This document shows positions 1-64,000 of a stretch of 64,000 nucleotides of DNA, one piece after another. Position numbers and translations under genes: made by a program. Source of the DNA: an uncultured virus (IMG/VR IMGVR_UViG_3300035497_000625) (Duplodnaviria > Heunggongvirae > Uroviricota > Caudoviricetes); the IMG/VR virus record IMGVR_UViG_3300035497_000625; one strand, given 5' to 3'. Each line of letters opens with the position of its first letter. Positions within the stretch are counted from its first letter, which is position 1. A model generated the notes under the pieces. That model saw only the letters and a list, made by a program, of their open reading frames with translations. It had not been told where the DNA came from and did no database searches.

Positions 1-1617
1 TTTAACGTGACCAGCATTGATTTTATCGCCAGTGCTTAATGTGATAATCAAATCGCCATTTTCATCTACTTCTGCGTCCGTAACAGAAATACCATCTGTA
101 CCTGTCGCGCCAGCTTCTCCATCAACCCCATCTGAACCTTTTAAATTCTCAGTTACTATTGTTTGGAAAATATCGTTTTCTTTATAAGTAATTTTTAAGA
201 AATATCCAGCATCCTGAGTCTCATCGTTATAAACAATTTGACCAGTTGCATTAATATTATTAGGTGATGTAATAGTTAAATAATCATAATCAGTAGTCTC
301 ATATTCAAGTTGACGACTAGTAACAGCATCTACTGTATCTGTTTTAACTATTTGTCCATCTTTATAGAAATCGATTTGTAAATCAATAGAATCTGTAACA
401 TTACTGTTAGCAAACCACCAGCAAATAATATCAACGCTATCTCTACCAGTTAAATCAAATTTAGTAACGCTAGTATCATTATTATAATATGCTACATTAC
501 CAGGAGTCTCACTAGTAGCAATAGTCCAAGTCATAACGTGCTTAAAGACTTCAATTACTGGAGAGAATCCATCTTCACCATCTTCTCCGTCTTTACCATT
601 TTCACCAGCTACACCTTGTTCACCTTGATCTCCCTTTTCGCCTTTTAAATCGACATAAGAGTACTCAGTTTGTTCGGATGTTTTTACACCTAACTTAGTG
701 CCGTCCCATTGAAAATCAAGAGAAACACCATCAACACCATCAGTACCATTTGTACCGTCCTGACCATCTTGACCATTAGCTCCAGTTTCACCAGTATCGC
801 CTTTATCTCCCTTTAAACTATCGATAAAGTCTTGTTCACTACCAGTATTACCTAAATCTAACCAAATTCTATACGCCGATTTACCATCTTGACCATCTTG
901 ACCATCCGAGCCATTGGTGCCATCTGCACCATTTTCTCCCTGTAGGCCATCCGCACCCTTGGCATTACCCGCATCAATTGTCTTACCATTTGATAATGTT
1001 ACAATTAAATGACCATTGTCATCAATTTTTGCATCAGTAACAGATATACCATCTTCACCATCATTACCAGCTGGACCTTGCGCGCCGTCAACACCATTAG
1101 TACCATCTTTACCATTAGTACCATCAGCACCTTTTTCACCTTGAGGACCTTGTAGATCGACATAAGTGTAAGTTGTTTCACTTTCTTTCTTTATGCCTAA
1201 TTTAGTTCCGTCCCATGTATAATCTAAAGACTCACCATCTTGACCATCCGCGCCAGTTTTACCTTTTATATATAGTAAAAATTCATCTACAGAACCATCT
1301 GGATCTAGATTGTCTCGCCATATTTCATACGCCGACTGTCCATCTTTACCGTCAATACCATTAGTTCCATTAGTACCGTCTTTACCATCTTTACCGTCAC
1401 TACCAACTTTACCATCAGCACCATTTTGTACTTTAAAAGTACTAGTAGAACCATCTGTATAAACAATAGTATAAGTATCAGTCGCACCAGCTATTCCTGC
1501 AGTGCTGCCACCAGTACTAGAAGTAAAACTAATAGAATCAATCCCTCTGCCATCAGTACCAGATCCTCCACTTCCGTCTCCGCTTCCACCATGATATCCT
1601 AAAAATGGATGAAACAT
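1..1617 (-). CDS. Collagen-like (Gly-X-Y) tail fibre/virion appendage protein, 3'-truncated by the window edge
   Basis: Not in ORF track (runs off the end). AGGAGG RBS, ATG at 1617: MFHPFLGYHGGSGDGSGG..., then GADGKVGSDGKDGKDGTNG repeats between duplicated modules (SAYEIW/SAYRIW, DGTKLG..YVDL.G, GISVTDA...G.LI.TLS). Confidence 0.8.
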   Translation of the reverse strand, partial: MFHPFLGYHGGSGDGSGGSGTDGRGIDSISFTSSTGGSTAGIAGATDTYTIVYTDGSTSTFKVQNGADGKVGSDGKDGKDGTNGTNGIDGKDGQSAYEIWRDNLDPDGSVDEFLLYIKGKTGADGQDGESLDYTWDGTKLGIKKESETTYTYVDLQGPQGEKGADGTNGKDGTNGVDGAQGPAGNDGEDGISVTDAKIDDNGHLIVTLSNGKTIDAGNAKGADGLQGENGADGTNGSDGQDGQDGKSAYRIWLDLGNTGSEQDFIDSLKGDKGDTGETGANGQDGQDGTNGTDGVDGVSLDFQWDGTKLGVKTSEQTEYSYVDLKGEKGDQGEQGVAGENGKDGEDGEDGFSPVIEVFKHVMTWTIATSETPGNVAYYNNDTSVTKFDLTGRDSVDIICWWFANSNVTDSIDLQIDFYKDGQIVKTDTVDAVTSRQLEYETTDYDYLTITSPNNINATGQIVYNDETQDAGYFLKITYKENDIFQTIVTENLKGSDGVDGEAGATGTDGISVTDAEVDENGDLIITLSTGDKINAGHVK

Positions 1618-1635
1618 TCATATCCCTCCTTTTTA

Positions 1636-1926
1636 TTATATGATGTAATAAATATTTTGGTCTGAACAACCACGATCAAAATATAATTCTGTAATATTGA
1701 CATAACAATCCTTATCAAAAGGGGTTATAAAGTGACCACATTTAGGAACTACAAACTCTTCTCCATTTAGAGTAAATGGAGTTCCTACTGGTGCTTCAAA
1801 ACCAATGAAATGCACAATATGAGAAGGATATTTTAATTTGTGGTCTTTTTCCAAGTGTTCAAATATTAAATCAATTACATTCACACTTGGTTCACAACTT
1901 GCTGTAAACATTCTGTATGTTAGCAT
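1636..1926 (-). CDS. Hypothetical protein (96 aa)
   Basis: GAGGAG RBS, upstream TTGACT-17-TATAAT promoter, directly precedes the collagen-like gene. Confidence 0.7.
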   Translation of the reverse strand: MLTYRMFTASCEPSVNVIDLIFEHLEKDHKLKYPSHIVHFIGFEAPVGTPFTLNGEEFVVPKCGHFITPFDKDCYVNITELYFDRGCSDQNIYYII

Positions 1927-2104
1927 TTTATCATCTCCTCATCCTATATTTATATTATATAATAGAATAATAAAAAAGTCAATTATATTACAATTTTTAC
2001 CAGTGAATTTTTACTACTATCATTAGTAAAATTGGTATTATTTTCTATACCAATTGACTTTTTCTCTAGTCTATTATATAATATATTATAGTGAGGTGAT
2101 AATA

Positions 2105-3031
2105 GTGGATGAAACACTAAAAAATTTATATGCGTTAAATTTAGATTATGAAAGGGAAAAAGTCCCATACGCATCATATTGTAATTATAAATTAACTCTT
2201 TTAATTAATGATATAAAAACAAAAGCCCTCAATAAAAAGATCGTTCTTGATTATCAAGATAATCTTGAGAGCTTTTTAACTTTCTGTATTATAGATACTT
2301 TATCTCCATTCGTTAATAACGAAGTATATATATATGGAAAGACGTATCATACACACAAATATTTAAAAAAGAGAAACAAACACTATCGTAAAATTAAAGA
2401 CAAATCTATAAAGCGTGAAGATATATTTGTTGTATCCCCTTTTAATCCTATATGTTATGTACTTAATGAAAAGAAAACTTATAGTAAATTCATAGCTGAT
2501 TATTATCCTATTAAAGACATGACGCTTAAGATGATGAACTATATGTTAAAGTATTTTTATGCATCAAATAACTATAATTTCAACAATTCTCTCTTATGTC
2601 ATTTTAAAGATGATTTAACTATGACACAAGAAACACATCGTTGTTGTAGAGAAGATTTCTTAGATTATTATAAAAGAAATTGTTTTAATTTTAATAATAA
2701 TGATATTCATTATTCCACTCTAATTATAAACTGCCAAGATAAAGATGAAGATTATTTCCATAAATTAACTGATTTAATCAATAGAAAAGATGTTGTCGCT
2801 ATTTATTGCGGCGAAATATCTAATGATAATCAAAAATTAATGGGAACATATATAAAAAATAGTATTAATACCCCTAGATTAGATTTTAATTATTTTTATA
2901 ATTTTGATTATGAAGAGTCACAAAACCAATTGAAATCTTTGTTAACCAATGATATAATTTTTGATGGATTCGCAAATCAAGAGGAAAAAAGAGAGATCTT
3001 AGGAGGTCTATATGAAGATATTTGTAATTAA
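2105..3031 (+). CDS. Hypothetical protein
   Basis: Long ORF; GTG at 2105 follows GAGGTG RBS; the track start at 2054 is the TTG of the -35 box. Confidence 0.7.
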   Translation: MDETLKNLYALNLDYEREKVPYASYCNYKLTLLINDIKTKALNKKIVLDYQDNLESFLTFCIIDTLSPFVNNEVYIYGKTYHTHKYLKKRNKHYRKIKDKSIKREDIFVVSPFNPICYVLNEKKTYSKFIADYYPIKDMTLKMMNYMLKYFYASNNYNFNNSLLCHFKDDLTMTQETHRCCREDFLDYYKRNCFNFNNNDIHYSTLIINCQDKDEDYFHKLTDLINRKDVVAIYCGEISNDNQKLMGTYIKNSINTPRLDFNYFYNFDYEESQNQLKSLLTNDIIFDGFANQEEKREILGGLYEDICN

Positions 3032-3521
3032 TGGATATGCAACAGCAGGAAAAGACACATTTTGTTATTACGTTCAAGATTGTGCGAGACAAGATGGAGT
3101 AATAGATATTCACATCATGTCTACTATTGATAATATTAAACAATTAGCAATGGATATGTTAGGTTGGAATGGAGAAAAGAATGAAAAGAGTAGAAAAATG
3201 TTATGTAATCTAAAAAATTTATTAACTGAATGGAATGATTTACCATATCAAAATATTTCCAAAATGATTCATAATTTATATATTCAAGATGCAACAGCTC
3301 TTTTTATTCATTGTAGAGAACCTGAAGAAATACAACGTTTTGTTGATGATTTTAAAGCAGAAACAATTTTTATTGATAGAAAAACTGATACTAAATTTAA
3401 TAACGATGCAGATAAAAACGTAGAAAATTATTCATATGATTACATCATTGATAATAATCATACAAAAGAAGATCTATATTTCGCGGCGAAAGAATTTTAT
3501 AATAATCATATAAAAAATTAA
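3012..3521 (+). CDS. P-loop kinase, deoxynucleoside monophosphate kinase-like
   Basis: N-terminal Walker A INGYATAGKDT; HCREPEE resembles the D.R.P.E motif of phage dNMP kinases. Confidence 0.65.
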   Translation: MKIFVINGYATAGKDTFCYYVQDCARQDGVIDIHIMSTIDNIKQLAMDMLGWNGEKNEKSRKMLCNLKNLLTEWNDLPYQNISKMIHNLYIQDATALFIHCREPEEIQRFVDDFKAETIFIDRKTDTKFNNDADKNVENYSYDYIIDNNHTKEDLYFAAKEFYNNHIKN

Positions 3522-3595
3522 GTTGACTTTTTCCTTAAAACATGAGATAATAAGTCTATGATAAAAATCAAAAGGGAATTTGAAAGGAGAATTTT

Positions 3596-4075
3596 ATGAG
3601 TAAACATTATGTATGTTATTGTGATGGCGCGGCAACGATGGTTAAGCGTAATGGTGAATATCATAAAGGAGCGGGAGGTTATGGTGCTATCTTAATTGAT
3701 AGCGCCGATAATCAAATTATTTGTGAAAAATCAGAAGGAATGAAAGTAACTACTAATAATGAACAAGAATTATTAGGTATATTAAATGGAATAAAAATGT
3801 ATTTAGAAAGAAAACAAGACAATGACACGCTTTGCATCTGTTCTGATAGTGCTTATTCCATTAATTGTATAACTGTTTGGAGTAAAAAATGGAAAGCTAA
3901 TGGATGGAAAAAGAAAGGCGGCGAGATTAAAAATTTAGAATTGATTAAACAAATCTACGATTATTTCCTAGAATATGATATAACCTTTCAAAAAGTTAAA
4001 GGACATCAAGGAGTAAAATTTAATGAATATGTTGACCAATTAGCAGTGGCGGCGAAGAAATCTTTTCTCTATTGA
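3596..4075 (+). CDS. rnhA: Ribonuclease HI
   Basis: YCDGA, TTNNEQEL, SDSAY, W..NGW, KVKGHQG..FNE.VD.LA. Confidence 0.93.
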   Translation: MSKHYVCYCDGAATMVKRNGEYHKGAGGYGAILIDSADNQIICEKSEGMKVTTNNEQELLGILNGIKMYLERKQDNDTLCICSDSAYSINCITVWSKKWKANGWKKKGGEIKNLELIKQIYDYFLEYDITFQKVKGHQGVKFNEYVDQLAVAAKKSFLY

Positions 4076-4130
4076 TTTTTATTGAAAAGTAAGGTATAAT
4101 AGAATTATCAAATTTAAGGAGGATTTTTAT

Positions 4131-5276
4131 ATGGCAGATATAAAGATTTGTGAGAATATTATGATTGATGGATTTGATTTCGGTCAAATGGAAGCCATGA
4201 AGTATTATAGCATTAGTAAATCTTATAAAGGAAATAAAACTGAAAAGGCAAAATATATGACATTAAGTGGTGACTATATCGGCGCGAGAAAAATGGATGG
4301 AGTCTTTTCTTTAATTATTAAAGATATGGACGGAAATTTCTATATGAGAGGTCGTAATACTAATGTTAATGGAGATTATGCTGATAAGGTAGATTGGATA
4401 CCCCATATAATTGATGAACTAAAAGAGATTCCTAATGGTACTGCATTATTAGGTGAAATCTATTTTAAAGATGATGAGGGGTCTCGTAAGGTAACTACAA
4501 TTTTAGGTTGTTTACTAGAAAAAGCACTTCAACGTCAAGAGAAAGGTAAAAGGCTCCATTTCTATTGTTTTGATGTATTAGCATATGATGGGAAATCTTT
4601 GATTGAAACACCAATAGAAGTTAGAACTGGTCAATATTTAACAAAAATTTCTAGTAATGATTATATTGAAGTAGCAGAATATCTAGAAGGAGAAGATTTG
4701 TGGAATCTCTTTATTGATACTATTGCTATTGGCGGTGAAGGTATTGTTATAACTCAAAAAGATTGTCATTATCTTTGCGGCAAAAGAACTGCATGGAAAA
4801 CACTTAAACTTAAAAAAGAATTGGAAGATGGAATAGATTGTTTCTTAAGCGGACGATATAAAGAAGCAACTAAATTATACACAGGAAAAGATGTAGATAA
4901 CTGGCAACTATGGAGTTCTGAAAAGACTGGTGAAAAATTAGAAGGTAAGTATTATACTGACTATATGAATGGCAAACCAATAGTCCCTGTAACTAAAAAT
5001 TATTTCTATGGATGGGCTGGGTCTGTTGAATTAGCGGCGTATGATAAAGAAAATGATAGAATTATTCCTATTGGTTATGTTAGCGGCGTAACTGACGAGG
5101 TTAAGAAAGGAATCGTCCAAAATAATGAAGAGTGGAAATATAAATGTTGTGTTGCAACTTGTATGGAACTAGAACATATTGATGGAAACTTTTCTATGCG
5201 CCATCCTAGATTGGTACGTTTTAGAGATGACAAAAATTGGCAAGATTGTGACATTCGAGATATTTGGAAGGATTAA
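4131..5276 (+). CDS. lig: ATP-dependent DNA ligase
   Basis: RKMDG (motif I), LLGEIY, FDVL, EGIV, WKTLKLK, SMRHPRLVRFRDDK (motif VI). Confidence 0.9.
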   Translation: MADIKICENIMIDGFDFGQMEAMKYYSISKSYKGNKTEKAKYMTLSGDYIGARKMDGVFSLIIKDMDGNFYMRGRNTNVNGDYADKVDWIPHIIDELKEIPNGTALLGEIYFKDDEGSRKVTTILGCLLEKALQRQEKGKRLHFYCFDVLAYDGKSLIETPIEVRTGQYLTKISSNDYIEVAEYLEGEDLWNLFIDTIAIGGEGIVITQKDCHYLCGKRTAWKTLKLKKELEDGIDCFLSGRYKEATKLYTGKDVDNWQLWSSEKTGEKLEGKYYTDYMNGKPIVPVTKNYFYGWAGSVELAAYDKENDRIIPIGYVSGVTDEVKKGIVQNNEEWKYKCCVATCMELEHIDGNFSMRHPRLVRFRDDKNWQDCDIRDIWKD

Positions 5277-5369
5277 CTATTCCTATTGATTTTTTCACTT
5301 TGATAATTACATATATTGGTAGAGGAGTTTTAAACAGAACTCCTCATTTTTTATATAAGAGGTGATAAA

Positions 5370-6218
5370 ATGTTTCCTAAAAATTTAAAACCTATTCCTG
5401 GTAATTTGCCTCAGCCAACTCATATTAAAATTAAGCCGCAATGTTTCACTTGTAAACATTTCCAAATTTGCAATCTAAGAGACGATTATTTAAAAACTTG
5501 TTACTTAATTGAAAATGTACTAGGCAATCCCGCTCAAAGCTTTGAAATAGCAATGCAGCCACCTAGTCCTTTCCCTAATTATAAAGGAGAAATACTAAAT
5601 AATCAATTAGACGATACAACTTTAGTATTCCCTAATACAATTAAAAGTATAAGTGGACAAGATGGAGAATTTTTAGAAGCTAAATATGAGGACGAAAACA
5701 CAATTCACTTCCTTTATCGCTTTAAAAAGTGTTATTGTGTGATGTTTGATGCAACTTATAGTACTGATAAATGGGTTATATCAAAAGGAATAGAATCAAT
5801 TTATAAAGCTATATATGAAATTCAAACTGATGATATTGAAATAATTGAAGTCGGTTTAGCTTTATGGCGTGATAAATATTTAAGTGAAAAGCAGCCTAAT
5901 TGTGAATGTTGTAAGAAAGAACCTGATGTTATTAATACCACTTTCTTCTCTTCTGAAGTTAGATGTAATTTTTATGATTGGAATAAGAAACAATACAATG
6001 AAAGTATAGAGGATTTAATTAGGATCTATCCTAAAGGTGTTCCTCTTGGTCATCATGGATTTTTATATCATTTGGCAACATTCCATTGCGAACCTGATCA
6101 AGTTCCTTATTATCAAGATTGTGGATCAAATCCACCTTATTCTCCTTTACCATATCCTGCACCTCCTAAAAAGAGAAAAAAGTATATAACAAGAGATCAA
6201 ATTCAACATGAAGATTAA
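5370..6218 (+). CDS. Hypothetical Cys/His/Pro-rich protein
   Basis: 282-aa ORF with GAGGTG RBS; CFTCKHFQIC and CECC clusters. Confidence 0.7.
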   Translation: MFPKNLKPIPGNLPQPTHIKIKPQCFTCKHFQICNLRDDYLKTCYLIENVLGNPAQSFEIAMQPPSPFPNYKGEILNNQLDDTTLVFPNTIKSISGQDGEFLEAKYEDENTIHFLYRFKKCYCVMFDATYSTDKWVISKGIESIYKAIYEIQTDDIEIIEVGLALWRDKYLSEKQPNCECCKKEPDVINTTFFSSEVRCNFYDWNKKQYNESIEDLIRIYPKGVPLGHHGFLYHLATFHCEPDQVPYYQDCGSNPPYSPLPYPAPPKKRKKYITRDQIQHED

Positions 6219-6621
6219 TGAACCAAGTAAAGGAGAGCAGAAAATTATAAATATTTTACAACGACATAATATAAAATGCCGTAGAGAAGTTGAGTTTAGT
6301 GATTTAAAAGGTAGTCACGGCGCACCTCTACGTTTTGACATAGGAGTGTATAATAATCAAAATCAATTAATTTGTTTAATTGAGTACGATAGTGAAATTC
6401 ATTTTCAATTTGTTAAATTTTTCCATAAGACTATTACGAATTTTAACAAAAGAAAAGGATACGATAGAATTAAAAATCGATATTGTATTAGGAAAAATAT
6501 ACCTCTTATTAGAATCCCCTACTGGGATTTAGAAAATTTAACTTTTGAGCAAATTTTTAATAACCCAGCTTATAGAGTTAGATCAATTTATCATAATGAC
6601 TATTTAGGAGGTATAAAATAA
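6208..6621 (+). CDS. PD-(D/E)XK / Vsr-like (DUF559-type) endonuclease-fold protein
   Basis: SKGE..I, LRFD, IEYD..IH, D.IKN.YC....IPLIRIPYW. Confidence 0.7.
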   Translation: MKINEPSKGEQKIINILQRHNIKCRREVEFSDLKGSHGAPLRFDIGVYNNQNQLICLIEYDSEIHFQFVKFFHKTITNFNKRKGYDRIKNRYCIRKNIPLIRIPYWDLENLTFEQIFNNPAYRVRSIYHNDYLGGIK

Positions 6622-6998
6622 TGGGAGTTATAGAGATTTTATCAATTATCGGTGGCGTATGTGGTAGTATTATTACAATTTCTACTTGTGCAACTTTAAT
6701 TTTAAATAAACCAAAAACATGGATTAAAAATATAATTAAAGAAGTATTAAATGAGGAATCTTTTAATGATCAATTTAAAAATTTAGAGAATAAATTGGGA
6801 GATAATAAGGAAGCTTCTCTCGCGGCGCTACGTCATGAGATTGTAGAGATTTATGATGAATGGATTTCTAAAGGTTATTTACCAAAGAATGTTAAGAAAG
6901 ATTTAATAAGTCTTTATGATGCCTATCAAAAAAATGGTGGCAATTCTTTTGCAAAAGAACTGTATGATGAATTAGTACAATTAGAGACTAGAGAATAG
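6621..6998 (+). CDS. Holin-like membrane protein
   Basis: Single N-terminal TM segment, coiled coil, C-terminal LY.AY...GGNS motif typical of Firmicute phage holin-like proteins. Confidence 0.55.
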   Translation: MGVIEILSIIGGVCGSIITISTCATLILNKPKTWIKNIIKEVLNEESFNDQFKNLENKLGDNKEASLAALRHEIVEIYDEWISKGYLPKNVKKDLISLYDAYQKNGGNSFAKELYDELVQLETRE

Positions 6999-7082
6999 TA
7001 AAAGTTCAAGAGCATTTTGCTCTTGACTTTTTTTATAGAATGTTATATAATGATATTATCAAATCAAAAGGAGGAATTATAA

Positions 7083-9215
7083 ATGATACAAGTAAAAAAG
7101 GGAAATAAAGTAGAAGAGTATAATAAAGAAAGAATTAAAAGAGCTATAATTCAATCATATAATCAAATTACTTTGCCTGATTTTGATAAGGTTGATGAGG
7201 TTTTGAATGAGATTCAAGGCGAGATTTTAAATCAAGTGGAAGACAATGTGATTGATGTTAGTGCAATTGAGAATATCGTTATGTCAGTTTTGTATAAGAA
7301 ATTACCTGATGTTGCTAGAGAGTATTCTAGTTATAAAATGAATAAGGAAAGAATTTCAAAAAATCCAACTGAATTGGAAAAAGTTTTATATATGAATGAT
7401 GATGTTGCTCAAGAAAATGCTAATAAAAATGCAGAATTAGCACATATCAAAAATGCTTATCTTGCAGAAATTCCAAGTACAGAAGCAATGAGAAATGCGT
7501 TACCAGTAGAATGTCTAGATGCACATGATCGTAAAGTGGTATATTTCCACGATATGGCATATAGTTTCCGACCCCTTTTTAATTGCGAATTACTAAATTT
7601 AGAGGAAATATTAAAAGGTTGTGAAATTAATTCTACTTGGATCGAGCAGCCAAAAAGTTTTAGAACTGCTTGTACAGTTGCAACACAAGCACTTACTTAT
7701 GTTAGTGGAAATACTTATGGCGGCACAACAATTAATTTATTACATTTAGCAAAATATGTGGATGTAAGTAGGCAAAAAATTAGAAATAAATTTAAAAAAT
7801 ATAATCTTGATAATGAAACTTTTGAAAAATTAGTTAATGATGAATTGCTTAATGAAATTAAAGACGGATGTCAAACTTTACAATATCAATGTCAAACTTT
7901 ATGCTCCAGTGTTGGTCAAGCAGTATTTTTAACCATTTCTGTATATTTAAATGAAGACCCACAATATACTGATGACTTAATTTTAGTATTCAAAGAAATT
8001 TTAAATCAGAGAATTAAAGGTTTTAAAGATGCAAGTGGACATTATATTAATTCTAATTTTCCAAAAATTCTATATTTCTTAGATGAAGACACAATGCGTG
8101 GAGGGAAATATTATGATGTTACAAAACTTTGCGCTGAGTGTACAGCAAAAAGATTAGTACCTGATTATATGAGTGTCAAAAAACATTTAGAATTAAAAGG
8201 CATATGCACTCCAAGCATGGGTTGTCGCGCGCTTTTAAGCCCATACAAAGATGAAGATGGTAATTTTGTAACATGGGGACGCTTTAATTGCGGAGTTAAT
8301 ACACTTAATTTGCCTTATATTGCAATGGAAAACAATCCAAACCATTCAGAAGAAATAATGTTTAAAAATCTTGAACATTATTTAAATATTGCATATAGAG
8401 ATTTAGTTTGGAGAGTTGAGCACGTAGCCAAAATCAAAGCAAAAGTATGCCCTATTCTTTATCAATATGGCGGTGTAGCAAGATTACAACCAGAAGAAGA
8501 TCTATCTAAATTAGTATATGGAGGATATGCAACTGCAACAATTGGATATATTGGACTTTATGAAATGGTTTATTATATTACAGGAGAAAATCACTGGGAA
8601 GGAAAAGGTAAAGAACTTGCTCATAAAATTTTAGATTATATTAATACTGAAAATCAAAAGATGGGTGAAAGAATTAATGTTTCTATTGCATTGTATTCTA
8701 CTCCTAGTGAGACTTTAACTGATAAGGTTGCAAGAGCGTGTATAAAAGATTTCGGACAAATTGGAGACGGTACTCAAAGAACTTATATAACAAATGGTTA
8801 TCACATTCCTGTATTCCATCCTATTGATGCTTTTAGTAAATTAACTGAAGAAGCTCAATTTAGTGATAAAACTGCTGGTGGAAGTATTAGTTATGTTGAA
8901 TTGTGTAATTTATCTAATAATATAGATGTAGTATTAGAAATAATCGAACATATAGGTAATACTTGTTTATATGCAGAAATGAATAGCGAAGTTTCTCAAT
9001 GTGAAAATCCTGATTGCGGTTTTAGTGGATATGATTTTAAAAAGATAGTTGATGGTAGTACTATTCATTGGCAATGTCCTAAATGTGGAGAAATTGAACG
9101 AGTAAGAAGTAATTTTAGAGTATGTGGATATTTATCATCACTTAATCATTTAACAAGAGGAAGAGCACATGATGTTTTAGATAGGGTTAAACACGTTAAT
9201 ATAGAAAATGAATAA
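7083..9215 (+). CDS. nrdD: Anaerobic (class III) ribonucleoside-triphosphate reductase with N-terminal ATP cone
   Basis: ATP-cone start, ENANK, YFHD, SMGCR, GRFNCGV.TLNL, TPSE, C-terminal Cys pairs, glycyl-radical loop RVCGYL. Confidence 0.95.
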   Translation: MIQVKKGNKVEEYNKERIKRAIIQSYNQITLPDFDKVDEVLNEIQGEILNQVEDNVIDVSAIENIVMSVLYKKLPDVAREYSSYKMNKERISKNPTELEKVLYMNDDVAQENANKNAELAHIKNAYLAEIPSTEAMRNALPVECLDAHDRKVVYFHDMAYSFRPLFNCELLNLEEILKGCEINSTWIEQPKSFRTACTVATQALTYVSGNTYGGTTINLLHLAKYVDVSRQKIRNKFKKYNLDNETFEKLVNDELLNEIKDGCQTLQYQCQTLCSSVGQAVFLTISVYLNEDPQYTDDLILVFKEILNQRIKGFKDASGHYINSNFPKILYFLDEDTMRGGKYYDVTKLCAECTAKRLVPDYMSVKKHLELKGICTPSMGCRALLSPYKDEDGNFVTWGRFNCGVNTLNLPYIAMENNPNHSEEIMFKNLEHYLNIAYRDLVWRVEHVAKIKAKVCPILYQYGGVARLQPEEDLSKLVYGGYATATIGYIGLYEMVYYITGENHWEGKGKELAHKILDYINTENQKMGERINVSIALYSTPSETLTDKVARACIKDFGQIGDGTQRTYITNGYHIPVFHPIDAFSKLTEEAQFSDKTAGGSISYVELCNLSNNIDVVLEIIEHIGNTCLYAEMNSEVSQCENPDCGFSGYDFKKIVDGSTIHWQCPKCGEIERVRSNFRVCGYLSSLNHLTRGRAHDVLDRVKHVNIENE

Positions 9216-9316
9216 AATCCTAAAAGTCAAGTCCTATGGACTTGACTTTTTTTCCATTTTATAGTAAAATATTATTACCAATCAATAGATTGGATAATAT
9301 AATAGGAGGAATTTAA

Positions 9317-10279
9317 ATGACAAGAGACGAATTAAAAATGTTACAAGCACTTCCATTAGATGTTAAAATTGAAAAATCAAAAGTAAGAATAATGGAATGG
9401 GTAAAAGAATATGGTCAAGACGGTGTATACATTTCAACTTCGGGGGGGAAAGATAGTACGGTTCTAACTCACTTGGTTCGCAGTGTTTATCCTGATATAC
9501 CCGCTGTTTATATTGACACTGGATTAGAATGGCCCGAAAACAAAGCTAATGCAAAAAGTATTCCAAACATTACAATTTTAAGACCAAAAAAGAATTTTAG
9601 AGAAGTTATTCAAGAATATGGCTATCCACTTTTTACAAAAGGAGTATCACATATCTTTTACGCCGCGCGACAATCACATAAGAAAGGAGACTATGAACAA
9701 GAAGAACGTTATATTAAAGGCATTCGTACAAAGAAATCCACTGGTCTTGACTATGTATATTCTCCATTACCTAAATATGCGCTTGAATTATATAACAATT
9801 CAGACTACATGATCAATGATGCTTGTTGTACAATCATGAAGAAAGAACCAGCTAAAAGATATGAAAAAGAAACTGGCAGACATCCTTTTATTGGGACTTT
9901 AGCGGAAGAAAGTAAACAAAGACTTGAATCTTATTTAAGAGAAGGATGTAATAGTTTTAAAGCAGTAAGAAAAGTTAGCACACCATTAGGTTTTTGGACC
10001 AATAACGATATTTTAGAATATATACTACGATATGATCTACCTTTATCTAAATGCTATGGAGAAATTAAAAGAAATGAAAATGATCAATTATATTGTACAG
10101 AACGAAATCAAACAGGTTGTATATATTGTGGTTTTGGCGTACATAAAGAAAAATCACCAAATCGTTTTGAACTATTAAAACAATCTAATCCTAATATCTA
10201 TGACTATTGTATGAGAAAATGGGAACAAGGTGGACTTGGTATGGAAGAATTATTAACAGCAGCAAAAATTCCTCATTAA
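9317..10279 (+). CDS. PAPS reductase family (PP-loop) protein
   Basis: SGGKDS, DTGLE.PE, CC..MKKEP, TGCIYCGFG. Confidence 0.85.
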   Translation: MTRDELKMLQALPLDVKIEKSKVRIMEWVKEYGQDGVYISTSGGKDSTVLTHLVRSVYPDIPAVYIDTGLEWPENKANAKSIPNITILRPKKNFREVIQEYGYPLFTKGVSHIFYAARQSHKKGDYEQEERYIKGIRTKKSTGLDYVYSPLPKYALELYNNSDYMINDACCTIMKKEPAKRYEKETGRHPFIGTLAEESKQRLESYLREGCNSFKAVRKVSTPLGFWTNNDILEYILRYDLPLSKCYGEIKRNENDQLYCTERNQTGCIYCGFGVHKEKSPNRFELLKQSNPNIYDYCMRKWEQGGLGMEELLTAAKIPH

Positions 10280-10370
10280 TTAAAAGAAAATTAAGTCAAG
10301 TCATATCAGACTTGACTTTTTTTCTATCCTATAATATAATAATATTATCAAATCAAAAGGAGGTATATAA

Positions 10371-10742
10371 ATGAATTATCAATCAATATTAAAGTTATTT
10401 TTTCAATTATTAGAATCAAAATCTGATTTGCATATGGCTATTTACGTTGATTACTCTCATTATTCCAAAAACTTACAAAAATATACTTTAGATATAATGA
10501 AAAAAAATCATATTAACACACAACATATAAAAATAACTCAAAATTTTAATCAATTATTTTTTCATAATACAACGACAGATTCATTTTTACTTATTCAAAA
10601 AGCAGATTTTACATCAAGAGGACAAAAATTCAACATGGTTGCATATGATAATGATATTAATCAAGCAATATTAAAATTAATTTTAGTTCCACAGGCAATT
10701 ATTGGCAGTACACCAATTTATTTTCAAATGGAGGAATTTTAA
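10371..10742 (+). CDS. Hypothetical protein
   Basis: AGGAGG RBS and own promoter. Confidence 0.65.
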   Translation: MNYQSILKLFFQLLESKSDLHMAIYVDYSHYSKNLQKYTLDIMKKNHINTQHIKITQNFNQLFFHNTTTDSFLLIQKADFTSRGQKFNMVAYDNDINQAILKLILVPQAIIGSTPIYFQMEEF

Positions 10743-10806
10743 TTAAATTGATTTTTCTCTTAAACCATGATATAATAATTATAGAAATCAGAAAGGGGAT
10801 ATTTAA

Positions 10807-11355
10807 ATGATAGGTATTTATATGATTGAAAATATTCGTGACAATAAGAAGTACATTGGAAAATCACTTGATATATCTCGCCGCTGGGGAGAACATATAG
10901 AACAAGGTCGTTATGCGACTTCAGTTGAAGATGAGCTTCATTATGAACTATATGAGCATCCTTATAGGTTTAGATTCCAAATTTTAGAGGAATGTAAAGA
11001 AGATGAATTAAACGAAAGAGAAGCTTATTATATTAATCTTTATAATTCAATTGAAAAAGGTTATAATAAAATCAATGCTTCTATTGATTCATATCAAGAG
11101 AAAGAAGATAAAGAGCCAACTAAAAAGGAAATTATTCAATTAATTACAAGATTATTAGAAAAACCTTTATTAAAAGAAGATAAAGAAAAGATTAGTAAGT
11201 TCTTTAATCTCAAAGGAACAAGTGGAAAACAGTTAAAATGGCCCTCTGTTAAACGTTTGATAATTTCCCAAGGCTTTGACGTAATTGAAACCAGAAGAAA
11301 AGTTAATGGAGTGCAAGTAAATTGTAGTGTTATCAGATTAAGATGGGAGGATTAA
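10807..11355 (+). CDS. Free-standing GIY-YIG endonuclease
   Basis: MIGIYMIEN...KYIGKS.DI.RRW.EH, LNERE.YYI, GYN. Confidence 0.85.
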   Translation: MIGIYMIENIRDNKKYIGKSLDISRRWGEHIEQGRYATSVEDELHYELYEHPYRFRFQILEECKEDELNEREAYYINLYNSIEKGYNKINASIDSYQEKEDKEPTKKEIIQLITRLLEKPLLKEDKEKISKFFNLKGTSGKQLKWPSVKRLIISQGFDVIETRRKVNGVQVNCSVIRLRWED

Positions 11356-11356
11356 A

Positions 11357-11893
11357 ATGAACTATTCAAAAGTGTTATATTTCGATACTGCGAATAGTCA
11401 TGGATTATCCACGACTTTATGGGTATCAGGTTGTGAACAACATTGCGAGGATTGTTTTAATTCTGAAACATGGGATTTTAATGCAGGGAAGCTATTTGAT
11501 AAATCAATAGAAGATAAGATAATAGAATCTTTAAAGAATCCTCATATAAAAAGTTTTGTATTACTCGGCGGCGATCCTTGTCATCCAAGAAATTTAGATA
11601 CAGTTACCAAATTTTGCCGCGAAATTAGAGATAATGATGATATTAAAAATCGTAAAGAACCTTTACAAATTATTGTTTATACTGGATTTATATTAGAAAA
11701 TTTTCTAAAAATTAATGGCGCTATTGATTTTTTACAATTAATTGATATAATGATAGATGGACGTTATGATAAGAGCCGCTCCACTAAAATTTTAGATTTT
11801 AGAGGTAGTACAAATCAACAAGCATATAAATTCTATGATAATGGATTAAAATGGGAAAATATAAGTAAAGAATATTTTAAGGAGGAATCATAA
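11357..11893 (+). CDS. nrdG: Anaerobic RNR activating radical-SAM protein
   Basis: SGCEQHCEDCFN (CxxxCxxC), LLGGDP, YTGF, DGRY, FRGSTNQ. Confidence 0.93.
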   Translation: MNYSKVLYFDTANSHGLSTTLWVSGCEQHCEDCFNSETWDFNAGKLFDKSIEDKIIESLKNPHIKSFVLLGGDPCHPRNLDTVTKFCREIRDNDDIKNRKEPLQIIVYTGFILENFLKINGAIDFLQLIDIMIDGRYDKSRSTKILDFRGSTNQQAYKFYDNGLKWENISKEYFKEES

Positions 11894-12066
11894 TGAAATT
11901 TAAGCAATTAAAGTGTCCTTTACAAAAGGATAATCCTGAATGTGATGAAAATTGTGATGAGTGTAAATGTGCTATTGATTTTATGAAGAAATGGAAGAAA
12001 TTTAGTGAAACAGAATTACCAATTCTTGTTGCAAATAAGAAATGGGATAATTTATTAGGATATTAA
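11893..12066 (+). CDS. Small Cys-rich hypothetical protein (57 aa)
   Basis: Below track cutoff; ATG overlaps the nrdG stop after GGAGG; MKFKQLKCPLQKDNPECDENCDECKC... Confidence 0.55.
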   Translation: MKFKQLKCPLQKDNPECDENCDECKCAIDFMKKWKKFSETELPILVANKKWDNLLGY

Positions 12067-12077
12067 GGAGGCTTCGT

Positions 12078-13175
12078 ATGCAGTGGGATTATATTGCTAC
12101 ACAAGAAAAAGAAGATGCCTATAGTGGTATTATTGAAGATTTAAATATCTTAATTCCAGATAATTTTAAAGAACTAACAAGAGATGAACAAGATAGGATT
12201 ATTAATCAAGTTATAAAAAAAATTAGGGAAATTAATATTTTCCCTATTTATTATTACAATCAAGAGGGAATTAGAAAAGAAATTTTAAGATGTATTAAAA
12301 GCAATCCAGTAATGGATTTTAATGCTGAAAATATAGATATTAGATCATATACTGGACAAGTCTTTCTTGATTTTATGTTTCCAAATTTATTTACATCTAC
12401 ACAAGGTAAAAACATGAGCCTATATGATCAATTTTATAATGAAACTTGTTTACACACAATTTTTCGTTTTGCTTTTAAACATGAAAAAATTTCTAATATG
12501 CGTAATCTTTTTATTCGTGTTGGAAGATTAAATGGTAAAATGCCAACAAATTATAATCCAATGAGAGCTAAAGCTATTTATGAATGTTTTTGTCCAAAAA
12601 ATGGTGTAATTTATGATTATTCTTGTGGTTTTGGCGCGCGAATGCTAGGAGCATTATCAAGTAAAAATAATTATACATATATAGGTGTAGAACCATGTAC
12701 TGAAACATATGATAATCTATTAAATCTAGGTTCTTATATTGAACAATGCACCAATAGAAAAAATAGTTATAAAATATATAAAGAATGTTCTGAAAATCAT
12801 ATAGAACCAAATTCGTCTGTTGATTTTATATTTTCATGCCCGCCTTTCTTTAATTTAGAGCATTATAGTACAGAAGATACTCAAAGTGAAATTAAATTTG
12901 CAAATTATGATAATTGGGTCAATAATTATGTGTATAATACTGTTAAAAATAGTTATGATATGTTAAAGACTGGAGGATATTTTGCTGTTGATATAAATAA
13001 CTATTCAGATGAGAGTAAAAATTATTATCATATTACAGAAGATTGGTTAGAACAGCTAGAAAAAGTTGGTTTTAAATTTATTAAGAAATATAAAATTGGT
13101 ACAAATGGAAAGAAGGGAAGAAAGAAACGTCAAGAAGATTATGATTTAGAATTTTTATATCTATTTCAAAAGTAA
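12078..13175 (+). CDS. SAM-dependent DNA amino-methyltransferase-like protein
   Basis: YDYSCGFGARMLG (motif I), YIGVEP, DFIFSCPPFF (motif IV-like), LKTGG. Confidence 0.8.
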   Translation: MQWDYIATQEKEDAYSGIIEDLNILIPDNFKELTRDEQDRIINQVIKKIREINIFPIYYYNQEGIRKEILRCIKSNPVMDFNAENIDIRSYTGQVFLDFMFPNLFTSTQGKNMSLYDQFYNETCLHTIFRFAFKHEKISNMRNLFIRVGRLNGKMPTNYNPMRAKAIYECFCPKNGVIYDYSCGFGARMLGALSSKNNYTYIGVEPCTETYDNLLNLGSYIEQCTNRKNSYKIYKECSENHIEPNSSVDFIFSCPPFFNLEHYSTEDTQSEIKFANYDNWVNNYVYNTVKNSYDMLKTGGYFAVDINNYSDESKNYYHITEDWLEQLEKVGFKFIKKYKIGTNGKKGRKKRQEDYDLEFLYLFQK

Positions 13176-13257
13176 CATGAAAATCAAGCTTTAATTAGCT
13201 TGATTTTTTCTTTATTTTCTGATATAATGATAATAGAAAAATAAAGGAGGAATTTAT

Positions 13258-13770
13258 ATGGAAAATATAAATCAAGAGAAAAAGAGAAAAGGTCCAAAGC
13301 CAGTAAAAAGAACGAAGAAAAACGTTATAAAGAATTTAGTTAAAGAAAATCAACGAATCCATGATTATGATAGTCCCTTTGGTGTTAAATTTTGGAATAA
13401 GATTTTAAAGGATTCAAAATATTTAGCTCATAATCATAAGGTTTTTGATAAAAATTTACCAACAATCATTGAAAGAGACTATGCATATTATAATAGATGT
13501 CTAGAAACAGAGACAGATGAAAAGAAGGTTGAAATATTAAAAAGGAAAATCTATCAACTAGAATATTTTCTTGATGATAGATGGAAAACTTTATTTGATG
13601 ATGATGCAAGATTAAAGCCCGACAAAAGAGAAATTATTTGGGCCGAGGGTAGAATCAATACATATGAAATTGAACGAGCAGAGAAAAGACGTAAATGGGA
13701 ACAAGAGCAAAAAGATAAAGGAATCGTTGTAAATTCCGCGGCGAAAAAGTATCATAAGAAAAAGAAATAA
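13258..13770 (+). CDS. Hypothetical basic protein
   Basis: AGGAGG RBS, own promoter, Lys-rich termini. Confidence 0.7.
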   Translation: MENINQEKKRKGPKPVKRTKKNVIKNLVKENQRIHDYDSPFGVKFWNKILKDSKYLAHNHKVFDKNLPTIIERDYAYYNRCLETETDEKKVEILKRKIYQLEYFLDDRWKTLFDDDARLKPDKREIIWAEGRINTYEIERAEKRRKWEQEQKDKGIVVNSAAKKYHKKKK

Positions 13771-13798
13771 TTTTGATTAAGTCAATCTCTTAATGGGA

Positions 13799-13827
13799 TT
13801 GACTTTTTCTAGTTTACATGGTATAAT
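13799..13827 (+). promoter_or_regulatory. sigmaA-type promoter driving the non-coding region
   Basis: TTGACT(13799)-17 nt-TATAAT(13822) with extended TG. Confidence 0.8.
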
Positions 13828-13833
13828 AATATT

Positions 13834-14415
13834 AGAAAAGTGAATATAGAATGCTTAACGTAAGTCGATTTAGTTCGTTGTTAAGCGGAGAGGGACGCTT
13901 AGACAGCTCTCCGTTATCAAAAAGGCTATTTAGGAATGTCGTGATGATATGCCTATCTAGTCCACGCTGTTAATCGTGTTGTGAGCGGGAAGTTCTAAAT
14001 CACACGTTATAGGAATTAATGTCAAAATCCATGACAGTTAATCGTAACTTATATCGTCAAAACGGGAACTTAAGCCGTCAACAAACGTATTGTTGTAAAA
14101 GAAGGGGAGGAACAAAGAAACCAGCTTGCCTATGGACTACCGAATAGGCGCACAACTTAAATTAACAAGGTTTTATTTTGCTGGTTTAATAAGTCTTGGC
14201 GTTTAGTATTTTAATAGTAGGTGTAAAACATAAGTCAAAAGTAAAGTTAGAGAAAAAGAGTTCAAAATCAATTTTCTCTAATTTTTGATGAGCGTAGCTC
14301 ATTAATAGGGTGAATTATAAATAAAAACAAGTGATTGAGTAACAGCTCAAATAACACTCCGAAATAATTAAATAACTCAAACCTAGGCGGCTGGAATCAA
14401 AACTAGCCGCCTTAA
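13834..14415 (+). ncRNA. Large structured ncRNA (~580 nt), ROOL-like candidate
   Basis: No ORF >=60 aa on either strand, own promoter, higher GC, more than 10 helices and a candidate pseudoknot; family assignment is inference from size and context only. Confidence 0.65.
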
Positions 14416-14566
14416 CTATTACCCAAACGAATCACAAACAAAATCTCCAGCGGGCAAAACGAAAATTAATTGACTTTGCCGCTAAAGAGTGATATAATAA
14501 ATATAGAAAATGAGGGGAGGGACACAGAGAGAAGAAAATAAACGCGAGAACTTGAGGAGGAATCAC

Positions 14567-16226
14567 ATGAGTACAGAATATAATATAGATAATATAAAGC
14601 ACCTCGATACCAGAAATGCGATGCGTCAACGTATCCAAATGTATCTTGGAACAGACGATACAGAGGGCATCTATCAAGCCCTAAAGGAAATCATTAATAA
14701 CTCGACTGATGAGGCAATCGCTGGATATGGTGATAGCATCATTCTTACACTTGATGAGACAGACGGAACGATATCATGCCGTGACTTCGGACGTGGTGTT
14801 CCTTTTGGTATCAAAGATGATAGGAATATATTGGTTGCAATTTATACTGAATCTCATACAGGTGGTAAGTTTGATAAAGGTTCTTATAAAAATAGTAGCG
14901 GATTGAACGGAATCGGAGGAACGGCAGTATGTATGTCATCTTCCAAATTTATCGTAACGAGTTACCGAAGTGGAACATCAGCGACAGCAATCTTTGAAGA
15001 AGGATTACTTAAATCCTATGAAGAAACTACAACAAAAGAAAAAGACGGAACTCTAATAACATTCCAACCAGATAAAAAAGTTTTTATTAACGCAACTGAA
15101 TCTTTTTCTTTTGATAGAATTTGTGAAGAAATAAAAAATATTGCCTATTTAAATAAAGGTATTAAATTCATAATAAAAAATCAAGATAATAGTAAATCTC
15201 AAGAATACTATTCTAAAAATGGTATTGCAGATTTCATTAAAGATGTAGCTAAAAAACCATTAATGAAAAAACCAATTATTTGTTCTGCTACTGATGGAAC
15301 AGATGAAGTTGAAGTAGCCTTTATTTGGACTGGCGGACAAGAAAAGAGTTATGTGTTTGTTAATGGACTATATTGTCCAGAGGGAGGAACTCCTGTTACT
15401 GGAGCGAAAACTGCTATTACAACACAAATTAAAAAATTAAGTGGAAAGAATTTAGAACCTGAATCGATGAGAAAGGGATTAATCTATGCGGTTAATTGTA
15501 AAGTAGCAAACCCATCATTTGCGAATCAAACAAAATCTAAAATTAATACGCCGTCTCTTAGAACTTTGACTTCTCAAGCAATGAAAGAGGGATTAGAAGA
15601 ATTTAGTAAGACTAATGATTTCTCTGTAATTATTGAAATGATGGTTAAGGTGCAACGAGCTGAAATTGCGGCTGATAAAGCAAGAGAGGCGATTTTATCA
15701 AGTAATAATGATATTCAAAAAGAATTAAAGAAAAAAGCAATACTAGTAGAAAAGCTTGCTGACTGCAGAAGACATGATGAATCCTCACAATTAATGATAT
15801 GTGAAGGAAAATCAGCAAAGGGAGCACTTGTTAAAGCGAGAGATTCTGAAACTACAGCTTGCTTTGATTTAAGAGGTAAGATTATTAATGCTTTAAAAAA
15901 TCCTGCTGATAAAGTTGCCGCAAACGAGGAAGTAAAACAATTACACGTTGCTTTTGGTTGCGGCGTGGGAGATAAATTTAATATTAAAAAATTACGTTAT
16001 GGTAAAATTGTTATAATGGCGGATATGGATAAAGATGGATATGATATAGTATGTTTAGTTTTAACATTTCTCTATTGTCATTATCCAGAATTAATTAAAG
16101 CAGGTAAAGTATATTGGGGTGTAACTCCATTATTCAAAGTTGAAAGTAAAGGTAAAAAATATTTTGCTTATAACGAAAAAGAACTAAAAGAATTACCTAA
16201 AGGTGATATAACTAGATTAAAGGGGT
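14567..16226 (+). CDS. gyrB: DNA gyrase/type IIA topoisomerase subunit B, exon 1
   Basis: GHKL motifs EIINNSTDE, DFGRGVP, HTGGKF, GLNGIG; TOPRIM EGKSA, LRGK, DMDKDG; ends ITRLKG+T; ATG 14567 follows GAGGAGG. Confidence 0.92.
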
Positions 16227-17288
16227 AAGAGATAGTCTGGCCCTAACACATCTAATCTATTTTATTAATAGAGGTTAAGAAGATAAATCTTAGCTAACGA
16301 GGGAGTCTGAACGTTCTCGTAATCCGTTTTTCTTAAAGTTAAGGCTTAGGAAAACTACTTCAAGAATAGAAGATAATCTCGTGAGTTACTCAATAGTCAC
16401 TCACGTTATATTAGGAGTGATTTTATGATAGGAATTTATAAATTTACAAATAAAATTAATGGACATAGTTATATTGGACAAAGTATTGATATTGAAAAAC
16501 GTAGAAAAACACATATACAACGAGCTTTTTGGAATGTTGAAAGTAATAAAGAATATGAAAAAACGTTCTATCGTGCTCTTCGTAAATATGGTACAGAAAA
16601 TTTTGATTTTGAAGTATTAAAAACTTGTCCACAAGAAGAATTAAACGATTGGGAAATATATTATATAAAGTTATATGATACTTATAAACATGGTTACAAT
16701 GAAGACGAAGGTGGTAATATGGTTCTTCGTATTCAAGATGGCGAAAGGCATCCACGACATAAATTATCTGAAGCTGATGTATATAATATTCGTGAAGCAT
16801 ATAATAAGCATCAGATAAAAGATGAGGTGTATGCACAATATAAAGATAAAATTGGACCAAGTGGATTTCATAAAATTTGGAATGGTGATACTTGGACAAA
16901 GGTACATATGGATGTTTTCACCAAAGAAAATATAGCTTTTCATACTTGGATGAGGAATAGCCACCCTGGAAAAGGATCTGGTCGAAGACTTAGTATAGAG
17001 GAAATACGAGAAATTCGACGTAGATCTTCATCCGAAACTTTAGATGAATTATACCAAGACTTTAAAGATAAAGTAACTAGAGAAGTGTTTAAAAGAATTT
17101 ATAATAGGAAAACCTATATTGAAATTGAGTAACTTGTATCGGCCATCCCTAAGGTTGAAATGCTGGGGAGTAGGGACGTTATTAATACACGTCTTGGTTT
17201 TAGGAAACGAAGCCAATGAGAACCGAAACGATGTGCTGTTTTTACAGTAAGAAATGGTCAGTACCATTAGAAATAATGGAGTAATACG
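16227..17288 (+). mobile_element. Group I intron in gyrB carrying a GIY-YIG homing endonuclease
   Basis: Exon ends in U pairing with GCCCU (P1); P3 CACATC/GATGTG; P7 GGCCA/TGGTC; terminal G 17288; splicing restores RLKG-LGE. Confidence 0.9.
16425..17132 (+). CDS. Intron-encoded GIY-YIG homing endonuclease
   Basis: MIGIYKFTNKING.SYIGQS, GYN, C-terminal GERHP..KLSE..V..IR DNA-binding repeats. Confidence 0.9.
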   Translation: MIGIYKFTNKINGHSYIGQSIDIEKRRKTHIQRAFWNVESNKEYEKTFYRALRKYGTENFDFEVLKTCPQEELNDWEIYYIKLYDTYKHGYNEDEGGNMVLRIQDGERHPRHKLSEADVYNIREAYNKHQIKDEVYAQYKDKIGPSGFHKIWNGDTWTKVHMDVFTKENIAFHTWMRNSHPGKGSGRRLSIEEIREIRRRSSSETLDELYQDFKDKVTREVFKRIYNRKTYIEIE

Positions 17289-17473
17289 TAGGTGAATCTC
17301 AGCCTGAAGATTTTAGACAAACAATATTCTCAAAAGATGCTAGAATGGTTCAAATTAAAATGGACGACGCTGAGCAGGCAAAATATTATTTTGACGTTCT
17401 CTTAGGAGAAGATATTGTTTCAAGAAAGGATTATGTTTTCTCTCATGCGGATTTTGAAAATTTGGAGGATTAA
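17289..17473 (+). CDS. gyrB: GyrB exon 2 (C-terminal ~60 aa)
   Basis: TA GGT GAA TCT CAG... gives LGESQPEDF...FDVLLGEDIVSRKDYV, the conserved GyrB C-terminus. Confidence 0.88.
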
Positions 17474-17538
17474 AATAAATTGACAAAAGATTTAATTTGT
17501 AGTATAATATTATTATAATAAAAAAAAGGAGAGATTCT

Positions 17539-19920
17539 ATGGCAGAAATACAATTTAATGGAAAAGAATGGGAAGTTAGTGATGCTTTACAGGCATTTTA
17601 TGTGCCTTATGCATCTTATGTTATCCAAACTCGTGCATTACCAGATGCACGAGATGGACTAAAATGCGGAGCGCGTTTTATATTATATGCTCAATATAAA
17701 GATAAGCTTACTTATAAAGACAAGAGAAGAAAAGCTGTAGCAACTGTTAATGGAGCTATGAGATATTCACCTCATGGTGACGCATCTATTTTAGGTACTG
17801 CAGTAAGATTATCTCAAGATTTTTCTTTACGTTATCCAATTATTGAAGTACAAGGTAATAATGGTTCTTATTTAAGTGGAGATGACTATAGTCAAGCCCG
17901 TTATCTTGAAATGCGTGGAAATGAAATTGCATATGAGATGACTTCTTTATTAGAAAAAGAAACTATTGACGATTGGAAATTAAATTATACAGAAGAAGAA
18001 TATTATCCAACTGTTTTACCAACAAAATTTCCTTTTAGTTTAGTTAATGGTAGTTTTGGTATTGGAGTTGCTTGTTCTAGTTCTGTACCTCCACATAATC
18101 TTAAAGATGTCGCGGTGGCGCTGGAAAAGTTAATCAATAATCCAGACATTGATTTTGAAGACATTTATTGCCCTATTGATTTTCCTACAGGTGGAATCAT
18201 TATTAATGAAGATGAAGTAAAAGAAAGTTTGAAATATGGAAATGGTAAAGCCGCATTAGTAAGAGCAAAAATAGAATATGATGATGAAAATAAGGAATTA
18301 ATCGTTACAGAAATGCCATATATGACTTTTACTAATAATGCAGTAGCTTCAATTAGTAAAGCAATAGAAGATGGATTATTATTAGGCGTAGAAAGTGTAT
18401 ATGATGGCACAGATTACTCTGGTTGTAAAATTTTTATTAAATTAACAAGAAATGCTAATGTTGAAAAGGTAACTCGTTTATTATATAAACATACAATTCT
18501 TCAAAATTCATATTCTATTAATATGAATATGCTAGATAATGGTAAAATTCCTAAACTTTTTACATGGAAAGAAAGTATGGAGGCATATTTACAACATTTA
18601 AAAACTATAATTATAAAAGCATATCAATATGACTTATCTAAATTATTAGACAGAATCCATATTTTAGAAGGATTAATTGTTGCATTTCATAACATAGAAG
18701 ATTTAGTAAAAGATATTAGAAGTTCAAAAAACACAGAATCTGCCAAACAATTAATTATGAAAAATTATGATTTATCTGAAAAACAAGCAGAAGCAATATT
18801 AAAGATGAGATTATCGAGTTTAACTCATTTGGAAATCGAAAAATTAGAAAATGAAAGAAATCAAAAACAAGAAACTGCAGATCGTATTCAATTGATTTTA
18901 GAATCAGAAGAAAAGATTAAAGAAGAAATGATTAAAGAAATTCAAACAATGGCAGAAAAATATGGAGATAAGCGCCGTACTAAATGTATTAATCTTGATT
19001 TCACTTCAGAAGACGAAGATGCAGAACCAATAGAAAAGAAAGAACTACTAATCCACTATACAAATCTCAATAACATCTATACACAAGAAAGCTCTACTCT
19101 ATTAACTCAAAAGCGTGGCGGAAAAGGAGCTAAAATTAAACTTGCTAAAGGAGAAACCATAATTGAGACATTGGCTGACGATAATTTTTCTAGTTTAATG
19201 GTATTCACAACATTAGGTAGAATGTTTGTTACAAATACCAGTGAATTACCAGTAAATAGTAAAATTAATTTAAAATCTTTATTTGATTTTGAAGATAATG
19301 AAGAAATTGCTACAATCACAACATATGAAAAGAAAGACGCGGCGAAATATTTTGTCTTTTTAACTAAGAATGGTATGATTAAGAAAACATTAAGTAGAGA
19401 ATATACTTTAAGAAAAGGACGTTCTTTAAAAGCAATTAATTTAAAAGATGGAGATAGTGTTGTAAATGTTCTATTTGTAAACGATGAAAACGTTGGAATT
19501 TTAACGCGACAAGGCAACTTTATAATTATCGAAACAACTGACATTACTGCTATTGGTAGAGCTACAGCTGGAGTTAAGGCAATTAAATTATTAAATGATG
19601 AAGTAATTGATGCAAAAATTGTAGCAAAGAATACAAAATCAATAGTAAGTGTAACTAAAAATGGCTTGATTAAGAAATCTTCTATTGATGAGTTTGGAAT
19701 TTGTAATCGTGGAATTAAGGGTAATAAAATTCAAAAAATTAATGAAAATGATAATGTTGTACAATTTAAACCAATAGGAAATGATGAGGAGATAATTGTA
19801 ATTTCAAATAATAATATTCTAAAATTTAATAGCGGCGATATTCGAGAGAGTAATCGTATGACTCTTGGTGTTAAAGCTATGGAATTAAAAGATAACGAGT
19901 ACGTAGTAGGGATTATATAA
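17539..19920 (+). CDS. gyrA: DNA gyrase subunit A
   Basis: RALPDARDGLK, SPHGD, catalytic ARY, DFPTGG, GyrA-box-like QKRGGKG, beta-pinwheel repeats. Confidence 0.93.
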   Translation: MAEIQFNGKEWEVSDALQAFYVPYASYVIQTRALPDARDGLKCGARFILYAQYKDKLTYKDKRRKAVATVNGAMRYSPHGDASILGTAVRLSQDFSLRYPIIEVQGNNGSYLSGDDYSQARYLEMRGNEIAYEMTSLLEKETIDDWKLNYTEEEYYPTVLPTKFPFSLVNGSFGIGVACSSSVPPHNLKDVAVALEKLINNPDIDFEDIYCPIDFPTGGIIINEDEVKESLKYGNGKAALVRAKIEYDDENKELIVTEMPYMTFTNNAVASISKAIEDGLLLGVESVYDGTDYSGCKIFIKLTRNANVEKVTRLLYKHTILQNSYSINMNMLDNGKIPKLFTWKESMEAYLQHLKTIIIKAYQYDLSKLLDRIHILEGLIVAFHNIEDLVKDIRSSKNTESAKQLIMKNYDLSEKQAEAILKMRLSSLTHLEIEKLENERNQKQETADRIQLILESEEKIKEEMIKEIQTMAEKYGDKRRTKCINLDFTSEDEDAEPIEKKELLIHYTNLNNIYTQESSTLLTQKRGGKGAKIKLAKGETIIETLADDNFSSLMVFTTLGRMFVTNTSELPVNSKINLKSLFDFEDNEEIATITTYEKKDAAKYFVFLTKNGMIKKTLSREYTLRKGRSLKAINLKDGDSVVNVLFVNDENVGILTRQGNFIIIETTDITAIGRATAGVKAIKLLNDEVIDAKIVAKNTKSIVSVTKNGLIKKSSIDEFGICNRGIKGNKIQKINENDNVVQFKPIGNDEEIIVISNNNILKFNSGDIRESNRMTLGVKAMELKDNEYVVGII

Positions 19921-19930
19921 TCCCTACTTT
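19904..19930 (+). terminator. Intrinsic terminator after gyrA
   Basis: GTAGGGATTA-TA-TAATCCCTAC followed by TTTT. Confidence 0.6.
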
Positions 19931-19989
19931 ATACCTATTGATATTTTTATTAGCCTATAGTATAATATTTATAGTGAGGTGAGATAAGG

Positions 19990-20379
19990 ATGGAACTTCA
20001 AGAAAAAATAGAATTAGTAAAAGAAAATGAAAAACCAATTCTTGCGGCAGTAGAAACTGCTATAGATAAATTACAAGAAGTTGTAGATATGCTTGATAAA
20101 GAGAAAGAGGGTAAAGTCACTTTAGATATAAAAGATGAAGATCGACCTTTTTATGAATCTTATAGATCAAGTGTAGATACATATGAAAAGTTAAGACGTA
20201 AGATTTTAGATCATGAAGAGTTAACAATGTTTGACGTTAATTTAATTGCAACTTGTTTACATCTTGCGGCGGCTCGTATGGAAGCTCAATATCGTTATAT
20301 GAAAGAAGCTTCTGTAACAGTACAAGAATTAGCTAAAAAGTTACAAACGCCAATACAACGCGACATTGATGCTAATTGA
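19990..20379 (+). CDS. Hypothetical coiled-coil protein
   Basis: GAGGTG RBS and own promoter. Confidence 0.7.
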   Translation: MELQEKIELVKENEKPILAAVETAIDKLQEVVDMLDKEKEGKVTLDIKDEDRPFYESYRSSVDTYEKLRRKILDHEELTMFDVNLIATCLHLAAARMEAQYRYMKEASVTVQELAKKLQTPIQRDIDAN

Positions 20380-20591
20380 CTTTAGTTGTAGGTTATGATA
20401 TAATAATTATAGAAAATCAAACAAGAAATATTAAATGATTTTCTTAATACCATTGAAAAGTTCATATAGTTGACTTTAATCAAAAGTTATGGTATAATAA
20501 TTATAGTGATTGAGAAAAGAAAAAGAAAAAAAATTTTTTAAAGGCATTAAGCTTTAAAGATATTGAAAAATTCTTAATCCTATGATATAAT
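20376..20591 (+). promoter_or_regulatory. Three tandem sigmaA-type promoters
   Basis: TTGACT 20376, TTGACT 20470, TTGAAA 20563, each 17 nt from a TG-extended TATAAT. Confidence 0.75.
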
Positions 20592-20667
20592 ATTTAAGTA
20601 AGTTAAATAGCAAAACGAGCTATTTAAAAAATAAAATAATTTTTAATTTAAAAGGAGAGATTTAATT

Positions 20668-20943
20668 ATGGCAAAGAAACCAATGTCTGAAAATTCAAGA
20701 AAGGTACTACAATTTCTAAAGGATAACTACGGTACAAAGTTTACCTGCAAGGATGTTATGACTGCACTAGGCTTTGAAAAGGCTGGTTCTGTTACTGGTT
20801 CTGTTACTGGTCTAGCTAAGAAGGGTCTAGTTGATAAGTCAACAGAAACAGTTGAAGTTGATGGTAAGCAAAAGGAAGTTAAGTATTTCCAACTAAATGA
20901 AGCTGGTCTAAATTACGATCCAGATGCTCAGGTAGAAGAGTAA
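20668..20943 (+). CDS. Small winged-helix DNA-binding protein
   Basis: VLQFLK...FTCKDV..ALG...SVTGSVTGLAKKGLV...YFQLNEAG, MarR-like wHTH pattern. Confidence 0.7.
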   Translation: MAKKPMSENSRKVLQFLKDNYGTKFTCKDVMTALGFEKAGSVTGSVTGLAKKGLVDKSTETVEVDGKQKEVKYFQLNEAGLNYDPDAQVEE

Positions 20944-20973
20944 TTAAATAGAGGGGACTTTCCCCTCTAATAT

Positions 20974-21044
20974 GCAGGTATAGTTCAACGGTAGAATGTG
21001 TGCTTCCCAAGCACAAGATGAGGTTTCGATTACCTCTACTTGCT
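20974..21044 (+). tRNA. tRNA-Gly(CCC)
   Basis: Acceptor GCAGGTA/TACTTGC, anticodon arm TGTGC-TTCCCAA-GCACA, T arm GAGGT-TTCGATT-ACCTC; no encoded CCA. Confidence 0.85.
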
Positions 21045-21050
21045 TTAAAT

Positions 21051-21123
21051 GAAATTGTAATTCAGTCGGAAGAATGCCAAACTTTTAATTTGGAAGTCGG
21101 GAGTTCAAATCTCCCCAGTTTCA
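21051..21123 (+). tRNA. tRNA-Lys(TTT)
   Basis: Acceptor GAAATTG/CAGTTTC, anticodon arm CCAAA-CTTTTAA-TTTGG, T arm GGGAG-TTCAAAT-CTCCC. Confidence 0.85.
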
Positions 21124-21180
21124 CTTAATTGATTTTTCCTATAGATTATGATATAATAATTATAGAAAATCAAGAGAAAT

Positions 21181-21252
21181 TAGAGAGTAGTCAAGTGGTG
21201 AGACAATAAATTTTGATTTTATGATACGTAGGTTCGAATCCTACCTCTCTAG
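21181..21252 (+). tRNA. tRNA-Gln(TTG)
   Basis: Acceptor TAGAGAG/CTCTCTA, anticodon arm ATAAA-TTTTGAT-TTTAT, T arm GTAGG-TTCGAAT-CCTAC; own upstream promoter. Confidence 0.85.
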
Positions 21253-21320
21253 CTTAGAGTTTATCTCTATAATGTAAAAAAAAATAAATGAATAAAGTGT
21301 TATCTTTGGAGGATATGTGT

Positions 21321-22223
21321 ATGTTAAATATTAGAACTAAGCAATGTGAAAATGTAGTTGAAATCGAAGGTATTTTAAAGGAATTAGAAGTAGACAAGAG
21401 AACAACTAATGATGGCAGAGATTATATTTCTGCAAAGGCAATAATTGGTGTTGACCAAGAAATTAAGGGTCAAGTTTACGAGGAAGAAATTCCTGTAAGA
21501 ATGTTCTCAATGAGATTGAAGAAGGATGGCGGCGAGAATCAAATCTATAATTCTATCGCTCAAATGGCAGAAGATTATACGTCTCTCGCGGCGGCAGATG
21601 AACCATCTCAAGCAGATAGAGTAATAATTAATCGTGGTAAGCTTGAAGAAAATCTTTGGGTAGATCCATCAACTAAGATGGAACGTACAGGTTGGCAAGT
21701 ATCAACTAATTTCATTTCCAAGAAGAGTAAGACAGCTCCTTTTGAACAAAGAGCTAAGTTCCAAATGACTTGTGTTGTTGGTAACGATATCGATGAGGAA
21801 TATGATAAGGAAGGTAATCCAACTGGTAGACTAATTCTTAAAGCAATTGTAATAGGTTATAATGGTAAGGCAGATATCATTGATGTATATATTACAGATG
21901 AGAATGCAAAGAATCACGTTAAGACTTATTGGAACAAGGGCGATACAGTTAAGATAGCTGGTTACATTGTTTATAGTCAAACAGTTGAAACTTATAAGGA
22001 AGAGATGGGATTTGGTGAGGATATAACTCGTACAAGAACTAAGACTTCTAAGGAATTAATTCTTGCTTCTGGTTCAAAGAGTGGTCTTGAAGAGGAATTT
22101 TCTTACGATGCAGATGATATAAAGGTTGTTCTTAGTGAAAGAAAGGGTAGAATTGAAGCGATGAAGAATAAGAGTTCTGCTCCAAAGCCTAAGAAGAATG
22201 ATATGAATGATTTTGGATTCTAA
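21321..22223 (+). CDS. Probable single-stranded DNA-binding protein
   Basis: Two OB-fold-like halves (NVVEIEGIL, KGDTVKIAG), acidic/aromatic tail DMNDFGF, upstream of a Sak4-like ATPase. Confidence 0.6.
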   Translation: MLNIRTKQCENVVEIEGILKELEVDKRTTNDGRDYISAKAIIGVDQEIKGQVYEEEIPVRMFSMRLKKDGGENQIYNSIAQMAEDYTSLAAADEPSQADRVIINRGKLEENLWVDPSTKMERTGWQVSTNFISKKSKTAPFEQRAKFQMTCVVGNDIDEEYDKEGNPTGRLILKAIVIGYNGKADIIDVYITDENAKNHVKTYWNKGDTVKIAGYIVYSQTVETYKEEMGFGEDITRTRTKTSKELILASGSKSGLEEEFSYDADDIKVVLSERKGRIEAMKNKSSAPKPKKNDMNDFGF

Positions 22224-22319
22224 TGGAAGTAAATGCAATAGAGGTAATCCCTCTATTGCTTAAATTTAAGATTTTTAAGTTTAAAATGAGAGTTATATGT
22301 TTAGTTTGGAGGATATTAT

Positions 22320-23270
22320 ATGATAGATTTAATGAATTTAGAACCACAAGTTATTAGTAAAAATCTTAAAGGTAAGTTTACTTTGGTTTACGGACTTCCA
22401 AAAGTAGGCAAGACAACATTAGTTTCAAAATTTGAAAAATGTTTGTTATGTTCTTTTGAACCCGGTAGTAATGCGTTAAATAATGTGTATGTTCAGCCCG
22501 TAAAAAGCTGGGATGAATTTAAACAATTAATTAAACAAGCTAAAATGCCTCAAGTTCAAGAAAAGTTTAATACACTTGGTATTGATACTTGCGATATAGC
22601 GTGGGAAGCTTGTGTAAAATGGATTTGTAATCAAAATGGTGTAGAAAAGTTAGGTGATATTCCTTATGGTCAAGGTTATGATATGGCTTCTAAGGAATTT
22701 CAAAGAGCATTTTATGATTTAGCTTTTCTCGGTTATGGTTTAATTTTCGTTTCTCACTCAACAGAAAAGACATTTAAAGACGAAAAAGGCGAGGAATATA
22801 CTCAAATTGTTCCAGCGTTGCCAACTCGTCCTTACAATATCATTAATAAAATGGTTGATATAATTGCTTATATCCGCCGCATAAAAGTTAATGATAATGA
22901 AGAAAAAGCTTATATGTTCTTTAGAGGAAACGACAGATTCTTGGCTGGTTCAAGATACAAATACATGGTTGATAAAATTGAATTTTCTTATGAGAATTTT
23001 GTTAATTCAATCTATGATGCTATTGATAAACAAGCCGCTGAAACTGGAGATACAGCTACCAATGAAGTTAATCCATACTATGAAAAATCATTTGATGATT
23101 TGATGAATGAAGCAAAAGAAATATGGTCTAGTATGATAAAAGTCAATAGACAAAATGAAGTATTAGAAATTTTAAATAAAGTATTTGGAAAGGAGACGAA
23201 ATTCTCTCAGATTACTGAAGATGATAAAGATTTATTATCTAAGGCTCTTGACCAAATTAAAGAATTATAG
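22320..23270 (+). CDS. Sak4-like AAA_24 ATPase / ssDNA annealing protein
   Basis: VYGLPKVGKTT, FEPG, IDTCD, YGQGY, FVSH. Confidence 0.8.
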   Translation: MIDLMNLEPQVISKNLKGKFTLVYGLPKVGKTTLVSKFEKCLLCSFEPGSNALNNVYVQPVKSWDEFKQLIKQAKMPQVQEKFNTLGIDTCDIAWEACVKWICNQNGVEKLGDIPYGQGYDMASKEFQRAFYDLAFLGYGLIFVSHSTEKTFKDEKGEEYTQIVPALPTRPYNIINKMVDIIAYIRRIKVNDNEEKAYMFFRGNDRFLAGSRYKYMVDKIEFSYENFVNSIYDAIDKQAAETGDTATNEVNPYYEKSFDDLMNEAKEIWSSMIKVNRQNEVLEILNKVFGKETKFSQITEDDKDLLSKALDQIKEL

Positions 23271-23346
23271 AATTTAATTCTTTGAGATTTAAAGGGAGAA
23301 GTCTTTAGGATTTCTCCCTATTTTTGTTATAAAACGGAGGATTCGA

Positions 23347-24543
23347 ATGAAGATAGGAATTATAGACTCATGTGTATTATTAGATTTCCCAAATGTTATA
23401 GATGACTATGAACAACCAATTTTAACATTAGGCGTATTAAGAGAATTAGATGGATTAAAAAATAATCTAAATCAAGAAACTGCTTTTAATGCTAGAAGAG
23501 CTGCAATTAAAATCAGTAGGAATATGGATAAAATTCAATTTGATACAGTTACTAGAAATGATGCTGTTGATTTACAATTGATTTCCGCCGCGAAAGATTA
23601 TGATGTTCCAATTGTAACTAATGATATATATTTAAAAGTACAAGCTCAAGCACAAAATGTGACTGCTATTGGTTATAGTAAATCAGATGATTATGAAGGT
23701 ATTGTAACTGTAGTACTAGAGACAGATGAAAATTTATATAGTGCAGAATTAGAATCAATTTTAAATAATGAACATGGAAATATTATTAATAATGAGCAAA
23801 TTTACGAAAATGAATTTGTACTTTTTAAAAATCAAAATGATGAAATCTTGGATTTAAGACAATATCGTAAAGGAAATTACATTCCTGTTCATAAGCACGT
23901 AATTAATAGTTTTGAGGAAGTAAAAGGCAGAAACAAAGAACAAGATTGCTTATTGCAATTATTAAATACCCCATCAATTACAATTGTCGCGGCGATAGGT
24001 AATTATGGCAGTGGAAAAAGCTGGTTGTTAAATAACTATGCAATGCAAGAGTTATTAAAAAATCGCATTGATAAAATAGTTTATATTCCTAATAACGCTT
24101 ATACTGAAAACGCCATGGAATTAGGTTTTCTCCCTGGAGATGCTAATGATAAAGCATTACCTTCTATTGGTCCATTAATTGATTTAATCGGTGCAGATTA
24201 CGTTCAAGGTTATTTAGATAAGGGGCAATTAGAAATAGTTCCTCTTGGCTATATTCGTGGACGTAGTTTTAAAAATAGCATTATAATTGCCAATGAAGCA
24301 CAGAATTTAACAGAAGACCATTTAAAACTATTAATCGGACGTTGTGGAGAAAATACTCGAATTTTCTTTGACGGAGATATTAAACAAGCCGATAGTCAAC
24401 TTTTCAGAAATAAAAACGGATTAAGAATTTTATCTCAATTAAGAAAGTCCTCACAATTTGCATCTATTTTTGGTATGGTTAAACTTTCATCAAATGAACG
24501 TAGCTTAACTGCTTCTGCCGCCCAATATTTAGATGAATGTTAA
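23347..24543 (+). CDS. phoH: PIN-PhoH (PhoH2-like) protein
   Basis: N-terminal PIN (IIDSCVLL, ELDGLK, VTND); PhoH GNYGSGKS, LGFLPG, RGRSF, EAQN, GDIKQAD. Confidence 0.88.
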   Translation: MKIGIIDSCVLLDFPNVIDDYEQPILTLGVLRELDGLKNNLNQETAFNARRAAIKISRNMDKIQFDTVTRNDAVDLQLISAAKDYDVPIVTNDIYLKVQAQAQNVTAIGYSKSDDYEGIVTVVLETDENLYSAELESILNNEHGNIINNEQIYENEFVLFKNQNDEILDLRQYRKGNYIPVHKHVINSFEEVKGRNKEQDCLLQLLNTPSITIVAAIGNYGSGKSWLLNNYAMQELLKNRIDKIVYIPNNAYTENAMELGFLPGDANDKALPSIGPLIDLIGADYVQGYLDKGQLEIVPLGYIRGRSFKNSIIIANEAQNLTEDHLKLLIGRCGENTRIFFDGDIKQADSQLFRNKNGLRILSQLRKSSQFASIFGMVKLSSNERSLTASAAQYLDEC

Positions 24544-24609
24544 AGTTGACTTTTCTTTTGATCTATGATATAATTATTATAGTAAAAAAGAGGAAAGGTG
24601 ATTAAAGAT

Positions 24610-25128
24610 ATGAGTAGAATTGCACAAGAGCAAATAGAACAAATATATGTTCTATATGAAAAAATGCATAATAAGAGTGCTGTCGCAAAAGAGTTGGGGA
24701 TTTCAGTAGGAACAGTAACTCGTTATTTAAATCAAGACCCACAAGCAATTAAAGTTCAACAGCAATTAGCAAACGATAAAAAAGAACTAGTTGATTATAT
24801 AATTTTATTATTTCATGAAGATATATCTAAGTGGAATTTAACACAAATAGAAAAATTTCGCAAACAAGGAATTACATACAAACAAACATATCAAACATTA
24901 AAATATTTTTATGAAATAAGAAAAATGCCAATTACAAAGAAAACAATAGGAATAGTGCCTCATGTTATTGATGAGGCACGAGCCTACTGGGAAGGACAAA
25001 GACAAAAGCAAAATGATTTTCAAGAAGCAATTGAAAAGCAAAACGAACAAGAAAAAATTACAGTTCAAATTTCTCCGCAAAAACGACATAAAAAGATTAA
25101 AAAGACAATTGATTTAAACGAAATATAA
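24610..25128 (+). CDS. HTH-domain protein upstream of the helicase
   Basis: KSAVAKELGISVGTVTRYL helix-turn-helix; IGIVP motif. Confidence 0.65.
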   Translation: MSRIAQEQIEQIYVLYEKMHNKSAVAKELGISVGTVTRYLNQDPQAIKVQQQLANDKKELVDYIILLFHEDISKWNLTQIEKFRKQGITYKQTYQTLKYFYEIRKMPITKKTIGIVPHVIDEARAYWEGQRQKQNDFQEAIEKQNEQEKITVQISPQKRHKKIKKTIDLNEI

Positions 25129-25141
25129 AGGAGGGCTTTAG

Positions 25142-26236
25142 GTGATAAAAACAGATAAATATATAATTCTCCAAGTTCTTGGAGATTTAATGAAAAAGCC
25201 TTCTTTATTAGGTCTTATAGACCAATATAATATAACCGTAGGCGATTTTGAAAGTCAATTAGAAAAATATTGTTTTTCAGCAATATATAATTTATACGTG
25301 AATGATGCAGAAATAGTTAGTGAAATTGATATTGATAATTATTTAAAAGATAATCCCGCAATTTATGCAGTTTTTCAAGAACAAAAAGGAATTGAATTTT
25401 TGCAAGATGCACTTGATGTGTCACAGCCAGAAAATTTTAATTATTATTATAATAAATTAAAGAAATTTAATTTGCTAAGAGATTTAAATAAGTTAGGTTA
25501 TAAGACAAATCATATTTATTGTGAAGATATATTAAATCCAAAACAAAAAAAGATTAATGAAAAATTTGAAACTTTAACAGTAAAGAATATTTTATCAATA
25601 GTAAAAGGTAATGTAGCGGAGCTTGAAAGTAATTATTTATTTGGTTCTGAAGTTGAAATTGAGAAAATTACAAAAAATGCTAGAGAATTATTAAATAATT
25701 TATGCCAAACTCCTGAAGTTGGCGCTCCGTTACAAGGAGATATTTATAATACAATATGTCGTGGAGCGAGAAAAGGAAAAATGTATCTTCAGACGAGTCC
25801 AACTAATACGGGCAAATCGAGGATTATGGTTTCACAAGCTTGTTATTTAGCATATCCGATACGCTTCGACTCATCTATTGGTCAGTGGGTAGCTACTGGT
25901 TCGTGTGAAAAAGTCCTGTTCATAGGAACAGAGCAAGATGTTGATGAATATCAAACAATGATTTGGTCATATTTAACAGATATTAATGAAGATAAATATA
26001 CATATGGCTTATTAAATGATGAAGAAAAACAAAGAACGGAAATTGCAATTCAAATAATTGAATTATTTTCTGATAACTTTATATTTGTTCGCGTAAGCGA
26101 TCCTAGTATTGCACAAATAAAGACAATTATAAGACAAAATGTTTTAAAATATGGAATTGAAAATATATTTTATGATTATATTTTTAGTTCTCCAAATTTA
26201 TTAGGAGAGTTTAGAGATTTAGGAATTCGTGAGGAT
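25142..26236 (+). CDS. dnaB: Replicative DnaB-like helicase, exon 1
   Basis: Walker A SPTNTGKS, LFIGTEQ, Walker B IFYDYI; ends GIRED. Confidence 0.88.
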
Positions 26237-26590
26237 AAACTTGTAATGTCCTTAAAATAACTTTTCCACTAATCAGTGGGGTCACATAAGTGGCTATCGG
26301 TATCAGCTAAATAAGACTAGCGCAAATAGCGAGATGGCGCTATATCCCAAAGACGAATACGCTGACTAAGAAAACCTACGGTCTTTCGTAAGATAGCAGG
26401 TAATACCGAGGGAAAATTTTAGAAATAAAATAACCTGTAACGACTATCCCTTATCATGAGGGAGTAGGGATACTATTGATACGTATCTTGGTTTTAGGTA
26501 ACGAAGCCAATGAAAACCGAAAGAGTTATACGATATTGATTATATCGTGAAATATAGTCTATACTTCTTAGAAATAAGAAGATTTATATG
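26237..26590 (+). mobile_element. ORF-less group I intron in dnaB (354 nt)
   Basis: P1 GAGGAU/GUCCUU with U.G; P4 TCGGT/ACCGA; P7 GACTA/TAGTC; terminal G; in-frame splice gives RED-VALRMLS. Confidence 0.9.
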
Positions 26591-27331
26591 GTTGCACTTA
26601 GGATGCTATCAACCGCATTAAAGGATTTAGCAACTGAACTCGATGTATTTGTAATGACTTGTACACAAGCAAGTGGAGATTTAGACAATGAAAAAGGTAT
26701 TAAAGGATATAAATATATTAGAGGTTCAAAGGCAGTAGCTGATATGGCGGATGTAGGATATGTTACAACAAGAGTTAGTAAAGATGATGCAGAAATGATT
26801 AAAAAATTAAGTTCTCCTTTTGGTTATCTCCCCAATATAGTAACAGACGTTTATAAAGTTAGACGTGGACGTTGGATTGACGTTAGAATTTGGTCACGCA
26901 TTGATTTAGGAACTATGAGAAGAGAGGATATGTTCATTACAGATGCAAATTATTGTGAAGTTAAAGATTTCCAAATTATACGATTCGTTCCTCCAACAAA
27001 CAAATATTTTCAACAATTAGTAACAGAATTTAATAAAACTGCACCAATGGTTAATTTTGAAGAAATAAAAGGAATTGAATTTATAGAAGAGAAAATTAAT
27101 CAAACTCCTGTTGAATTAGAACAAGCAAATCAAGAGCAAGAAATTTTAGATCAATTAGAAAAAATTAATAGTAATTTAAATTTTGATGATGAGAAATGTG
27201 AATGTGATATTAAAGAAAGTGAGGAAGAGTTGTTAAATGAGTGTAGTTCTTTAATAAAAGAATCAATAGAACAAAGTCAAATGGACACTAAAGCTCGTAA
27301 GAAAAAAGCTATAGATAGTTGGGAATTGTAA
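26591..27331 (+). CDS. dnaB: DnaB-like helicase, exon 2
   Basis: LKDLATELDVFV..CTQ, IRGSKAVADMAD, KVRRG: conserved DnaB C-terminal motifs. Confidence 0.88.
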   Translation, partial: VALRMLSTALKDLATELDVFVMTCTQASGDLDNEKGIKGYKYIRGSKAVADMADVGYVTTRVSKDDAEMIKKLSSPFGYLPNIVTDVYKVRRGRWIDVRIWSRIDLGTMRREDMFITDANYCEVKDFQIIRFVPPTNKYFQQLVTEFNKTAPMVNFEEIKGIEFIEEKINQTPVELEQANQEQEILDQLEKINSNLNFDDEKCECDIKESEEELLNECSSLIKESIEQSQMDTKARKKKAIDSWEL

Positions 27332-27343
27332 AGGAGAGATTAA

Positions 27344-28402
27344 ATGGATAATGAATTAAGAATTTTAAGAGATGAGTTAGACTCTGACCGAATAATTGAA
27401 TTAGTTTATTATCTCGGCGCAGATAGACATATGGAAACAAATGATGCGATTATCTTTCCAACAATCTGTCACAACTATGATACAGAAGAAGCGAGTATGA
27501 AATTATATTATTATAAAAATACAAAATTATTTCATTGTTATAGTGGTTGTGATGAGACTTTTGATATTTACGAACTTTTTGAAAAACGATATAGTTTGTT
27601 ACATAAGAAATATGATTTTTATAAAGACGTATTATTAATAATTAACAAAGATTATAGACAATCAATGTTGACTGATTTTGCAGACATTCCATATGAAAGA
27701 ATTAGCGATAAATATGCAAGAAAAATTCAGTCAATTAAATTAAAACATTATAACCCAAATGTATTATCAGTGTTCAATAAATATTATCCAGTAGAATGGC
27801 TTGAAGATGGAATATCAAAAGATGCTATGGATAAATTTAATATACTCTATTCAATTTCTCGTAATAAAATAATCATTCCCCATTATGATAAAGATAATAA
27901 TTTAATAGGTATTCGCGCGCGTTCTTTAAATGAAGAAGACATAGTTATCGGTAAATATATGCCGATTAAAATAGAAAAAACATTATATTCTCATCCTTTA
28001 GCATATAATTTATATGGATTAAACTTCAATAGTAAAGCGATAAAAGATAGTGGTTTTGCTATTGTTTATGAAAGTGAAAAAGCAGTGTTAATGCAAGAAG
28101 GTATTTTTAATAATAATTCTGTTGCAGTTTGCGGCAGTAATTTTAATAAATATCAAATCCAATTATTAATGGATGCTGGAGCGCGAGAAATTATCATAGC
28201 TTTTGATAAAGAATTTACAAATCGACAAGAACGAGATAAATATTTTCAAAAGTTATGGGATAAATGTGTACGATATAAGAATTACTGTCAAATGAGCTTT
28301 ATATTAGATGATTATGGTTTATTAAATCATAAAGATTCTCCTATTGATAGAGGTCAAGAGAAGTTAATTCAATTAATTAAAAATAGAATTAAGGTAGGTT
28401 AG
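27344..28402 (+). CDS. dnaG: DNA primase (zinc-binding + TOPRIM)
   Basis: TICHN...FHCYSGC, IIIPH, LYGL, YESEK, IAFD. Confidence 0.85.
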   Translation: MDNELRILRDELDSDRIIELVYYLGADRHMETNDAIIFPTICHNYDTEEASMKLYYYKNTKLFHCYSGCDETFDIYELFEKRYSLLHKKYDFYKDVLLIINKDYRQSMLTDFADIPYERISDKYARKIQSIKLKHYNPNVLSVFNKYYPVEWLEDGISKDAMDKFNILYSISRNKIIIPHYDKDNNLIGIRARSLNEEDIVIGKYMPIKIEKTLYSHPLAYNLYGLNFNSKAIKDSGFAIVYESEKAVLMQEGIFNNNSVAVCGSNFNKYQIQLLMDAGAREIIIAFDKEFTNRQERDKYFQKLWDKCVRYKNYCQMSFILDDYGLLNHKDSPIDRGQEKLIQLIKNRIKVG

Positions 28403-28406
28403 TTAA

Positions 28407-30152
28407 ATGCAATATATACAAAAAAAAGTTAGACAAGATGTTAATGATAACTTTCTTTTTAATTTATTAGTTGATAGAGGTATCATTAATAATTCAGAAG
28501 AGGAATTTAAACAATTTTTATATCCCTCTAAAGAAAATTTACTAGATCCATATTTGTTGGATAATATTGGTGAAGGTGCTGATTTATTAATTAAGCATTT
28601 GAATAATGATAGTAAAATTCTTATTATTCAAGACTGTGACCAAGACGGCATAACATCTGCATCTGCTTTATGGAATTATATTAAGAAGTATAAACCTGAT
28701 ACGAGTTTATCTTATAAACTCCATGAAGGCAAACAACATGGTCTAGAAGATCAAATGGAAGATTTACAAGATTCTAAGCAATTTGATTTAATAATATTAC
28801 CAGACTCTTCAAGTAATGATTATGAATATCATAAAATTTTAAAAGAGGCTGGATATGATATATTAGTACTTGATCACCACGAAGCTCCACATTATAGTGA
28901 AGATGCTATTGTTATAAATAATCAATTGAGTCAAAATTATCCAAATAAACAGCTAACAGGCGCGAGTGTCGTATATAAATTCCTTTGTGTACTTGATGAA
29001 AAATTGGGAATTGACAATGCAGATTATTATCTTGATCTTGCGGCAGTAGGATCAATAGGTGATATGGCACAAGTTACAACATTAGAAAATCGTTTTATTA
29101 ATGCCTGGGGTTTAAGCCATATTAATAATCCTGCATTAAGAGAATTAATTGAAAAACAATCTTTCTCTATTGGTAATACTTCAAATTTAACACCAAATGA
29201 CATAAGTTTTTATATAACACCAATAGTAAATGCTCTTATTAGAGTTGGTAGTATGCGAGAAAAGGAAATTTTGTTTGAAGCATTTGTAGATGGAGATAAA
29301 ATGGTTCAGTCCACAAAGCGTGGTGCAAAAGCTGGTCAATTTGAATGTTTAGCTGAACAAAGCGCCCGAAATTGTGTTAATGCTAGAGCTAGACAAAATA
29401 GAGAAAAGGAAAAAGGAATTGAAGCTTTAGAGATTCAAATTTTTAATAATAACTTAGATGAAAATAAAATTTTAGTTGTAGATGCTTCTGATTTACATAC
29501 AAGTACAACATTAACTGGATTAATGGCAATGAATATCGCCGCAACTCATAAAAAACCAACATTATTAGGTAGACAATGTTCTGATGGCTATTTCCGCGGC
29601 TCAATGAGAGGATTAAATGATAGTGAATTGCAAGATTTTAAAGCATTTTTAGATTCAAGTAATTATATGGAATATGTAGAGGGACATAAAAATGCGGCAG
29701 GATTTGGAATAAAAACTTCACAAATTAATAAGTTAATTCAATATGCAAATAAAGAACTAGAGTCTATTGATTTTAATAGTGGTTTTTATGAAGTGGACTA
29801 TATAGTTAATGGTAATTCTGCTAAATTAAAAAAGATGATATTAGAATTAGGTGAAGCATCAAATCTATGGGGACAAGGCAATCCTGAAGGATTAATTTTG
29901 ATCGAGAACGTTCCTATAGAAAAGTATGATGTGATTGGTAAAAATGCTGATACACTTAAATTTACATTTAATAATACCACTTATATTCAATTTAAAGCAA
30001 CAGATACAATAGAGAAAATTCAGCAGATGAATGGTGCATTCAATGCTACTGTTGTAGGTAAACCAAATATAAACAATTGGAATGGTGTGAGTACACCTCA
30101 AATATTAATAGAAAATATGGAGTTTAAAGAAATTTCTAATTTAGATTTCTAA
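28407..30152 (+). CDS. recJ: RecJ-like ssDNA exonuclease (DHH)
   Basis: DCDQDG, HGL, LDHH, GDM, GSMR, GHKNAAG. Confidence 0.9.
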   Translation: MQYIQKKVRQDVNDNFLFNLLVDRGIINNSEEEFKQFLYPSKENLLDPYLLDNIGEGADLLIKHLNNDSKILIIQDCDQDGITSASALWNYIKKYKPDTSLSYKLHEGKQHGLEDQMEDLQDSKQFDLIILPDSSSNDYEYHKILKEAGYDILVLDHHEAPHYSEDAIVINNQLSQNYPNKQLTGASVVYKFLCVLDEKLGIDNADYYLDLAAVGSIGDMAQVTTLENRFINAWGLSHINNPALRELIEKQSFSIGNTSNLTPNDISFYITPIVNALIRVGSMREKEILFEAFVDGDKMVQSTKRGAKAGQFECLAEQSARNCVNARARQNREKEKGIEALEIQIFNNNLDENKILVVDASDLHTSTTLTGLMAMNIAATHKKPTLLGRQCSDGYFRGSMRGLNDSELQDFKAFLDSSNYMEYVEGHKNAAGFGIKTSQINKLIQYANKELESIDFNSGFYEVDYIVNGNSAKLKKMILELGEASNLWGQGNPEGLILIENVPIEKYDVIGKNADTLKFTFNNTTYIQFKATDTIEKIQQMNGAFNATVVGKPNINNWNGVSTPQILIENMEFKEISNLDF

Positions 30153-30226
30153 TTCCTATTGATTTTTACCAGAAAGTATGATATAATATATATAGAAAAT
30201 GAGAAAAGACCTCAGGAGGATTTAAT

Positions 30227-30451
30227 ATGGAAGAGAATATGATTATTGGAGCAGAACTTTTAGAGAGAACAGAAAAGTATAGAATTGATTCAGAGGAAAT
30301 GGTTACGAAGTTTATTGAGCAAATTAAAGAAAATTCTTTTAAGGAGGGATATGAATTAGTATCATATGGTTCTGTTAAAAAAGAAAAGAAATCAAAAGGA
30401 GAAATAATTGATCAATATTGGGTTACATCAGTAAGAAAAAAATATAATTAA
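30227..30451 (+). CDS. Hypothetical protein (74 aa)
   Basis: AGGAGG RBS and own promoter. Confidence 0.7.
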   Translation: MEENMIIGAELLERTEKYRIDSEEMVTKFIEQIKENSFKEGYELVSYGSVKKEKKSKGEIIDQYWVTSVRKKYN

Positions 30452-30549
30452 AAGAAAGGAGAAAAGACAAGATAATTTAAAAATAAAAATTATCTTGTCT
30501 TTTTTTATAGAATATGATATAATATTTATAGTAAATAAAGAAATGGAGG

Positions 30550-33500
30550 ATGGATATGAATAGTCTTAATGAAATCGCAAGATTTGATAATCATTCCCAT
30601 AGTGAGTATTCAAATATCCGTTTAATTGATTCAATTAATAAAATCCCTGATATGATAAAAACTGCTTATCAATTAGGTATGAAAGGTTTAGCATTAACTG
30701 ACCATGAATGCTTATGTGGTCATTTAAAATGGTTACAAGCAGAAGAACAATTAAAAAAAGACGGAATTATATCTCAAGATTTTAAATGTGCTTGTGGAAA
30801 TGAGATTTATTTAGTTGATGATAGAACAAATATTGAAAAATATTGGCACTATATTTTAATAGCAAAGAATAAAGAAGGGCATAGAGCATTAAGAGAATTA
30901 AGTTCAATAGCATGGTATAATAGTTTTTCATCTCGTGGTATGACAAGAGTACCAACAGAAAAGAAAGAACTAGAACAAATATTAAAAAAATATCCACACA
31001 GTTTAATTGCATCCAGTGCTTGTTTAGGAAATTTTCTTGACGATAGAGTATTAAAATTAGTTAAAGCTGAAAATCAAGACGATAAAGAATTAATTCTTCA
31101 GTACAAGAAAGAAATTGACGAGTATATACGTTGGAATATTGACTTATTTCAAGACGATTTTTACATTGAAATCGCCGCGGGAACATCAAAAGAACAAAGA
31201 ATTTTTAATAGTAGAATAAAAAGTATTGCACAATGTTATAAACGTAAAATTATCATTGGCTCAGATGCACATTATTTAACATCTAAAGAGCGCCCAGTTC
31301 ATAAAGCATATTTAAACTCTAAAGAAGGAGAAAGAGAAGTAGATGAATTTTATAAAGATGCTCACATGATGGATAATGAGGAGGCTTATGAAAATTTAAA
31401 AGATTTTTTCTCTATTGATGAGTTTGTTGAGATTTGTAATAATTCAATGGAAATTTATAATAAAATTGAACATTTTTCATTAGAACATACTTCAATTATT
31501 CCTGAGATTGCAGTTATAAATTATCCTAAAAAAGACTTTAATTTATCTCAATATCCAATTTTAACTTATTTATCTCAAAGTGATAATGAACAAGAAAGAT
31601 ATTGGTTAAATGAATGTATTAATGGATTAAATGAAAAAGGTTTATATAATGAAACTTATTTAAATCGTTTAGAAATTGAAGCAGATATAATCAAAACAGT
31701 AGGAGATAAATTAAATGATATTTTGTTTAAATATTTTAACACTTATAAACATTATATTGATTTATTTTGGGAATGTGGTTCAATCGTAGGGCCTGGAAGA
31801 GGTTCAAGCGTTTGTTTCTTATCTAACTATCTTTTAGGCATCACGCAATTAGATCCTATTGTTTGGAAATTAAAGGAATGGAGATTCTTAAATAAAGAAA
31901 GATTAGAATTGCCCGACGTTGATACAGATGTCAGTCCAAGTAAAAGAAAAAAGATTTTTGAAGCAATTAGAGAAGAACGTGGAGAAATTAACGTAGTACA
32001 AGTCTGTACTTTTGGTACAGAAGGTACTCGTTCAGCAATCGCCGCGGCAGGAAGAGGTTATCGTTCAGAAATATATCCAAATGGATTAGAGGTGGAAACA
32101 ACTCAATATTTAAGTGGATTAATTCCTCAAGAGAGAGGATTCTTATGGAGCATTCATGATGTTGTCTATGGAAATGAAGAAAAAGATAGAAAACCAATTT
32201 TAGCATTTGTAAATGAAGTAAATAAGTACCCTGGACTATTAAATATAATAGAATCAATAGAAGGATTAGTTAATAAAAGAGGTCAACACGCAAGTGGTGT
32301 TATCATGTATAATAATAACCCATATGAAACTGGTGCATTAATGAGAAGTCCAAACGGAGATTTAACAACTCAATTTTCATTACATGATGCAGAAAAAATG
32401 GGCGATGTAAAATATGATATATTGGTAACAGAAATTTGTGATAAGATTACAACTTGTATAGAATTAATGCAGAAAGATAATGTAATTCCAAATAATCAAT
32501 CTTTGCGCCAAATCTACAATCAATATCTTCATCCTAGCGTTCTAGATTTAGAAGATCAAAGATTATGGGATGCGCTTGGTAACGGCGAAGTATTAGATGT
32601 GTTCCAATTTAGTACTGGTGTTGGATTAGCAACAGCAAAACAAGTTAAGCCAAGAAATCCTATAGAGTTAACATCAGCAAATGCATTAATGAGATTAATG
32701 GGAGAGAAAGATAAAGAACGTCCATTGGATAGATATTGTAGATTAAGAAATAATATGGATTTATGGTATAAAGAAGTTAGAGAGCGAGGATTAAGCGAAG
32801 ACGAGATTAAATTATTAGAGCCTTATTATTTAGAAAATTATGGAGTTCCAGCCTCCCAAGAGGATTTAATGGAAGTATGTATGGATGAAAATATTGCTCA
32901 CTTTACATTAGCAGAAGCAAATATGGCAAGAAAAGTAGTTGCAAAAAAAGATATTAAAAAAGTGCCTGAATTAAAAAAGAAATTCTTAACACAATGTCCA
33001 AATGAATGTTTGGGTCAGTATGTATGGGATACAGTAATGATGCCACAAATGTCATATGCGTTTGCAAAACCTCATGCTCTCGCTTATAGTTTTGTTGGTA
33101 TTCAAACTCTTTATTTAGCAACAAATTATCCATCAATATATTGGAATTGTGCTTGTTTAATTGTTAATGCTGGCGGTGCAGATTTATTAGAAATAGATGA
33201 TATAAATGAAGAAGATGATAAAAAGAAAAATAAATCAGTTAACTATGGTAAAATTAGTGCGGCGATTGGCGAATCAAAGTCAAAGAATATTAATGTTCTT
33301 CCTCCTGATATTAATAAATCAGATTTAATTTTTAAACCAGATAAAGACAGAAATGCAATTATCTATGGAATGAAAGGTATTAATAGAATTGGCACTCAAT
33401 TGGTATTAGATATATTTAACAATCGTCCTTTTGATTCAATAGAAGATTTTCTTGAGAAAGTTAAAATTAATAAAGTTCAAATGATTAGTCTGATAAAAGC

Positions 33501-34467
33501 GGGAGTTTTTGATGAGCTTTATAAAAATCAAAATCGTAATGAAATCATGGATATGTATTTAGAATTAATTGCAGATAAAAAGAAAAGAATTACATTGCAG
33601 AATATGCAAATGTTGATTGCAAAAAATATGATTCCTCAAGAATTAGATTTTGAAAGAAGATTATTTAACTTCAATAAATATATTAAAAAATCAAAACATG
33701 ATGATTATTATAAATTAGATAATAATGCTATGAGATTTTTCTCTGAAAATTATGACATTAATTTACTTGAGCAATTAACAGTTGAAAATAATGTTCAAAC
33801 AGCTTATATAAAACAATCAATATGGGATGGAATATATAAAAGAGGAATGGAAAAAGTAAGAGTGTGGATGAAAGCCAATCAAGAGCAAATATTGAATGAT
33901 TTAAATCAATCATTATTAAATGACGTAGCAGAAAAATATACAGAGGGATCAATTTCAAAGTGGGAAATGGATAGCTTAGGATTCTACTATCATGCTCATG
34001 AACTAGATTCATTACAGAATGGTTTATATCATGTAGTTAATTTTAACAAATTACCTGAAAGTCCAATAGTTGAAACAAAAATTCAAAATAAAAATGGTGA
34101 TGTCATTACATTATATAAAATTGTACGTATAGCTGGAACAGTTATCGATAAAGATAAAAATAAAAGTTCAGTTACATTATTAACAACTACTGGTGTTGTT
34201 ACAGTAAAAGTTTGGAAAAATCAATTTGCACAATGGGATAAACAAATATCTCAAAGAGATAGCGAAGGAGTAAAACACGTAATTGAAAAATCATGGTTTA
34301 CAAGAGGAACTAAGTTAATTATAACTGGTATTAGAAGAGGAGATGATTTCATTCCTAAAAAATATAAAAACACTGAATATCCATTATTTGAAAAGATAGA
34401 TGAGCTAAGCGAAAAAGGAATTATCATTCAATCATCAACAGAAAGAATTGAAGAGGAGGATTTATAA
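30550..34467 (+). CDS. dnaE: DNA polymerase III alpha subunit
   Basis: PHP (HSH, TDH, SDAH), GPGRGS, LPDVDTD, HASGV, KYDIL, AF.KPH..AY, C-terminal OB fold. Confidence 0.95.
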   Translation: MDMNSLNEIARFDNHSHSEYSNIRLIDSINKIPDMIKTAYQLGMKGLALTDHECLCGHLKWLQAEEQLKKDGIISQDFKCACGNEIYLVDDRTNIEKYWHYILIAKNKEGHRALRELSSIAWYNSFSSRGMTRVPTEKKELEQILKKYPHSLIASSACLGNFLDDRVLKLVKAENQDDKELILQYKKEIDEYIRWNIDLFQDDFYIEIAAGTSKEQRIFNSRIKSIAQCYKRKIIIGSDAHYLTSKERPVHKAYLNSKEGEREVDEFYKDAHMMDNEEAYENLKDFFSIDEFVEICNNSMEIYNKIEHFSLEHTSIIPEIAVINYPKKDFNLSQYPILTYLSQSDNEQERYWLNECINGLNEKGLYNETYLNRLEIEADIIKTVGDKLNDILFKYFNTYKHYIDLFWECGSIVGPGRGSSVCFLSNYLLGITQLDPIVWKLKEWRFLNKERLELPDVDTDVSPSKRKKIFEAIREERGEINVVQVCTFGTEGTRSAIAAAGRGYRSEIYPNGLEVETTQYLSGLIPQERGFLWSIHDVVYGNEEKDRKPILAFVNEVNKYPGLLNIIESIEGLVNKRGQHASGVIMYNNNPYETGALMRSPNGDLTTQFSLHDAEKMGDVKYDILVTEICDKITTCIELMQKDNVIPNNQSLRQIYNQYLHPSVLDLEDQRLWDALGNGEVLDVFQFSTGVGLATAKQVKPRNPIELTSANALMRLMGEKDKERPLDRYCRLRNNMDLWYKEVRERGLSEDEIKLLEPYYLENYGVPASQEDLMEVCMDENIAHFTLAEANMARKVVAKKDIKKVPELKKKFLTQCPNECLGQYVWDTVMMPQMSYAFAKPHALAYSFVGIQTLYLATNYPSIYWNCACLIVNAGGADLLEIDDINEEDDKKKNKSVNYGKISAAIGESKSKNINVLPPDINKSDLIFKPDKDRNAIIYGMKGINRIGTQLVLDIFNNRPFDSIEDFLEKVKINKVQMISLIKAGVFDELYKNQNRNEIMDMYLELIADKKKRITLQNMQMLIAKNMIPQELDFERRLFNFNKYIKKSKHDDYYKLDNNAMRFFSENYDINLLEQLTVENNVQTAYIKQSIWDGIYKRGMEKVRVWMKANQEQILNDLNQSLLNDVAEKYTEGSISKWEMDSLGFYYHAHELDSLQNGLYHVVNFNKLPESPIVETKIQNKNGDVITLYKIVRIAGTVIDKDKNKSSVTLLTTTGVVTVKVWKNQFAQWDKQISQRDSEGVKHVIEKSWFTRGTKLIITGIRRGDDFIPKKYKNTEYPLFEKIDELSEKGIIIQSSTERIEEEDL

Positions 34468-35393
34468 TGGTAGTAGGTTTATATGACCAAGATTTATCAT
34501 ATCCAAATTATGTCCCAAACCTTGAGATGATGAAAGTTTTTAACTTTCATCACTCAAAAGGAGATATAGTAAAACTGATTCAATATCCTGAAAAGGAAGA
34601 GCTAGGTAGATATAATCAAATATGGTACTTTAAAAATTATTTTAATACAAAATTTCAAAAAACGATTTTGGCGCAAGATAACGTAATAACATATGGGCAA
34701 GGTATCATAAAAGCTTTTCAACCATTACCTATTGAATATCAACCATATTCACCTAATTATCTAGTTTATTCTCTACTTAATAAGCCGCCGAAGATATTGA
34801 CTAAAGTTGAAAAACATGGTATAATAAGATTAGAAAATCAAGATTTGACTGGATATAAAGAAAGCAAAAGGAGTATTTATATTGTAGATATCAATCCATT
34901 ATATGTAAATGGCTGGGATTTATGTCAAGAATTAAAAACACATCATAATTTAATTTTCTTACATAGAACCGCGGCGAAAGATTTAGAAACATTTTTACAA
35001 TGGTATTCAATAGCAACTGCTAATAGAAACAACATCGTAGTTGAATTTGATTATACTGATGAGTTCTTTAAGGAATTTATCGATTTAGATAGATTAATTT
35101 TTTCATACCCTGATTTTACACAAAAAGATTTTATTACTTTTCTTAATCAATATGTTAATAATATCTACTATAGTATTAAAAATAATAAAACTCTTAGATA
35201 TGAAAAAATTTATCAACCACCAAATAATGAAATGAAATTTATAAAATTAATATGGGATTGGTTCTTATCAAAAGAAAAAGTTTCATTTTATAAATTTTAT
35301 GAAAATAATAATAAGGAGTATAATTTCATTGAAAAAATTTTACAAGACAAAAAAGATATTAGATTATTATTAAAATCAAATCCATATAGATAG
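34467..35393 (+). CDS. Hypothetical protein with radical-SAM-associated N-terminus
   Basis: GLYDQD...PNLEMMK....H.SKGD.V; no CxxxCxxC. Confidence 0.6.
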   Translation: MVVGLYDQDLSYPNYVPNLEMMKVFNFHHSKGDIVKLIQYPEKEELGRYNQIWYFKNYFNTKFQKTILAQDNVITYGQGIIKAFQPLPIEYQPYSPNYLVYSLLNKPPKILTKVEKHGIIRLENQDLTGYKESKRSIYIVDINPLYVNGWDLCQELKTHHNLIFLHRTAAKDLETFLQWYSIATANRNNIVVEFDYTDEFFKEFIDLDRLIFSYPDFTQKDFITFLNQYVNNIYYSIKNNKTLRYEKIYQPPNNEMKFIKLIWDWFLSKEKVSFYKFYENNNKEYNFIEKILQDKKDIRLLLKSNPYR

Positions 35394-35404
35394 GAGGTAT
35401 TTAA

Positions 35405-35605
35405 ATGTTAACAACCTTTGAAATTCAAACTCAAGTGAAGGATATAATAAATGAGTTAAATAATTTAGTTCATGGAGGAACTTTTACTTATCAACCTAAG
35501 ATTGAACAATTAACAACTCAATTAAATATAATTAGAAATGGCTGCCCACATAGTTATAAAAATGGAAAATGTGAGTATTGTCAAAAGGAGGAAACAAATG
35601 AGTAA
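35405..35605 (+). CDS. Small protein with C-terminal Zn-ribbon-like CPH...CEYC
   Basis: AGGAGG RBS, overlaps the next gene start. Confidence 0.65.
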   Translation: MLTTFEIQTQVKDIINELNNLVHGGTFTYQPKIEQLTTQLNIIRNGCPHSYKNGKCEYCQKEETNE

Positions 35606-36329
35606 TGAAGTAATGAATGAAATTAATTTTTTAGATGATAATGGTAAACTAAAGCCACTTGAAGTAATTTTAAATCAAATTGCTGAAATTTATGATGAAA
35701 TTGCTGAAGAAGAAATTCCTCAATTGGGTGGATTTTTAGATGAGATTTTATCAAATGAAAAATTACAAGATACAGAAAAAGCTTATGAAGCAGTTGATTT
35801 CTTAGAAAGATGTCTATATTTAAATCAAGAAATTACACCAGAACACGCTACACTAATATTTAATTCAATTAAATTTTGGAACTTAGCTGATGAAATGGAT
35901 GAGATACCAGTGGCAGATAGAATCCCAATTAAGATTTATATTGATACCCCTGGCGGCGATTTATATGCAACACTATCAATTATAGATACAATTGGATTAT
36001 CTAAAACTCCTGTACACACTATAACAATAGGAAATGGATTTAGTGGTGGATTTTTTATTGGCATTAGCGGCCATAAACGTTATGCTTTTCCACATTCATC
36101 TTTCTTATTCCATGAGGGTTCTTGCACATATGAAGGAGACGCTCATAAATTTAATGAACATGGAGAACATTATAAGATTCTATTAAAGAAAATTCGTAAG
36201 CACGTTCTAAATAAGACAAAGATAGATGAAGAGTTTTATGATAAGATTCGTAAAGATGACTATTGGTTTACGGCTGAAGAAGCCATTCAATATGGCATTA
36301 TAGATGAAATTGCAACAAGTTTAATATAA
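35598..36329 (+). CDS. clpP: ClpP-like peptidase
   Basis: IYIDTPGG, catalytic GFSGG, FLFHE, DYWFTAEEA..YGIIDEI; ATG 35598 follows AGGAGG. Confidence 0.88.
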   Translation: MSNEVMNEINFLDDNGKLKPLEVILNQIAEIYDEIAEEEIPQLGGFLDEILSNEKLQDTEKAYEAVDFLERCLYLNQEITPEHATLIFNSIKFWNLADEMDEIPVADRIPIKIYIDTPGGDLYATLSIIDTIGLSKTPVHTITIGNGFSGGFFIGISGHKRYAFPHSSFLFHEGSCTYEGDAHKFNEHGEHYKILLKKIRKHVLNKTKIDEEFYDKIRKDDYWFTAEEAIQYGIIDEIATSLI

Positions 36330-36343
36330 TGGAGGATTAAAAT

Positions 36344-37117
36344 ATGACTGATAATTTAAGAGAATTTTTAGTAGCATTAGGTAATGGTGGAGATGATTTT
36401 GTTAAGCTTATAGAGCTAGATGATAAACAGTTTGAGATAAGTTATCCATCTATAAAGAATATATTTGCAGAAACTTTTAATTCAGTTGAATTTAAAGAAT
36501 CATTAAGACAACAAATTATAATTACTCCTCATAGTTCAATAGAAAATGAGCAAAAAGGTATTGATACAATTCTTGATGAGATTAATGGTGATGATAGTCT
36601 TTCTGACCTAAAGAAAGAATTGCTCATATACATTGTACAATCATCTTCTGCACAAGCATTAGACTATATGCAAAATCCATCAAAGAGAATTGATATACAA
36701 ATTGTTAAGAGTAATCCAGACGCAGTAATTCCAACTTATGCTCATGATGGAGATGCTGGTATGGACGTTTATGCACCAAGTGAAGTTACTATTCCAGCGG
36801 GCGAAACAGTGATTGTTCCTACTGGTTTAAAGGTTGCTATTCCTATTGGTTATGAAATTCAAGTAAGAAGCAGAAGCGGTATGGCGGCTAAAACAAAGTT
36901 GAGAATTGCTAATGGTGTTGGTACTATTGATAGCAATTATCGCGGCGAAATTGGTGTTATTTTTGATAATATTGGTTCTGAAGATTATACAATTAATAAA
37001 GGCGATAGAATTGCTCAACTAGTACTAAACGAAGTTCCAATCGCTAATTTCATTGAAGTAAATGAATTAGATGATACAAATAGAGGAGAAGGCGGCTTTG
37101 GTTCTAGTGGTAAATAA
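36344..37117 (+). CDS. dut: Trimeric dUTPase with N-terminal extension
   Basis: AGMDV, RSG, GTIDSNYRGE, GDRIAQL, RGEGGFGSSG. Confidence 0.93.
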   Translation: MTDNLREFLVALGNGGDDFVKLIELDDKQFEISYPSIKNIFAETFNSVEFKESLRQQIIITPHSSIENEQKGIDTILDEINGDDSLSDLKKELLIYIVQSSSAQALDYMQNPSKRIDIQIVKSNPDAVIPTYAHDGDAGMDVYAPSEVTIPAGETVIVPTGLKVAIPIGYEIQVRSRSGMAAKTKLRIANGVGTIDSNYRGEIGVIFDNIGSEDYTINKGDRIAQLVLNEVPIANFIEVNELDDTNRGEGGFGSSGK

Positions 37118-37842
37118 TGAGTAAATTAAAATATGATGATGTAAAACAGGAGGTAGTAAGTAGTGGTTGGGATTTAATCTCAACCACTTATTTGAACCTA
37201 AAAAGTGAGATGGAATTTAAATGCCCTAATGATCATTCTGTGTTCCTATCTCTTGATAAATGGAGAAGAAAACCAATCTGTCCGCTCTGCTCACAGAATC
37301 CTCATTTTAGCGTAGATTGCCGCCCCGTTAAAAAAACAGGTTTTAGAGTATTAGCTTTTGATCAAGCAACAATTACTAGTGGATGGAGTGTGTATGATTC
37401 AGGCCATCTCATAAAGTACGGAAAATGGCAATCGGAAGGAAATAATCATACGGAACGAGTTAGTAAAACGAAACAGTGGGTGGCTTCAATGATTGAAAAT
37501 TGGCATCCAGATATAGTTGCTTTTGAGGATATTCAATTGCAACAATTAGAGAGTGGTAGAAATGAAAGTGTTACTACTTATAAAAAATTAGCCTCATTAC
37601 AAGGTGTTTTGATTAATTATACCTATGAGAAAGGAATCCCATTCTCTGTTGTGCCGCCTGGGACATGGAGAAATTACAATCAAATTAAAGGACGCTCACG
37701 TTCAGATCAAAAGAAAAATGCACAAATTAAGGTTAAGACTTTATTTGATATTAACGTTACTAATGATGAAGCAGACGCAATTTTAATTGGACGATATGTT
37801 GATTATGTTCAATCTCAAAGCCAAATGGTTGAATTTATATAA
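37117..37842 (+). CDS. ruvC: RuvC-like Holliday junction resolvase with N-terminal zinc ribbon
   Basis: LAFDQAT..SGW, VAFEDI, DEADAILIG; N-terminal CPNDH...CPLC. Confidence 0.75.
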   Translation: MSKLKYDDVKQEVVSSGWDLISTTYLNLKSEMEFKCPNDHSVFLSLDKWRRKPICPLCSQNPHFSVDCRPVKKTGFRVLAFDQATITSGWSVYDSGHLIKYGKWQSEGNNHTERVSKTKQWVASMIENWHPDIVAFEDIQLQQLESGRNESVTTYKKLASLQGVLINYTYEKGIPFSVVPPGTWRNYNQIKGRSRSDQKKNAQIKVKTLFDINVTNDEADAILIGRYVDYVQSQSQMVEFI

Positions 37843-37844
37843 AG

Positions 37845-37876
37845 AAAAGGAGTAGATTAAAAATCTACTCCTTTTT
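37845..37876. terminator. Bidirectional terminator where the two genome arms converge
   Basis: AAAAGGAGTAGATT-AAA-AATCTACTCCTTTTT. Confidence 0.8.
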
Positions 37877-37879
37877 ATT

Positions 37880-38323
37880 TTACCAATTTTTCATCATGTG
37901 GATGTGTTTTTTAATAACTTCTTTCTCTTTATCTGTACTAGCATAGTCATAAAGTTCCTCAACAAATGAACAAATAGTTTCCATAACTACACTAATGCCT
38001 GCAATTTTATCCTCTTGATTTTCGCCGCTAAGATATTCATCTACGCCATTTTTTATTTTTGTAGTGTATTTATGCATACGACTATGGAGTGGACTTGTTT
38101 CTCTTGTTCCATATGAGCCACTTGCTTCCCAAGTACCTGCTTGTTCATCAACAGAGTAAGTCATTTCCTCTCCTTTTTTAGTCTTATAATCATAATAACA
38201 ACTCTCTTTAATATCTTTATAAATATCTATTAGCTTAAAAGTTGCATCAAGATTTGCGTTTGTAATTCCTTTTTCTCCAATAGTATGGAGTTCTTTTTCT
38301 ACTTTTTTCAATAACTGTTCCAT
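37880..38323 (-). CDS. Hypothetical protein (cassette gene 5)
   Basis: 147-aa helical ORF closely coupled to the upstream gene. Confidence 0.75.
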   Translation of the reverse strand: MEQLLKKVEKELHTIGEKGITNANLDATFKLIDIYKDIKESCYYDYKTKKGEEMTYSVDEQAGTWEASGSYGTRETSPLHSRMHKYTTKIKNGVDEYLSGENQEDKIAGISVVMETICSFVEELYDYASTDKEKEVIKKHIHMMKNW

Positions 38324-38326
38324 AAA

Positions 38327-38758
38327 TTATTCCTCCTCTGTATTTTCAGTATTTGTTTCTGCCGTACTTTTCGCGGCAGCAATAGGTAAAGATAAAATGC
38401 TAGAACAAGAGGAAGAAGAATTTCTACAAACTGGTCCAGTAAGCTGGAATACTCCACTTTGGATATTTGTATGAACTACTGTAGAGTAACGTGTTCTAGA
38501 TTGAATTTCATAAGCATTTACATTTGTACAGTTACTATTGACTAGTGGATATTGAGTTGTACCTGTACCAATAGTGATCACAACATTCGCCGCGATAGTT
38601 GTAGTTGTAGGAATTGATTGTGCTACTATTATACAATATTTTTCATCATTCTCATAATTACCACTAGGTATATTGATGATTAATGTTCCATTAGAAAACG
38701 TTACACTTTGTGAAATTATTAAATGCTCACAAAGACATTTTGCTGTAGGACAACTCAT
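38327..38758 (-). CDS. Hypothetical Cys-rich beta protein (cassette gene 4)
   Basis: GGAGG RBS; MSCPTAKCLCEHL... Confidence 0.75.
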   Translation of the reverse strand: MSCPTAKCLCEHLIISQSVTFSNGTLIINIPSGNYENDEKYCIIVAQSIPTTTTIAANVVITIGTGTTQYPLVNSNCTNVNAYEIQSRTRYSTVVHTNIQSGVFQLTGPVCRNSSSSCSSILSLPIAAAKSTAETNTENTEEE

Positions 38759-38771
38759 ACGTCATCCCTCC

Positions 38772-39682
38772 TTAACAACAACCGCAACTATTGTTATTAT
38801 TGAATGTACCGTTGCCGCCAAATCCACCTAGAGGGGCAGACATATAAGGACTTTGAACCAAATAAGCTGGGCGTGCAACAGGTTGTAGTTGATTAATTAT
38901 ATTGCTAGTTTGAGCTTGCTGTGATAGTTGGAAATTAGCAGATTGTAATTGATTCCTTAGAGCATCCATCTCAGATTGAACTAGATGGTTGATGATTCTA
39001 TCAGTATTTTTATCTGCATTTGAGATTATGTCACAAGTGGATTGAGCTAGAGCATACTTTAGATTTTCCTGTCCGTTCTGTACGCCGCAGAATCCTTGTT
39101 GCATTGTATTTTGGATACCATTAAATGATGTTTGATTGTTAAAGTTGGATTGCATTATGGATTCTCTTGTTTCACAACAGCAATCTTTCATATTATAGTT
39201 AGTTTGTGCTAGTGCACTTTGTACTCCGTTAAAGCCTTGATTCATTGCGTTTTGAGTGCAATTGAAACCTTGATTTAAAGTGCTTTGGATTCCGTTAACA
39301 CCTTGATTAATTGACATTTGTAGTGAATCGGAATTTTGGTTAATAGCATTTTGAATATCAAACTGACCTCTTACATTTGATACTTCATTATTATAAAAAC
39401 CATTCTGCATTTGTGATCCTAGACCAGCGATTTCATTACTTGTTGTATAGAAACCTTGGCAAAGACCATTTTGAACTCCTCTAACACCATTTTGTAGGTT
39501 ATTAAAGTTAAAAGCATCAGTTACTCCTTGCTGTGTAGCTGGAGTGCAACAAGCATTATATCCATTGTTGCCGCCTAAATTAGCTGGAATAACTACTGTG
39601 TTAGTACCTTCGTTACCTCCGTTATTGTTGCGATTGCCGCCCCAACCTGCAAAAGCAAAGAATAGGATTAAAATGATGACCC
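38772..39682 (-). CDS. GW/Asn/Gln-rich CCC-motif protein, exon 2 (spliced 337 aa)
   Basis: Frame stays open upstream of the track ORF: WVIILILFFAFAGWGGNRNN...ACC...DCCCETRE...SCGCC. Confidence 0.82.
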
Positions 39683-40442
39683 CAAATTGTTATCATATAA
39701 GTTTTTTATCTTATATTTCTATTACTTTCTATTCGTAATAGTTCAGCATAACTTTTCAACTATTTAATTTTTCCATGTCTTATAATTTTTAATATCATTA
39801 ATGGTATGAATTGAAACATTATATAAATCAGCCAATTCTCGACTAGAATGTGTATTATCAGCTCTAATATAATCAACTTGCATTTGATTTAATTTAGACC
39901 AAGGACAATCTTCTCCTTGTAAATGTAACTTATTTTTTATTGCATGATCTCTATTTTCTTGATTTGTTACCCATTCTAAATTTTCTACTGAATTATTATT
40001 TTTATTACCATCCTTATGATTTACCTGTTCCTTATTCTCTGGATTTGGAATATATTTTTCAGCTACTAATCTATGAATAAAATATCGCTTACCACAAAGA
40101 TTAACTCTTAAATATCCTTTACTATTTGGTTGAGGTTTTAAGATGTGATTGTTCCTACTATTTATAACTTCTCCAGTCTTAGTAATAATATATTCATCCA
40201 TTGTCATTGATTTTTGTGACATAGAATCCACTCCTTTTTTTATTTTTATTATAACATATTTTTATTAAGGAGTCAATAATTAAATAGTGTCGCGGCCTCG
40301 TGGGAGTGTTATATCTTTTCAACTCCTATGCGTTGTCCCTGACTTAATTCTATTAAGCCTTCGGTTCGGATTAGCATTTCAGCCTTCCCGCTTAATTCCG
40401 CGATTATTCGATATAAGTCACCTTATAAAGTGGCAGGTTTCT
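39683..40442 (-). mobile_element. Group I intron (760 nt) with HNH endonuclease
   Basis: P1 UGGU/GCCA with U.G; P3 TCGCGG/CCGCGA; P7 GCATA/TATGC; terminal G 39683; splice gives GA-W-W-VII. Confidence 0.88.
39764..40231 (-). CDS. Intron-encoded HNH homing endonuclease
   Basis: GYLRV.L, IHRLVA..YIPNP, VNHKDGNK.NN...NLEW, C-terminal HTH. Confidence 0.9.
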   Translation of the reverse strand: MDSMSQKSMTMDEYIITKTGEVINSRNNHILKPQPNSKGYLRVNLCGKRYFIHRLVAEKYIPNPENKEQVNHKDGNKNNNSVENLEWVTNQENRDHAIKNKLHLQGEDCPWSKLNQMQVDYIRADNTHSSRELADLYNVSIHTINDIKNYKTWKN

Positions 40443-40545
40443 ACCATGCACCATTTGCTCCACCAAAAGTACCGTCTGTGTTTTGTGTACCATTCTTGTT
40501 CTGTAATGCTAAAGCATCAGCAACTGATAGTCCGTTTTCTCCCAT
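40443..40545 (-). CDS. GW/Asn/Gln-rich CCC-motif protein, exon 1
   Basis: AGGAGG RBS; MGENGLSVADALALQNKNGTQNTDGTFGGANGAW+T. Confidence 0.82.
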
Positions 40546-40595
40546 AAAAGATTCCTCCTAAAAAATAATATAGTATTTATTTAATTGTTAAAGGC

Positions 40596-40838
40596 TTATT
40601 GCAATAAGGACATAAAATTATTAAATTCAGTATCAAAGTTTTTTCCTTGTTTTGCAAATACGTCTTCAGCAACTTTAGTTAAGCTTGTCATATCGCCTGA
40701 TTCGGCATATCCAATTAATTCATTAATCATTGGATCATTAATGTTATTGTTTTTAATCATTGACATTACTAATTCCTGTGGATTTCTGCCTTTTAATAGG
40801 CCAACTAATTCCATAGGATTCATATTAAAATTTATCAT
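40596..40838 (-). CDS. Hypothetical protein (cassette gene 2, NPM..NPQ..DPM repeats)
   Basis: ATGA overlap with the upstream stop, GGAGG RBS. Confidence 0.7.
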   Translation of the reverse strand: MINFNMNPMELVGLLKGRNPQELVMSMIKNNNINDPMINELIGYAESGDMTSLTKVAEDVFAKQGKNFDTEFNNFMSLLQ

Positions 40839-41311
40839 AATTGCCAATCTCCTCCCTTGCTATTAGGGGTTGCATTAGTTTGTTGTACTGGTGCGGCTTG
40901 ATTATTTTGATTTATGACCGCCTGTATACCATTTACTTGCTCTTCTAATTTTAAGAAACGATTGTTATATTGTTCAAATTGTTCATTAAAATTAATTTGT
41001 GGTGTTTCTGGAGTTTTGGTTACTTCCTTTTGATTAGTATTTTCATATGGAGTTATTTTATAAGCCCAAAACATTGGATTTCCATTTTGCATTGTTTTTA
41101 TATACATAAAACCCTCTTGCATACACAATGCTACTGAAACACCAGCGCTAGTAGGAACATTTGCAACTTCAAGCGTTGAATTTATATAATAAACGTTACC
41201 TTGTGGTTGTGGAAATAAAGGTTGAACGTTTTGTTGTTGTTGAAATTGCATTTGTTGCATATTTGGTTGGTTATAATAGTTTTGACTATTATTTGGATAA
41301 TTATATGCCAT
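40835..41311 (-). CDS. Asn/Gln/Tyr/Pro-rich hypothetical protein (cassette gene 1)
   Basis: GAGGTG RBS; MAYNYPNNSQNYYNQPNMQQ... low-complexity N-terminus. Confidence 0.75.
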   Translation of the reverse strand: MAYNYPNNSQNYYNQPNMQQMQFQQQQNVQPLFPQPQGNVYYINSTLEVANVPTSAGVSVALCMQEGFMYIKTMQNGNPMFWAYKITPYENTNQKEVTKTPETPQINFNEQFEQYNNRFLKLEEQVNGIQAVINQNNQAAPVQQTNATPNSKGGDWQL

Positions 41312-41390
41312 TTTTCTCACCTCTCTATCGTTCTATATTATAAGTAGGAACTGAGAAAAAAGTTTTGAGATTTTCCTTTTGGAAAAAAAG

Positions 41391-41595
41391 TTTGTTAATT
41401 TTATACAAAAATTAGGAATAGGGATTTTTGGATTTGTGCAAGTTGCACAAAAATTTTAATAGAGGTAATGGAGTAAAGAGAAATTTTAAAGGATGGATAT
41501 GATTGAAACATAGAAATTTTTGTGCAATTTGCACAAAAAGATTTTTAGTGAATAAAATCAAAAAGGAGTTTTTGTGCAACTTGCACAAAAACTCC
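41391..41595. repeat. Cluster of TTTGTGCAAnTTGCACAAA palindromes
   Basis: Copies at 41433-41451, 41517-41539, 41565-41595; degenerate copy at 41391-41409. Confidence 0.85.
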
Positions 41596-41602
41596 AAAAT
41601 GA

Positions 41603-41959
41603 TTATTTAATAAATGGCATTAATAGCTCTAATTCTTCAAATGTAAGATTTAATGATTCCAATTCATCAAGAGAAAAATAGATATCTGGAATTTGAATAG
41701 ATATTGAATTAAGTTGATTCAATTCTTTAGTACATTGTTCTAGATATTCATCTTTTATCTTAAATTCATTTGGATTTGAAGTTGGTTCACAATAATTCAT
41801 AAATCTTTCTTTTTGTTCATTAAAAATAGATAATTCATCTTCATAGATTTTCTTTAATTTAAGAAAATTATATTGAGTATAAATTCCAATATTTGTATTT
41901 TGTTTTATTTTATTAAAAATCGGCTGTAATTGAATTATTATATTACGATTTATTAACAT
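41603..41959 (-). CDS. Hypothetical protein following the tail genes
   Basis: AGGAGG RBS, 118 aa. Confidence 0.7.
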   Translation of the reverse strand: MLINRNIIIQLQPIFNKIKQNTNIGIYTQYNFLKLKKIYEDELSIFNEQKERFMNYCEPTSNPNEFKIKDEYLEQCTKELNQLNSISIQIPDIYFSLDELESLNLTFEELELLMPFIK

Positions 41960-41985
41960 CTAATTTCTCCTCCTAGTTACTATAT

Positions 41986-44900
41986 CTACATTTGTTGAGC
42001 AGGTTTCTCCGTCTCCTTCGATTCTTCTTCTACTTGTATAGTATGAGTATGCTTATTATATGTGGTTTTAAAACTACTTATGTCATTTAAAATAGTAGTT
42101 ATATCTTCAGAAGCTGCGCTGGCTGTTTGTTGTGCACTTGATATGTTGCTATTTATTGCTATAATTTGCTCATTTATCCAGTCAGTAATTTGGCCTTTCA
42201 TATCATAGATTGAGTCTTGAATAAAATCACCTAATTTACGGCCATTACTGTCCTGTATTGTATTAAATTCCATTTTTAATACTTTATTACTGCTATCATA
42301 TTCTAATGGAGCATCAGTAATAGTAAGTGTATTTGTCAATGTCTGTCCATTAAAATTGTCGCTATTAAATACTCCTCCTATATATAAATTACCATTTTTT
42401 AATATAGTTAAAATATTTTTTCCACCTTCAGTTGCAGAAGTTGAGAACGCTGAAAATAGCCTTTCATTTAAATCACGTGCTGTTCCACTATTTACATTCA
42501 TATTGTTTAATAATAATTGTGCACCATCTGTGTATGTTATTGTTTCTGTAACTTTTTTGTTATCTTCAGTTTTTGCGAAGCTACTATCTGTAAGATAAAA
42601 AATATATGGCTGTCCATCAATTGGTTTGTCAACTGAATTATCAGATGAAAAATAAACTGTCTGAGACGTTGCTTGTGTTATTTCAGTTTTATCCTTATCT
42701 AAAAGATAAATTGACGTAGATTTATAACTAGAATCTAAGTTTGTTACATCTTCAATTGGAGTGCCTGTTATTTTATAATACGCTGGTATAGTTGTAGCTT
42801 TAGTTGTTGTAATAAAAGTATCATCATTAATTGAAGATGGATCATTATATCGATAATAGTCGGTTGTCTTATTTGCATCTACAATGGAATAAACCCATAA
42901 TTCGATATGGTAATTTTCTTCTGTTATTGTTTCTATTGAAGAATCAGTTGTAGAATTAGTCGTAGTTTTTTCAATTTTTGTGTATTTTTGAAATAAATAA
43001 CGTTTTTTACAAATTTGCATTGTTCCATTACTACATTTAATTACTCTTTCAGATATTTTAGTTGATGACTTTGTATCTGGATTAGTAAAATTTGTATAAT
43101 AAGTACTATTATCTATTGTAATTTTAATATTTTTTCCAACTGCTTCTAGTGATGTATAAAAGCCGTTATTTGTAAAAATCCCTGAAATATTATCTTTTAA
43201 TAATTTTTGCTCATCAGAGCTTTGTGCTGCGTGATATGTCGCTTCAATTCCGTCTGAATAGTTATAAATCATTACATCTTTTGTTTCAGATAATGTTGTA
43301 TCACTAACTTGTAATTCTCCCAATAAAGAAATTTGGGCTGCACCATCTTCAGAATTTTCTGATTTAAATATTACATTGCCTTTATTATCATATAAATAAA
43401 AACCAATATTCCTTTGAGTGTTTTTTACATACAAATTGCCATCTGTATCTTGCCTTTGTTCTTGTGATGAAATATCCAATTCGCCTCTAATATCGCCATC
43501 ATTATAATCACTATTATTACTCTTTTCATAATTATATCCAGCTCTTAATTTTATTTTATGATCTTCAACAATAGATAAACCCATTTTATTAAATCTTGCA
43601 TAATCTCCAAATAAGGTTGATTCTTGACCAGTCGTTTTAGGATCTCTATAAGCTGTAATACCAGTCTTATCCCACATAAAATATAAATAATTTCCATCAA
43701 TAATAGAAATTTTACTAGCATCTAGATCTCCAACTTTAATATAACTTGCATTAATTCCATTAGGAGTAACACCAGTATCCCAAGATTGCCCACCATTTTT
43801 AGAGAAGAATAGTCCTTCTCCAGTTAATTTATATTGATAAGCATGATTATTAATATCACTACCAGATTGACCTTGTTCATCAATAGTAATATTGTCCTCA
43901 TCAGTATTAACTAAAGTAAGTGTATTATTATCAAGAGCGCCTTGCAAACTATCGCCTTGAACCTCTTGTGTTGCAGTAAAGTTACTCGCGCGCTTATAAG
44001 TATTCTCATTAAAGCTTAAAGACTGAACAGTTGCTGACACAGAACTCATTAAATCTTCAAAAGCAGTAGTATAATTCTGCACTCCTATTGAGTTTTTAGA
44101 TGGATTATCAAGATTATACGTGATTGAAGAAATTAGTACCTTAATTCTATTTGGTAATCCCGTGAAGGCATCTGCACCAAACATTTCAATATCTTCAACA
44201 TATGTTGTATCAGCTAAATTAAAGGTATATAACTCTTGATATTCTGGTAAATTATGTAAATCAATTACTGAAATTGTATATTTTACATTTGGTTTACAAC
44301 TATCTGTAAGAACCGCTTTCGCGCCCCAATAATACGTATTATCACTTAAATAATTACTATCAGACCAAGTACCTTCTTTTAAGAATGGTTCATATTTTTT
44401 ATAATATTCTGCAGTTAAACTATTGATTTGTTTTAAATAACTTGCACGAATTTTTTTCCATTCTTGAATTTGTTCATATTCACCTTGAAATTGCCCAAAA
44501 AGTCCATAATATTTATTATATAAAAACATATCTAAATAAGTTTCCTTAAAAGTTTTCCAATCAGAATTATATTGATCATCACCTGTTTTTTGCCAAATAA
44601 TTTGCTCTAAAAAGTCTTTAACATGATATCTTCTAAATTGATTAGTAATAGGATCATAATATTCCATGCTTTGCAATGTAATGACCATTTGGCTATTGTC
44701 GTTTAAAGCTATACCATCTAATTGTACAGATCCTTCAATTTCCGTTCCTGATTTTCCGAATGTTTCTCCAATTAAACCACTTAATATATTATATTGTTCT
44801 TTATATTGCTCTAAAGTATTATTAAAACTATCACTTTGGTCATTAACTCCTTTCTTAGGATTTTTATATTTATTAAGTTTAGTTTGATAATCATTTAAGA

Positions 44901-47900
44901 GTTTAATAGCTTCTTCTATTGCTGTAAAATTTGTTTCAATGTTAGCTTGTAGTTCAGTATATGATTCGTCTTGCATATTTATAATTAGATTGGAATAAGT
45001 ATCATATTGTCCATTTAAATATCCTAATTTAGGTAAAAATCCATCAGCATTAAGATATTCATTTTCTGTTGTTATGGTTTGATCAGGATTTGATCCATAC
45101 AATTCTTTTTCTGTAACGTCTTTATTCATTAACCCTTTTTCTATATAATACGAATAATCAATTAAAAAAGAATCTTTAGATGGATTGTCTTCTGCTAATT
45201 TAATGGTACATAAACCAGTATCAGATAAACTTGAATCTACATCTGAAACATACATTTTAGTTGTAATAGAACTTGAATCAATAGTACGAGTGATATTACT
45301 TAAGTTTTTCTCATATCTAAATCCAATTTTATTTTCCATACCTTTTTCAGTTATGAAAAATACTTTTTTAATCATTTTACCGTTTTCATCCATTTCTACT
45401 TTACCATTGTTTTTATGTTTAATATAAAACATTGGATAAATTTCAAAAACTTTAGATAGTTCTTGAATTAAATTAAAACGATTTGATTTTTCTCCTGTTA
45501 AAGTCCTTATGCGGCGAGGATGTTTTTCAGTTTGGAATCTATATGGACAATAACCATATTTTTGAAATAAACATTCTCTATTAGGAACATTATCTGTACC
45601 ACTTTCTGAATAACAACAGTCCATCCATCCGCTAGTATAATATTTACATTTACCTAAATCAAAATAATTGGTAATAACTTTATAGTCATCATCTGTATAT
45701 ATACTAGAATCCAATCCATGATATTCTGTAGTAGTATCCTCAGTAACAAATGAAGTAAGTTTAAATGTATCTTTATAAGTTAATGTTTTTGTATCTTTAT
45801 CAGTGTATTCTAATGCCTGCAAATAATATCGTTCATATTCAAATACATCACCAAGAGTAACATCAGTTTCAAGCAATAAATCTCTTTTATTAACAATTTT
45901 TACCCAATTAACATTTGAAAAATAACCTGTATAATCAAGATCTTTACTTTTATCATAATTAAAATCTCTTCCACTATATTTATAAATAAAATCGGAATCT
46001 TCTAGATCTTCTTCTCTTGACTCTTTACTATCTACTCCTCTCGTATAAGCTTCAAAAAATTCCATATCTGTAATTTTATATGTAACTGTTTCTTGGCATT
46101 GAGGGAAAGTAATTTGAATATATGGAGTATCATAACTATTTGTTGGAGAAATTAATAAATAATAATTATCATCTTTAATCATTTGAGTATAATCGTAGTA
46201 AGAAAAACTAATAACTTGACTTTGTTCTGTTGTTGGTATAAGTTTATTTTCACTATCTTTAGAATAAAAAATATCTCCAGTTAAACTATAATAACCATTA
46301 GGATTAATTGCACCATTGCCGATCTTTATAATAATTTGCTGAGTAAGAGCAATATCAGTTTGTTCTTCACTTGTGTTAATATCAGCTTCTTCAGTTGTAT
46401 CTGTTTCTTCAGTTGTATCAGAAGAAGAGTCTGATTCAAGAGATGGAGTAAAATCAATTAGTCCTTGAGAAAGAATATTAATAGCTTCTCTTAAATATTG
46501 TCTTTCTTCACTTGTTGCTTTTGTATTGTATAAATTTTGTAAAATATTAATTTGTTTTACAATACTGTCTTTTGCATTACCATATGAGTCTTGATTTAAA
46601 CTATTATTACTGTTTAAATCCTGCATAAGTGTTGCAGCATCATTTATCGCTTGATAGATTTCGTCACTTATAGCTTGATTGATTTCATCATTAGCATTTA
46701 ATTCATCTATCTCTTTTAGCAAATTAGCTAATCGTTTAATTTTACTATTTTCATCAGTGCCATTAATAAGCTGATCGTATTTTTTAATAATAGAAGAAGT
46801 GGCTTTACCTAATAACATAACAGTAGTTTGACTACTAGCAGCTAAAGCCATTGTTGCATTACTTGTATCGTCCTTATCTTCAATTGTCGATGAGTTTTTT
46901 GAAAACTCAAGAGCTATTTTAAATGCGTAGAATTTATTTGCTTCAATTGTCATTTCCTGTCCAACTAATCCAAAATTTAACACTGAACGCTCAGCTACAG
47001 AACAATAATTTACATCCTCATTATCTTCCGCGCCTGGGATAGTTACTAATAAACCACTAATACCAGTTGATGTTGATGATTCTATATCAGCTAATTCAGT
47101 TGTAGTATATTGTACTATTTGAACATAATAGTCTGATGTGCCACCACCAACTTGCAAGCCTTCACTTTCTGCTTTGCTTTTTGCATCTGCCCAAGTATCA
47201 AACAAATTTGAAGTGGGAATAGTCGGGAATGATGTCATAGATTGATCATAATATTCATAGGATGCTTCTTTATAATTATAACGAGATATATACCACTTTC
47301 CAGAAGATCCACTCTCAGAAATAGTAGTAATAATTTGATCCTCATTTCCCGTCCCCGCGGACAAAGAAGGTGAAGTTTTCAATGGATTTGCATCAACTTT
47401 AGCAAATTCCCATCCATCTGATTCCGTTATATTTGTACCATTTTGAACATAATTTCTAGCTAATTGAGGAACAATAGAACGTGATGTGGAATAAGAACAT
47501 AACCAAAAATTCTTAAATGTATCATCACTTTGATGCTCTAAAAAAGTTTCATCTGTCCATAATTCAATAAAACTATTATTATCACCCTTTGCTGGATTAT
47601 TATACACAGTAACATATCTATCAATATCTTCACTAATATTAATTTCCGTTCTATCAGTAATAGAAACTTTTTTTCCTAAATTAACAGTTGTAACTCCCCA
47701 ATTATCTAAATATCCTTCTGAATAAACAGTTGGCCAGTATTTACCATCTTGATCTTCTACTAATGTAACATTTTTATCTTCTTTTAAGAATTTTTCCCAT
47801 GCTTGAATTGTTGTAACATAATGGAAATTTGTATTTGTTAACAAACCATCTTCATCAATAGATACCTCAGCATCATCTGGAATAATTAACATTTGGATTA

Positions 47901-48879
47901 ATTGTGCTGGATCATCTGTATAAGCACTTAAAGCTAGTTTATCAGTTCTATTTGGATATAACTGTGCTGTAGCAGTTGCTTTATACTTTGTATCAGTAGT
48001 TGTATCCGTAACATTATAAACATATTGCAATTGACTATATGGGAAATATATATATTTAACATCAGTACCAATAGTAGTAGGTGATTGTAATAAATCAAAA
48101 CCTCTACTATAAACTGTAGTAGGAGCATTATTATCAGGTTTTTTCTTATTATTCCAAAAATACCTTAATTCTCTTGCTTTATCATCGCTCATATTAATAA
48201 TACGAGTCTCACCAGTATACACATTAGTAAGCGTATAATCACTTGAATCTGTAAAATCGTTTGTAAGTGTTTTTTCAGGAATATCAAGAGCAATCTTATA
48301 TACCGCTAATCCATCAAGTAAACTTGCGTCAATTTTATACAACTTTTCTTCAGTATATTCTGTAAAATCTCCCCAGTTTTTACTTGCGTCATAATCCCAA
48401 ATTGTATTATCATTTAAAATTGTATCACTAAATACACCCAGCTCTTCAACATTATTATATAAATCAGTATCAAAAGTAATACCATAACCATTTCTTGATA
48501 ATTCTTCAATAAACGCATCATTACAAGTATAGCTATACATAATACTCTTAAATTGCTTTTTCTCGTCAATTTTCTTTACATAAAATTCATACCATTCATC
48601 TTCAAATAATAATTTAACCTTTTTTTCATTACACAAATATTCTGCTAATTCATTACGAACATAGTCACCAGATTCTGGATCAAAATATTTTGATGGCATT
48701 TGAAAAGTTAAAGTATTTTGTCCTTTTAATTCTCTTTTTAACTGAACACTTGTCGCGCGACCAAGAGCAGTCATATCATCTGCTCCTATAATCGCTTGTT
48801 TCTTTTCACTTTTTGTGCCATCTGAATTAAGAACTTCTTCCCAAACACTAAGTTCATAAGTAGGTTTAATAATTGACAT
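41986..48879 (-). CDS. Large tail/baseplate minor structural protein (Tal-like, 2297 aa)
   Basis: Follows TMP and Dit; N-terminal NTLTF...NEKKVKL, EKNLSNITRTIDS...TKMYV, W.TGVTPNGINA..IKVG.LDASKI. Confidence 0.75.
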   Translation of the reverse strand: MSIIKPTYELSVWEEVLNSDGTKSEKKQAIIGADDMTALGRATSVQLKRELKGQNTLTFQMPSKYFDPESGDYVRNELAEYLCNEKKVKLLFEDEWYEFYVKKIDEKKQFKSIMYSYTCNDAFIEELSRNGYGITFDTDLYNNVEELGVFSDTILNDNTIWDYDASKNWGDFTEYTEEKLYKIDASLLDGLAVYKIALDIPEKTLTNDFTDSSDYTLTNVYTGETRIINMSDDKARELRYFWNNKKKPDNNAPTTVYSRGFDLLQSPTTIGTDVKYIYFPYSQLQYVYNVTDTTTDTKYKATATAQLYPNRTDKLALSAYTDDPAQLIQMLIIPDDAEVSIDEDGLLTNTNFHYVTTIQAWEKFLKEDKNVTLVEDQDGKYWPTVYSEGYLDNWGVTTVNLGKKVSITDRTEINISEDIDRYVTVYNNPAKGDNNSFIELWTDETFLEHQSDDTFKNFWLCSYSTSRSIVPQLARNYVQNGTNITESDGWEFAKVDANPLKTSPSLSAGTGNEDQIITTISESGSSGKWYISRYNYKEASYEYYDQSMTSFPTIPTSNLFDTWADAKSKAESEGLQVGGGTSDYYVQIVQYTTTELADIESSTSTGISGLLVTIPGAEDNEDVNYCSVAERSVLNFGLVGQEMTIEANKFYAFKIALEFSKNSSTIEDKDDTSNATMALAASSQTTVMLLGKATSSIIKKYDQLINGTDENSKIKRLANLLKEIDELNANDEINQAISDEIYQAINDAATLMQDLNSNNSLNQDSYGNAKDSIVKQINILQNLYNTKATSEERQYLREAINILSQGLIDFTPSLESDSSSDTTEETDTTEEADINTSEEQTDIALTQQIIIKIGNGAINPNGYYSLTGDIFYSKDSENKLIPTTEQSQVISFSYYDYTQMIKDDNYYLLISPTNSYDTPYIQITFPQCQETVTYKITDMEFFEAYTRGVDSKESREEDLEDSDFIYKYSGRDFNYDKSKDLDYTGYFSNVNWVKIVNKRDLLLETDVTLGDVFEYERYYLQALEYTDKDTKTLTYKDTFKLTSFVTEDTTTEYHGLDSSIYTDDDYKVITNYFDLGKCKYYTSGWMDCCYSESGTDNVPNRECLFQKYGYCPYRFQTEKHPRRIRTLTGEKSNRFNLIQELSKVFEIYPMFYIKHKNNGKVEMDENGKMIKKVFFITEKGMENKIGFRYEKNLSNITRTIDSSSITTKMYVSDVDSSLSDTGLCTIKLAEDNPSKDSFLIDYSYYIEKGLMNKDVTEKELYGSNPDQTITTENEYLNADGFLPKLGYLNGQYDTYSNLIINMQDESYTELQANIETNFTAIEEAIKLLNDYQTKLNKYKNPKKGVNDQSDSFNNTLEQYKEQYNILSGLIGETFGKSGTEIEGSVQLDGIALNDNSQMVITLQSMEYYDPITNQFRRYHVKDFLEQIIWQKTGDDQYNSDWKTFKETYLDMFLYNKYYGLFGQFQGEYEQIQEWKKIRASYLKQINSLTAEYYKKYEPFLKEGTWSDSNYLSDNTYYWGAKAVLTDSCKPNVKYTISVIDLHNLPEYQELYTFNLADTTYVEDIEMFGADAFTGLPNRIKVLISSITYNLDNPSKNSIGVQNYTTAFEDLMSSVSATVQSLSFNENTYKRASNFTATQEVQGDSLQGALDNNTLTLVNTDEDNITIDEQGQSGSDINNHAYQYKLTGEGLFFSKNGGQSWDTGVTPNGINASYIKVGDLDASKISIIDGNYLYFMWDKTGITAYRDPKTTGQESTLFGDYARFNKMGLSIVEDHKIKLRAGYNYEKSNNSDYNDGDIRGELDISSQEQRQDTDGNLYVKNTQRNIGFYLYDNKGNVIFKSENSEDGAAQISLLGELQVSDTTLSETKDVMIYNYSDGIEATYHAAQSSDEQKLLKDNISGIFTNNGFYTSLEAVGKNIKITIDNSTYYTNFTNPDTKSSTKISERVIKCSNGTMQICKKRYLFQKYTKIEKTTTNSTTDSSIETITEENYHIELWVYSIVDANKTTDYYRYNDPSSINDDTFITTTKATTIPAYYKITGTPIEDVTNLDSSYKSTSIYLLDKDKTEITQATSQTVYFSSDNSVDKPIDGQPYIFYLTDSSFAKTEDNKKVTETITYTDGAQLLLNNMNVNSGTARDLNERLFSAFSTSATEGGKNILTILKNGNLYIGGVFNSDNFNGQTLTNTLTITDAPLEYDSSNKVLKMEFNTIQDSNGRKLGDFIQDSIYDMKGQITDWINEQIIAINSNISSAQQTASAASEDITTILNDISSFKTTYNKHTHTIQVEEESKETEKPAQQM

Positions 48880-48890
48880 TTTATCACCTC

Positions 48891-51206
48891 TTAATAATAT
48901 AATGGTGTATATTTAATTGTTGCGCCGTCTAAAAATTGATTATATCCCCAATATGTAGGTGGGAATAATTCCCAAATATAGTTTTCTGCATATTGAAACC
49001 ATTCACTGATTGTACCAGAAAGTTTATTGTCACCTTTTCCTGTTGATTGACCAGTTAACATTGACCAATAGGATTGAATCGTTTTTAGGAATTGAACTTC
49101 TAAACTATGGAGCTTTTGTGTATATAATGATTCTACAAAATTTTTATTATCTTCATTCTTTTCATTATATTCCTCCCATCCAGCTAACCAGTGACGAATT
49201 AATTCTTGATTAGAATAATCATTAGATGTTAATCCTAAATTCCATTTTGCATAAGTAAGAAAATTATCTTTTGCTAAATCATATACGCAATTATAGTACG
49301 CGCGCATAAGATCTGCATCATATTCTGTACTATTGTTATTATAACCCCAATAATACTCTCGTGCAGCTTTCCATGTTTTATCATCTGTAATATCTTGATC
49401 TAATACTGGAATAATTTCAATTACGCTCCAGCCAGGAGGTAGTTGAAACCAGTGACCTTTAGTTATATAATCATTGAGAATGTTTTTAGATTTTGTACCA
49501 TAATAAGTATTGGTATTATCTTCTATTATATTATACAACATTCTGTTTTCCGTGTCAAGTATTAGTTGCTCTGGTAGGTCTGAAGCATTTCCTCCTTCAT
49601 CTATTGACAAATCGGTTATATCAATTTCAAGATAATCTCCAGTGTAGTATTGAGGAAGATTATTATAATTAAAAATAAATTGACCATATGCAGCATCCTC
49701 TGAATCAACTAAATATTCTGGTGGATCAAATAGATAATCATTAATGAAACTATCAATAGTATAGTTAGTGTACATTGATTGTTGAGTGCTACTCTTAAAA
49801 AAGCTAGTATTGCCATAGAATTTAAGTACGGTATTAATTAAAGTTTCCCAATATAACTGAAATTTTTCTTGTTCTGTTATACACAAATCATACAATTCTT
49901 CATATCGATCCGCCGCGGCTGATAATTCATTTAATTGATTAGTAAAACCTGTATTAGATTTTGCGGTTTGATAACAAAAAGTTCTAATATAATCTCCTAA
50001 TTTTTCTCTTGGAATTGGTTCAATCATATAACAATGTTTAGGATGACAAGGTCCTAAATCATCAAAAGATTCATGTCCAGATAACATTTCCGCAACTGTA
50101 TCTTGTAAATCATCAACAGACAAAGATTTAATTTCATTATTACTAACCAATCTGTCAATACTGCTTCCATCTATATCTCCAACACGTTTAAAATACTTAT
50201 TATCATATTTATAAGTCACATTATCATTTAAATCTTGAGTTGTCAATCCACACCAATTAACTGCATCTGCTAGACCTAAACGCTGAACATTTAAACGCCT
50301 AATTCTAAAACGTTTATGCCCATTTGCATCTTTATGTTTTTGAAAAAATGTAGATAGGCCAGGATTGTTGAAATTTAATTCAAAATCAATAGGTAAATCA
50401 CCAGGATTATATACAAAAAGGCGATTGGTTAATAAATTTGTGTCTATTGTTTTATCAAAGCCTTTATCTAAATTTAAATATCCAACCTTTGAACATTGAG
50501 GAGCATACATTAATTCCTGATCATAATCAAGAGTAGGAGTAGTTAATAATCTACTGCTGTGCGCCCATTCTGGTATGTTATCCCAATAACGTCTTACGTC
50601 AATAATTGATCTAGTACCAGAAGGAGTATTGAAATAGAGTTCTCCTTTTTTCACTTGATCATATGTTGGATAGCCGCCGTACCATGGTTGAATATTAATT
50701 TCAGTATTGTACCATTCTTTAATTGCTTTTTCTGGCGGAGTATGAATGTAATAATCTGCTGATCTTACTATGTATTTATTAAAACAATAAGCAAATGGAG
50801 AATAGCAAATCATATTGAGTGTGCCAGTACCTTTATAGACTCTTTCTCCATCTTGATTTAAAAAGCAAACATATTTAAAAGTTGGTTTAGATTTAATTTT
50901 TGCTTTATAAGTTTTATAAGGACGTTCATCAAAAACTAAATCTTGTGGTTTATCATTTCCAAAAATTTGAGAGATTAATCGTAAATTATCTTCGGTAATA
51001 CTATCAAACGCAAGATTTAAAGTAAATTCTCTTGTACTAAAAATAGAGCCAAAATAATACTTACCATTACTGCCGCTAATATCAGTTGTTGTATCAGTAT
51101 TTGATGGTAATAAATCTTGAGAATAGAAATTGCTTGAGCTTGTTACGATTAAGTTTAAATCTTTTGAATGGTAGTTTCCAAAACGAAAATGAATGAAATC
51201 TGCCAT
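48891..51206 (-). CDS. Distal tail (Dit-like) protein with large insertions
   Basis: F.FG..HS.DL.L, G.YYFG...REFTL, LVFDE.PYK.Y, PFAY, YNPGD, I.Y.PLYY C-terminus. Confidence 0.75.
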   Translation of the reverse strand: MADFIHFRFGNYHSKDLNLIVTSSSNFYSQDLLPSNTDTTTDISGSNGKYYFGSIFSTREFTLNLAFDSITEDNLRLISQIFGNDKPQDLVFDERPYKTYKAKIKSKPTFKYVCFLNQDGERVYKGTGTLNMICYSPFAYCFNKYIVRSADYYIHTPPEKAIKEWYNTEINIQPWYGGYPTYDQVKKGELYFNTPSGTRSIIDVRRYWDNIPEWAHSSRLLTTPTLDYDQELMYAPQCSKVGYLNLDKGFDKTIDTNLLTNRLFVYNPGDLPIDFELNFNNPGLSTFFQKHKDANGHKRFRIRRLNVQRLGLADAVNWCGLTTQDLNDNVTYKYDNKYFKRVGDIDGSSIDRLVSNNEIKSLSVDDLQDTVAEMLSGHESFDDLGPCHPKHCYMIEPIPREKLGDYIRTFCYQTAKSNTGFTNQLNELSAAADRYEELYDLCITEQEKFQLYWETLINTVLKFYGNTSFFKSSTQQSMYTNYTIDSFINDYLFDPPEYLVDSEDAAYGQFIFNYNNLPQYYTGDYLEIDITDLSIDEGGNASDLPEQLILDTENRMLYNIIEDNTNTYYGTKSKNILNDYITKGHWFQLPPGWSVIEIIPVLDQDITDDKTWKAAREYYWGYNNNSTEYDADLMRAYYNCVYDLAKDNFLTYAKWNLGLTSNDYSNQELIRHWLAGWEEYNEKNEDNKNFVESLYTQKLHSLEVQFLKTIQSYWSMLTGQSTGKGDNKLSGTISEWFQYAENYIWELFPPTYWGYNQFLDGATIKYTPLYY

Positions 51207-51220
51207 TTATTTCCACCTCC

Positions 51221-51256
51221 AAAAATGAGCGAAGATTTTAGATAAATCTTCACTCA
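51221..51256 (-). terminator. Terminator-like hairpin after the tape measure gene
   Basis: TGAGTGAAGATTT / AAATCTTCGCTCA followed by TTTTT on the minus strand. Confidence 0.6.
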
Positions 51257-51269
51257 GTTAAGTTATATT

Positions 51270-54200
51270 TTATTTACGAAGGATAACAGAAGATCCAATT
51301 GGATTAGATGCTTCGTTAATACGTTCTTCCATTAAGTCTAACATTGATTCTACATCGTAATCACTTGAAATTGATTCTATGTTAAGATTGATACTAACAG
51401 TTCCTCCTGTATATGATGTGTTGGAGTTATTGGTTACGTTATTGAGAGTTGAGGAAATGTTGGATATAGGAGATTCTGTTTGGTTAACTAGTGGAGTTGA
51501 AAGATTCATTGAACGTAGTGCTTGAGCTAATGCTGCGATGTTACTTGTATCTTCTGGGTCTAAGAATGCTTCTGGTTCTGATTTTGTACCATCTACCCAA
51601 GCTGGACCAGTAAAGTCTACCATACCACCTGATGCGTAATGTTTTACAGAAAGATTTTTTCCTTGAGAACTTAAATACTGTGCATTAGAATTGATAAAAT
51701 CTTGTGCCTCTTGCTCACTAGTAAACCAGTTTTCATTACTAAGAGGAGTACCAGAAGCTTCTAAACTATGTAGGCTTTCCAAATCATCTTTTCCATTAAC
51801 ACTAACGTAATATCGTTCTGAAGCTTCGGACATCCTTTGATTTTCTAAATCTTGTATATACTGCACACAATTGTTCTGTAATTGACGAATTTGTTCATCA
51901 ATACCAGATATTACAGTCGCAGCATCTGTACCTAATCCTTTCAATGCTTCATCTAAATTTTGAGTAGCAGTATCAAGATCTGCTTGAGCTGTTGACAAAT
52001 CTTGTTCTGCAGTGGTTAATGCTTCTAAAGTAGTCGACTCTGTATCATAAGCATCTTTAACTGCTTGTGCTCTAGTTTCTGCAGCTTCTTGTGTTTTTGT
52101 AGTCACGTCATCCAAAGCTTCTTGATAAGCAGTTTGCATTTTTACTAAATTTTCTTCAGCATTAGTAACTGTTTCTTGTGCAGATTCAATAGCTGTTTGA
52201 GCTGTTTCTATAGCCTCATCTCTAGCAACTACACCAGCTTCTAGCACTTGGTTTCCTACTTCAGTACTAATATTTAATGTTGTAAGTATTTCATTAACAC
52301 TATCCACATCTGCTTGAATTGCATCTGTAATGCTACCTCCAACATCAGCTAATACTTGTTGAACAGCTTCAAGACTAATAGCATTTGTATAATCAGTTTC
52401 AGCTTCTTGTGCATATTGAACTTGAGCTTCAGTACTCATGTCTTGAACAGATGAATCATTGCTCATAAACCATTCAACAGCATCAGCAGAATCTGTCCAT
52501 CCCTGAATAATTTCATTAGCTTGAATCCACCAATCAGTAGTTTCCATCAAAGCGTTTAAATATTCAATTTCTTCTTCTCTTGCCTTTTGTTGAGTTTCAT
52601 ACATTTCTTGCATAGAGGAAATTAAATTATCAACTTCTTTATCAAGTAATGATTGACGAGTGTTTTCAACTTCATCCTCAAGTGTTGCAACTTCTTTTTG
52701 ATTAGCTCCAGAGGTATCTCTTGACATTAAAGATAATTTCTTTTCTTTTGTTGCTAATTCTTCATATTGACTTGCTTGATCTCTTAAATCACGTTGTTTC
52801 TGAATTGCATCCTGTAGAGCACTGATATAATCATCATCTGCCTCTTTTAAATTATCATATTTATCTTGTACTGCATCTATCTCTGCTTGAGCATTTTCTT
52901 TTAAAATTTTAACTACTTTATCTTGAGTTGATATATAATTTTTTAATGCTGTTGTATAATAGTTCTCCCATTCATCTTCAAGAGCTTCCATTTCTTCAGT
53001 TGCAGTTGCCATTGAGTCTACTTCTTTATTATATTCTGCTTGTAATTTTACTAATGCATCTTTAATAGCATCACTTGCATCTGCATTTTCAAGAGCACTG
53101 GTGTCAAGCATCATTCGTCCATCAACAGTGAATTGAACTGAATCACGAACATTGGCATATGCGTCATTACTATAAAGGTCAGATAACATATTATCTAAAC
53201 TTTGTTGTGTAGATTGTTTTTCTGCTTCAAGTAAATTCATTTTTTCTTTTTGTGCCGCAATATAGGCTTCTGTACTAGAAACCATACTATCCAAATCTGA
53301 AGCATCTTCCATATTTGATTTTAAGGTTTTTAAACGAGTATTTAATCCAGTTAACATTTGATTTGCTGAATCTAATCGTTCAAGGCCGCTATCCCAATCA
53401 GCAGAACCATGAATTGCTTCATATAAATCTTCTTGAGCTTCTGCAAGTTTTTCTTGGGCATCTGCTAAAGTATCATACGCATCTTGTAATGATTTTAAAG
53501 CACTCTCTGCAGCTTCTTCTGCTTCTTTAATCGTTTTAGCTTCTTCTTCATATGCATCAGCAATAGCTTTTTCTCGTACTGCTGCTGCATTGTCTGCTGC
53601 TTCTTTTGCTTCATCATATGCTTCTTGTTTTTCTTTTAAAGTTTTTTCCGCTTCATCTACTGCATCTTGTGCCTCTTGAATTGTTTCTTTTATTGCTTCA
53701 AGTAGTGAAACTTGATTTTGAAATTCTAATGAGATTTCTTTTTCTGCCTCTTCTGTTCGTTCTGCAATTTGATCTGTTAAAGTCGATTGTTCTTTTAGTA
53801 ACTCAGTTTTTTCTTCTTCTAATTCAGTAGTATCCATACCTAATTTTTTATAATTTGCTATTTTATTATCTAATTCTTGAATTTGAGATGTTACAGTATT
53901 TAAACGTTCTTGTTCAGTTCCTAATTCTTTTTTCAATGCTTCTTCATTTGTTGCAATTGTTTCTGAAAATAGATTTTGCACTTTCTCCATTTTAATTTCA
54001 AATTTACCAGTATCAATATCTAATTCATACACATCACTTAATCCAGCTTCATCGAGAGTGTTTAATTGTTCTCTAGTTAAGCCAATAGACGTATCAATCT
54101 CATCCATTATTGAAGTAATTGTATCAGCTTGAGTAACCATTGTTTCTCCTGCTTCTTTTGCTGATGTGATTAATGTATTAAAAGCAGTTGCTGATCCATA

Positions 54201-57200
54201 TTCAAATGAACCTACTAAATCATTAATATCTCCAAACACTGATTTAACTTTTTCTAAAGCTTCATTAAAACTAAGAGCACCACTTGAATCTGTCATTAGC
54301 TGTTCGGCCAAGTCTTCCATTGTTTCTTCTACATTTAAAGGATTCACTTCGTCCCAGTTAACATTTGCATTTAATATCAAATCTAATTCATTTTCTGATA
54401 ATACACTATCCTCGTCATTTAATATATTAGTCAACATTGTTTGAAGTTTTTCTTTGGCTTGTGCTTGAGCTTCATCTCCAGTAACATTATTAGCAATAAA
54501 ATTGGACATTGTTGAGATAGTTGTAGGATCAATTTGAGTAAAAAGATCCGCCCACATACCCTGGCCTTGATCTCTAAGAGCATCTCCAGCAGCTTCAAAA
54601 TCTCCATTTTTTATTGCATCAGTAAAAGCAGTTGCTGCATCTTCTGACGTAAATAGATTAGAGAAAAATCCTCCAGTAATTTGTCCGCCTTCATTCTGTG
54701 TTAAAAACATATTTGCATATTGTTCATAATCAACAGTAGCTGCAGATTCAATATTGTCTTTATAAGCATCTCCATATTGACCTTCTAACTTTTGAATACT
54801 TTGCTGGTATTCATCAAGAGACATTGTGCTTATATTTTCACTTACTTCAGCAAAGCTATCAACTAATTGCTCTGGAATTTCTTCTGCTGCAGTTTGCATA
54901 TCATTTTCAATATACTGAGTAAATGTATTATCTCTAATAAGTTTTGCTAAATGTTCTGCATCTCCTCTCATGTTAACAAATGTATCTGCAGTTAAGCCTG
55001 TGATTGCTGATAATGTTTCTTCGGATAAGTTTACAGCTTCGGCCGCACTCGAAAAATCTTCTGCATTTATTAATGATGACATAAAATCTGAGCCTTCAGA
55101 GAGTGCTGCTGGATCTAAATTGGTTAATGATTTAAATTCTTCATTAATATATTGACTAGTTTTTTCTATTGCCTCTTGATCATCTTCAAGTAATAAACGT
55201 TGTAATTCAATAAGCTCATCAGCTGCATCAGTATTTGTTACCATACTAGCTTGCGTTGCTCCTACTGTTGCAGTAATATTACTTTGATAATTTTGACGTT
55301 GTGATTCTATATATCGTTGGTTAGACGCTTCATCTGCTTCATTAATAATGTCATCAATTCCCTCTTGCTCGTCTAATATTTGTTGATAAAATTCTAACGC
55401 ATCTTGATTATTATCTAAAATTTGTTGCAGCACATAAGAAAGATCAACTTCTCCTTGTGTACCATGCTCTTTATAATAATCGTCAAATAATTTTAACATT
55501 TGATTAATTTCATCAGCTTTATTATCATCTGCTGCTATACGACCTGAGGCAATGGCGGTCGAATAATTATCATTTATTGCTTGACTAATACTATCATAAT
55601 CTGTTAATCCTTGATTGATAACATCTTGTAAAGCTGAAAAATCAGCAGAAGTACCTGTCTCATAAATATCTGTAGTGTATGTAGTATCTCCATTCTCATT
55701 AGTCTTAGTATAAAAACCGCCTTCTAATTGAAGTTTAGCTTTTTGATTTTTTGTTTTTTCAAGTTCATATTCTTCTGCATTTACATTACTCTGAGTGCCA
55801 AGAGCTATTGCTTGAGATAATTCCGCAATTTCTTTTGCATCTTCTAATTGCTGATTCCACAAATCTTCACTAATAATTAATTTATTATTCATTTCATCAT
55901 AATATGCAACTGTATCTGAATATTCATCATTTATTGTTTCAACTAACTCATTGTATCTTTCTTGTTCATCCTCAGTTAAACTAATTTTATTATTTAATTC
56001 ATCCCATTCTTTTTTTACACTCTCCATTGTTGAAACTGCTTGTTGATCTGCTTTTGCTGTAGATGTAGTAGTTTCGGCAGCTTCTTTTAAATCTTCAAGA
56101 TTTTTTTTCATAGTTGAAATCTCTGCATCTAAGCTCTCAGATAAAGAAGTCCATACATTGTTTTTCTTATAATAATTATAAATTAGTGCACCTAAGCCAA
56201 CAACTACAACTGTTCCTATTGCTATAGCAGCTAGAGCGGCTGGATTTGATAATATAGGAATAAGTGTAGGGATAAACGCGGCGAGTTGCTTTCCTAAAAA
56301 AGATATAAATTGAGGAACTAATTGAGAAATCATGCCTGTTACTAAAGTTAAACCAGTTGTCTTTAAAGCAGTTGAAAAATCTCCTGTAGAAATAGCAGTA
56401 ATAATTCCACTAGTAATTGCAGATCCTATTGAAGATTTAAATGCACCTTTTATTGCACTTGCTGCACTATTAACTACTGGACCAAGAGCACCAAAAGAAT
56501 TACTTAAATTTTGAGTTGCTTGCTGTAATTGTTGACTAGATGCTGACCCTTCTCTGACTGCTTGAATATATTGTCGTAAAGCTGTAGTCGTATTTTCCTC
56601 ATTAGTTATATCTTGCTGAAGAACTACTCCCATTTGTTGTAATTTTGCAACGAACTGATCATATGCTGCAGTGCCAGCAGTAAGTTCTTCAGTTCCACCC
56701 ATTTTTTTATATAATTCATTTACTTCTGTTTCTGTTAATTCCGTAACAGAACCAACTTGTTGTAATTTAGTATAAAAATCAGTTAATGCTTGAGCAGAAA
56801 TAGGCTGATCAGCTAAAGAAAAAAGATTCTTTTGTCTATTAGTTAATTCTAAAAATTGAGTATTAATTTTTTCCATTTGTTGATTAAATGCGCTTGTTGC
56901 TTGTTGAAGATTTTGCTCTAATTGTTTTTTTGCATTATCAGAAAAAATTAAACTACTAACTTTTGTTCCTATCTTACTTTTGCTTAAAACTGTCGCTATT
57001 CCTGTATTAATAGAATTACCAGCTGTACTTGCAGCTGTTTTAAATGCAGGAGTAACCTGTTTGTTAAAAACATCTGCTACAGTTCCAATATTTGTTTTCA
57101 TGCCATTAATAAATTGAGAAACAAAGTTTTTACCAACTGTTAAGCCGATTACAGCAATAAATGCCAAATCTTTTATACTAATATCTTTTTTAATCCCACT

Positions 57201-57678
57201 TAATAATTTATTACCTAAATCTAAAGCATCTTTATAAACATCCTGATCCAATAACGAAACTCTTAATTGCTCCCAAGTATTTTGAATTTGTTCAATTTTA
57301 TATTGAACAGTATCTTGATATTTATTAAATTGTACAGTTGATTGTCCAGTTGACTCATAAGCTGTTGCTTGTAATTCAAGTGTTCTATCATAATCACTCA
57401 TCATTGCAATAAATCTCGACTGTTGCCTACTACCCGCCGCGGTAGTTGCGATATAACGTTGAGTATTTCTATCAAGTGTATCCCATTTTTCTGCCAATTC
57501 AAGAAAGACATCATCTAGATCTCTAAATTGACCACTAGCATCTTTAATTGAAATACCAACAGACTTTAATGCTGTATCTACATCATTATAATCAAGATCA
57601 TCAAATTCACTATCTGCTGCAGATACATTTTCTTTTAATTCTGTAAATCTTGCAATGATGGTTTTCATTGCTGTACCG
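51270..57678 (-). CDS. Tail tape measure protein, exon 4
   Basis: GTAMKTIIARF, W..LDRNTQRYIA...AGSRQQSRF, TM region, long coiled coils, YASGG.VDFTGPAWVDG. Confidence 0.9.
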
Positions 57679-58579
57679 CAATATCTTCAAATTATAAATT
57701 TTGCTCTATAGCTTTTTTCGCCAATTGATATTTTCTATCTAAATAGATAGAAGCATCATCATATAACATATGTAAAATTTTATTTACTTCTCGTTTTCCA
57801 CTTACTACAAATTTTGGAACACTTCTATTTCTATCTAATTTCTTATTAATTTGCCATAAATTCATTACATAATTTAATATATCTTCTGTTCCAACCAAAT
57901 TAATTCGATATCTAATTGAATTAACACTATTTTTTTGTGGATAAATACTACCATCGCCATCAAATAATCCTCTGCTCCAATGAATTAATAACTCATTTGA
58001 CATTTGCATTTGAGGTGTTAAAGTTAACGATTTTTTTCTGTATAAACCTTGTTTTTCTAAATCTAAACAGATTTTTTGATCATATAACCTAAAAAAACGA
58101 TAAGGTTTATTTTGATTATTAATTTTATCTTTATATGGTGCATTTGTTTCTAAAAAGTTTTGAAATTTTACTATATGTTCTTTATCTTTGTCTGCCAATC
58201 CTAGAATTAATTCACCTCGTTCTGGATCAACATATCCGTCAGCGTATAAAAAACCTAGCCAATAAGCTTTTTCTTCTGAATCAATCTTCTCAAAAACATT
58301 TGAATTGCGTTCATAAATCATATTTAATTCTCCTTTAAATATTAAACTTATTAAATTTATAATTCTGCACATATAGTGCCTTTAGCTTCTTTTTGTTATA
58401 CTAAAGTTGAGACTGTCGCACGCCCATTGACATGGGCCTCTTTCACTCAGTCGTTCACGGTGCTTATTCGAGCAATCTCGATGAGCTTCCGCCCTGTTAT
58501 CCACTGCTGGATGTCCAAGTCAATTAGAAAGAGTTATTCAATGCAGTTTATGTATTATGCTGCAAGGACACCGTACTTG
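57679..58579 (-). mobile_element. Group I intron 3 of tape measure gene (901 nt) with LAGLIDADG ORF
   Basis: P1 ACAU/GUGU with U.G; P3 CTCTTTC/GAAAGAG; P7 GACTG/CAGTC; terminal G 57679; splice AT|C GGT. Confidence 0.88.
57692..58321 (-). CDS. Intron-encoded double-motif LAGLIDADG homing endonuclease
   Basis: AYWLGFLYADGYV and WSRGLFDGDGSI, YLDRKY; ATG 58321 follows AGGAG. Confidence 0.9.
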   Translation of the reverse strand: MIYERNSNVFEKIDSEEKAYWLGFLYADGYVDPERGELILGLADKDKEHIVKFQNFLETNAPYKDKINNQNKPYRFFRLYDQKICLDLEKQGLYRKKSLTLTPQMQMSNELLIHWSRGLFDGDGSIYPQKNSVNSIRYRINLVGTEDILNYVMNLWQINKKLDRNRSVPKFVVSGKREVNKILHMLYDDASIYLDRKYQLAKKAIEQNL

Positions 58580-58609
58580 ATGTTTTCAGGCGCTTCTTGA
58601 GTTGTTTCT
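58580..58609 (-). CDS. Tape measure protein, exon 3 (30-nt micro-exon)
   Basis: A GAA ACA ACT CAA GAA GCG CCT GAA AAC AT = (I)ETTQEAPEN(I). Confidence 0.85.
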
Positions 58610-58895
58610 CCTTTCTACCGTCTTTTTCAAGATACTTTAACACCTATAAGGTCGGAGTAGACTATACCATTATCCATTATTACTTGGATACCGCTTGGTA
58701 GTCGTTGAGGGCTTGAAATTAAATATTCCAATCCCTGCGGATTACCCAATCTTTACTATTGTTACTATACTGAGGTCATTACTCTCACCATATTATAAAA
58801 TACTTAGTAAGTAAAGCTCTAAGGGCTTTCCCGCATATTCACGGTTCAATATAATATTACTATTATAAGGGACTTTTGTGACTTAAGTCACGTTA
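58610..58895 (-). mobile_element. ORF-less group I intron 2 of tape measure gene (286 nt)
   Basis: Exon ends ATG AT (U); P3 ACCG/CGGT; P4 TGCGG/CCGCA; P7 GACTA/TAGTC; terminal G 58610. Confidence 0.85.
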
Positions 58896-59179
58896 ATCAT
58901 TTGAGTAATAAAAGCAGACGTAGTTTCAAAGTCCATACCTGCATTCGCAGCAATTGACGCTGTTTTACTCATAGCGTATGCTATACCATCAACGTCTGCC
59001 GCTGCGCTTGCAGCTAGAGATGAATAAACGTCTGTTACTCTTGAGCCTTCATCCATTTCCATATTAAATCCACGAAGTGCCGCTGTCATTTGTTCTGTTG
59101 CTGTACTAAAATCACTACCAGATAAAGTAGCCAATTTCATGGTATTGGTTGTCAAACTTAACGCTTCATTTGTATCCAA
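58896..59179 (-). CDS. Tape measure protein, exon 2
   Basis: LDTNEAL...MTAALRGFNM...VTDVYS.LAA...AMSKTASIA.NAGM.FE, TMP core domain. Confidence 0.88.
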
Positions 59180-60423
59180 CAATTTTCTTATTTTTAAAAA
59201 CGTTACTTTTTAAACTAGTTTATACTACTCTATATCTCTATAGAAGTTGAGACTATATCAAACCATAAAGGTATCACTACTTCGGATCACTTGATCCTAC
59301 ACAGTCCTTGACCGACTGTTAGTCGTTGAACTTTTTTCCTAAAATCAATAGGAAACTTAGCTGCTGATTTTCCAAATCTTTATATTATCACCATACCTTA
59401 TCTACAATCAGCCGCGAAATTATTACTAATTTCGTTTGGTAATAAAGATTTAAGGACCTTCCAGCAATCCAATGATTTTCAAGGGTTGGTAGGGAAGAAT
59501 TATATTTCTTCCCAATAAAATCCGCAACTCATTCCATGTCGCTTAGCTGCACTACTAATAGCAGCATAAGTGACACCATATTCTTTTGCGGCGGTAGTAA
59601 AACTTGGCCATTCTTTTATTAAATTATGGTTTTTGTCATATTGAGCAACTTTATGCTGACCTTTATGACCATTCTTTTGAGCATTTATCATATTTTCTGA
59701 ATTAGTAATACATCTTAAATTGCTCAAATCATTATTTGAACGATTACCATCTATATGATCAATTACATAATCTTTAGGAATTTCACCTTTAAAAGTTTCC
59801 CAAACTAATCTATGTGCAGAAAACATTTTGTCTTGTAAATTAAAACGGACATATCCATTACGCTTTGTGCCATAAGATAATTTTTTAGTTACACAATTTT
59901 TTATAACACCATTATTAGAAATTTCATATATACCTTCAAATCCTTTAAGAGGTCTCCATTCTACATTATCAACACTAACTTTAGTCACTGCATTAATTTT
60001 ATTCTTTTTTATTGGTTCTTCACACCATTGAAGATTATCAACATTATTATTATACTTATTACCATCAATATGGCTTACCATTGAATAATTATTAGGATTT
60101 GGTATGAAAGTTTCTGCTACTAAACGATGTACCATCACGCTTTTTGCTTTACCATTAATAGTAAGTTGTACATTACGATATTCATTTCTCGCTAGAGTTC
60201 CTTTTAATTCTCTCTTGGTTTTAAGATTTATAACTATGCCTTCTGTATTAATTGTATAGTCTGTTTCCTGTCCATCAATCATAATTCTTTTTGTTTCACT
60301 CATAATTTAATTCCTCCGATATATTATTTTATATTTTATACTAAGATCTCTTTCTTAGTATGTATATATTATATCATAGGATACAAAAATAGTCAATACT
60401 ATCCATTTTTATAATCTAGGTTT
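59180..60423 (-). mobile_element. Group I intron 1 of tape measure gene (1244 nt) with HNH ORF in the P1 loop
   Basis: Core lies after the HNH stop: TGCTG/CAGCA (P4), GTTCAACGACTA and ATATAGTC (P7), terminal G 59180; guide CCAACCCTTG complements the junction CAAGGG|TTGG. Confidence 0.82.
59500..60303 (-). CDS. Intron-encoded tandem HNH (NUMOD4/HNH x2 + NUMOD1-like) endonuclease
   Basis: VHRLVA..FIPNP..HIDGNK.NN..NL.W and AHRLVW..IDHIDGNRSNN.LSNL; C-terminal VAQYD...IKEWPS...AAK. Confidence 0.9.
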   Translation of the reverse strand: MSETKRIMIDGQETDYTINTEGIVINLKTKRELKGTLARNEYRNVQLTINGKAKSVMVHRLVAETFIPNPNNYSMVSHIDGNKYNNNVDNLQWCEEPIKKNKINAVTKVSVDNVEWRPLKGFEGIYEISNNGVIKNCVTKKLSYGTKRNGYVRFNLQDKMFSAHRLVWETFKGEIPKDYVIDHIDGNRSNNDLSNLRCITNSENMINAQKNGHKGQHKVAQYDKNHNLIKEWPSFTTAAKEYGVTYAAISSAAKRHGMSCGFYWEEI

Positions 60424-61959
60424 CCCTTGTTGGTAGAAAAGTGCACTCGATGCTATTACGTCTTTAGTAGATTGACCAAGTTCATTAGCCATTGCAGCAT
60501 AGTCACCATAGCTACTCCACATATCGCTAACATCATAATCAGTAACCATTGCTATAGAAGCAAAACTAGCATCCAATTCTGCTAAGTCTTGAGTCGTTGC
60601 TTGAATTTGTTGTTTAACTTGATTCCAAGCGTTACCAATGGACAAGATTTGAGTAACTCTATTTTTTAAATTATCAAAAGCGGCATTAATTTTTTCTTGA
60701 GCTGCAGATTCCTCTTTTTGTTGCTCAACAGATTTTTGAACAGCTGTGGTATACTCATTCATACTTGTAACGCCATTCTCTAATCCAGTCGTTATTGTCT
60801 CATTAGCTTCAGACGCTGCTTGATCTCTTGCTTGTTCTGCCGCCTGTACATTTGCTTCTGCAGCTGCTTGTTCACTCAATCTTTGATTAACAGTGGCAAG
60901 TGCTGCTTCTTGTTGTCTATACGTTTCAAGGTCAGCAGCTTCAGTCGATCCTTCAGCGGCATAATTAATACCATTTGCACTTGTTGAAGTATCAAAAGTG
61001 TGTTCAACATTCGTACTTGCATTTTCAGCCGCTTGTTGTACATCTTGTAAATCTGCAACAAACTGTTGAGTAAACTCTTCTTGATTTTCTATAATTGCGC
61101 CATAGCTAGAAAAAGTATTAATCAAATCTTGAATTGCAGTTTGAGTTTCTTTCGCTCCACTTGTAACATCTGATAAAGCTTGTTGATAAAGTTGAGTTGC
61201 TTCACTATTTGCTCTATCATTAAAAGTTGAATAATCGACGTGTCGTTGGTTGTCTTTTCTTGCCTTCCAGTCAGATTGTGCACCCTCTTCTGTATTACCA
61301 GTTAAACTTGGAAGGTTTGTACTAGTTCTTTGTTTACTAACTTTATAGTTTGATGAGCTTAAGTCAACTGTTTTAGTTTCAATTGCATTCTTTGCTGCGG
61401 CTTCTTCAGCTTCTTTTGTTTCTAAGTCATAGATTTCTTGACGAGTTTGACGTTCTTCTTCTAATAGACTATTGAATTTTTCTTGGTCACTAATACTTTC
61501 AGCTAGTTGTTTTGCTCTATCTTCTCCAACGCCTTCACTAGTAAATTTTGTTACTATCTGTTGATTTTGAAGTTGTTGAGTTGATTTAATTTCGTCTTTT
61601 AAACTTTGTAAAGCTTTTTGAGCATCTTTAACTTTTTCAATATATTCTTCTGGTGCTGTGTATTCTACTTTTTGACTAATTTTTTCTAGGTCTTGAGCAG
61701 TACGTTCATATAGAGAATTAAGTTTTGCAACGTCTTTATTATAATTCTCCATATCTTTTGTATTACTGAAACCTTCCTTAGCTTTTTTTGCTAATTGTTC
61801 AGCTTGTTTTTCAATTGCTTTAATTTGTGTATCGACATTTCCAAAAAGTTTTGTATCTGCTCCCTGAGATTCCATTTGAGAACGGATTTTCTTTAGAGAG
61901 GAGATTATTTCGGATGCATCGAACGTGCCTTTAAAGGCTATTGTTTGTGTAGTTGCCAT
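60424..61959 (-). CDS. Tape measure protein, exon 1
   Basis: Coiled-coil N-terminus ending ELD.....IAMVT...LG.ST.DVI..S.LFYQQG. Confidence 0.88.
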
Positions 61960-61973
61960 TTACTTCACTCCTA

Positions 61974-63953
61974 TTATTTAAATATAAGTCTTGTACTTGA
62001 TAAATCAATTGTAAATCCATTAAATAATACAGAAGAAAAATGTAATTGATCATTTAATATTTTTTGATCTAAAGTACGATTCATTATATTTGGATTTTTT
62101 TCATTAATTATAGCATCTGACTGATCAGTAGGGCTAATAATTTTAAAAAGTTCTGAATCCGTAGTACCTTTTTTAAAAATTTCATAAATGCCTTTATCAA
62201 GCTGTTTTAATATTACTGAAATTGGAATGATATAATTATTAATTTGATAAAACAAATTCTTACTAATTTCTGGTTCTATCGCAGCATGACCTCTAATAAA
62301 ATTAAAATAATTCATAGTTGAAACAAGAGAAATCAGCTTTTGTCTATTTTCTAAACTTGCTTTTGGAGTAAGAAATTCATTTTTATTATTAATATCATAA
62401 TAACGTAAAAATAATACTGTATCTTGTGGTAAATATTTAAAAATATATTGCTTACCTAAATTTATTCCGTTTTGTTTTTTTGGATCACTACTATCGTCAT
62501 AAATTTTAAATTTTGTTGAACCAATTTTTGAAGTATAGTTTTTTATATTAATACCAATTTGATTGTTTCCATCCTTTTGACCCGTTATTTTAATTGTTGC
62601 CAATACATCAGATGTACTTTCTCCAAAGCTTGTCTTTTCATTGAAAACTTGTCCTGTATCAAAGATTTTTCCTGTTATTTGAGGATCTAATCCAGCATAA
62701 TAATTATTTAAATATCCAACAATTTCTCCCATATTTCCAACAAAATTAGATTTAGCAACACCTTTAATCTCTGTTTCCTCTGAATATACAATCGCATTTT
62801 TTATCTGATCATCAAAAGAGTCACTGTTTAAAAACTTATTAATAGCATTAATAAAATCTTTATATTGCTCTTTTGATATATAAAGCTTTCCTAAATTCAT
62901 AACAGTTAATATAACACTACCATCTTTTTCTTGTAATTGAATTAAAGCTTTATTTGTGGCATTCTTAAAACCGTTAATATAATCATCTTCTGTATATGTA
63001 TCATTAGAATTAGCAGAGTTCTTTTTATGTTCTGATTCAATTTCTTGCTCATATAATCCTCCAACAACATCAATGGGCATATTTATCATTAATTTACCTT
63101 GTTGTGTCGTTATTCGTAAAGATTCTTCCTGAAACTGAATACGCTTATCTTTTTTTAAAACTTGTATGTAATCGCTCAATTGTTTTTTAATATCTTGTTT
63201 TTCTTCTCGCATAGACCTTGATTCTGCTTTTGATGTTATTTTAAATTTTGAAATTGTTTTTGGATCTATTTGCTTTTCTGATAACAGTTGTTCAAAATAC
63301 TTATTTATTGTTTCTTCAAAATACTCTTTTGCTGGTGTTTCCAATACCGTTTGAATTGAGCCTTCTTCTATAATATCTTTTACAACATTTTTTTTATCTT
63401 GTTCTGTTGGTCTTTCGCCGCTGTTTTCTTGAATAAAACTAGTTAAATGTAAATCAATTTTTTGAGAGGACATTAAATTTAAAAATTCTTCAGATGAAAT
63501 TAAAATTTTAAAACTTATTATAGGCTGTTCTACTATAGATGACAAATCAGATTTATTTTCATTTTTTGAATCTTTTTCTCCTAGGAAAAAATATCTTGTC
63601 CAAAAATCAATTTTGTCTCCATCATCTTTATTTAAATAATTATCTTTGTCTGAATCTTGATCTCCTATAAGTTGTTTATAAAAAGATAATTCTAATTCAA
63701 TTAGTTCTTTATATTGTGTAGAAAAAATAGCTTCGTCATCATTATTTATTAATTGATTCATATCTGTATTCACTATATTATTTGCTTTTTTTAATGCATC
63801 ATTCAATGGCCCTTCATTTTTAATCTTTTCAATAACATCTTCTTTTTTCTTAGAATTTTCCCCATACCAATATGCACCAACCCACTTATCCCAACCAGGC
63901 CACGAGTTTTGTATTGAATTATTAACCAAATTTGTTTTTTTAGTTTTTGCCAT
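61974..63953 (-). CDS. Hypothetical protein upstream of the tape measure (659 aa)
   Basis: Long ORF in the tail operon; no motif recognised. Confidence 0.7.
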   Translation of the reverse strand: MAKTKKTNLVNNSIQNSWPGWDKWVGAYWYGENSKKKEDVIEKIKNEGPLNDALKKANNIVNTDMNQLINNDDEAIFSTQYKELIELELSFYKQLIGDQDSDKDNYLNKDDGDKIDFWTRYFFLGEKDSKNENKSDLSSIVEQPIISFKILISSEEFLNLMSSQKIDLHLTSFIQENSGERPTEQDKKNVVKDIIEEGSIQTVLETPAKEYFEETINKYFEQLLSEKQIDPKTISKFKITSKAESRSMREEKQDIKKQLSDYIQVLKKDKRIQFQEESLRITTQQGKLMINMPIDVVGGLYEQEIESEHKKNSANSNDTYTEDDYINGFKNATNKALIQLQEKDGSVILTVMNLGKLYISKEQYKDFINAINKFLNSDSFDDQIKNAIVYSEETEIKGVAKSNFVGNMGEIVGYLNNYYAGLDPQITGKIFDTGQVFNEKTSFGESTSDVLATIKITGQKDGNNQIGINIKNYTSKIGSTKFKIYDDSSDPKKQNGINLGKQYIFKYLPQDTVLFLRYYDINNKNEFLTPKASLENRQKLISLVSTMNYFNFIRGHAAIEPEISKNLFYQINNYIIPISVILKQLDKGIYEIFKKGTTDSELFKIISPTDQSDAIINEKNPNIMNRTLDQKILNDQLHFSSVLFNGFTIDLSSTRLIFK

Positions 63954-64000
63954 CTTACAAATACTCCCCTGTCAATTCCTTATCCAAAAAGCAAATCTCA

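Follow-up and report, generated by a model that had tools for sequence, protein, structure and literature searches.

The palindrome GCSGC is over-represented throughout the genomes of a group of large AT-rich siphophages

The window, by which we mean the whole stretch of 64,000 nucleotides analysed here, has a GC content of 30.2%, slightly more than the roughly 28% estimated in the preliminary description. It carries an early, nucleotide-metabolism and replication block on the plus strand (2054..37842) and a structural block that includes a 2298-aa tail gene (41986..48879, minus strand). On its plus strand, 16 exact copies of the heptamer CGCSGCG are found (nine CGCGGCG and seven CGCCGCG), all at the positions reported before. 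From left to right, they lie at 3482..3488 (TTC GCG GCG, F-A-A, in a dNMP-kinase-like gene, 3012-3521), 6821..6827 (CTC GCG GCG, L-A-A, gene 6621-6998), 9661..9669 (TAC GCC GCG running into CGCGCG within the G/C run CGCCGCGCG, PAPS-reductase-like gene 9317-10279), 13737..13743 (TCC GCG GCG, gene 13258-13770), 19338..19344 (GAC GCG GCG, gyrA-like gene 17539-19920) and 21587..21595 (extended to CGCGGCGGC, with two overlapping GCSGC, gene 21288-22223). A PIN-PhoH gene (23347-24543) contains two copies, 23586..23592 (TCC GCC GCG) and 23988..23994 (GTC GCG GCG), as does a DnaE-type polymerase gene (30550-34467), with ATC GCC GCG at both 31173..31179 and 32040..32046. These are followed by 34970..34976 (ACC GCG GCG, conserved gene of unknown function, 34467-35393), 36941..36947 in a dUTPase gene (36344-37117) and, in minus-strand genes and given as coding-strand codons, 38588..38594 (ATC GCG GCG, gene 38327-38758) and 49911..49917 (GCC GCG GCG within a 10-base G/C run, 49910-49919, Dit-like tail gene 48891-51206). 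The last two copies, 56277..56283 (CTC GCC GCG) and 57435..57441 (ACC GCG GCG within the 10-base G/C run 57433-57442), belong to the tape-measure gene (51270-57668, minus strand). As noted before, most copies encode Ala-Ala and one lies in another frame: 15 of the 16 read nnC GCS GCG (X-Ala-Ala), although 82% of the Ala codons in the window are GCA or GCT, and the dUTPase copy reads CGC GGC G (R-G-E).

Dinucleotide shuffles predict 0.05 copies of the heptamer, and none of 100 shuffles reached 16. Shuffling synonymous codons within genes gives a mean of 0.48 and a maximum of 3 (n=300), and the expectation is 0.27 when the codons are pooled over all genes. First-order codon frequencies, that is, dicodon frequencies, predict 4.8 copies in frame 2, where 15 are seen. 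As these expectations lie far below the observed counts, the enrichment persists under the codon and dicodon nulls on which the preliminary description had let it stand or fall. Of the 21 codons that precede GCS-GCG, 15 have C as their last base, as compared with 7% of codons overall, a cooperativity that extends over three codons. The many one-off variants mentioned earlier are likewise real, since G/C-only runs of at least 7 bases number 48 against 9.3 in a codon-preserving shuffle; eight copies of CGCGCG occur, in G/C runs starting at 8226, 9661, 12633, 27914, 43987, 48754 and 49299.

Read on opposite strands, CGCGGCG and CGCCGCG are one palindrome whose central base is degenerate, so that the two orientations noticed earlier, both of which do occur as words, represent a single symmetric site, CGC-S-GCG. 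Nor is the heptamer the basic unit for which it had been taken, as the excess is carried by a shorter core. This 5-bp palindrome, GCSGC, is the conserved unit, and the heptamer is a lineage-specific extension of it. The window (1..64000) contains 85 GCSGC sites, 81 inside ORFs and four outside, or 1.3 per kb, which is about 3-fold the 28.6 expected from a protein- and codon-preserving shuffle and about 8 times the 10.9 expected from an order-1 Markov model. Under the protein- and codon-preserving null, the pooled close clade (143,084 codons) has 911 sites against 276. GCSGC is the most enriched of all pentamers (428 against 128.8, z 31); 872 sites in 439,245 bases correspond to 1.99 per kb, and the L004-type has 272 sites in about 95.5 kb. 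Once GCSGC is masked, the remaining G/C-only 4-mers and 5-mers all lie at 0.4-1.4 times expectation, the excess being restricted to this one motif. The flank preference differs by lineage, with C...G in the window, which yields the heptamer, and GGCGGCG in the L004-type; the non-palindromic GCGGCG is the favoured extension in most lineages. The extension in the window is palindromic and cooperative on both sides (0.198 against 0.019 per site).

The GCSGC excess belongs to the DNA duplex and not to the mRNA or its translation, since it is found in all three frames, equally in both strand forms, and also in ORF-free DNA. In frames 0, 1 and 2, the window has 47, 28 and 6 sites against 18.8, 4.7 and 0.8 expected, and its relatives have 80, 77 and 30 against 35.0, 16.4 and 3.0. 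The excess is strongest in frames 1 and 2 (4-7-fold), and the same frame-resolved analysis was flat in four control phages. The strand-bias analysis suggested in the preliminary description revealed no bias: on the coding strand, GCGGC is enriched 3.0-3.4-fold and GCCGC 3.1-3.8-fold in four lineage groups. ORF-free DNA, part of which may be unannotated genes, holds 36 sites against 5.4 in genome G002 and 4 against 0.8 in the window. Within genes, the word is enriched across the amino-acid pairs RA, GA, SG, GG, CG and RR. The earlier proposal of a dispersed DNA-level signal is thereby borne out, also because AT-rich controls (SPbeta, EF5, T4, phage K and pSOL1) do not have the excess.

Among related phages, the excess was observed in 57 of 59 non-duplicate loci with a DnaE identity of 43-77%. 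Measured in frames 1 and 2, it is at least 2-fold in 21/21 loci at 60% DnaE identity or more and in 36/38 loci at 43-56%, and in none of three loci at 40% or less. Three contigs of 100-140 kb, divided into 10-kb bins, show it along the whole genome. The carriers are phage contigs with tail, tape-measure and replication genes, not cyanobacterial chromosomes, and the group is made up of large siphophages that are AT-rich and have a DnaE replication module of the SPbeta type. No gene of this module tracks the trait by presence or absence. One relative was binned with a Gastranaerophilales MAG, whose chromosomal contigs (G006, the only candidate host chromosome) have just a weak and symmetric 1.5-fold excess (1.53-fold for GCGGC against 1.48-fold for GCCGC). 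In the loci at 43-56% DnaE identity, frames 1 and 2 also show a mild excess of GCWGC (222 against 141.4), so that what is recognised may in truth be GCNGC, with S preferred at the centre.

Along the window, the pressure towards GCSGC is near saturation in the early and replication block, where 29 of 32 Ala-Ala pairs are written GCS-GCN and GCSGC reaches 4.0-4.7 times the null. The structural block is weaker, with 1.0-2.3-fold in large genes and up to 3.0-fold in small ones, and the 2298-aa tail gene has no excess at all (1 site against 1.0, and a GCS-first codon in none of five Ala-Ala pairs); this gene is possibly a recent acquisition. Retention could be followed in the related pair G003/G004 (synonymous identity 0.834), in which third-position G/C was kept in 308 of 388 cases inside sites (0.79) and in 134 of 220 cases in the SS_SS context outside sites (0.61; Fisher p 1.8e-6). 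The proposed check of site conservation has a divided outcome, with better retention in this recent pair; at long range, stratification by amino-acid context leaves no conservation of positions (Mantel-Haenszel z 0.89, odds ratio 1.56, at low power), which fits a general pressure, mutational or selective. The 71 differences listed for G003/G004 include 12 clean double changes (positions 2+5 or 1+4), which suggests that nothing holds back the loss of the remaining G/C after a first change has broken the site. In addition, crowding is avoided: pairs of sites 6-20 bp apart make up a fraction of 0.024, whereas the null gives 0.066 (p 8e-4).

Two proteins of the window had been named as possible partners. 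A putative amino-type (m6A/m4C) DNA methyltransferase (12078..13175, plus strand), which occupies a variable methyltransferase slot between nrdG and gyrB, does look like an amino-methyltransferase by its motifs GFGAR and SCPPFF and by PF01555 in some homologues. As the cognate enzyme it fares less well, since it is lineage-specific, absent from three large relatives that share an equal excess, and of 77 phage loci with a homologue of it, 76 have no heptamer excess. A survey of phage-encoded genes found no methyltransferase common to the window, G003, G004, the L004-type and G002; they encode the 12078 family, a D12-class enzyme, a PF01555 enzyme, a C5-methyltransferase and none that was found, respectively. 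The second protein, a small winged-helix protein (20668..20943, plus strand) with weak LexA-DBD, EarA and Sta1 matches, is conserved in the group and for this reason stays a candidate GCSGC binder.

In our preferred reading, to which we give an even chance, selection maintains GCSGC as the recognition site of a symmetric (dimeric), sequence-specific factor that binds or modifies DNA genome-wide. The group keeps GCSGC at about 2 sites per kb, and it does this with rare synonymous codons ending in G or C, used wherever the amino-acid sequence leaves room for the word. The factor would probably be encoded by the phage, or else be one that all hosts of the group share, and its role would lie in genome maintenance (replication, recombination or packaging) and not in gene expression. 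The number of sites would then count and not their exact positions. Flank preferences drift by lineage, as a co-evolving recognition protein would yield. While the enrichment, its duplex nature, its confinement to a single motif, its phylogenetic spread and the motif-specific retention are observed, we infer that selection and not biased repair maintains the sites, that a protein reads them, and what this protein does.

The most serious alternative is that GCSGC sites pile up and persist without function, as a neutral by-product of a motif-specific mutation or repair bias. This could be a methyl-C-directed mismatch-repair ratchet as proposed by Elhai for highly iterated palindromes, GCsGC among them, or a GCSGC modification that shields cytosines from deamination under AT pressure. 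There is a precedent, as GCsGC is over-represented in Cyanothece PCC 7822 alongside GCsGC-specific methyltransferases (Elhai 2015, PMC4390886). Motif-specific protection or repair could equally account for the better retention of G/C inside sites, and the lack of long-range conservation in the low-power test, the double changes, and the presence of some methyltransferase in most lineages would also fit. However, the fold-excess is equal in all lineages (3.0-3.8-fold) without a common methyltransferase, neither Vsr nor MutS was found in G002-G005, and the deamination products GTSGC/GCSAC are not depleted (ratio 1.10). The restriction regimes differ as well, with CCGG and GATC missing from G002 but present in G003/G004, so that a common host enzyme is not obvious, and the only candidate host chromosome reaches just 1.5-fold. 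As the short-range exclusion of sites is furthermore not predicted by a ratchet, we consider a neutral origin unlikely, though it deserves to be taken seriously.

A Chi-like function had also been suggested, in which GCGGC or GCGGCG would tame a host RecBCD/AddAB nuclease, both orientations being selected since the phage DNA has two exposed ends. Chi words known from AT-rich Firmicutes are short and G/C-rich, and they are over-represented, as GCSGC is; their reading is confined to one strand, and their orientation is normally skewed. HIPs (highly iterated palindromes) have themselves been likened to Chi sites as GC-rich words (Elhai 2015, PMC4390886). The favoured non-palindromic extension GCGGCG and the importance of site density over position would suit such a role, but four lineage groups agree in an equal coding-strand enrichment of GCGGC and GCCGC, the candidate host chromosome is weak and symmetric, and the extension in the window is palindromic with two-sided cooperativity. 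Chiefly on account of the strand symmetry, we regard a Chi-like word as improbable.

Avoidance of GCWGC restriction sites, which would push Ala-Ala from GCW-GCN to GCS-GCN, shares with our data the gain of GCSGC and loss of GCWGC at Ala-Ala. Indeed, GCWGC is depleted in every clade member (52 against 79.6 in the window) and nearly gone between 10 and 40 kb of the window (3 against 23.3), and genuine GCWGC avoidance is seen in many unrelated phages. The depletion is nevertheless restricted to frame 0, with 35 against 33.8 in frames 1 and 2 (70 against 66.3 over 21 loci), and ORF-free DNA is undepleted (15 against 13.7), whereas GCSGC peaks in frames 1 and 2, where it is no alternative to GCWGC. 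Loss only where a synonymous alternative exists is not restriction avoidance. As positive control, 19 unrelated avoiding loci, drawn from the 77 phage loci with homologues of the methyltransferase, are depleted in all frames (66/255.7, 5/32.3 and 8/23.4, thus 13 against 55.7 in frames 1 and 2) and gain GCSGC mainly in frame 0, the reverse of the group studied here. Contradicted by the frame analysis, this explanation is very improbable. A translational effect, through codon-pair bias or tRNA reuse at Ala-Ala and Gly-Gly, could be read from the X-Ala-Ala context of 15/16 heptamers and from the codon pair GCG-GCG (14 against 1.4 in the window), but it retains hardly any probability, as the same word arises from different amino-acid pairs and frames, both strands are equally enriched, ORF-free DNA shares the excess, five AT-rich controls do not, and tRNA-Gly(ccc), tRNA-Lys and tRNA-Gln are the only tRNAs encoded in the window.

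The HIPs of cyanobacteria have been known for decades, and their function is still unexplained. The preliminary description had pointed to HIP1, and the HIP class is indeed the closest analogue, GCsGC being a published 'alternative HIP' of Cyanothece PCC 7822 (Elhai 2015, PMC4390886). HIPs are described there with about 1000-2000 instances per Mb and as co-occurring with a methyltransferase able to methylate the word. For HIP1, Xu et al. 2018 (PMC5861425) argued for selection from the two tests also applied here, enrichment in three frames and stronger conservation of codons within the motif. HIP1 (GCGATCGC), the alternative HIPs and the phage GCSGC are all short G/C-rich palindromes that occur about 1000-2800 times per Mb in coding DNA, enriched in three frames, with constituent codons better conserved inside the motif (here in the G003/G004 pair), and with word variants that differ by lineage. 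They differ in that the carrier here is a phage group and not a cyanobacterial chromosome, that no conserved cognate methyltransferase appears among the surveyed phage-encoded genes, and that GCSGC sites, unlike what is reported for HIP1, are not positionally conserved at long range in a low-power test. The fold-excess is also modest (about 3-fold over the codon null and 8-fold over the Markov model) beside the 15-300-fold of HIP1 (PMC5861425). By analogy, the GCSGC excess may be regarded as the phage counterpart of the cyanobacterial iterated palindromes, and the literature searched, largely titles and abstracts, yielded no phage for which an iterated palindrome had been described. A bolder version, which we offer tentatively and consider possible rather than probable, is that GCSGC is the first 'highly iterated palindrome' to be shared by a whole family of viruses, and that it marks the phage's own DNA or serves as a loading signal for a phage-encoded dimeric reader that co-evolves with it (CGCSGCG here, GGCGGCG elsewhere). 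Such a reader might, for example, recruit phage replication, priming, topoisomerase or condensation machinery onto the AT-rich genome.

A HIP-type feature, with the word of a published variant, is thus present in deep-branching uncultured phages of 100-140 kb. With the frame-resolved test, a word under positive selection can be told apart from ordinary restriction avoidance, and the two were seen here side by side. For annotation and design it follows that synonymous sites of these phages are not free. The carrier genomes are small and encode their own replication machinery, and recoding them for tests could become feasible when a host is known; a phage-encoded dimeric reader, if true, would provide a small, genetically tractable model for the long-unexplained HIP phenomenon.

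All 16 exact copies of CGCGGCG or CGCCGCG that the preliminary description had located were recovered, each in its place. At the 30.2% GC content of the window, dinucleotide shuffles predict 0.05 copies, within-gene synonymous-codon shuffles, which preserve all proteins and the codon usage of each gene, predict 0.48 copies with a maximum of 3 in 300 shuffles, and codons pooled over all genes give 0.27. The copies had been described as mostly Ala-Ala coding with one in another frame, and indeed 15 of the 16 read nnC GCS GCG (X-Ala-Ala; S is G or C) and the remaining one, in the dUTPase gene, has the phase CGC GGC G. Both orientations do occur as claimed, but CGC-S-GCG is a palindrome with a degenerate centre, and the two forms are its opposite strands. 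The enrichment survives a codon/dicodon null (first-order codon expectation 4.8 frame-2 copies, 15 observed), where a dicodon-preserving null retains most of any word contained within one codon pair. A C-ending codon precedes the GCS-GCG pair in 15 of 21 cases, as compared to 7% C at third positions overall.

Runs of at least 7 G/C-only bases number 48 in the window against 9.3 expected, and runs of 3-4 bases are depleted. The over-represented words are GCSGC (85 vs 28.6), CGSCG, CCGCG, CGCGC, CGCGCG and CCGCGG, with no excess of words containing GGG or CCC. The core GCSGC is reached via the codon pairs GCG-GCG, GCC-GCG, CGC-GCG, GGC-GCG, AGC-GGC, GGC-GGC, TGC-GGC and CGC-CGC, which encode different amino acids, yet all carry the same DNA word. 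In the close clade (143,084 codons) GCSGC occurs 911 times against 276 expected, and when it is masked, all other G/C-only 4-mers and 5-mers lie between 0.4x and 1.4x; since no other G/C word is enriched, the clade-wide “GC islands” are one motif, and a “GC clamp” or other general clustering of G/C was rejected. Regional GC heterogeneity was likewise rejected, as the islands have sharp boundaries with AT-rich flanks. In the window, masking leaves two remainders, namely two-sided CG extensions (0.198 of sites vs 0.019) and alternating CGCGCG (7 vs 0.4); with CGCG masked too, almost nothing remains, the single residual 6-mer being CGGCGC (5 vs 0.9). The flank preferences of GCSGC differ by lineage: L004-type phage has C at position -1 in only 1% of sites, avoids CGCG (13 vs 46.1) and prefers the extension GGCGGCG (75 of 272 sites), and the loci L005 and L006 prefer GGCGGCA. 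The heptamer accordingly varies: the window has 16 copies where 0.7 are expected, the related genomes G002-G004 have 11-12 against 1.3-2.2, and L004-type phage has 0 against 1.4.

GCSGC is enriched in all three reading frames. Observed and expected counts in frames 0, 1 and 2 are 47/18.8, 28/4.7 and 6/0.8 in the window and 80/35.0, 77/16.4 and 30/3.0 in six relatives, and four control phages are flat (30/30.3, 10/9.3 and 6/4.1). On coding strands of four lineage groups, GCGGC is enriched 3.0-3.4x and GCCGC 3.1-3.8x, and ORF-free DNA, which may include unannotated genes, holds 36 sites vs 5.4 in G002 and 4 vs 0.8 in the window. The signal thus acts at the DNA level and is neither translational nor restriction avoidance; three-frame enrichment, equal strands, the ORF-free excess and the flat controls bear out the earlier proposal of a dispersed DNA-level signal. 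GCSGC is one palindrome belonging to the DNA duplex, and it exceeds what codon-preserving nulls predict. Two of the four intergenic sites make up a hairpin-like inverted repeat, GGCGGC ... GCCGCC, at 14386-14411 in the gap upstream of gyrB.

The extent of the trait was followed through an alignment of DnaE, which gave 80 loci; 71 loci of at least 9 kb were screened (65 of these and 6 obtained separately), and 62 were left after nine near-duplicates had been removed. In this screen, which samples only ~20 kb around DnaE, GCSGC reaches 2.55x, 4.25x and 7.48x in frames 0, 1 and 2 at a DnaE identity of at least 60% (21 loci, 402 kb), and 2.18x, 3.08x and 6.12x at 43-56% identity (38 loci, 736 kb). 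An excess of at least 2x in frames 1 and 2 is found in 21/21 and 36/38 loci of these groups, respectively, and with z of at least 3 in 19/21 and 32/38. At 40% identity or less, none of three loci shows an excess, and SPbeta and EF5, also at ~40%, are flat. Three contigs of 100-140 kb show the excess in all 10-kb bins, whichever way the genes point. GCWGC (W is A or T) shows a mild excess in frames 1 and 2 of the 43-56% group (222 vs 141.4), so that recognition may extend to GCNGC, with S strongly preferred at the centre.

One relative's contig was binned into a Gastranaerophilales MAG (G006), together with two more phage-like contigs. A host-lineage trait was rejected, as frames 1 and 2 show no excess in five relatives of this MAG. 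The apparent signal of the MAG comes largely from contigs C24 and C47; both carry the phage signature and homologues of phage structural genes. In the phage-like contigs, CCGG is avoided and GCSGC is at 5-6x in frames 1 and 2. On the chromosomal contigs GCSGC is symmetric and only at 1.5x, and the restriction profile differs, GGCC being nearly absent and CCGG abundant, which makes the Gastranaerophilales host assignment weak. At least three contigs of the bin, ~115 kb in total, are phage-like (C24 with L021-L023, C47 with L028, and L004/L014); the GGCC count is 46 vs 269 in the full ~300 kb sample, which includes them.

How sites persist can be seen in the recent pair G003/G004 (median protein identity 95.7%, synonymous identity 0.834). 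Inside GCSGC, 308 of 388 third-position G/C bases are shared by both genomes (0.79); the matching figures outside sites are 134 of 220 for SS_SS context (0.61; p 1.8e-6), 367 of 637 for S_S context (0.58) and 1835 of 2496 for W_W context (0.735). It is the motif itself, not G/C context, that protects synonymous G/C, which also rules out the generic clamp. Sites present in one genome of the pair only differ mostly by transitions, and the 71 listed site differences include 12 clean double changes at two synonymous positions and 3 further rows with multiple changes. Between the window and its relatives synonymous sites are near saturation (0.417), and an apparent positional conservation (raw 19/40 vs 26/194) turned out to be a Simpson artefact of amino-acid context (stratified MH z 0.89). 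The viral and metagenome collections yielded no close relatives of the window for a polymorphism test, the sole near-identical record being its own sequence. The pressure fills any context able to host GCSGC, and individual sites are replaceable. In the window, the early/replication block is nearly saturated, with 29 of 32 Ala-Ala pairs written GCS-GCN, and the structural block is unsaturated (18 of 60); the 2298-aa tail gene shows no excess. Sites are evenly distributed without a gradient along genes, and regular spacing was rejected, gaps being Poisson-like (CV 1.18). Pairs 6-20 bp apart are under-represented (fraction 0.024 vs 0.066, p 8e-4). The trait is conserved across a deep phage group, and its sites are retained in a motif-specific manner. 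The shuffle-based z-scores rest on 30-300 shuffles, and multiple relatives are non-independent observations.

The main rival to selection on the sites is a neutral methylation- or repair-linked bias, as Elhai proposed for the highly iterated palindromes (HIPs) of cyanobacteria (PMC4390886). Such a bias does not predict the short-range exclusion of sites, and no conserved enzyme was found in the phage group that could account for it. The putative MTase gene at 12078, named earlier as a candidate cognate, encodes GFGAR and SCPPFF motifs, with PF01555 on some homologues, and is probably an amino-MTase judging from its sequence; it is without homologue in G002-G004, which show the GCSGC excess, and only one of 77 loci of its family has a heptamer excess (L084, 6 vs 0.9), so this candidacy fails. 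MTases instead vary by lineage, with a D12-class gene in G003, a PF01555 gene in G004 and none found in G002. The gene lies between nrdG and gyrB in the window (slot 11893-14510) and in G003 (G003:C1 ~63100-64860), and the G004 gene (G004:C1 ~64457-65026) is placed in this slot by its similar contig coordinate alone; the slot looks like a swappable anti-restriction cassette. A C5-type MTase gave a weak match on the phage-like contig G006:C24, and a phage C5-MTase was rejected as partner, as PF00145 was not found in G002-G005 or G019. Vsr-type repair was rejected as well: GTSGC/GCSAC is not depleted, and no Vsr or MutS was found in G002-G005. SPbeta-group phages may methylate GCNGC, but this lead was dropped, as SPbeta shows no excess. 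No replication-module gene tracks presence or absence of the trait. The wHTH protein at 20668 is conserved across the phage group and is a candidate motif binder. Sequence searches against solved structures gave no match for the conserved unknowns 34467 and 21288 or for 12078, and NCBIfam none for 2054, 5370, 21288, 34467 and 12078. A PAPS-reductase-like gene at 9317-10279 (DndC/IbrA-type fold family), with no homologue detected in G003, is another lineage-specific gene and may be DNA-modification-related.

Restriction avoidance, in which GCSGC would merely replace a shunned GCWGC, could draw on the depletion of GCWGC in all clade members (window 52 vs 79.6). This depletion is limited to frame 0, where Ala-Ala has a synonymous alternative; summed over lineage groups, frames 1 and 2 are not depleted (35 vs 33.8), nor is ORF-free DNA (15 vs 13.7). 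An unplanned positive control came from 77 loci of diverse uncultured phages with homologues of the 12078 MTase, many of which truly avoid GCWGC. In the 19 strongest avoiders, GCWGC is down in all frames (66/255.7, 5/32.3 and 8/23.4; 0.25x), and GCSGC gains mainly in frame 0 (3.5x vs 1.5x and 1.4x). The studied group has the reverse frame pattern, and together with the control phages this disfavours avoidance. Avoidance of CGCG (0.4-0.5x) is also widespread among these 77 loci (L080-L159). A Chi-like function is disfavoured by strand symmetry, and a translational one by strand symmetry, frame pattern and controls. A general trait of AT-rich DNA was rejected, as SPbeta, EF5, T4 and phage K are all flat, and so is pSOL1 in frames 1 and 2.

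The window comes from a large siphovirus-like phage whose host is an anaerobe. Its structural genes include a tape measure (2132 aa), a Dit-like protein and the 2298-aa tail protein, and its replication and nucleotide genes comprise NrdD/NrdG, GyrB/GyrA, ligase, RNase H, a Sak4-like ATPase, PIN-PhoH, DnaB, primase, RecJ, a DnaE-type Pol III alpha, ClpP, dUTPase and RuvC. Among named phages, SPbeta-like phages of Bacillus and Enterococcus phages of ~140 kb come nearest, at ~40% DnaE identity. There are three tRNAs and several homing endonucleases (GIY-YIG x2, HNH x2, LAGLIDADG; 10807-11355, 16425-17132, 39764-40231, 57692-58372 and 59500-60303), and the DnaB helicase is split over two ORFs (25142-26260 and 26588-27331). 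In G003, DnaE is in three pieces with LAGLIDADG- and GIY-YIG-like ORFs in between. In-frame TAGs occur at a homologous place of DnaE in L005:10001-13960 (codon 408) and L006:5160-9586 (codon 410), two more lie in a Dam-like gene of G003 (G003:C1:64067-64636), and in the G003 late region (~105-120 kb) code 11 gives short ORFs only, with the tape-measure gene in pieces. One possibility is recoding of TAG in part of the group, another the presence of introns at these places. Gene calling was crude (longest non-overlapping ORFs of at least 60-80 aa, code 11), and these TAGs and fragmented late genes make the gene sets of some relatives incomplete; the called pieces still hold frame.

A second over-represented word of the window, ATCAATAG/CTATTGAT, has 33 copies vs 6.0 expected, for example at 4069-4076, 5283-5290, 9281-9288, 19935-19942, 26473-26480, 30156-30163 and 59344-59351, and its CAATAG core 102 vs about 42. 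It is not palindromic, CTATTGAT is on the coding strand in most copies, and several copies are found between genes or at their ends; possibly the word is a regulatory element or a terminator-proximal one. CCGG occurs once in the window vs 12.4 expected, and CCGG and GATC are almost absent over 100 kb of G002 (L066-L070) but not in G003/G004, a pattern of lineage-specific restriction avoidance. Words containing GATC, CATG and TCGA are depleted clade-wide.

Among known features, the HIP class comes closest. GCsGC is an “alternative HIP” of one cyanobacterium according to PMC4390886, and selection on HIP1 was argued in PMC5861425 from three-frame enrichment and from codons better conserved inside the motif. 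Phage GCSGC is enriched in three frames, and its codons are better conserved inside the motif in the recent pair G003/G004; at long range no positional association is left once amino-acid context is stratified. It differs from HIPs in its phage carrier, its fold-excess, the lack of a conserved MTase and the lack of long-range positional conservation. A literature search over partial texts found no report of GCSGC or highly iterated palindromes in phages. In our reading, a symmetric factor working genome-wide in these phages would recognise GCSGC, and selection would maintain the sites for it. The constraint would then lie on the number of sites and not on their positions, and flank preferences would drift from lineage to lineage.

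What the first reader, a model, noticed from the sequence alone, without database searches (positions are those of the whole stretch)
13834..14415. ~580-nt promoter-driven, densely structured non-coding RNA with a candidate pseudoknot
Seen: the largest ORF-free, intron-free stretch in a gene-dense arm has its own consensus promoter (13799-13827) and is full of helices. Examples: GCTTAAC/GTTAAGC (13853/13880), CGGAGAG/CTCTCCG (13886/13907), TAGG..ATGTC/GATAT..CCTA (13931-13955), AAGTTC/GAACTT (13990/14066) enclosing TGTCA/TGACA, AAACCAGC/GCTGGTTT (14118/14180) enclosing GCCTAT/ATAGGC, TTAGAGAAAA/TTTTCTCTAA, ATGAGC/GCTCAT, TTGAG/CTCAA and AGGCGGCT/AGCCGCCT. The loop GGACTA (14134-14139) can pair with TAGTCC (13958-13963) about 175 nt upstream; alternatively GCCTATCTAGTCCA pairs with TGGACTA..ATAGGC, which would be a switch. 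Established: large ornate RNAs of unknown function (ROOL, GOLLD) occur in Firmicute phages, and ROOL is about this size. Inference: either a divergent ROOL or a new large RNA class.
Basis: partly seen in the sequence, partly recalled or inferred. Interest (0 to 1): 0.85.

Follow-up and report, generated by a model that had tools for sequence, protein, structure and literature searches.

The report
New large structured phage RNA gene
The gene-free stretch upstream of the phage gyrase gene is a stand-alone gene for a 450-600-base, intricately folded non-coding RNA that matches no catalogued RNA family; its job is still unknown.

Summary
Window 13834-14415 has no ORF over 42 aa under code 11 and none over 61 aa under TAG=Q or code 4. 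A near-consensus promoter precedes it. It folds better than shuffles (z -4.5), unlike two flanking coding controls (z +0.8 and -1.4).

Motif scans of IMG/VR found homologues in 11 contigs, which fall into four lineages of large Bacillota-type phages. Each copy has its own promoter and a hairpin with a U-run. Eleven helices are collinear in all four lineages and many covary: 81-84% of cells pair, against 26-51% when partners are slid.

No Rfam family matches at E<=10 in any lineage, so it is not ROOL or GOLLD. Contigs from three RNA libraries cover 13860-14453 and bridge the internal hairpin.

It competes with the base of helix P2, so it may be a switch.

Best reading: a new family of large ornate phage RNA that acts in trans as a folded particle. 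Function is unknown. This scan had already flagged the same RNA on other DNA (e1-5752960).

The parts
13779..13805 (+). Intrinsic terminator of the upstream gene (13258-13770). Its 3' arm supplies the -35 hexamer of the RNA promoter.
   Evidence: 11-pair stem, loop of 5, T-run.
13799..13827 (+). Promoter of the RNA gene: TTGACT, 17 nt, TGgTATAAT (extended -10).
   Evidence: 11 of 12 matches; the same TTGACT-17-TAnAnT promoter stands at the equivalent place in all 7 distinct homologues.
13834..14415 (+). The non-coding RNA gene. The start is predicted 7 nt after the -10. The 3' end is not mapped; candidates are about 14286, about 14362 and about 14412.
   Evidence: No ORF. z -4.5. RNA-library contigs cover 13916-14362, 13860-14361, 13898-14220 and 14230-14453.
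13853..13886 (+). P0 hairpin, GCUUAAC/GUUAAGC.
   Evidence: a helix of different sequence sits directly 5' of P1 in every lineage (UUAAG/CUUAA, UAGAAUAG/CUAUUCUA, UUAAGGU/ACCUUAA).
13886..13913 (+). P1 hairpin, CGGAGAG/CUCUCCG.
   Evidence: B has CGCAGU/ACUGCG, C has CGGGGAG/CUCCACG, D has CGCAGUG/CACUGCG.
13918..13924 (+). Invariant single-stranded joiner CAAAAAG.
   Evidence: identical in all lineages.
13924..13962 (+). P2 long hairpin. Outer strands are 13924-34/13952-62 and inner strands 13936-40/13946-50. The apical loop is of GNRA type: GUGA(U), with GGGA(U), GGGA and GAGA(U) in the relatives.
   Evidence: helix 2: 16 pairs, 95.8% of cells paired, 7 pairs changed on both sides. Three conserved G-U pairs would be C-A on the other strand.
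13980..14004 (+). P3 hairpin, UGUGA/UCACA.
   Evidence: B has AAUAA/UUAUU, D has GGUA/UACU. helix 3: 83% paired, 2 pairs changed on both sides.
14005..14056 (+). P4 helix (CG 14005-06/14055-56 plus UAUAGG/CUUAUA 14008-13/14048-53). It encloses a variable insert.
   Evidence: B has UUAAUA/UAUUAA, D has UUAAGA/UCUUAA. The insert is 34 nt here, 10 in B, 19 in C and 107 in D.
14054..14062 (+). Invariant junction strand UCGUCAAAA.
14062..14078 (+). P5 hairpin, ACGG/CCGU. Its loop holds the palindrome CUUAAG.
   Evidence: helix 1: 95.8% paired, C-G changes to A-U; loop palindromes are UUAA, UAUA and UUAA in B, C and D.
14079..14095 (+). P6 hairpin, CAACAA/UUGUUG, with the invariant loop ACGUA.
   Evidence: helix 2: 100% of cells paired, 3 of 6 pairs changed on both sides (UGACAA/UUGUCA, UUAUAA/UUAUAA).
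14096..14110 (+). Conserved UAAAAG followed by the G-rich block GGGGAGG (14104-14110).
   Evidence: In B, C and D it can pair with the UGAUUAYCUC motif of a 5' domain that the window lineage lacks (my reading; inferred).
14118..14187 (+). P7 (AAACCAGC/GCUGGUUU), enclosing P8 (GCCUAU/AUAGGC, 14128-33/14144-49).
   Evidence: P7 is GAAACUGA/UCAGUUUC, GAAACCG/CGGUUUC and AUACUU/AAGUAU in the relatives. P8 is GUCU/AGAC, CUACUUA/UAAGUAG and CCCUUA/UAAGGG.
14134..14139 (+). P8 loop GGACUA, candidate partner of UAGUCC at 13958-13963. This would be a pseudoknot or a strand-exchange switch with the base of P2.
   Evidence: C has GGAGAA/UUCUCC, B GGAGA/UUUCC, D GGAGAA/UUUUUC. The window loop fits only the window P2 end (6 bp against 3-4).
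14247..14286 (+). T1: hairpin UUAGAGAAAA/UUUUCUCUAA followed by UUUUU. It looks like a terminator but is bridged by RNA-library contigs.
   Evidence: an equivalent hairpin is in all lineages; the U-run after it is read; two contigs (X5, X9) run across it, one (X8) begins inside it.
14305..14318 (+). Conserved block AUAGGGUGAAUUAU downstream of T1.
   Evidence: Read. Similar blocks follow T1 in B, C and D (GGGAAAAAUCUAU, GGGGAAUCUAU, GGGUGAAAUAU).
14385..14412 (+). 3' hairpin AGGCGGCU/AGCCGCCU. It is specific to the window lineage and may be the true 3' terminal stem.
   Evidence: A contig of run X8 covers it (14230-14453).
14470..14498 (+). Separate promoter of gyrB. The coding frame opens at 14510; the likely start is ATG 14567.
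   Evidence: 11 of 12 matches with TG; gyrB domains.

Best explanation
This is an independent gene for a large, highly structured non-coding RNA of a family not in Rfam.

Shown:
- It has its own near-consensus sigma-70/sigma-A-type extended -10 promoter.
- It holds no ORF.
- It contains eleven collinear helices (P0-P8, with P2 counted as an outer and an inner helix, plus a hairpin with a U-run). All eleven are kept in four phage lineages, many through compensatory changes.
- The helices are joined by invariant A-rich strands (CAAAAAG, UCGUCAAAA, UAAAAG), and P2 carries a GNRA-type loop.
- The sequence occurs in contigs of RNA libraries.

Inferred:
- It is transcribed early by the host RNA polymerase.
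- It is a discrete, stable transcript of about 450-600 nt.
- It acts in trans as a compactly folded particle, not by simple antisense pairing and not as a leader of gyrB.
- The P8 loop either forms a pseudoknot with, or displaces, the base of P2.

Most likely mode, at low confidence: like the other large ornate phage RNAs (ROOL, GOLLD), it builds a tertiary and perhaps homo-oligomeric architecture. The palindromic P5 loop is a candidate self-kissing contact. That architecture would bind or enclose a host or phage macromolecule during infection.
For: Gene structure:
- No ORF.
- Promoter with 11 of 12 matches, conserved in 7 of 7 distinct homologues.

Folding:
- z is -4.5, -3.3, -4.7 and -2.4 in the four lineages.
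- Two coding controls give +0.8 and -1.4.

Covariation:
- RNAalifold on a plain MAFFT alignment gives 59 pairs, 27 with a compensatory change.
- On alignments fitted to covariance models, 84.3% and 80.6% of cells pair, against 39-50% and 26-51% with slid partners.
- Covariation scores are 0.359 and 0.325, with 0 of 500 shuffles reaching them.
- All 11 helices are found in the same order in all 4 lineages, with different sequences.
- Conserved G-U pairs in P2 fix the + strand.

Transcription:
- RNA-library contigs cover the gene in 3 of 3 RNA runs laid.
- X5 and X9 run across the T1 hairpin. X8's second contig begins inside it (14230) and runs on to 14453.
- Two contigs end at 14361 and 14362 where a DNA contig continues, which is a weak hint of an end.

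Independence from gyrB:
- A second full promoter separates the RNA from gyrB.
- The downstream gene differs between lineages: gyrB, mom-like, nrdG, ligase.
Against: - There are only four lineages (7 distinct sequences), so few independent substitutions underlie the covariation.
- P1, P4 and P8 show unpaired cells in the automatic alignments. The registers were resolved by hand.
- The expression evidence comes from assembled contigs. They show no strand, no ends and no level, and DNA carry-over in RNA libraries cannot be excluded.
- The window lineage lacks the roughly 110-140-nt 5' domain of the other three.
- No partner, substrate or phenotype is known. Oligomerisation is a guess from loop palindromes that AU-rich loops often contain by chance.
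Confidence: 0.8

Rival explanations
1. It is a cis-acting leader or attenuator. The structure decides whether transcription passes the T1 hairpin into the downstream DNA-metabolism gene.
For: A terminator-like hairpin with a U-run lies inside the transcribed region, and RNA-library contigs bridge it. In lineages B and C the next gene follows within about 70-100 nt, and no consensus promoter was seen there by eye. The P8 loop and P2 form alternative pairings.
Against: In the window a full consensus promoter stands between the RNA and gyrB. The downstream gene differs in all four lineages. A length of 450-600 nt with eleven conserved helices is far larger than known attenuators or riboswitches. 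No riboswitch model matches.
Confidence: 0.07
2. It is a ribozyme, for example one that processes phage or host RNA or cleaves itself.
For: It is large, has invariant unpaired nucleotides at junctions, and has a GNRA-type loop and a candidate pseudoknot. These traits are shared with RNase P and with group I and II introns, according to Weinberg 2017 (passages read).
Against: No ribozyme model in Rfam matches at E<=10. No joints or cut sites appear in the contigs (tables 5 and 6, which are contig-level only). No substrate is evident.
Confidence: 0.08
3. It is a replication-origin transcript: a structured primer RNA like ColE1 RNA II or a T4 origin R-loop RNA.
For: A strong promoter and a roughly 500-nt structured RNA lie inside the replication and nucleotide-metabolism module, next to RNase H, ligase, gyrase and DnaE genes. 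The comparison with ColE1 RNA II is recalled, not tested.
Against: The gene sits at different places in related genomes. In lineage D it lies between the NT5C and ligase genes and is absent from the gyrB locus. Cumulative GC skew shows no turn at 13.8 kb. The conserved features are RNA helices with G-U pairs, not DNA repeats.
Confidence: 0.04
4. It encodes a small hydrophobic peptide, read across the P7/P8 region downstream of the Shine-Dalgarno-like GGGGAGG.
For: The window has a 24-codon frame from ATG 14132 (my reading). Lineage C has a 37-codon frame starting 3 nt after GGAGGG (my reading). The two peptides share an F-rich stretch.
Against: In the window the ATG lies about 21 nt from the GGGGAGG block. 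Lineage B has no usable start and needs TAG read-through. In lineage D the frame is broken (my reading). The same nucleotides form P7 and P8 with fully compensatory changes.
Confidence: 0.02
5. It is a very divergent ROOL or GOLLD RNA.
For: Its size is similar (ROOL averages 581 nt; Weinberg 2017, passages read). It lies in a Bacillota-type phage: its DnaE is 40% identical to SPbeta and Enterococcus phage homologues.
Against: Neither model matches at E<=10 in 4 of 4 lineages. It is not next to tRNA genes: they lie 6.5 kb away in the window and about 40 kb away in G003.
Confidence: 0.03

Closest known systems
ROOL RNA (Rfam RF03087)
   Same: A large non-coding RNA of about 450-600 nt, carried by phages of Bacillota-type hosts. 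It has many helices and multistem junctions, a candidate pseudoknot and no known function. It forms a transcription unit of its own.
   Different: The ROOL covariance model does not match at E<=10 in any of the four lineages. The gene is not adjacent to tRNA genes. The family is far narrower: 11 IMG/VR contigs. Whether it forms a nanocage is unknown.
GOLLD RNA (Rfam RF01998)
   Same: A phage-borne large ornate RNA. Like GOLLD, as described by Kretsch et al. (passages read), it has a conserved core and a variable 5' domain. Here the window lineage lacks that domain altogether.
   Different: There is no model match. It is shorter than GOLLD, which exceeds 800 nt. No tRNA is embedded or adjacent.
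OLE RNA and other large bacterial RNAs (RNase P, tmRNA, group I and II introns)
   Same: Comparable size and complexity, with A-rich junction strands and a GNRA-type loop.
   Different: No Rfam match. ARAGORN finds no tmRNA. It does not interrupt a gene and has its own promoter, so it is not an intron.
Candidate structured RNAs of viruses from IMG/VR (Fremin, Bhatt and Kyrpides 2023, PMC10690425)
   Same: The data source is the same (IMG/VR intergenic regions) and the discovery logic is the same (covariation).
   Different: Their candidates are 29-151 nt long (section 2.1 read), and no RNA of about 500 nt is described. Their alignment files could not be searched, so fragments of this RNA may be listed there.

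Membership tests
ROOL (RF03087) | Match to the Rfam covariance model at or above its gathering score | tested here: not met
   No ROOL row at gathering score or at E<=10 in the window, lineages B and C or lineage D.
ROOL (RF03087) | [quoted passage not shown] | tested here: inconclusive
   The size is similar. Here I resolve 11 helices, at least two junctions and one candidate pseudoknot. The topologies were not compared because the ROOL consensus drawing is not held.
ROOL / GOLLD | Frequent location next to tRNA genes in phages and prophages | tested here: not met
   It is in a phage. The nearest tRNAs are 6.5 kb downstream in the window and about 40 kb away in G003.
ROOL / GOLLD | Homo-oligomeric RNA-only nanocage (Kretsch et al., passages read) | not testable with these tools
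   The only lead is palindromic P5 loops.
GOLLD (RF01998) | Match to the Rfam covariance model | tested here: not met
   no GOLLD row.
Riboswitch or transcription attenuator | Lies in the 5' leader of the regulated gene with no promoter between, and matches a known aptamer model | tested here: not met
   A consensus promoter at 14470-14498 separates it from gyrB. No cis-regulatory model matches above chance.
Group I / II intron, RNase P RNA, tmRNA | Covariance-model match; for introns, interruption of a host gene | tested here: not met
   Searches give no match, and one search finds no tmRNA. The flanking genes are intact.
Stand-alone structured ncRNA gene (generic) | Own promoter, no ORF, structure conserved through compensatory changes, and presence in RNA libraries | tested here: met
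   promoter; no ORF; covariation; RNA-library contigs.

The most novel reading that the evidence does not exclude
This would be a third, structurally unrelated class of phage-borne RNA-only quaternary assembly. The palindromic P5 loop (CUUAAG, UUAA, UAUA, UUAA) would act as a self-kissing bridge. The P8 loop/P2 strand exchange would act as an assembly or cargo-triggered switch. The RNA would be made early by large Bacillota phages of anaerobic habitats.
Probability: 0.15. Interest if true: 0.85.

Novelty: new variant of a known kind. Interest (0 to 1): 0.66.

Why it matters
Bacterial and phage RNAs of this size and complexity are rare. Those characterised so far (ribosomal RNAs, RNase P, introns, OLE, ROOL, GOLLD) have each revealed unusual biochemistry or architecture.

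A new, compact family offers a ready target for in-vitro folding, probing and cryo-EM without needing the host. It comes with four natural variants, one of them a 5'-truncated minimal form, and it is present in RNA libraries.

It also shows that large phages outside the ROOL and GOLLD hosts carry their own ornate RNAs. That bears on what this whole class does during infection.

Tried and rejected
Similarity searches that found nothing real:
- DNA similarity to GenBank phages: no match at E 1e-5. At E<=10 there were only 24-29-nt chance matches.
- Genome contigs motif scan: 0 of 14 matches are real by nhmmer, so no prophage or host was found.
- Metagenome contigs: only 2 of 9 matches are real, both lineage C.
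- Model R2 on SPBc2, Enterococcus phage VRE9_3 and EF1: no match beyond one at E 0.3.
- Five different motif patterns on IMG/VR and a sixth returned only subsets of the same 11 contigs, apart from one chance match in a coding region (L014).

Sequencing runs:
- RNA-library contigs do not cover gyrB, and two of the three runs do not cover the upstream ORF.
- The runs' habitat labels and small word shares are not used.

Structure work that led nowhere:
- mafft-qinsi is not installed.
- A systematic search for conserved long-range 5-mers was swamped by AT-rich chance matches.
- The covariance-model alignments did not fix the registers of P1 and P8, so I resolved those by hand.

Neighbouring basic protein (13258-13770) as a possible partner:
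- It has no Pfam or PHROG family and no usable Atlas hit.
- Its gene is not next to the RNA in lineage D.
- The idea was dropped.

Other points:
- The helix AAGTTC/GAACTT was rejected as a conserved feature.
- TAG or TGA recoding does not open a frame in the region.
- Literature searches found no description of this RNA. The supplement search of PMC10690425 could not read the large alignment files.

Full report
THE OBSERVATION

Window 13834-14415 lies between a 170-aa gene of unknown function (13258-13770) and gyrB. The gyrB frame opens at 14510 and its likely start is 14567.

Inside the region the longest ORFs are 40, 42, 38 and 30 aa under code 11. Reading TAG as Gln or using code 4 opens nothing longer than 48 and 61 aa.

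A promoter-like site at 13799-13827 reads TTGACT, 17 nt, TG-extended TATAAT, with 11 of 12 matches. It ties for best of the 12 sites found in 13000-15000. Its -35 hexamer lies in the 3' arm of the upstream gene's terminator (13779-13805). A second promoter of the same quality (14470-14498) serves gyrB.

The + strand folds to -149.3 kcal/mol, z -4.50, with 0 of 100 shuffles as stable. The - strand gives z -2.86. Two flanking 582-nt coding windows give z +0.79 and -1.38.

KNOWN FAMILIES

Rfam 15 finds only three tRNAs in the whole window at gathering score. In 13700-14600 at E<=10 it finds only weak hairpin-level hits to small sRNA models. No ROOL, GOLLD, OLE, RNase P, tmRNA, intron or riboswitch model appears. 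The same holds for the homologues of lineages B and C and D. ARAGORN finds no tmRNA.

RELATIVES

GenBank phages hold no similar DNA.

Starting from the upstream protein and from conserved motifs, scans of IMG/VR returned the same 11 contigs each time. Two metagenome contigs of lineage C were added. None of the 14 motif matches in 185,579 species genomes is real.

The copies reduce to 7 distinct sequences in four lineages:
- W: the window type, with a 99.2% identical variant.
- B: L011, on a 152-kb contig.
- C: L013, on a 180-kb contig with terminal repeats, plus one variant.
- D: L060, plus one variant.

Each large contig searched holds one copy.

The nearest named relatives by DnaE, at 40% amino-acid identity, are SPbeta-like Bacillus phages and 140-kb Enterococcus phages. 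Model R2 finds nothing in three of those genomes.

The gene always lies in the nucleotide-metabolism and replication arm, but its neighbours differ:
- W: NrdG, three ORFs, the RNA, then gyrB.
- B: NrdG, the RNA, then a mom-like gene.
- C: NrdD, two ORFs, the RNA, then NrdG.
- D: GIY-YIG, NT5C, the RNA, then ligase.

In lineage D the gyrB locus has no RNA. GIY-YIG and HNH homing endonuclease genes are frequent nearby.

STRUCTURE

All 7 distinct copies have a TTGACT-17-TAnAnT promoter at the same relative place. All four lineages fold better than shuffles: z -4.5, -3.3, -4.7 and -2.4.

RNAalifold on a plain MAFFT alignment predicts 59 pairs, 27 of them with a compensatory change.

I built two covariance models from my reading of the window's helices and realigned the copies.
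- Domain I: 84.3% of 204 cells pair, against 39-50% when the 3' partner is slid by 1-3 columns. Eleven pairs changed on both sides. The covariation score is 0.359 against at most 0.204 for the slid versions. None of 500 shuffles reaches it.
- Domain II: 80.6% of 144 cells pair, against 26-51% slid. Ten pairs changed on both sides. The score is 0.325 against at most 0.125, with 0 of 500 shuffles reaching it.
- These alignments lean towards the structure they were fitted to. P1, P4 and P8 kept register errors.

I therefore located each helix by hand in each lineage. All eleven helices (P0, P1, P2 outer and inner, P3-P8, T1) occur in the same order with similar spacing and mostly different sequences. 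Examples:
- P6: CAACAA/UUGUUG, UGACAA/UUGUCA, UUAUAA/UUAUAA.
- P7: AAACCAGC/GCUGGUUU, GAAACUGA/UCAGUUUC, GAAACCG/CGGUUUC, AUACUU/AAGUAU.

Other conserved features:
- The joiners CAAAAAG, UCGUCAAAA and UAAAAG and the P6 loop ACGUA are invariant.
- The P2 loop is of GNRA type.
- P4 encloses an insert of 10 to 107 nt.
- Three G-U pairs conserved in P2 would be C-A on the opposite strand, which fixes the + strand.

Lineages B, C and D carry an extra 5' domain: a hairpin, then UGAUUAYCUC, then a second hairpin, then CUAACAAKUGAAUAG. The window lineage lacks it and starts at the AAGUGAAUAUAG motif. By my reading, the pyrimidine motif can pair with the conserved G-rich block (14104-14110). This is inferred, not tested.

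THE PSEUDOKNOT

The potential is kept elsewhere: C has GGAGAA/UUCUCC, B has GGAGA/UUUCC and D has GGAGAA/UUUUUC.

For B and C a purine loop against a pyrimidine strand is unremarkable; 57-71% of shuffled loops do as well. For W and D only 3% and 8% do.

The informative fact is the cross-table. The W loop fits only the W strand (6 bp against 3-4), and the other loops do not fit the W strand (3-4 bp against 5-8 among themselves). So the W lineage changed the loop, the 3' strand and the 5' strand of P2 together.

That is one event, and the pairing excludes the bottom five pairs of P2. It is therefore either a strand-exchange switch or an inter-molecular contact.

EXPRESSION

Seven RNA-library runs each hold 0.14-0.22 of the sampled words of window 13200-15200. 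In the three that I laid, contigs with at most 5 differences cover 13916-14362 (X5), 13898-14220 and 14230-14453 (X8), and 13860-14361 (X9).

X5 and X9 run across the T1 hairpin and its U-run (14247-14286), and X8's second contig begins inside it (14230). So T1 is not an absolute end. Two contigs stop at 14361 and 14362 without loose ends, where a DNA-run contig (14192-14600) goes on.

Contigs give no strand, no ends and no levels. DNA in RNA libraries cannot be excluded.

WHAT IT IS AND HOW IT LIKELY WORKS

Shown: a stand-alone, promoter-driven, non-coding, structurally conserved RNA gene that belongs to no catalogued family.

Inferred: early transcription by host polymerase, a stable transcript of about 450-600 nt, and action in trans as a folded particle.

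Its closest functional analogues are ROOL and GOLLD, which are also phage-borne, large and of unknown role. Kretsch et al. (passages read) show that these form RNA-only cages held by kissing loops and A-minor contacts. They also show that contacts first inferred from covariation turned out to be inter-molecular. The palindromic P5 loops (CUUAAG, UUAA, UAUA, UUAA) and the P8/P2 contact are candidates for such bridges here, but the evidence is thin.

The rivals each have specific evidence against them, listed in their sections. They are a cis-acting leader, a ribozyme, an origin primer, a small peptide and a divergent ROOL.

NOVELTY

No paper found in three full-text searches describes this RNA. 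The IMG/VR survey of Fremin et al. lists candidates of only 29-151 nt (section 2.1 read). Its alignment files could not be searched, so fragments may be listed there.

An earlier agent of this scan reached the same reading on other DNA (e1-5752960).
- four lineages;
- the collinear helix map;
- the RNA-library contigs, and the finding that they bridge the internal hairpin;
- the variable 5' domain;
- the concerted change behind the pseudoknot.

Noticed in passing
L011 4910-5800; G003 (L084 7610-7703): In the lineage B phage the gene after the RNA matches the Mom family (PF25680, E 3.9e-24) only if 7 in-frame TAG codons are read through. The same genome encodes a 94-nt tRNA with anticodon CTA. 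The neighbouring NrdG frame ends at a TAG: read through, it runs only 4 codons further. This suggests gene-specific amber recoding in that phage. The window phage has no such tRNA.
   Followed up: partly
window 13779-13827, 13179-13228, 14449-14498; L009 4510-4560: Transcription units are joined by compact modules in which the hairpin of a terminator overlaps or supplies the TTGAC -35 of the next extended -10 promoter.
   Followed up: no
window 10807-11355, 16425-17132, 39764-40231, 57692-58372, 59500-60303: The genome is dense in free-standing homing-endonuclease genes. There are two GIY-YIG genes, one of them between gyrB and gyrA, plus two HNH genes and one other endonuclease gene. This fits the shuffled gene order around the RNA among relatives.
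   Followed up: no
L060 1925-2200: In lineage D about 290 nt of GC-rich hairpins follow the RNA's hairpin plus U-run before the ligase gene. Neither their transcription nor their role is known.
   Followed up: no
window 14510-14567: The gyrB frame is open from ATG 14510. However, ATG 14567 follows a GAGGAGG ribosome-binding site, and the homologue in L009 starts at the equivalent place. The real start is probably 14567.
   Followed up: partly
window 13839-13849 and 14305-14318: A motif near the RNA 5' end (GUGAAUAUAG) resembles the conserved block after the T1 hairpin (GGGUGAAUUAU). Both copies are kept in all lineages. They are similar rather than complementary, and their meaning is unknown.
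   Followed up: no
window 20974-21253: A cluster of three tRNA genes (Gly-ccc, Lys-ttt, Gln-ttg) lies 6.5 kb downstream of the RNA.
   Followed up: no

Follow-up and report, generated by a model that had tools for sequence, protein, structure and literature searches.

A phage tape-measure gene intron with an apparent G-C pair in place of U.G at its predicted 5′ splice site

Group I introns of subgroup IA2, the phage type, carry two extra hairpins, P7.1 and P7.2, between P7 and the 3′ strand of P3 (P3′). The T4 td and Staphylococcus phage Twort orf142 introns are phage IA2-type introns with endonuclease genes, and the intron described here, in a phage tape-measure gene, shares with both of them the core words UCAACGACUA and GAUAUAGUC, a peripheral loop that holds an ORF, and a stop codon soon after the 5′ splice site; two hairpins are also predicted between its P7 and P3′. 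The td and orf142 introns, however, have U.G at the 5′ splice site and their ORFs in other loops, whereas the present intron has its ORF in the P1 loop. Its core words also match sequence in many phages, in gaps without annotation between the parts of split genes. A 1995 paper reportedly describes two group I introns with C.G at the 5′ splice site. Those introns reportedly resemble the present one in lying in a protein-coding gene, in having a Watson-Crick pair instead of U.G and in leaving little or no codon choice at the site; they differ in that the exon base is the pyrimidine C and the guide G is kept, whereas the present intron has a purine at the exon end and a guide base changed to C (U in a relative).

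A second group of natural exceptions consists of the Leu.3Cg introns of proteobacterial tRNA-Leu genes, 72 introns with C at position −1, the last exon base (Williams, bioRxiv 2020, 10.1101/2020.01.27.920355). According to the same preprint, 98.5% of calls combined U at −1 with a terminal G, no purine type was reported, and C-G at −1 inactivates the Tetrahymena intron (10.1101/2020.01.27.920355). In Leu.3Cg, as here, U is absent from −1 and splicing is presumed; but, as that source describes them, the base at −1 is a C paired with G and the host genes are tRNA genes. For the Anabaena intron system, a further study states that no circular RNA formed once T-G at the first pair had been replaced by G-T, and its authors regard a pyrimidine at the splice site as required (PMC12355055). 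Those engineered variants probe the same P1 position, and G-T gave no product there, whereas the present essential gene keeps G-C and, in the relative, the very G.U arrangement that failed there. Searches of the open-access literature gave no published natural intron with a purine at −1; the published natural exceptions that were found all have C at −1.

The gene is contained in a 64-kb window, by which we mean the whole stretch of DNA analyzed. It encodes a very long TP901-type tape-measure protein on the minus strand at 51270–61959, in four exons separated by three introns, of which the first is the subject of this study (Table 1). The tape-measure domain runs on across the first exon junction: the PF10145 (PhageMin_Tail) match in exon 2 begins with its first residue, L59179, at profile position 30, and uninterrupted homologues are colinear. 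Two sets of homologues were used to place the junction. Exon 2, used as a query against viral contigs, gave 24 loci, the window's own phage included, and all uninterrupted ones (21/21) read ...(F/Y)(Y/V)QQG-L..., the hyphen marking the junction; a profile search of viral contigs gave 34 loci, with QQG-L in 31/31 uninterrupted ones. The junction Gly codon in these 31 homologues was GGT in 19, GGC in 9, GGA in 3 and GGG in none. In the window, exon 1 ends in ...TTC TAC CAA CAA GGG, with G60424 as its last base, and exon 2 opens with TTG GAT ACA at 59179. Two registers restore QQG-L and both give an exon ending in G. The alternative register yields an identical mRNA with G60425 at the exon end, and its intron would end in U; only the register with cuts directly after 60424 and 59180 leaves a terminal intron G. 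Because the junction is fixed by the uninterrupted homologues and by this terminal G, the splice boundaries were set at 60424/60423 and 59180/59179, in agreement with the original prediction, which had placed a CAA GGG-TTG junction restoring YQQG-L at G60424 and G59180. As read from the sequence, the QQG-L protein is unobtainable from any 5′ splice site that ends in U.

Table 1. Features of the first tape-measure intron and its surroundings, in window coordinates
Feature	Position	Strand	Remarks
Tape-measure exon 1	60424..61959	-	512 codons, end ...FYQQG; from ORF list, with tail aligned to uninterrupted homologues
Group I intron	59180..60423	-	1244 nt; junction from homologues; core matches Rfam RF00028
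P1 5′ strand CAAGGG	60424..60429	-	Exon 1 ends in G60424 (position −1)
Stop codon of exon-1 frame	60409..60411	-	13–15 nt into intron
Promoter-like site TTGACT-17-TATAAT, TG extension	60368..60396	-	11/12 matches; upstream of HNH gene, P1 loop
HNH homing-endonuclease ORF	59500..60303	-	267 aa; HNH_3 PF13392 9.4e-29 and NUMOD4 PF07463 6.8e-14; P1 loop
Perfect 8-bp hairpin over HNH stop codon	59496..59517	-	Directly upstream of guide; Rfam model takes this hairpin for P1
P10 guide CCAA	59486..59489	-	Partner exon 2 UUGG 59179–59176
P1 guide CCCUUG	59480..59485	-	C59485 opposite G60424
J1/3 AAA and P3 5′ strand AUCAUUG	59470..59479	-	AAA 59479–59477; AUCAUUG 59476–59470; partner UAGUGAU 59279–59273
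Ribozyme core	59228..59467	-	RNAalifold and Rfam
P4	UUGCUGG 59467–61 / UCAGCAG 59367–61	-	P5, P6 next
J6/7 and P7	UCAACGACUA 59329–20 / UAGUC 59255–51	-	P7.1 next
P7.2 and P8	P7.2 59297–84; P8 59272–62	-	P9 after
Terminal G (omega G)	59180	-	Intron end ...AAAATTG
Tape-measure exon 2	58897..59179	-	LDTNEALS...AFITQMI; 3′ end per homology reading; PF10145 8.2e-17, TIGR01760 2e-09, homologues
Micro-exon	58580–58609	-	30 nt, ETTQEAPENI; between second and third introns
Third intron	57679–58579	-	901 nt; LAGLIDADG ORF 58372–57692; canonical sites: U at −1, terminal G

In-frame stops at conserved Gln positions of the tape-measure exons were observed in loci L005, L008–L012, L020–L022 and L024. The stop was TAG wherever the DNA was read in these relatives (e.g. 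L012, where Gln-TAG-Gly stands for the QQG end of YQQG). These stops suggest stop-codon recoding in phages related to that of the window; in the L012 phage, TAG appears to be translated as a sense codon. No in-frame stop occurs at Gln positions in those parts of the window's own copy that were read.

Assignment of the intron to group I was based on its match to an Rfam model, core helices with covariation, an omega G and the P1 and P10 pairings; the U.G of the group at the 5′ splice site was not found, G60424 pairing with C59485 instead. With the search confined to 381 nt, 59228–59517 (minus) matched RF00028 (Intron_gpI) at 54.7 bits, above the cut-off of 50 (E 2.3e-13). The model was unmatched in searches of the whole window and of 3.1 kb, presumably because of speed filters, and the narrower search superseded both. 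For comparison, the two introns of a related phage, L024, scored 48.3 and 47.7 bits. RNAalifold, run on the window intron and four related introns (n = 5), predicted 46 pairs, with compensatory changes in 23 of them, and recovered P4, P5, P6, P7, P7.1, P7.2 and P9, the two hairpins P7.1 and P7.2 being placed between P7 and P3′. Its elements follow in the order guide CCCUUG, AAA, P3, GA and P4, with no P2. P3 forms with 7/7 pairs in the window, and both L024 and a second related phage, L012, form the same pairing with other sequences. The omega G is likewise present in L012 and in both L024 introns.

The whole guide, CCAACCCTTG, occupies 59489–59480 of the minus strand, 11–20 nt past the HNH stop codon (59502–59500), and ends 3 nt upstream of P3. 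Its predicted pairing is contiguous, with 6 Watson-Crick pairs in CAAGGG/CCCUUG and 4 in UUGG/CCAA; the partner of A59486, the guide base next to C59485, is the base that opens exon 2. The guide 10-mer has a single exact occurrence in the 64-kb window, both strands considered. When the whole 1244-nt intron was scanned, the guide gave the best duplex both for the exon-1 tail (−9.2 versus −7.0 kcal/mol for the runner-up) and for the ten bases flanking the junction (−17.7 versus −7.7 kcal/mol). These results bear out the P1 of six pairs and P10 of four that had been proposed for 59489–59480, as well as the proposal that the last exon base is a G paired with C. The guide starts 934 nt past the 5′ splice site, close to the predicted distance of about 930 nt, and the promoter-like site and HNH ORF do lie within the P1 loop, as had been noticed.

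As the endonuclease ORF is in the P1 loop, P1 must form across these 934 nt. The hairpin over the HNH stop codon may either shield the guide against ribosomes or compete with it. A further 8-bp hairpin lies at 60339–60360 (minus), just past the promoter-like site, where the endonuclease mRNA probably starts. A search for HNH-protein relatives gave 10 loci, including the window's record, and this type of intron was absent from the other 9 (L027–L035). Elsewhere in the window, a GIY-YIG ORF (16425–17132) is flanked by gyrase B-like and gyrase A-like genes, and an HNH_3 ORF (39764–40231) lies amid short minus-strand ORFs (38772–41320); these may represent further introns or free-standing endonuclease genes.

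Homologous introns were found at exactly the YQQG-L junction in two other phages, L012 and L024, so that the base for same-site comparison was three introns and one relative of the window phage. The L012 intron is 454 nt long and holds ORF remnants only; the L024 intron (1257 nt) has a promoter and ORF arranged as in the window, including a site matching the window's promoter-like site. The comparison of homologous introns put forward as a check on the original prediction gave GGT with U.G in L012 (exon end ...CAG TAG GGT, guide GCUCUA), GGG with G-C in the window and GGA with A facing G at −1 in L024 (exon end ...CAA GGA, guide GCCUUG). Pairing at −1 is therefore not absolute, given the mismatch in L024. 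All three introns have the layout guide(6)-AAA-P3(7)-2 nt-P4, and in each the partner of −1 sits 18 nt upstream of P4; therefore, the canonical L012 intron calibrates the position. Between the window and L012, P1 shows double compensatory changes at −6 (C:G to U:A) and −4 (A:U to G:C). The homologous guides in same-site introns support the earlier suggestion of a natural non-canonical site, at which splicing would take place.

L024 has a second intron at 3706–4000, 93 nt downstream in the same gene, ORF-less and 295 nt long; it has a canonical U.G, with a P1 of 6 bp and a P10 of 6 bp. A scan of metagenomes (9 loci) gave no further same-site intron, and in the profile scan of viral contigs (34 loci) the intron was present only in the three records already known. 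Annotated phage records gave no near-identity match, nor did tblastn with the exon-1 tail, and the nearest whole-genome record, G001, lacks the tape-measure gene. An automated census of the −1 base was also carried out on 122 distinct related introns, fetched by core pattern, with candidates called by P1/P10 pairing and open frames across the junction. Its counts were discarded because the method had no specificity against scrambled controls, candidates being called at 53–57 real loci versus 55–63 scrambled ones.

Two further sources of sequence cover the site itself. G60424 and C59485 recur in a near-identical IMG/VR record, whose only mismatch in 8294 nt is at 61638. Run X2 contains a relative that is ~95% identical; its contig over 60367–60517 retains G60424, at a position away from contig ends, and its contig over 59085–59562 has U for C59485, giving a G.U in reverse orientation. 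Sequencing error, named at the outset as something that would undo the prediction, is therefore excluded by the recurrence of G60424 in the near-identical record and the X2 relative, and we regard this base as genuine and as persisting through ~5% divergence. Judged from the window, the X2 relative and L012 together, the guide partner of −1 is switched and the pairing retained: the partner is C or U where −1 is G, and G where −1 is U, as would be expected under selection for a paired −1 in a working intron. Between X2 and the window, the core (59180–59479) has 2/300 differences versus 9/95 in exon 2 (Fisher p = 7e-5), where third codon positions account for most of the differences; the conserved core could alternatively stem from a recent transfer of the intron rather than from purifying selection. 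The spacer between the HNH stop and the guide (59486–59499) is a hot spot in the same comparison, with 4 substitutions and 2 insertions in ~15 nt.

On this evidence, we consider it likely that the intron splices after G60424, paired as G-C with C59485, at the position that the sister intron marks with U.G.

Four runs were searched, at the level of contigs, for the 60424–59179 exon junction, and no contig contained it. Neither RNA run has contig coverage of 59302–60680, and the absence of a junction contig is uninformative either way. RNA run X1 contains perfect-match pieces of exon 1, together with a 220-nt contig (59082–59301), identical to the window, which crosses the 3′ splice site unspliced; this contig could be precursor RNA or DNA.

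The neighboring second intron, ORF-less and 277 nt long (58886–58610, minus), was recovered from two RNA runs, each of a different study, as a self-closing contig of 307 letters, that is, 277 plus a 30-letter overlap, in which G58610 is joined to U58886. The depth of this contig was 18.5 and 15.3 in the two runs, versus 3–5 for the exons, a 3–5-fold excess. The contig is an intron RNA circle formed in nature; therefore, the tape-measure pre-mRNA is made, and a ribozyme within it is active in nature. The circle closes after C58887, which is paired with G58882, and not after U. If it is a full-length circle, the 5′ splice site would lie after C58887, with the helix GUGAC/GUCAC and with NVT added to the protein. 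It is at least as likely, from homology, that the site lies after U58896 and that the circle is 9 nt short, having formed by attack after the G-paired C. That reading is based on homologues with MI-ETTQ at the junction and on the sister intron in L005 and L012, relative to which the second intron carries at its 5′ end an extra self-complementary insert, GUGAC UUAA GUCAC. Given the same homologues and sister intron, the view that the circle proves a C-G splice site was dropped. The original prediction also stated that the other five introns end their exons in U. Two of them, those in the same gene, were checked: the third intron has U, and the second has U by homology, but its circle closes after C.

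We propose that the intron is a mobile phage group I intron with an endonuclease gene under its own promoter in the P1 loop, and that the cut site would be set by position in the helix, at pair six from the AAA that joins P1 to P3. P10 (UUGG/CCAA) would start at the next guide base and align the 3′ exon. The ribozyme lineage would tolerate a purine at −1, which is probably made easier by the small number of tape-measure molecules needed per virion, for which slow splicing would suffice. The intron probably had U.G on entering the gene; either drift or homing into another allele would then have turned the third, synonymous position of the Gly codon into G, and a later change of the guide base from G to C in the window phage, or to U in the X2 relative, would have restored the pairing. 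More broadly, and tentatively, since we rate the case at somewhat below even, this would be a phage group I ribozyme lineage freed from dependence on U.G, which cuts by P1 position and accepts a purine at −1, whether in G-C, in the reverse G.U or even as A facing G. If that is true, nature has either re-tuned the wobble receptor of the catalytic core or can dispense with it.

The strongest competing explanation is that the intron is real but crippled by the purine at −1, the lineage splicing very poorly or the tape-measure gene decaying. Non-wobble pairs at −1 are harmful in experiments on other group I introns, the L024 intron has an outright mismatch there, and what the contigs offer is one that is unspliced at the 3′ site and none with the spliced junction. 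A defect of this kind nevertheless sits poorly with a guide base that has changed twice, to C and to U, each time to a base that pairs with G, and with a core far better conserved than synonymous exon sites. Moreover, all three exons have open frames and conserved protein sequence, and the phage was found in several data sets, RNA libraries among them. We regard this explanation as unlikely.

A true 5′ splice site elsewhere, ending in U, would give a protein with a small insertion or deletion relative to its homologues. U60418, 6 nt downstream, would stay in frame, and two in-frame readings coexist at the neighboring intron; yet no guide beside the core could pair with a site ending in U, U is absent from the exon strand of P1, the sole G of the P1 guide pairs with C60429, and the 10-nt guide fits the YQQG-L junction exactly, which makes a displaced site very improbable. 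A sequencing or assembly error at 60424 or 59485 has a negligible probability, since the near-identical record carries the same bases and the X2 relative retains the G well inside its contig.

Four natural variants at one insertion site (U.G, G-C, G.U and A/G) form a comparison set for the contribution of the wobble pair, and a check in vivo is feasible given two RNA data sets that contain the circle of the neighboring intron. That an essential phage gene retains a purine at −1, with a guide base that co-varies so that pairing is preserved, suggests a less strict U.G rule than the one drawn from mutagenesis of model introns.
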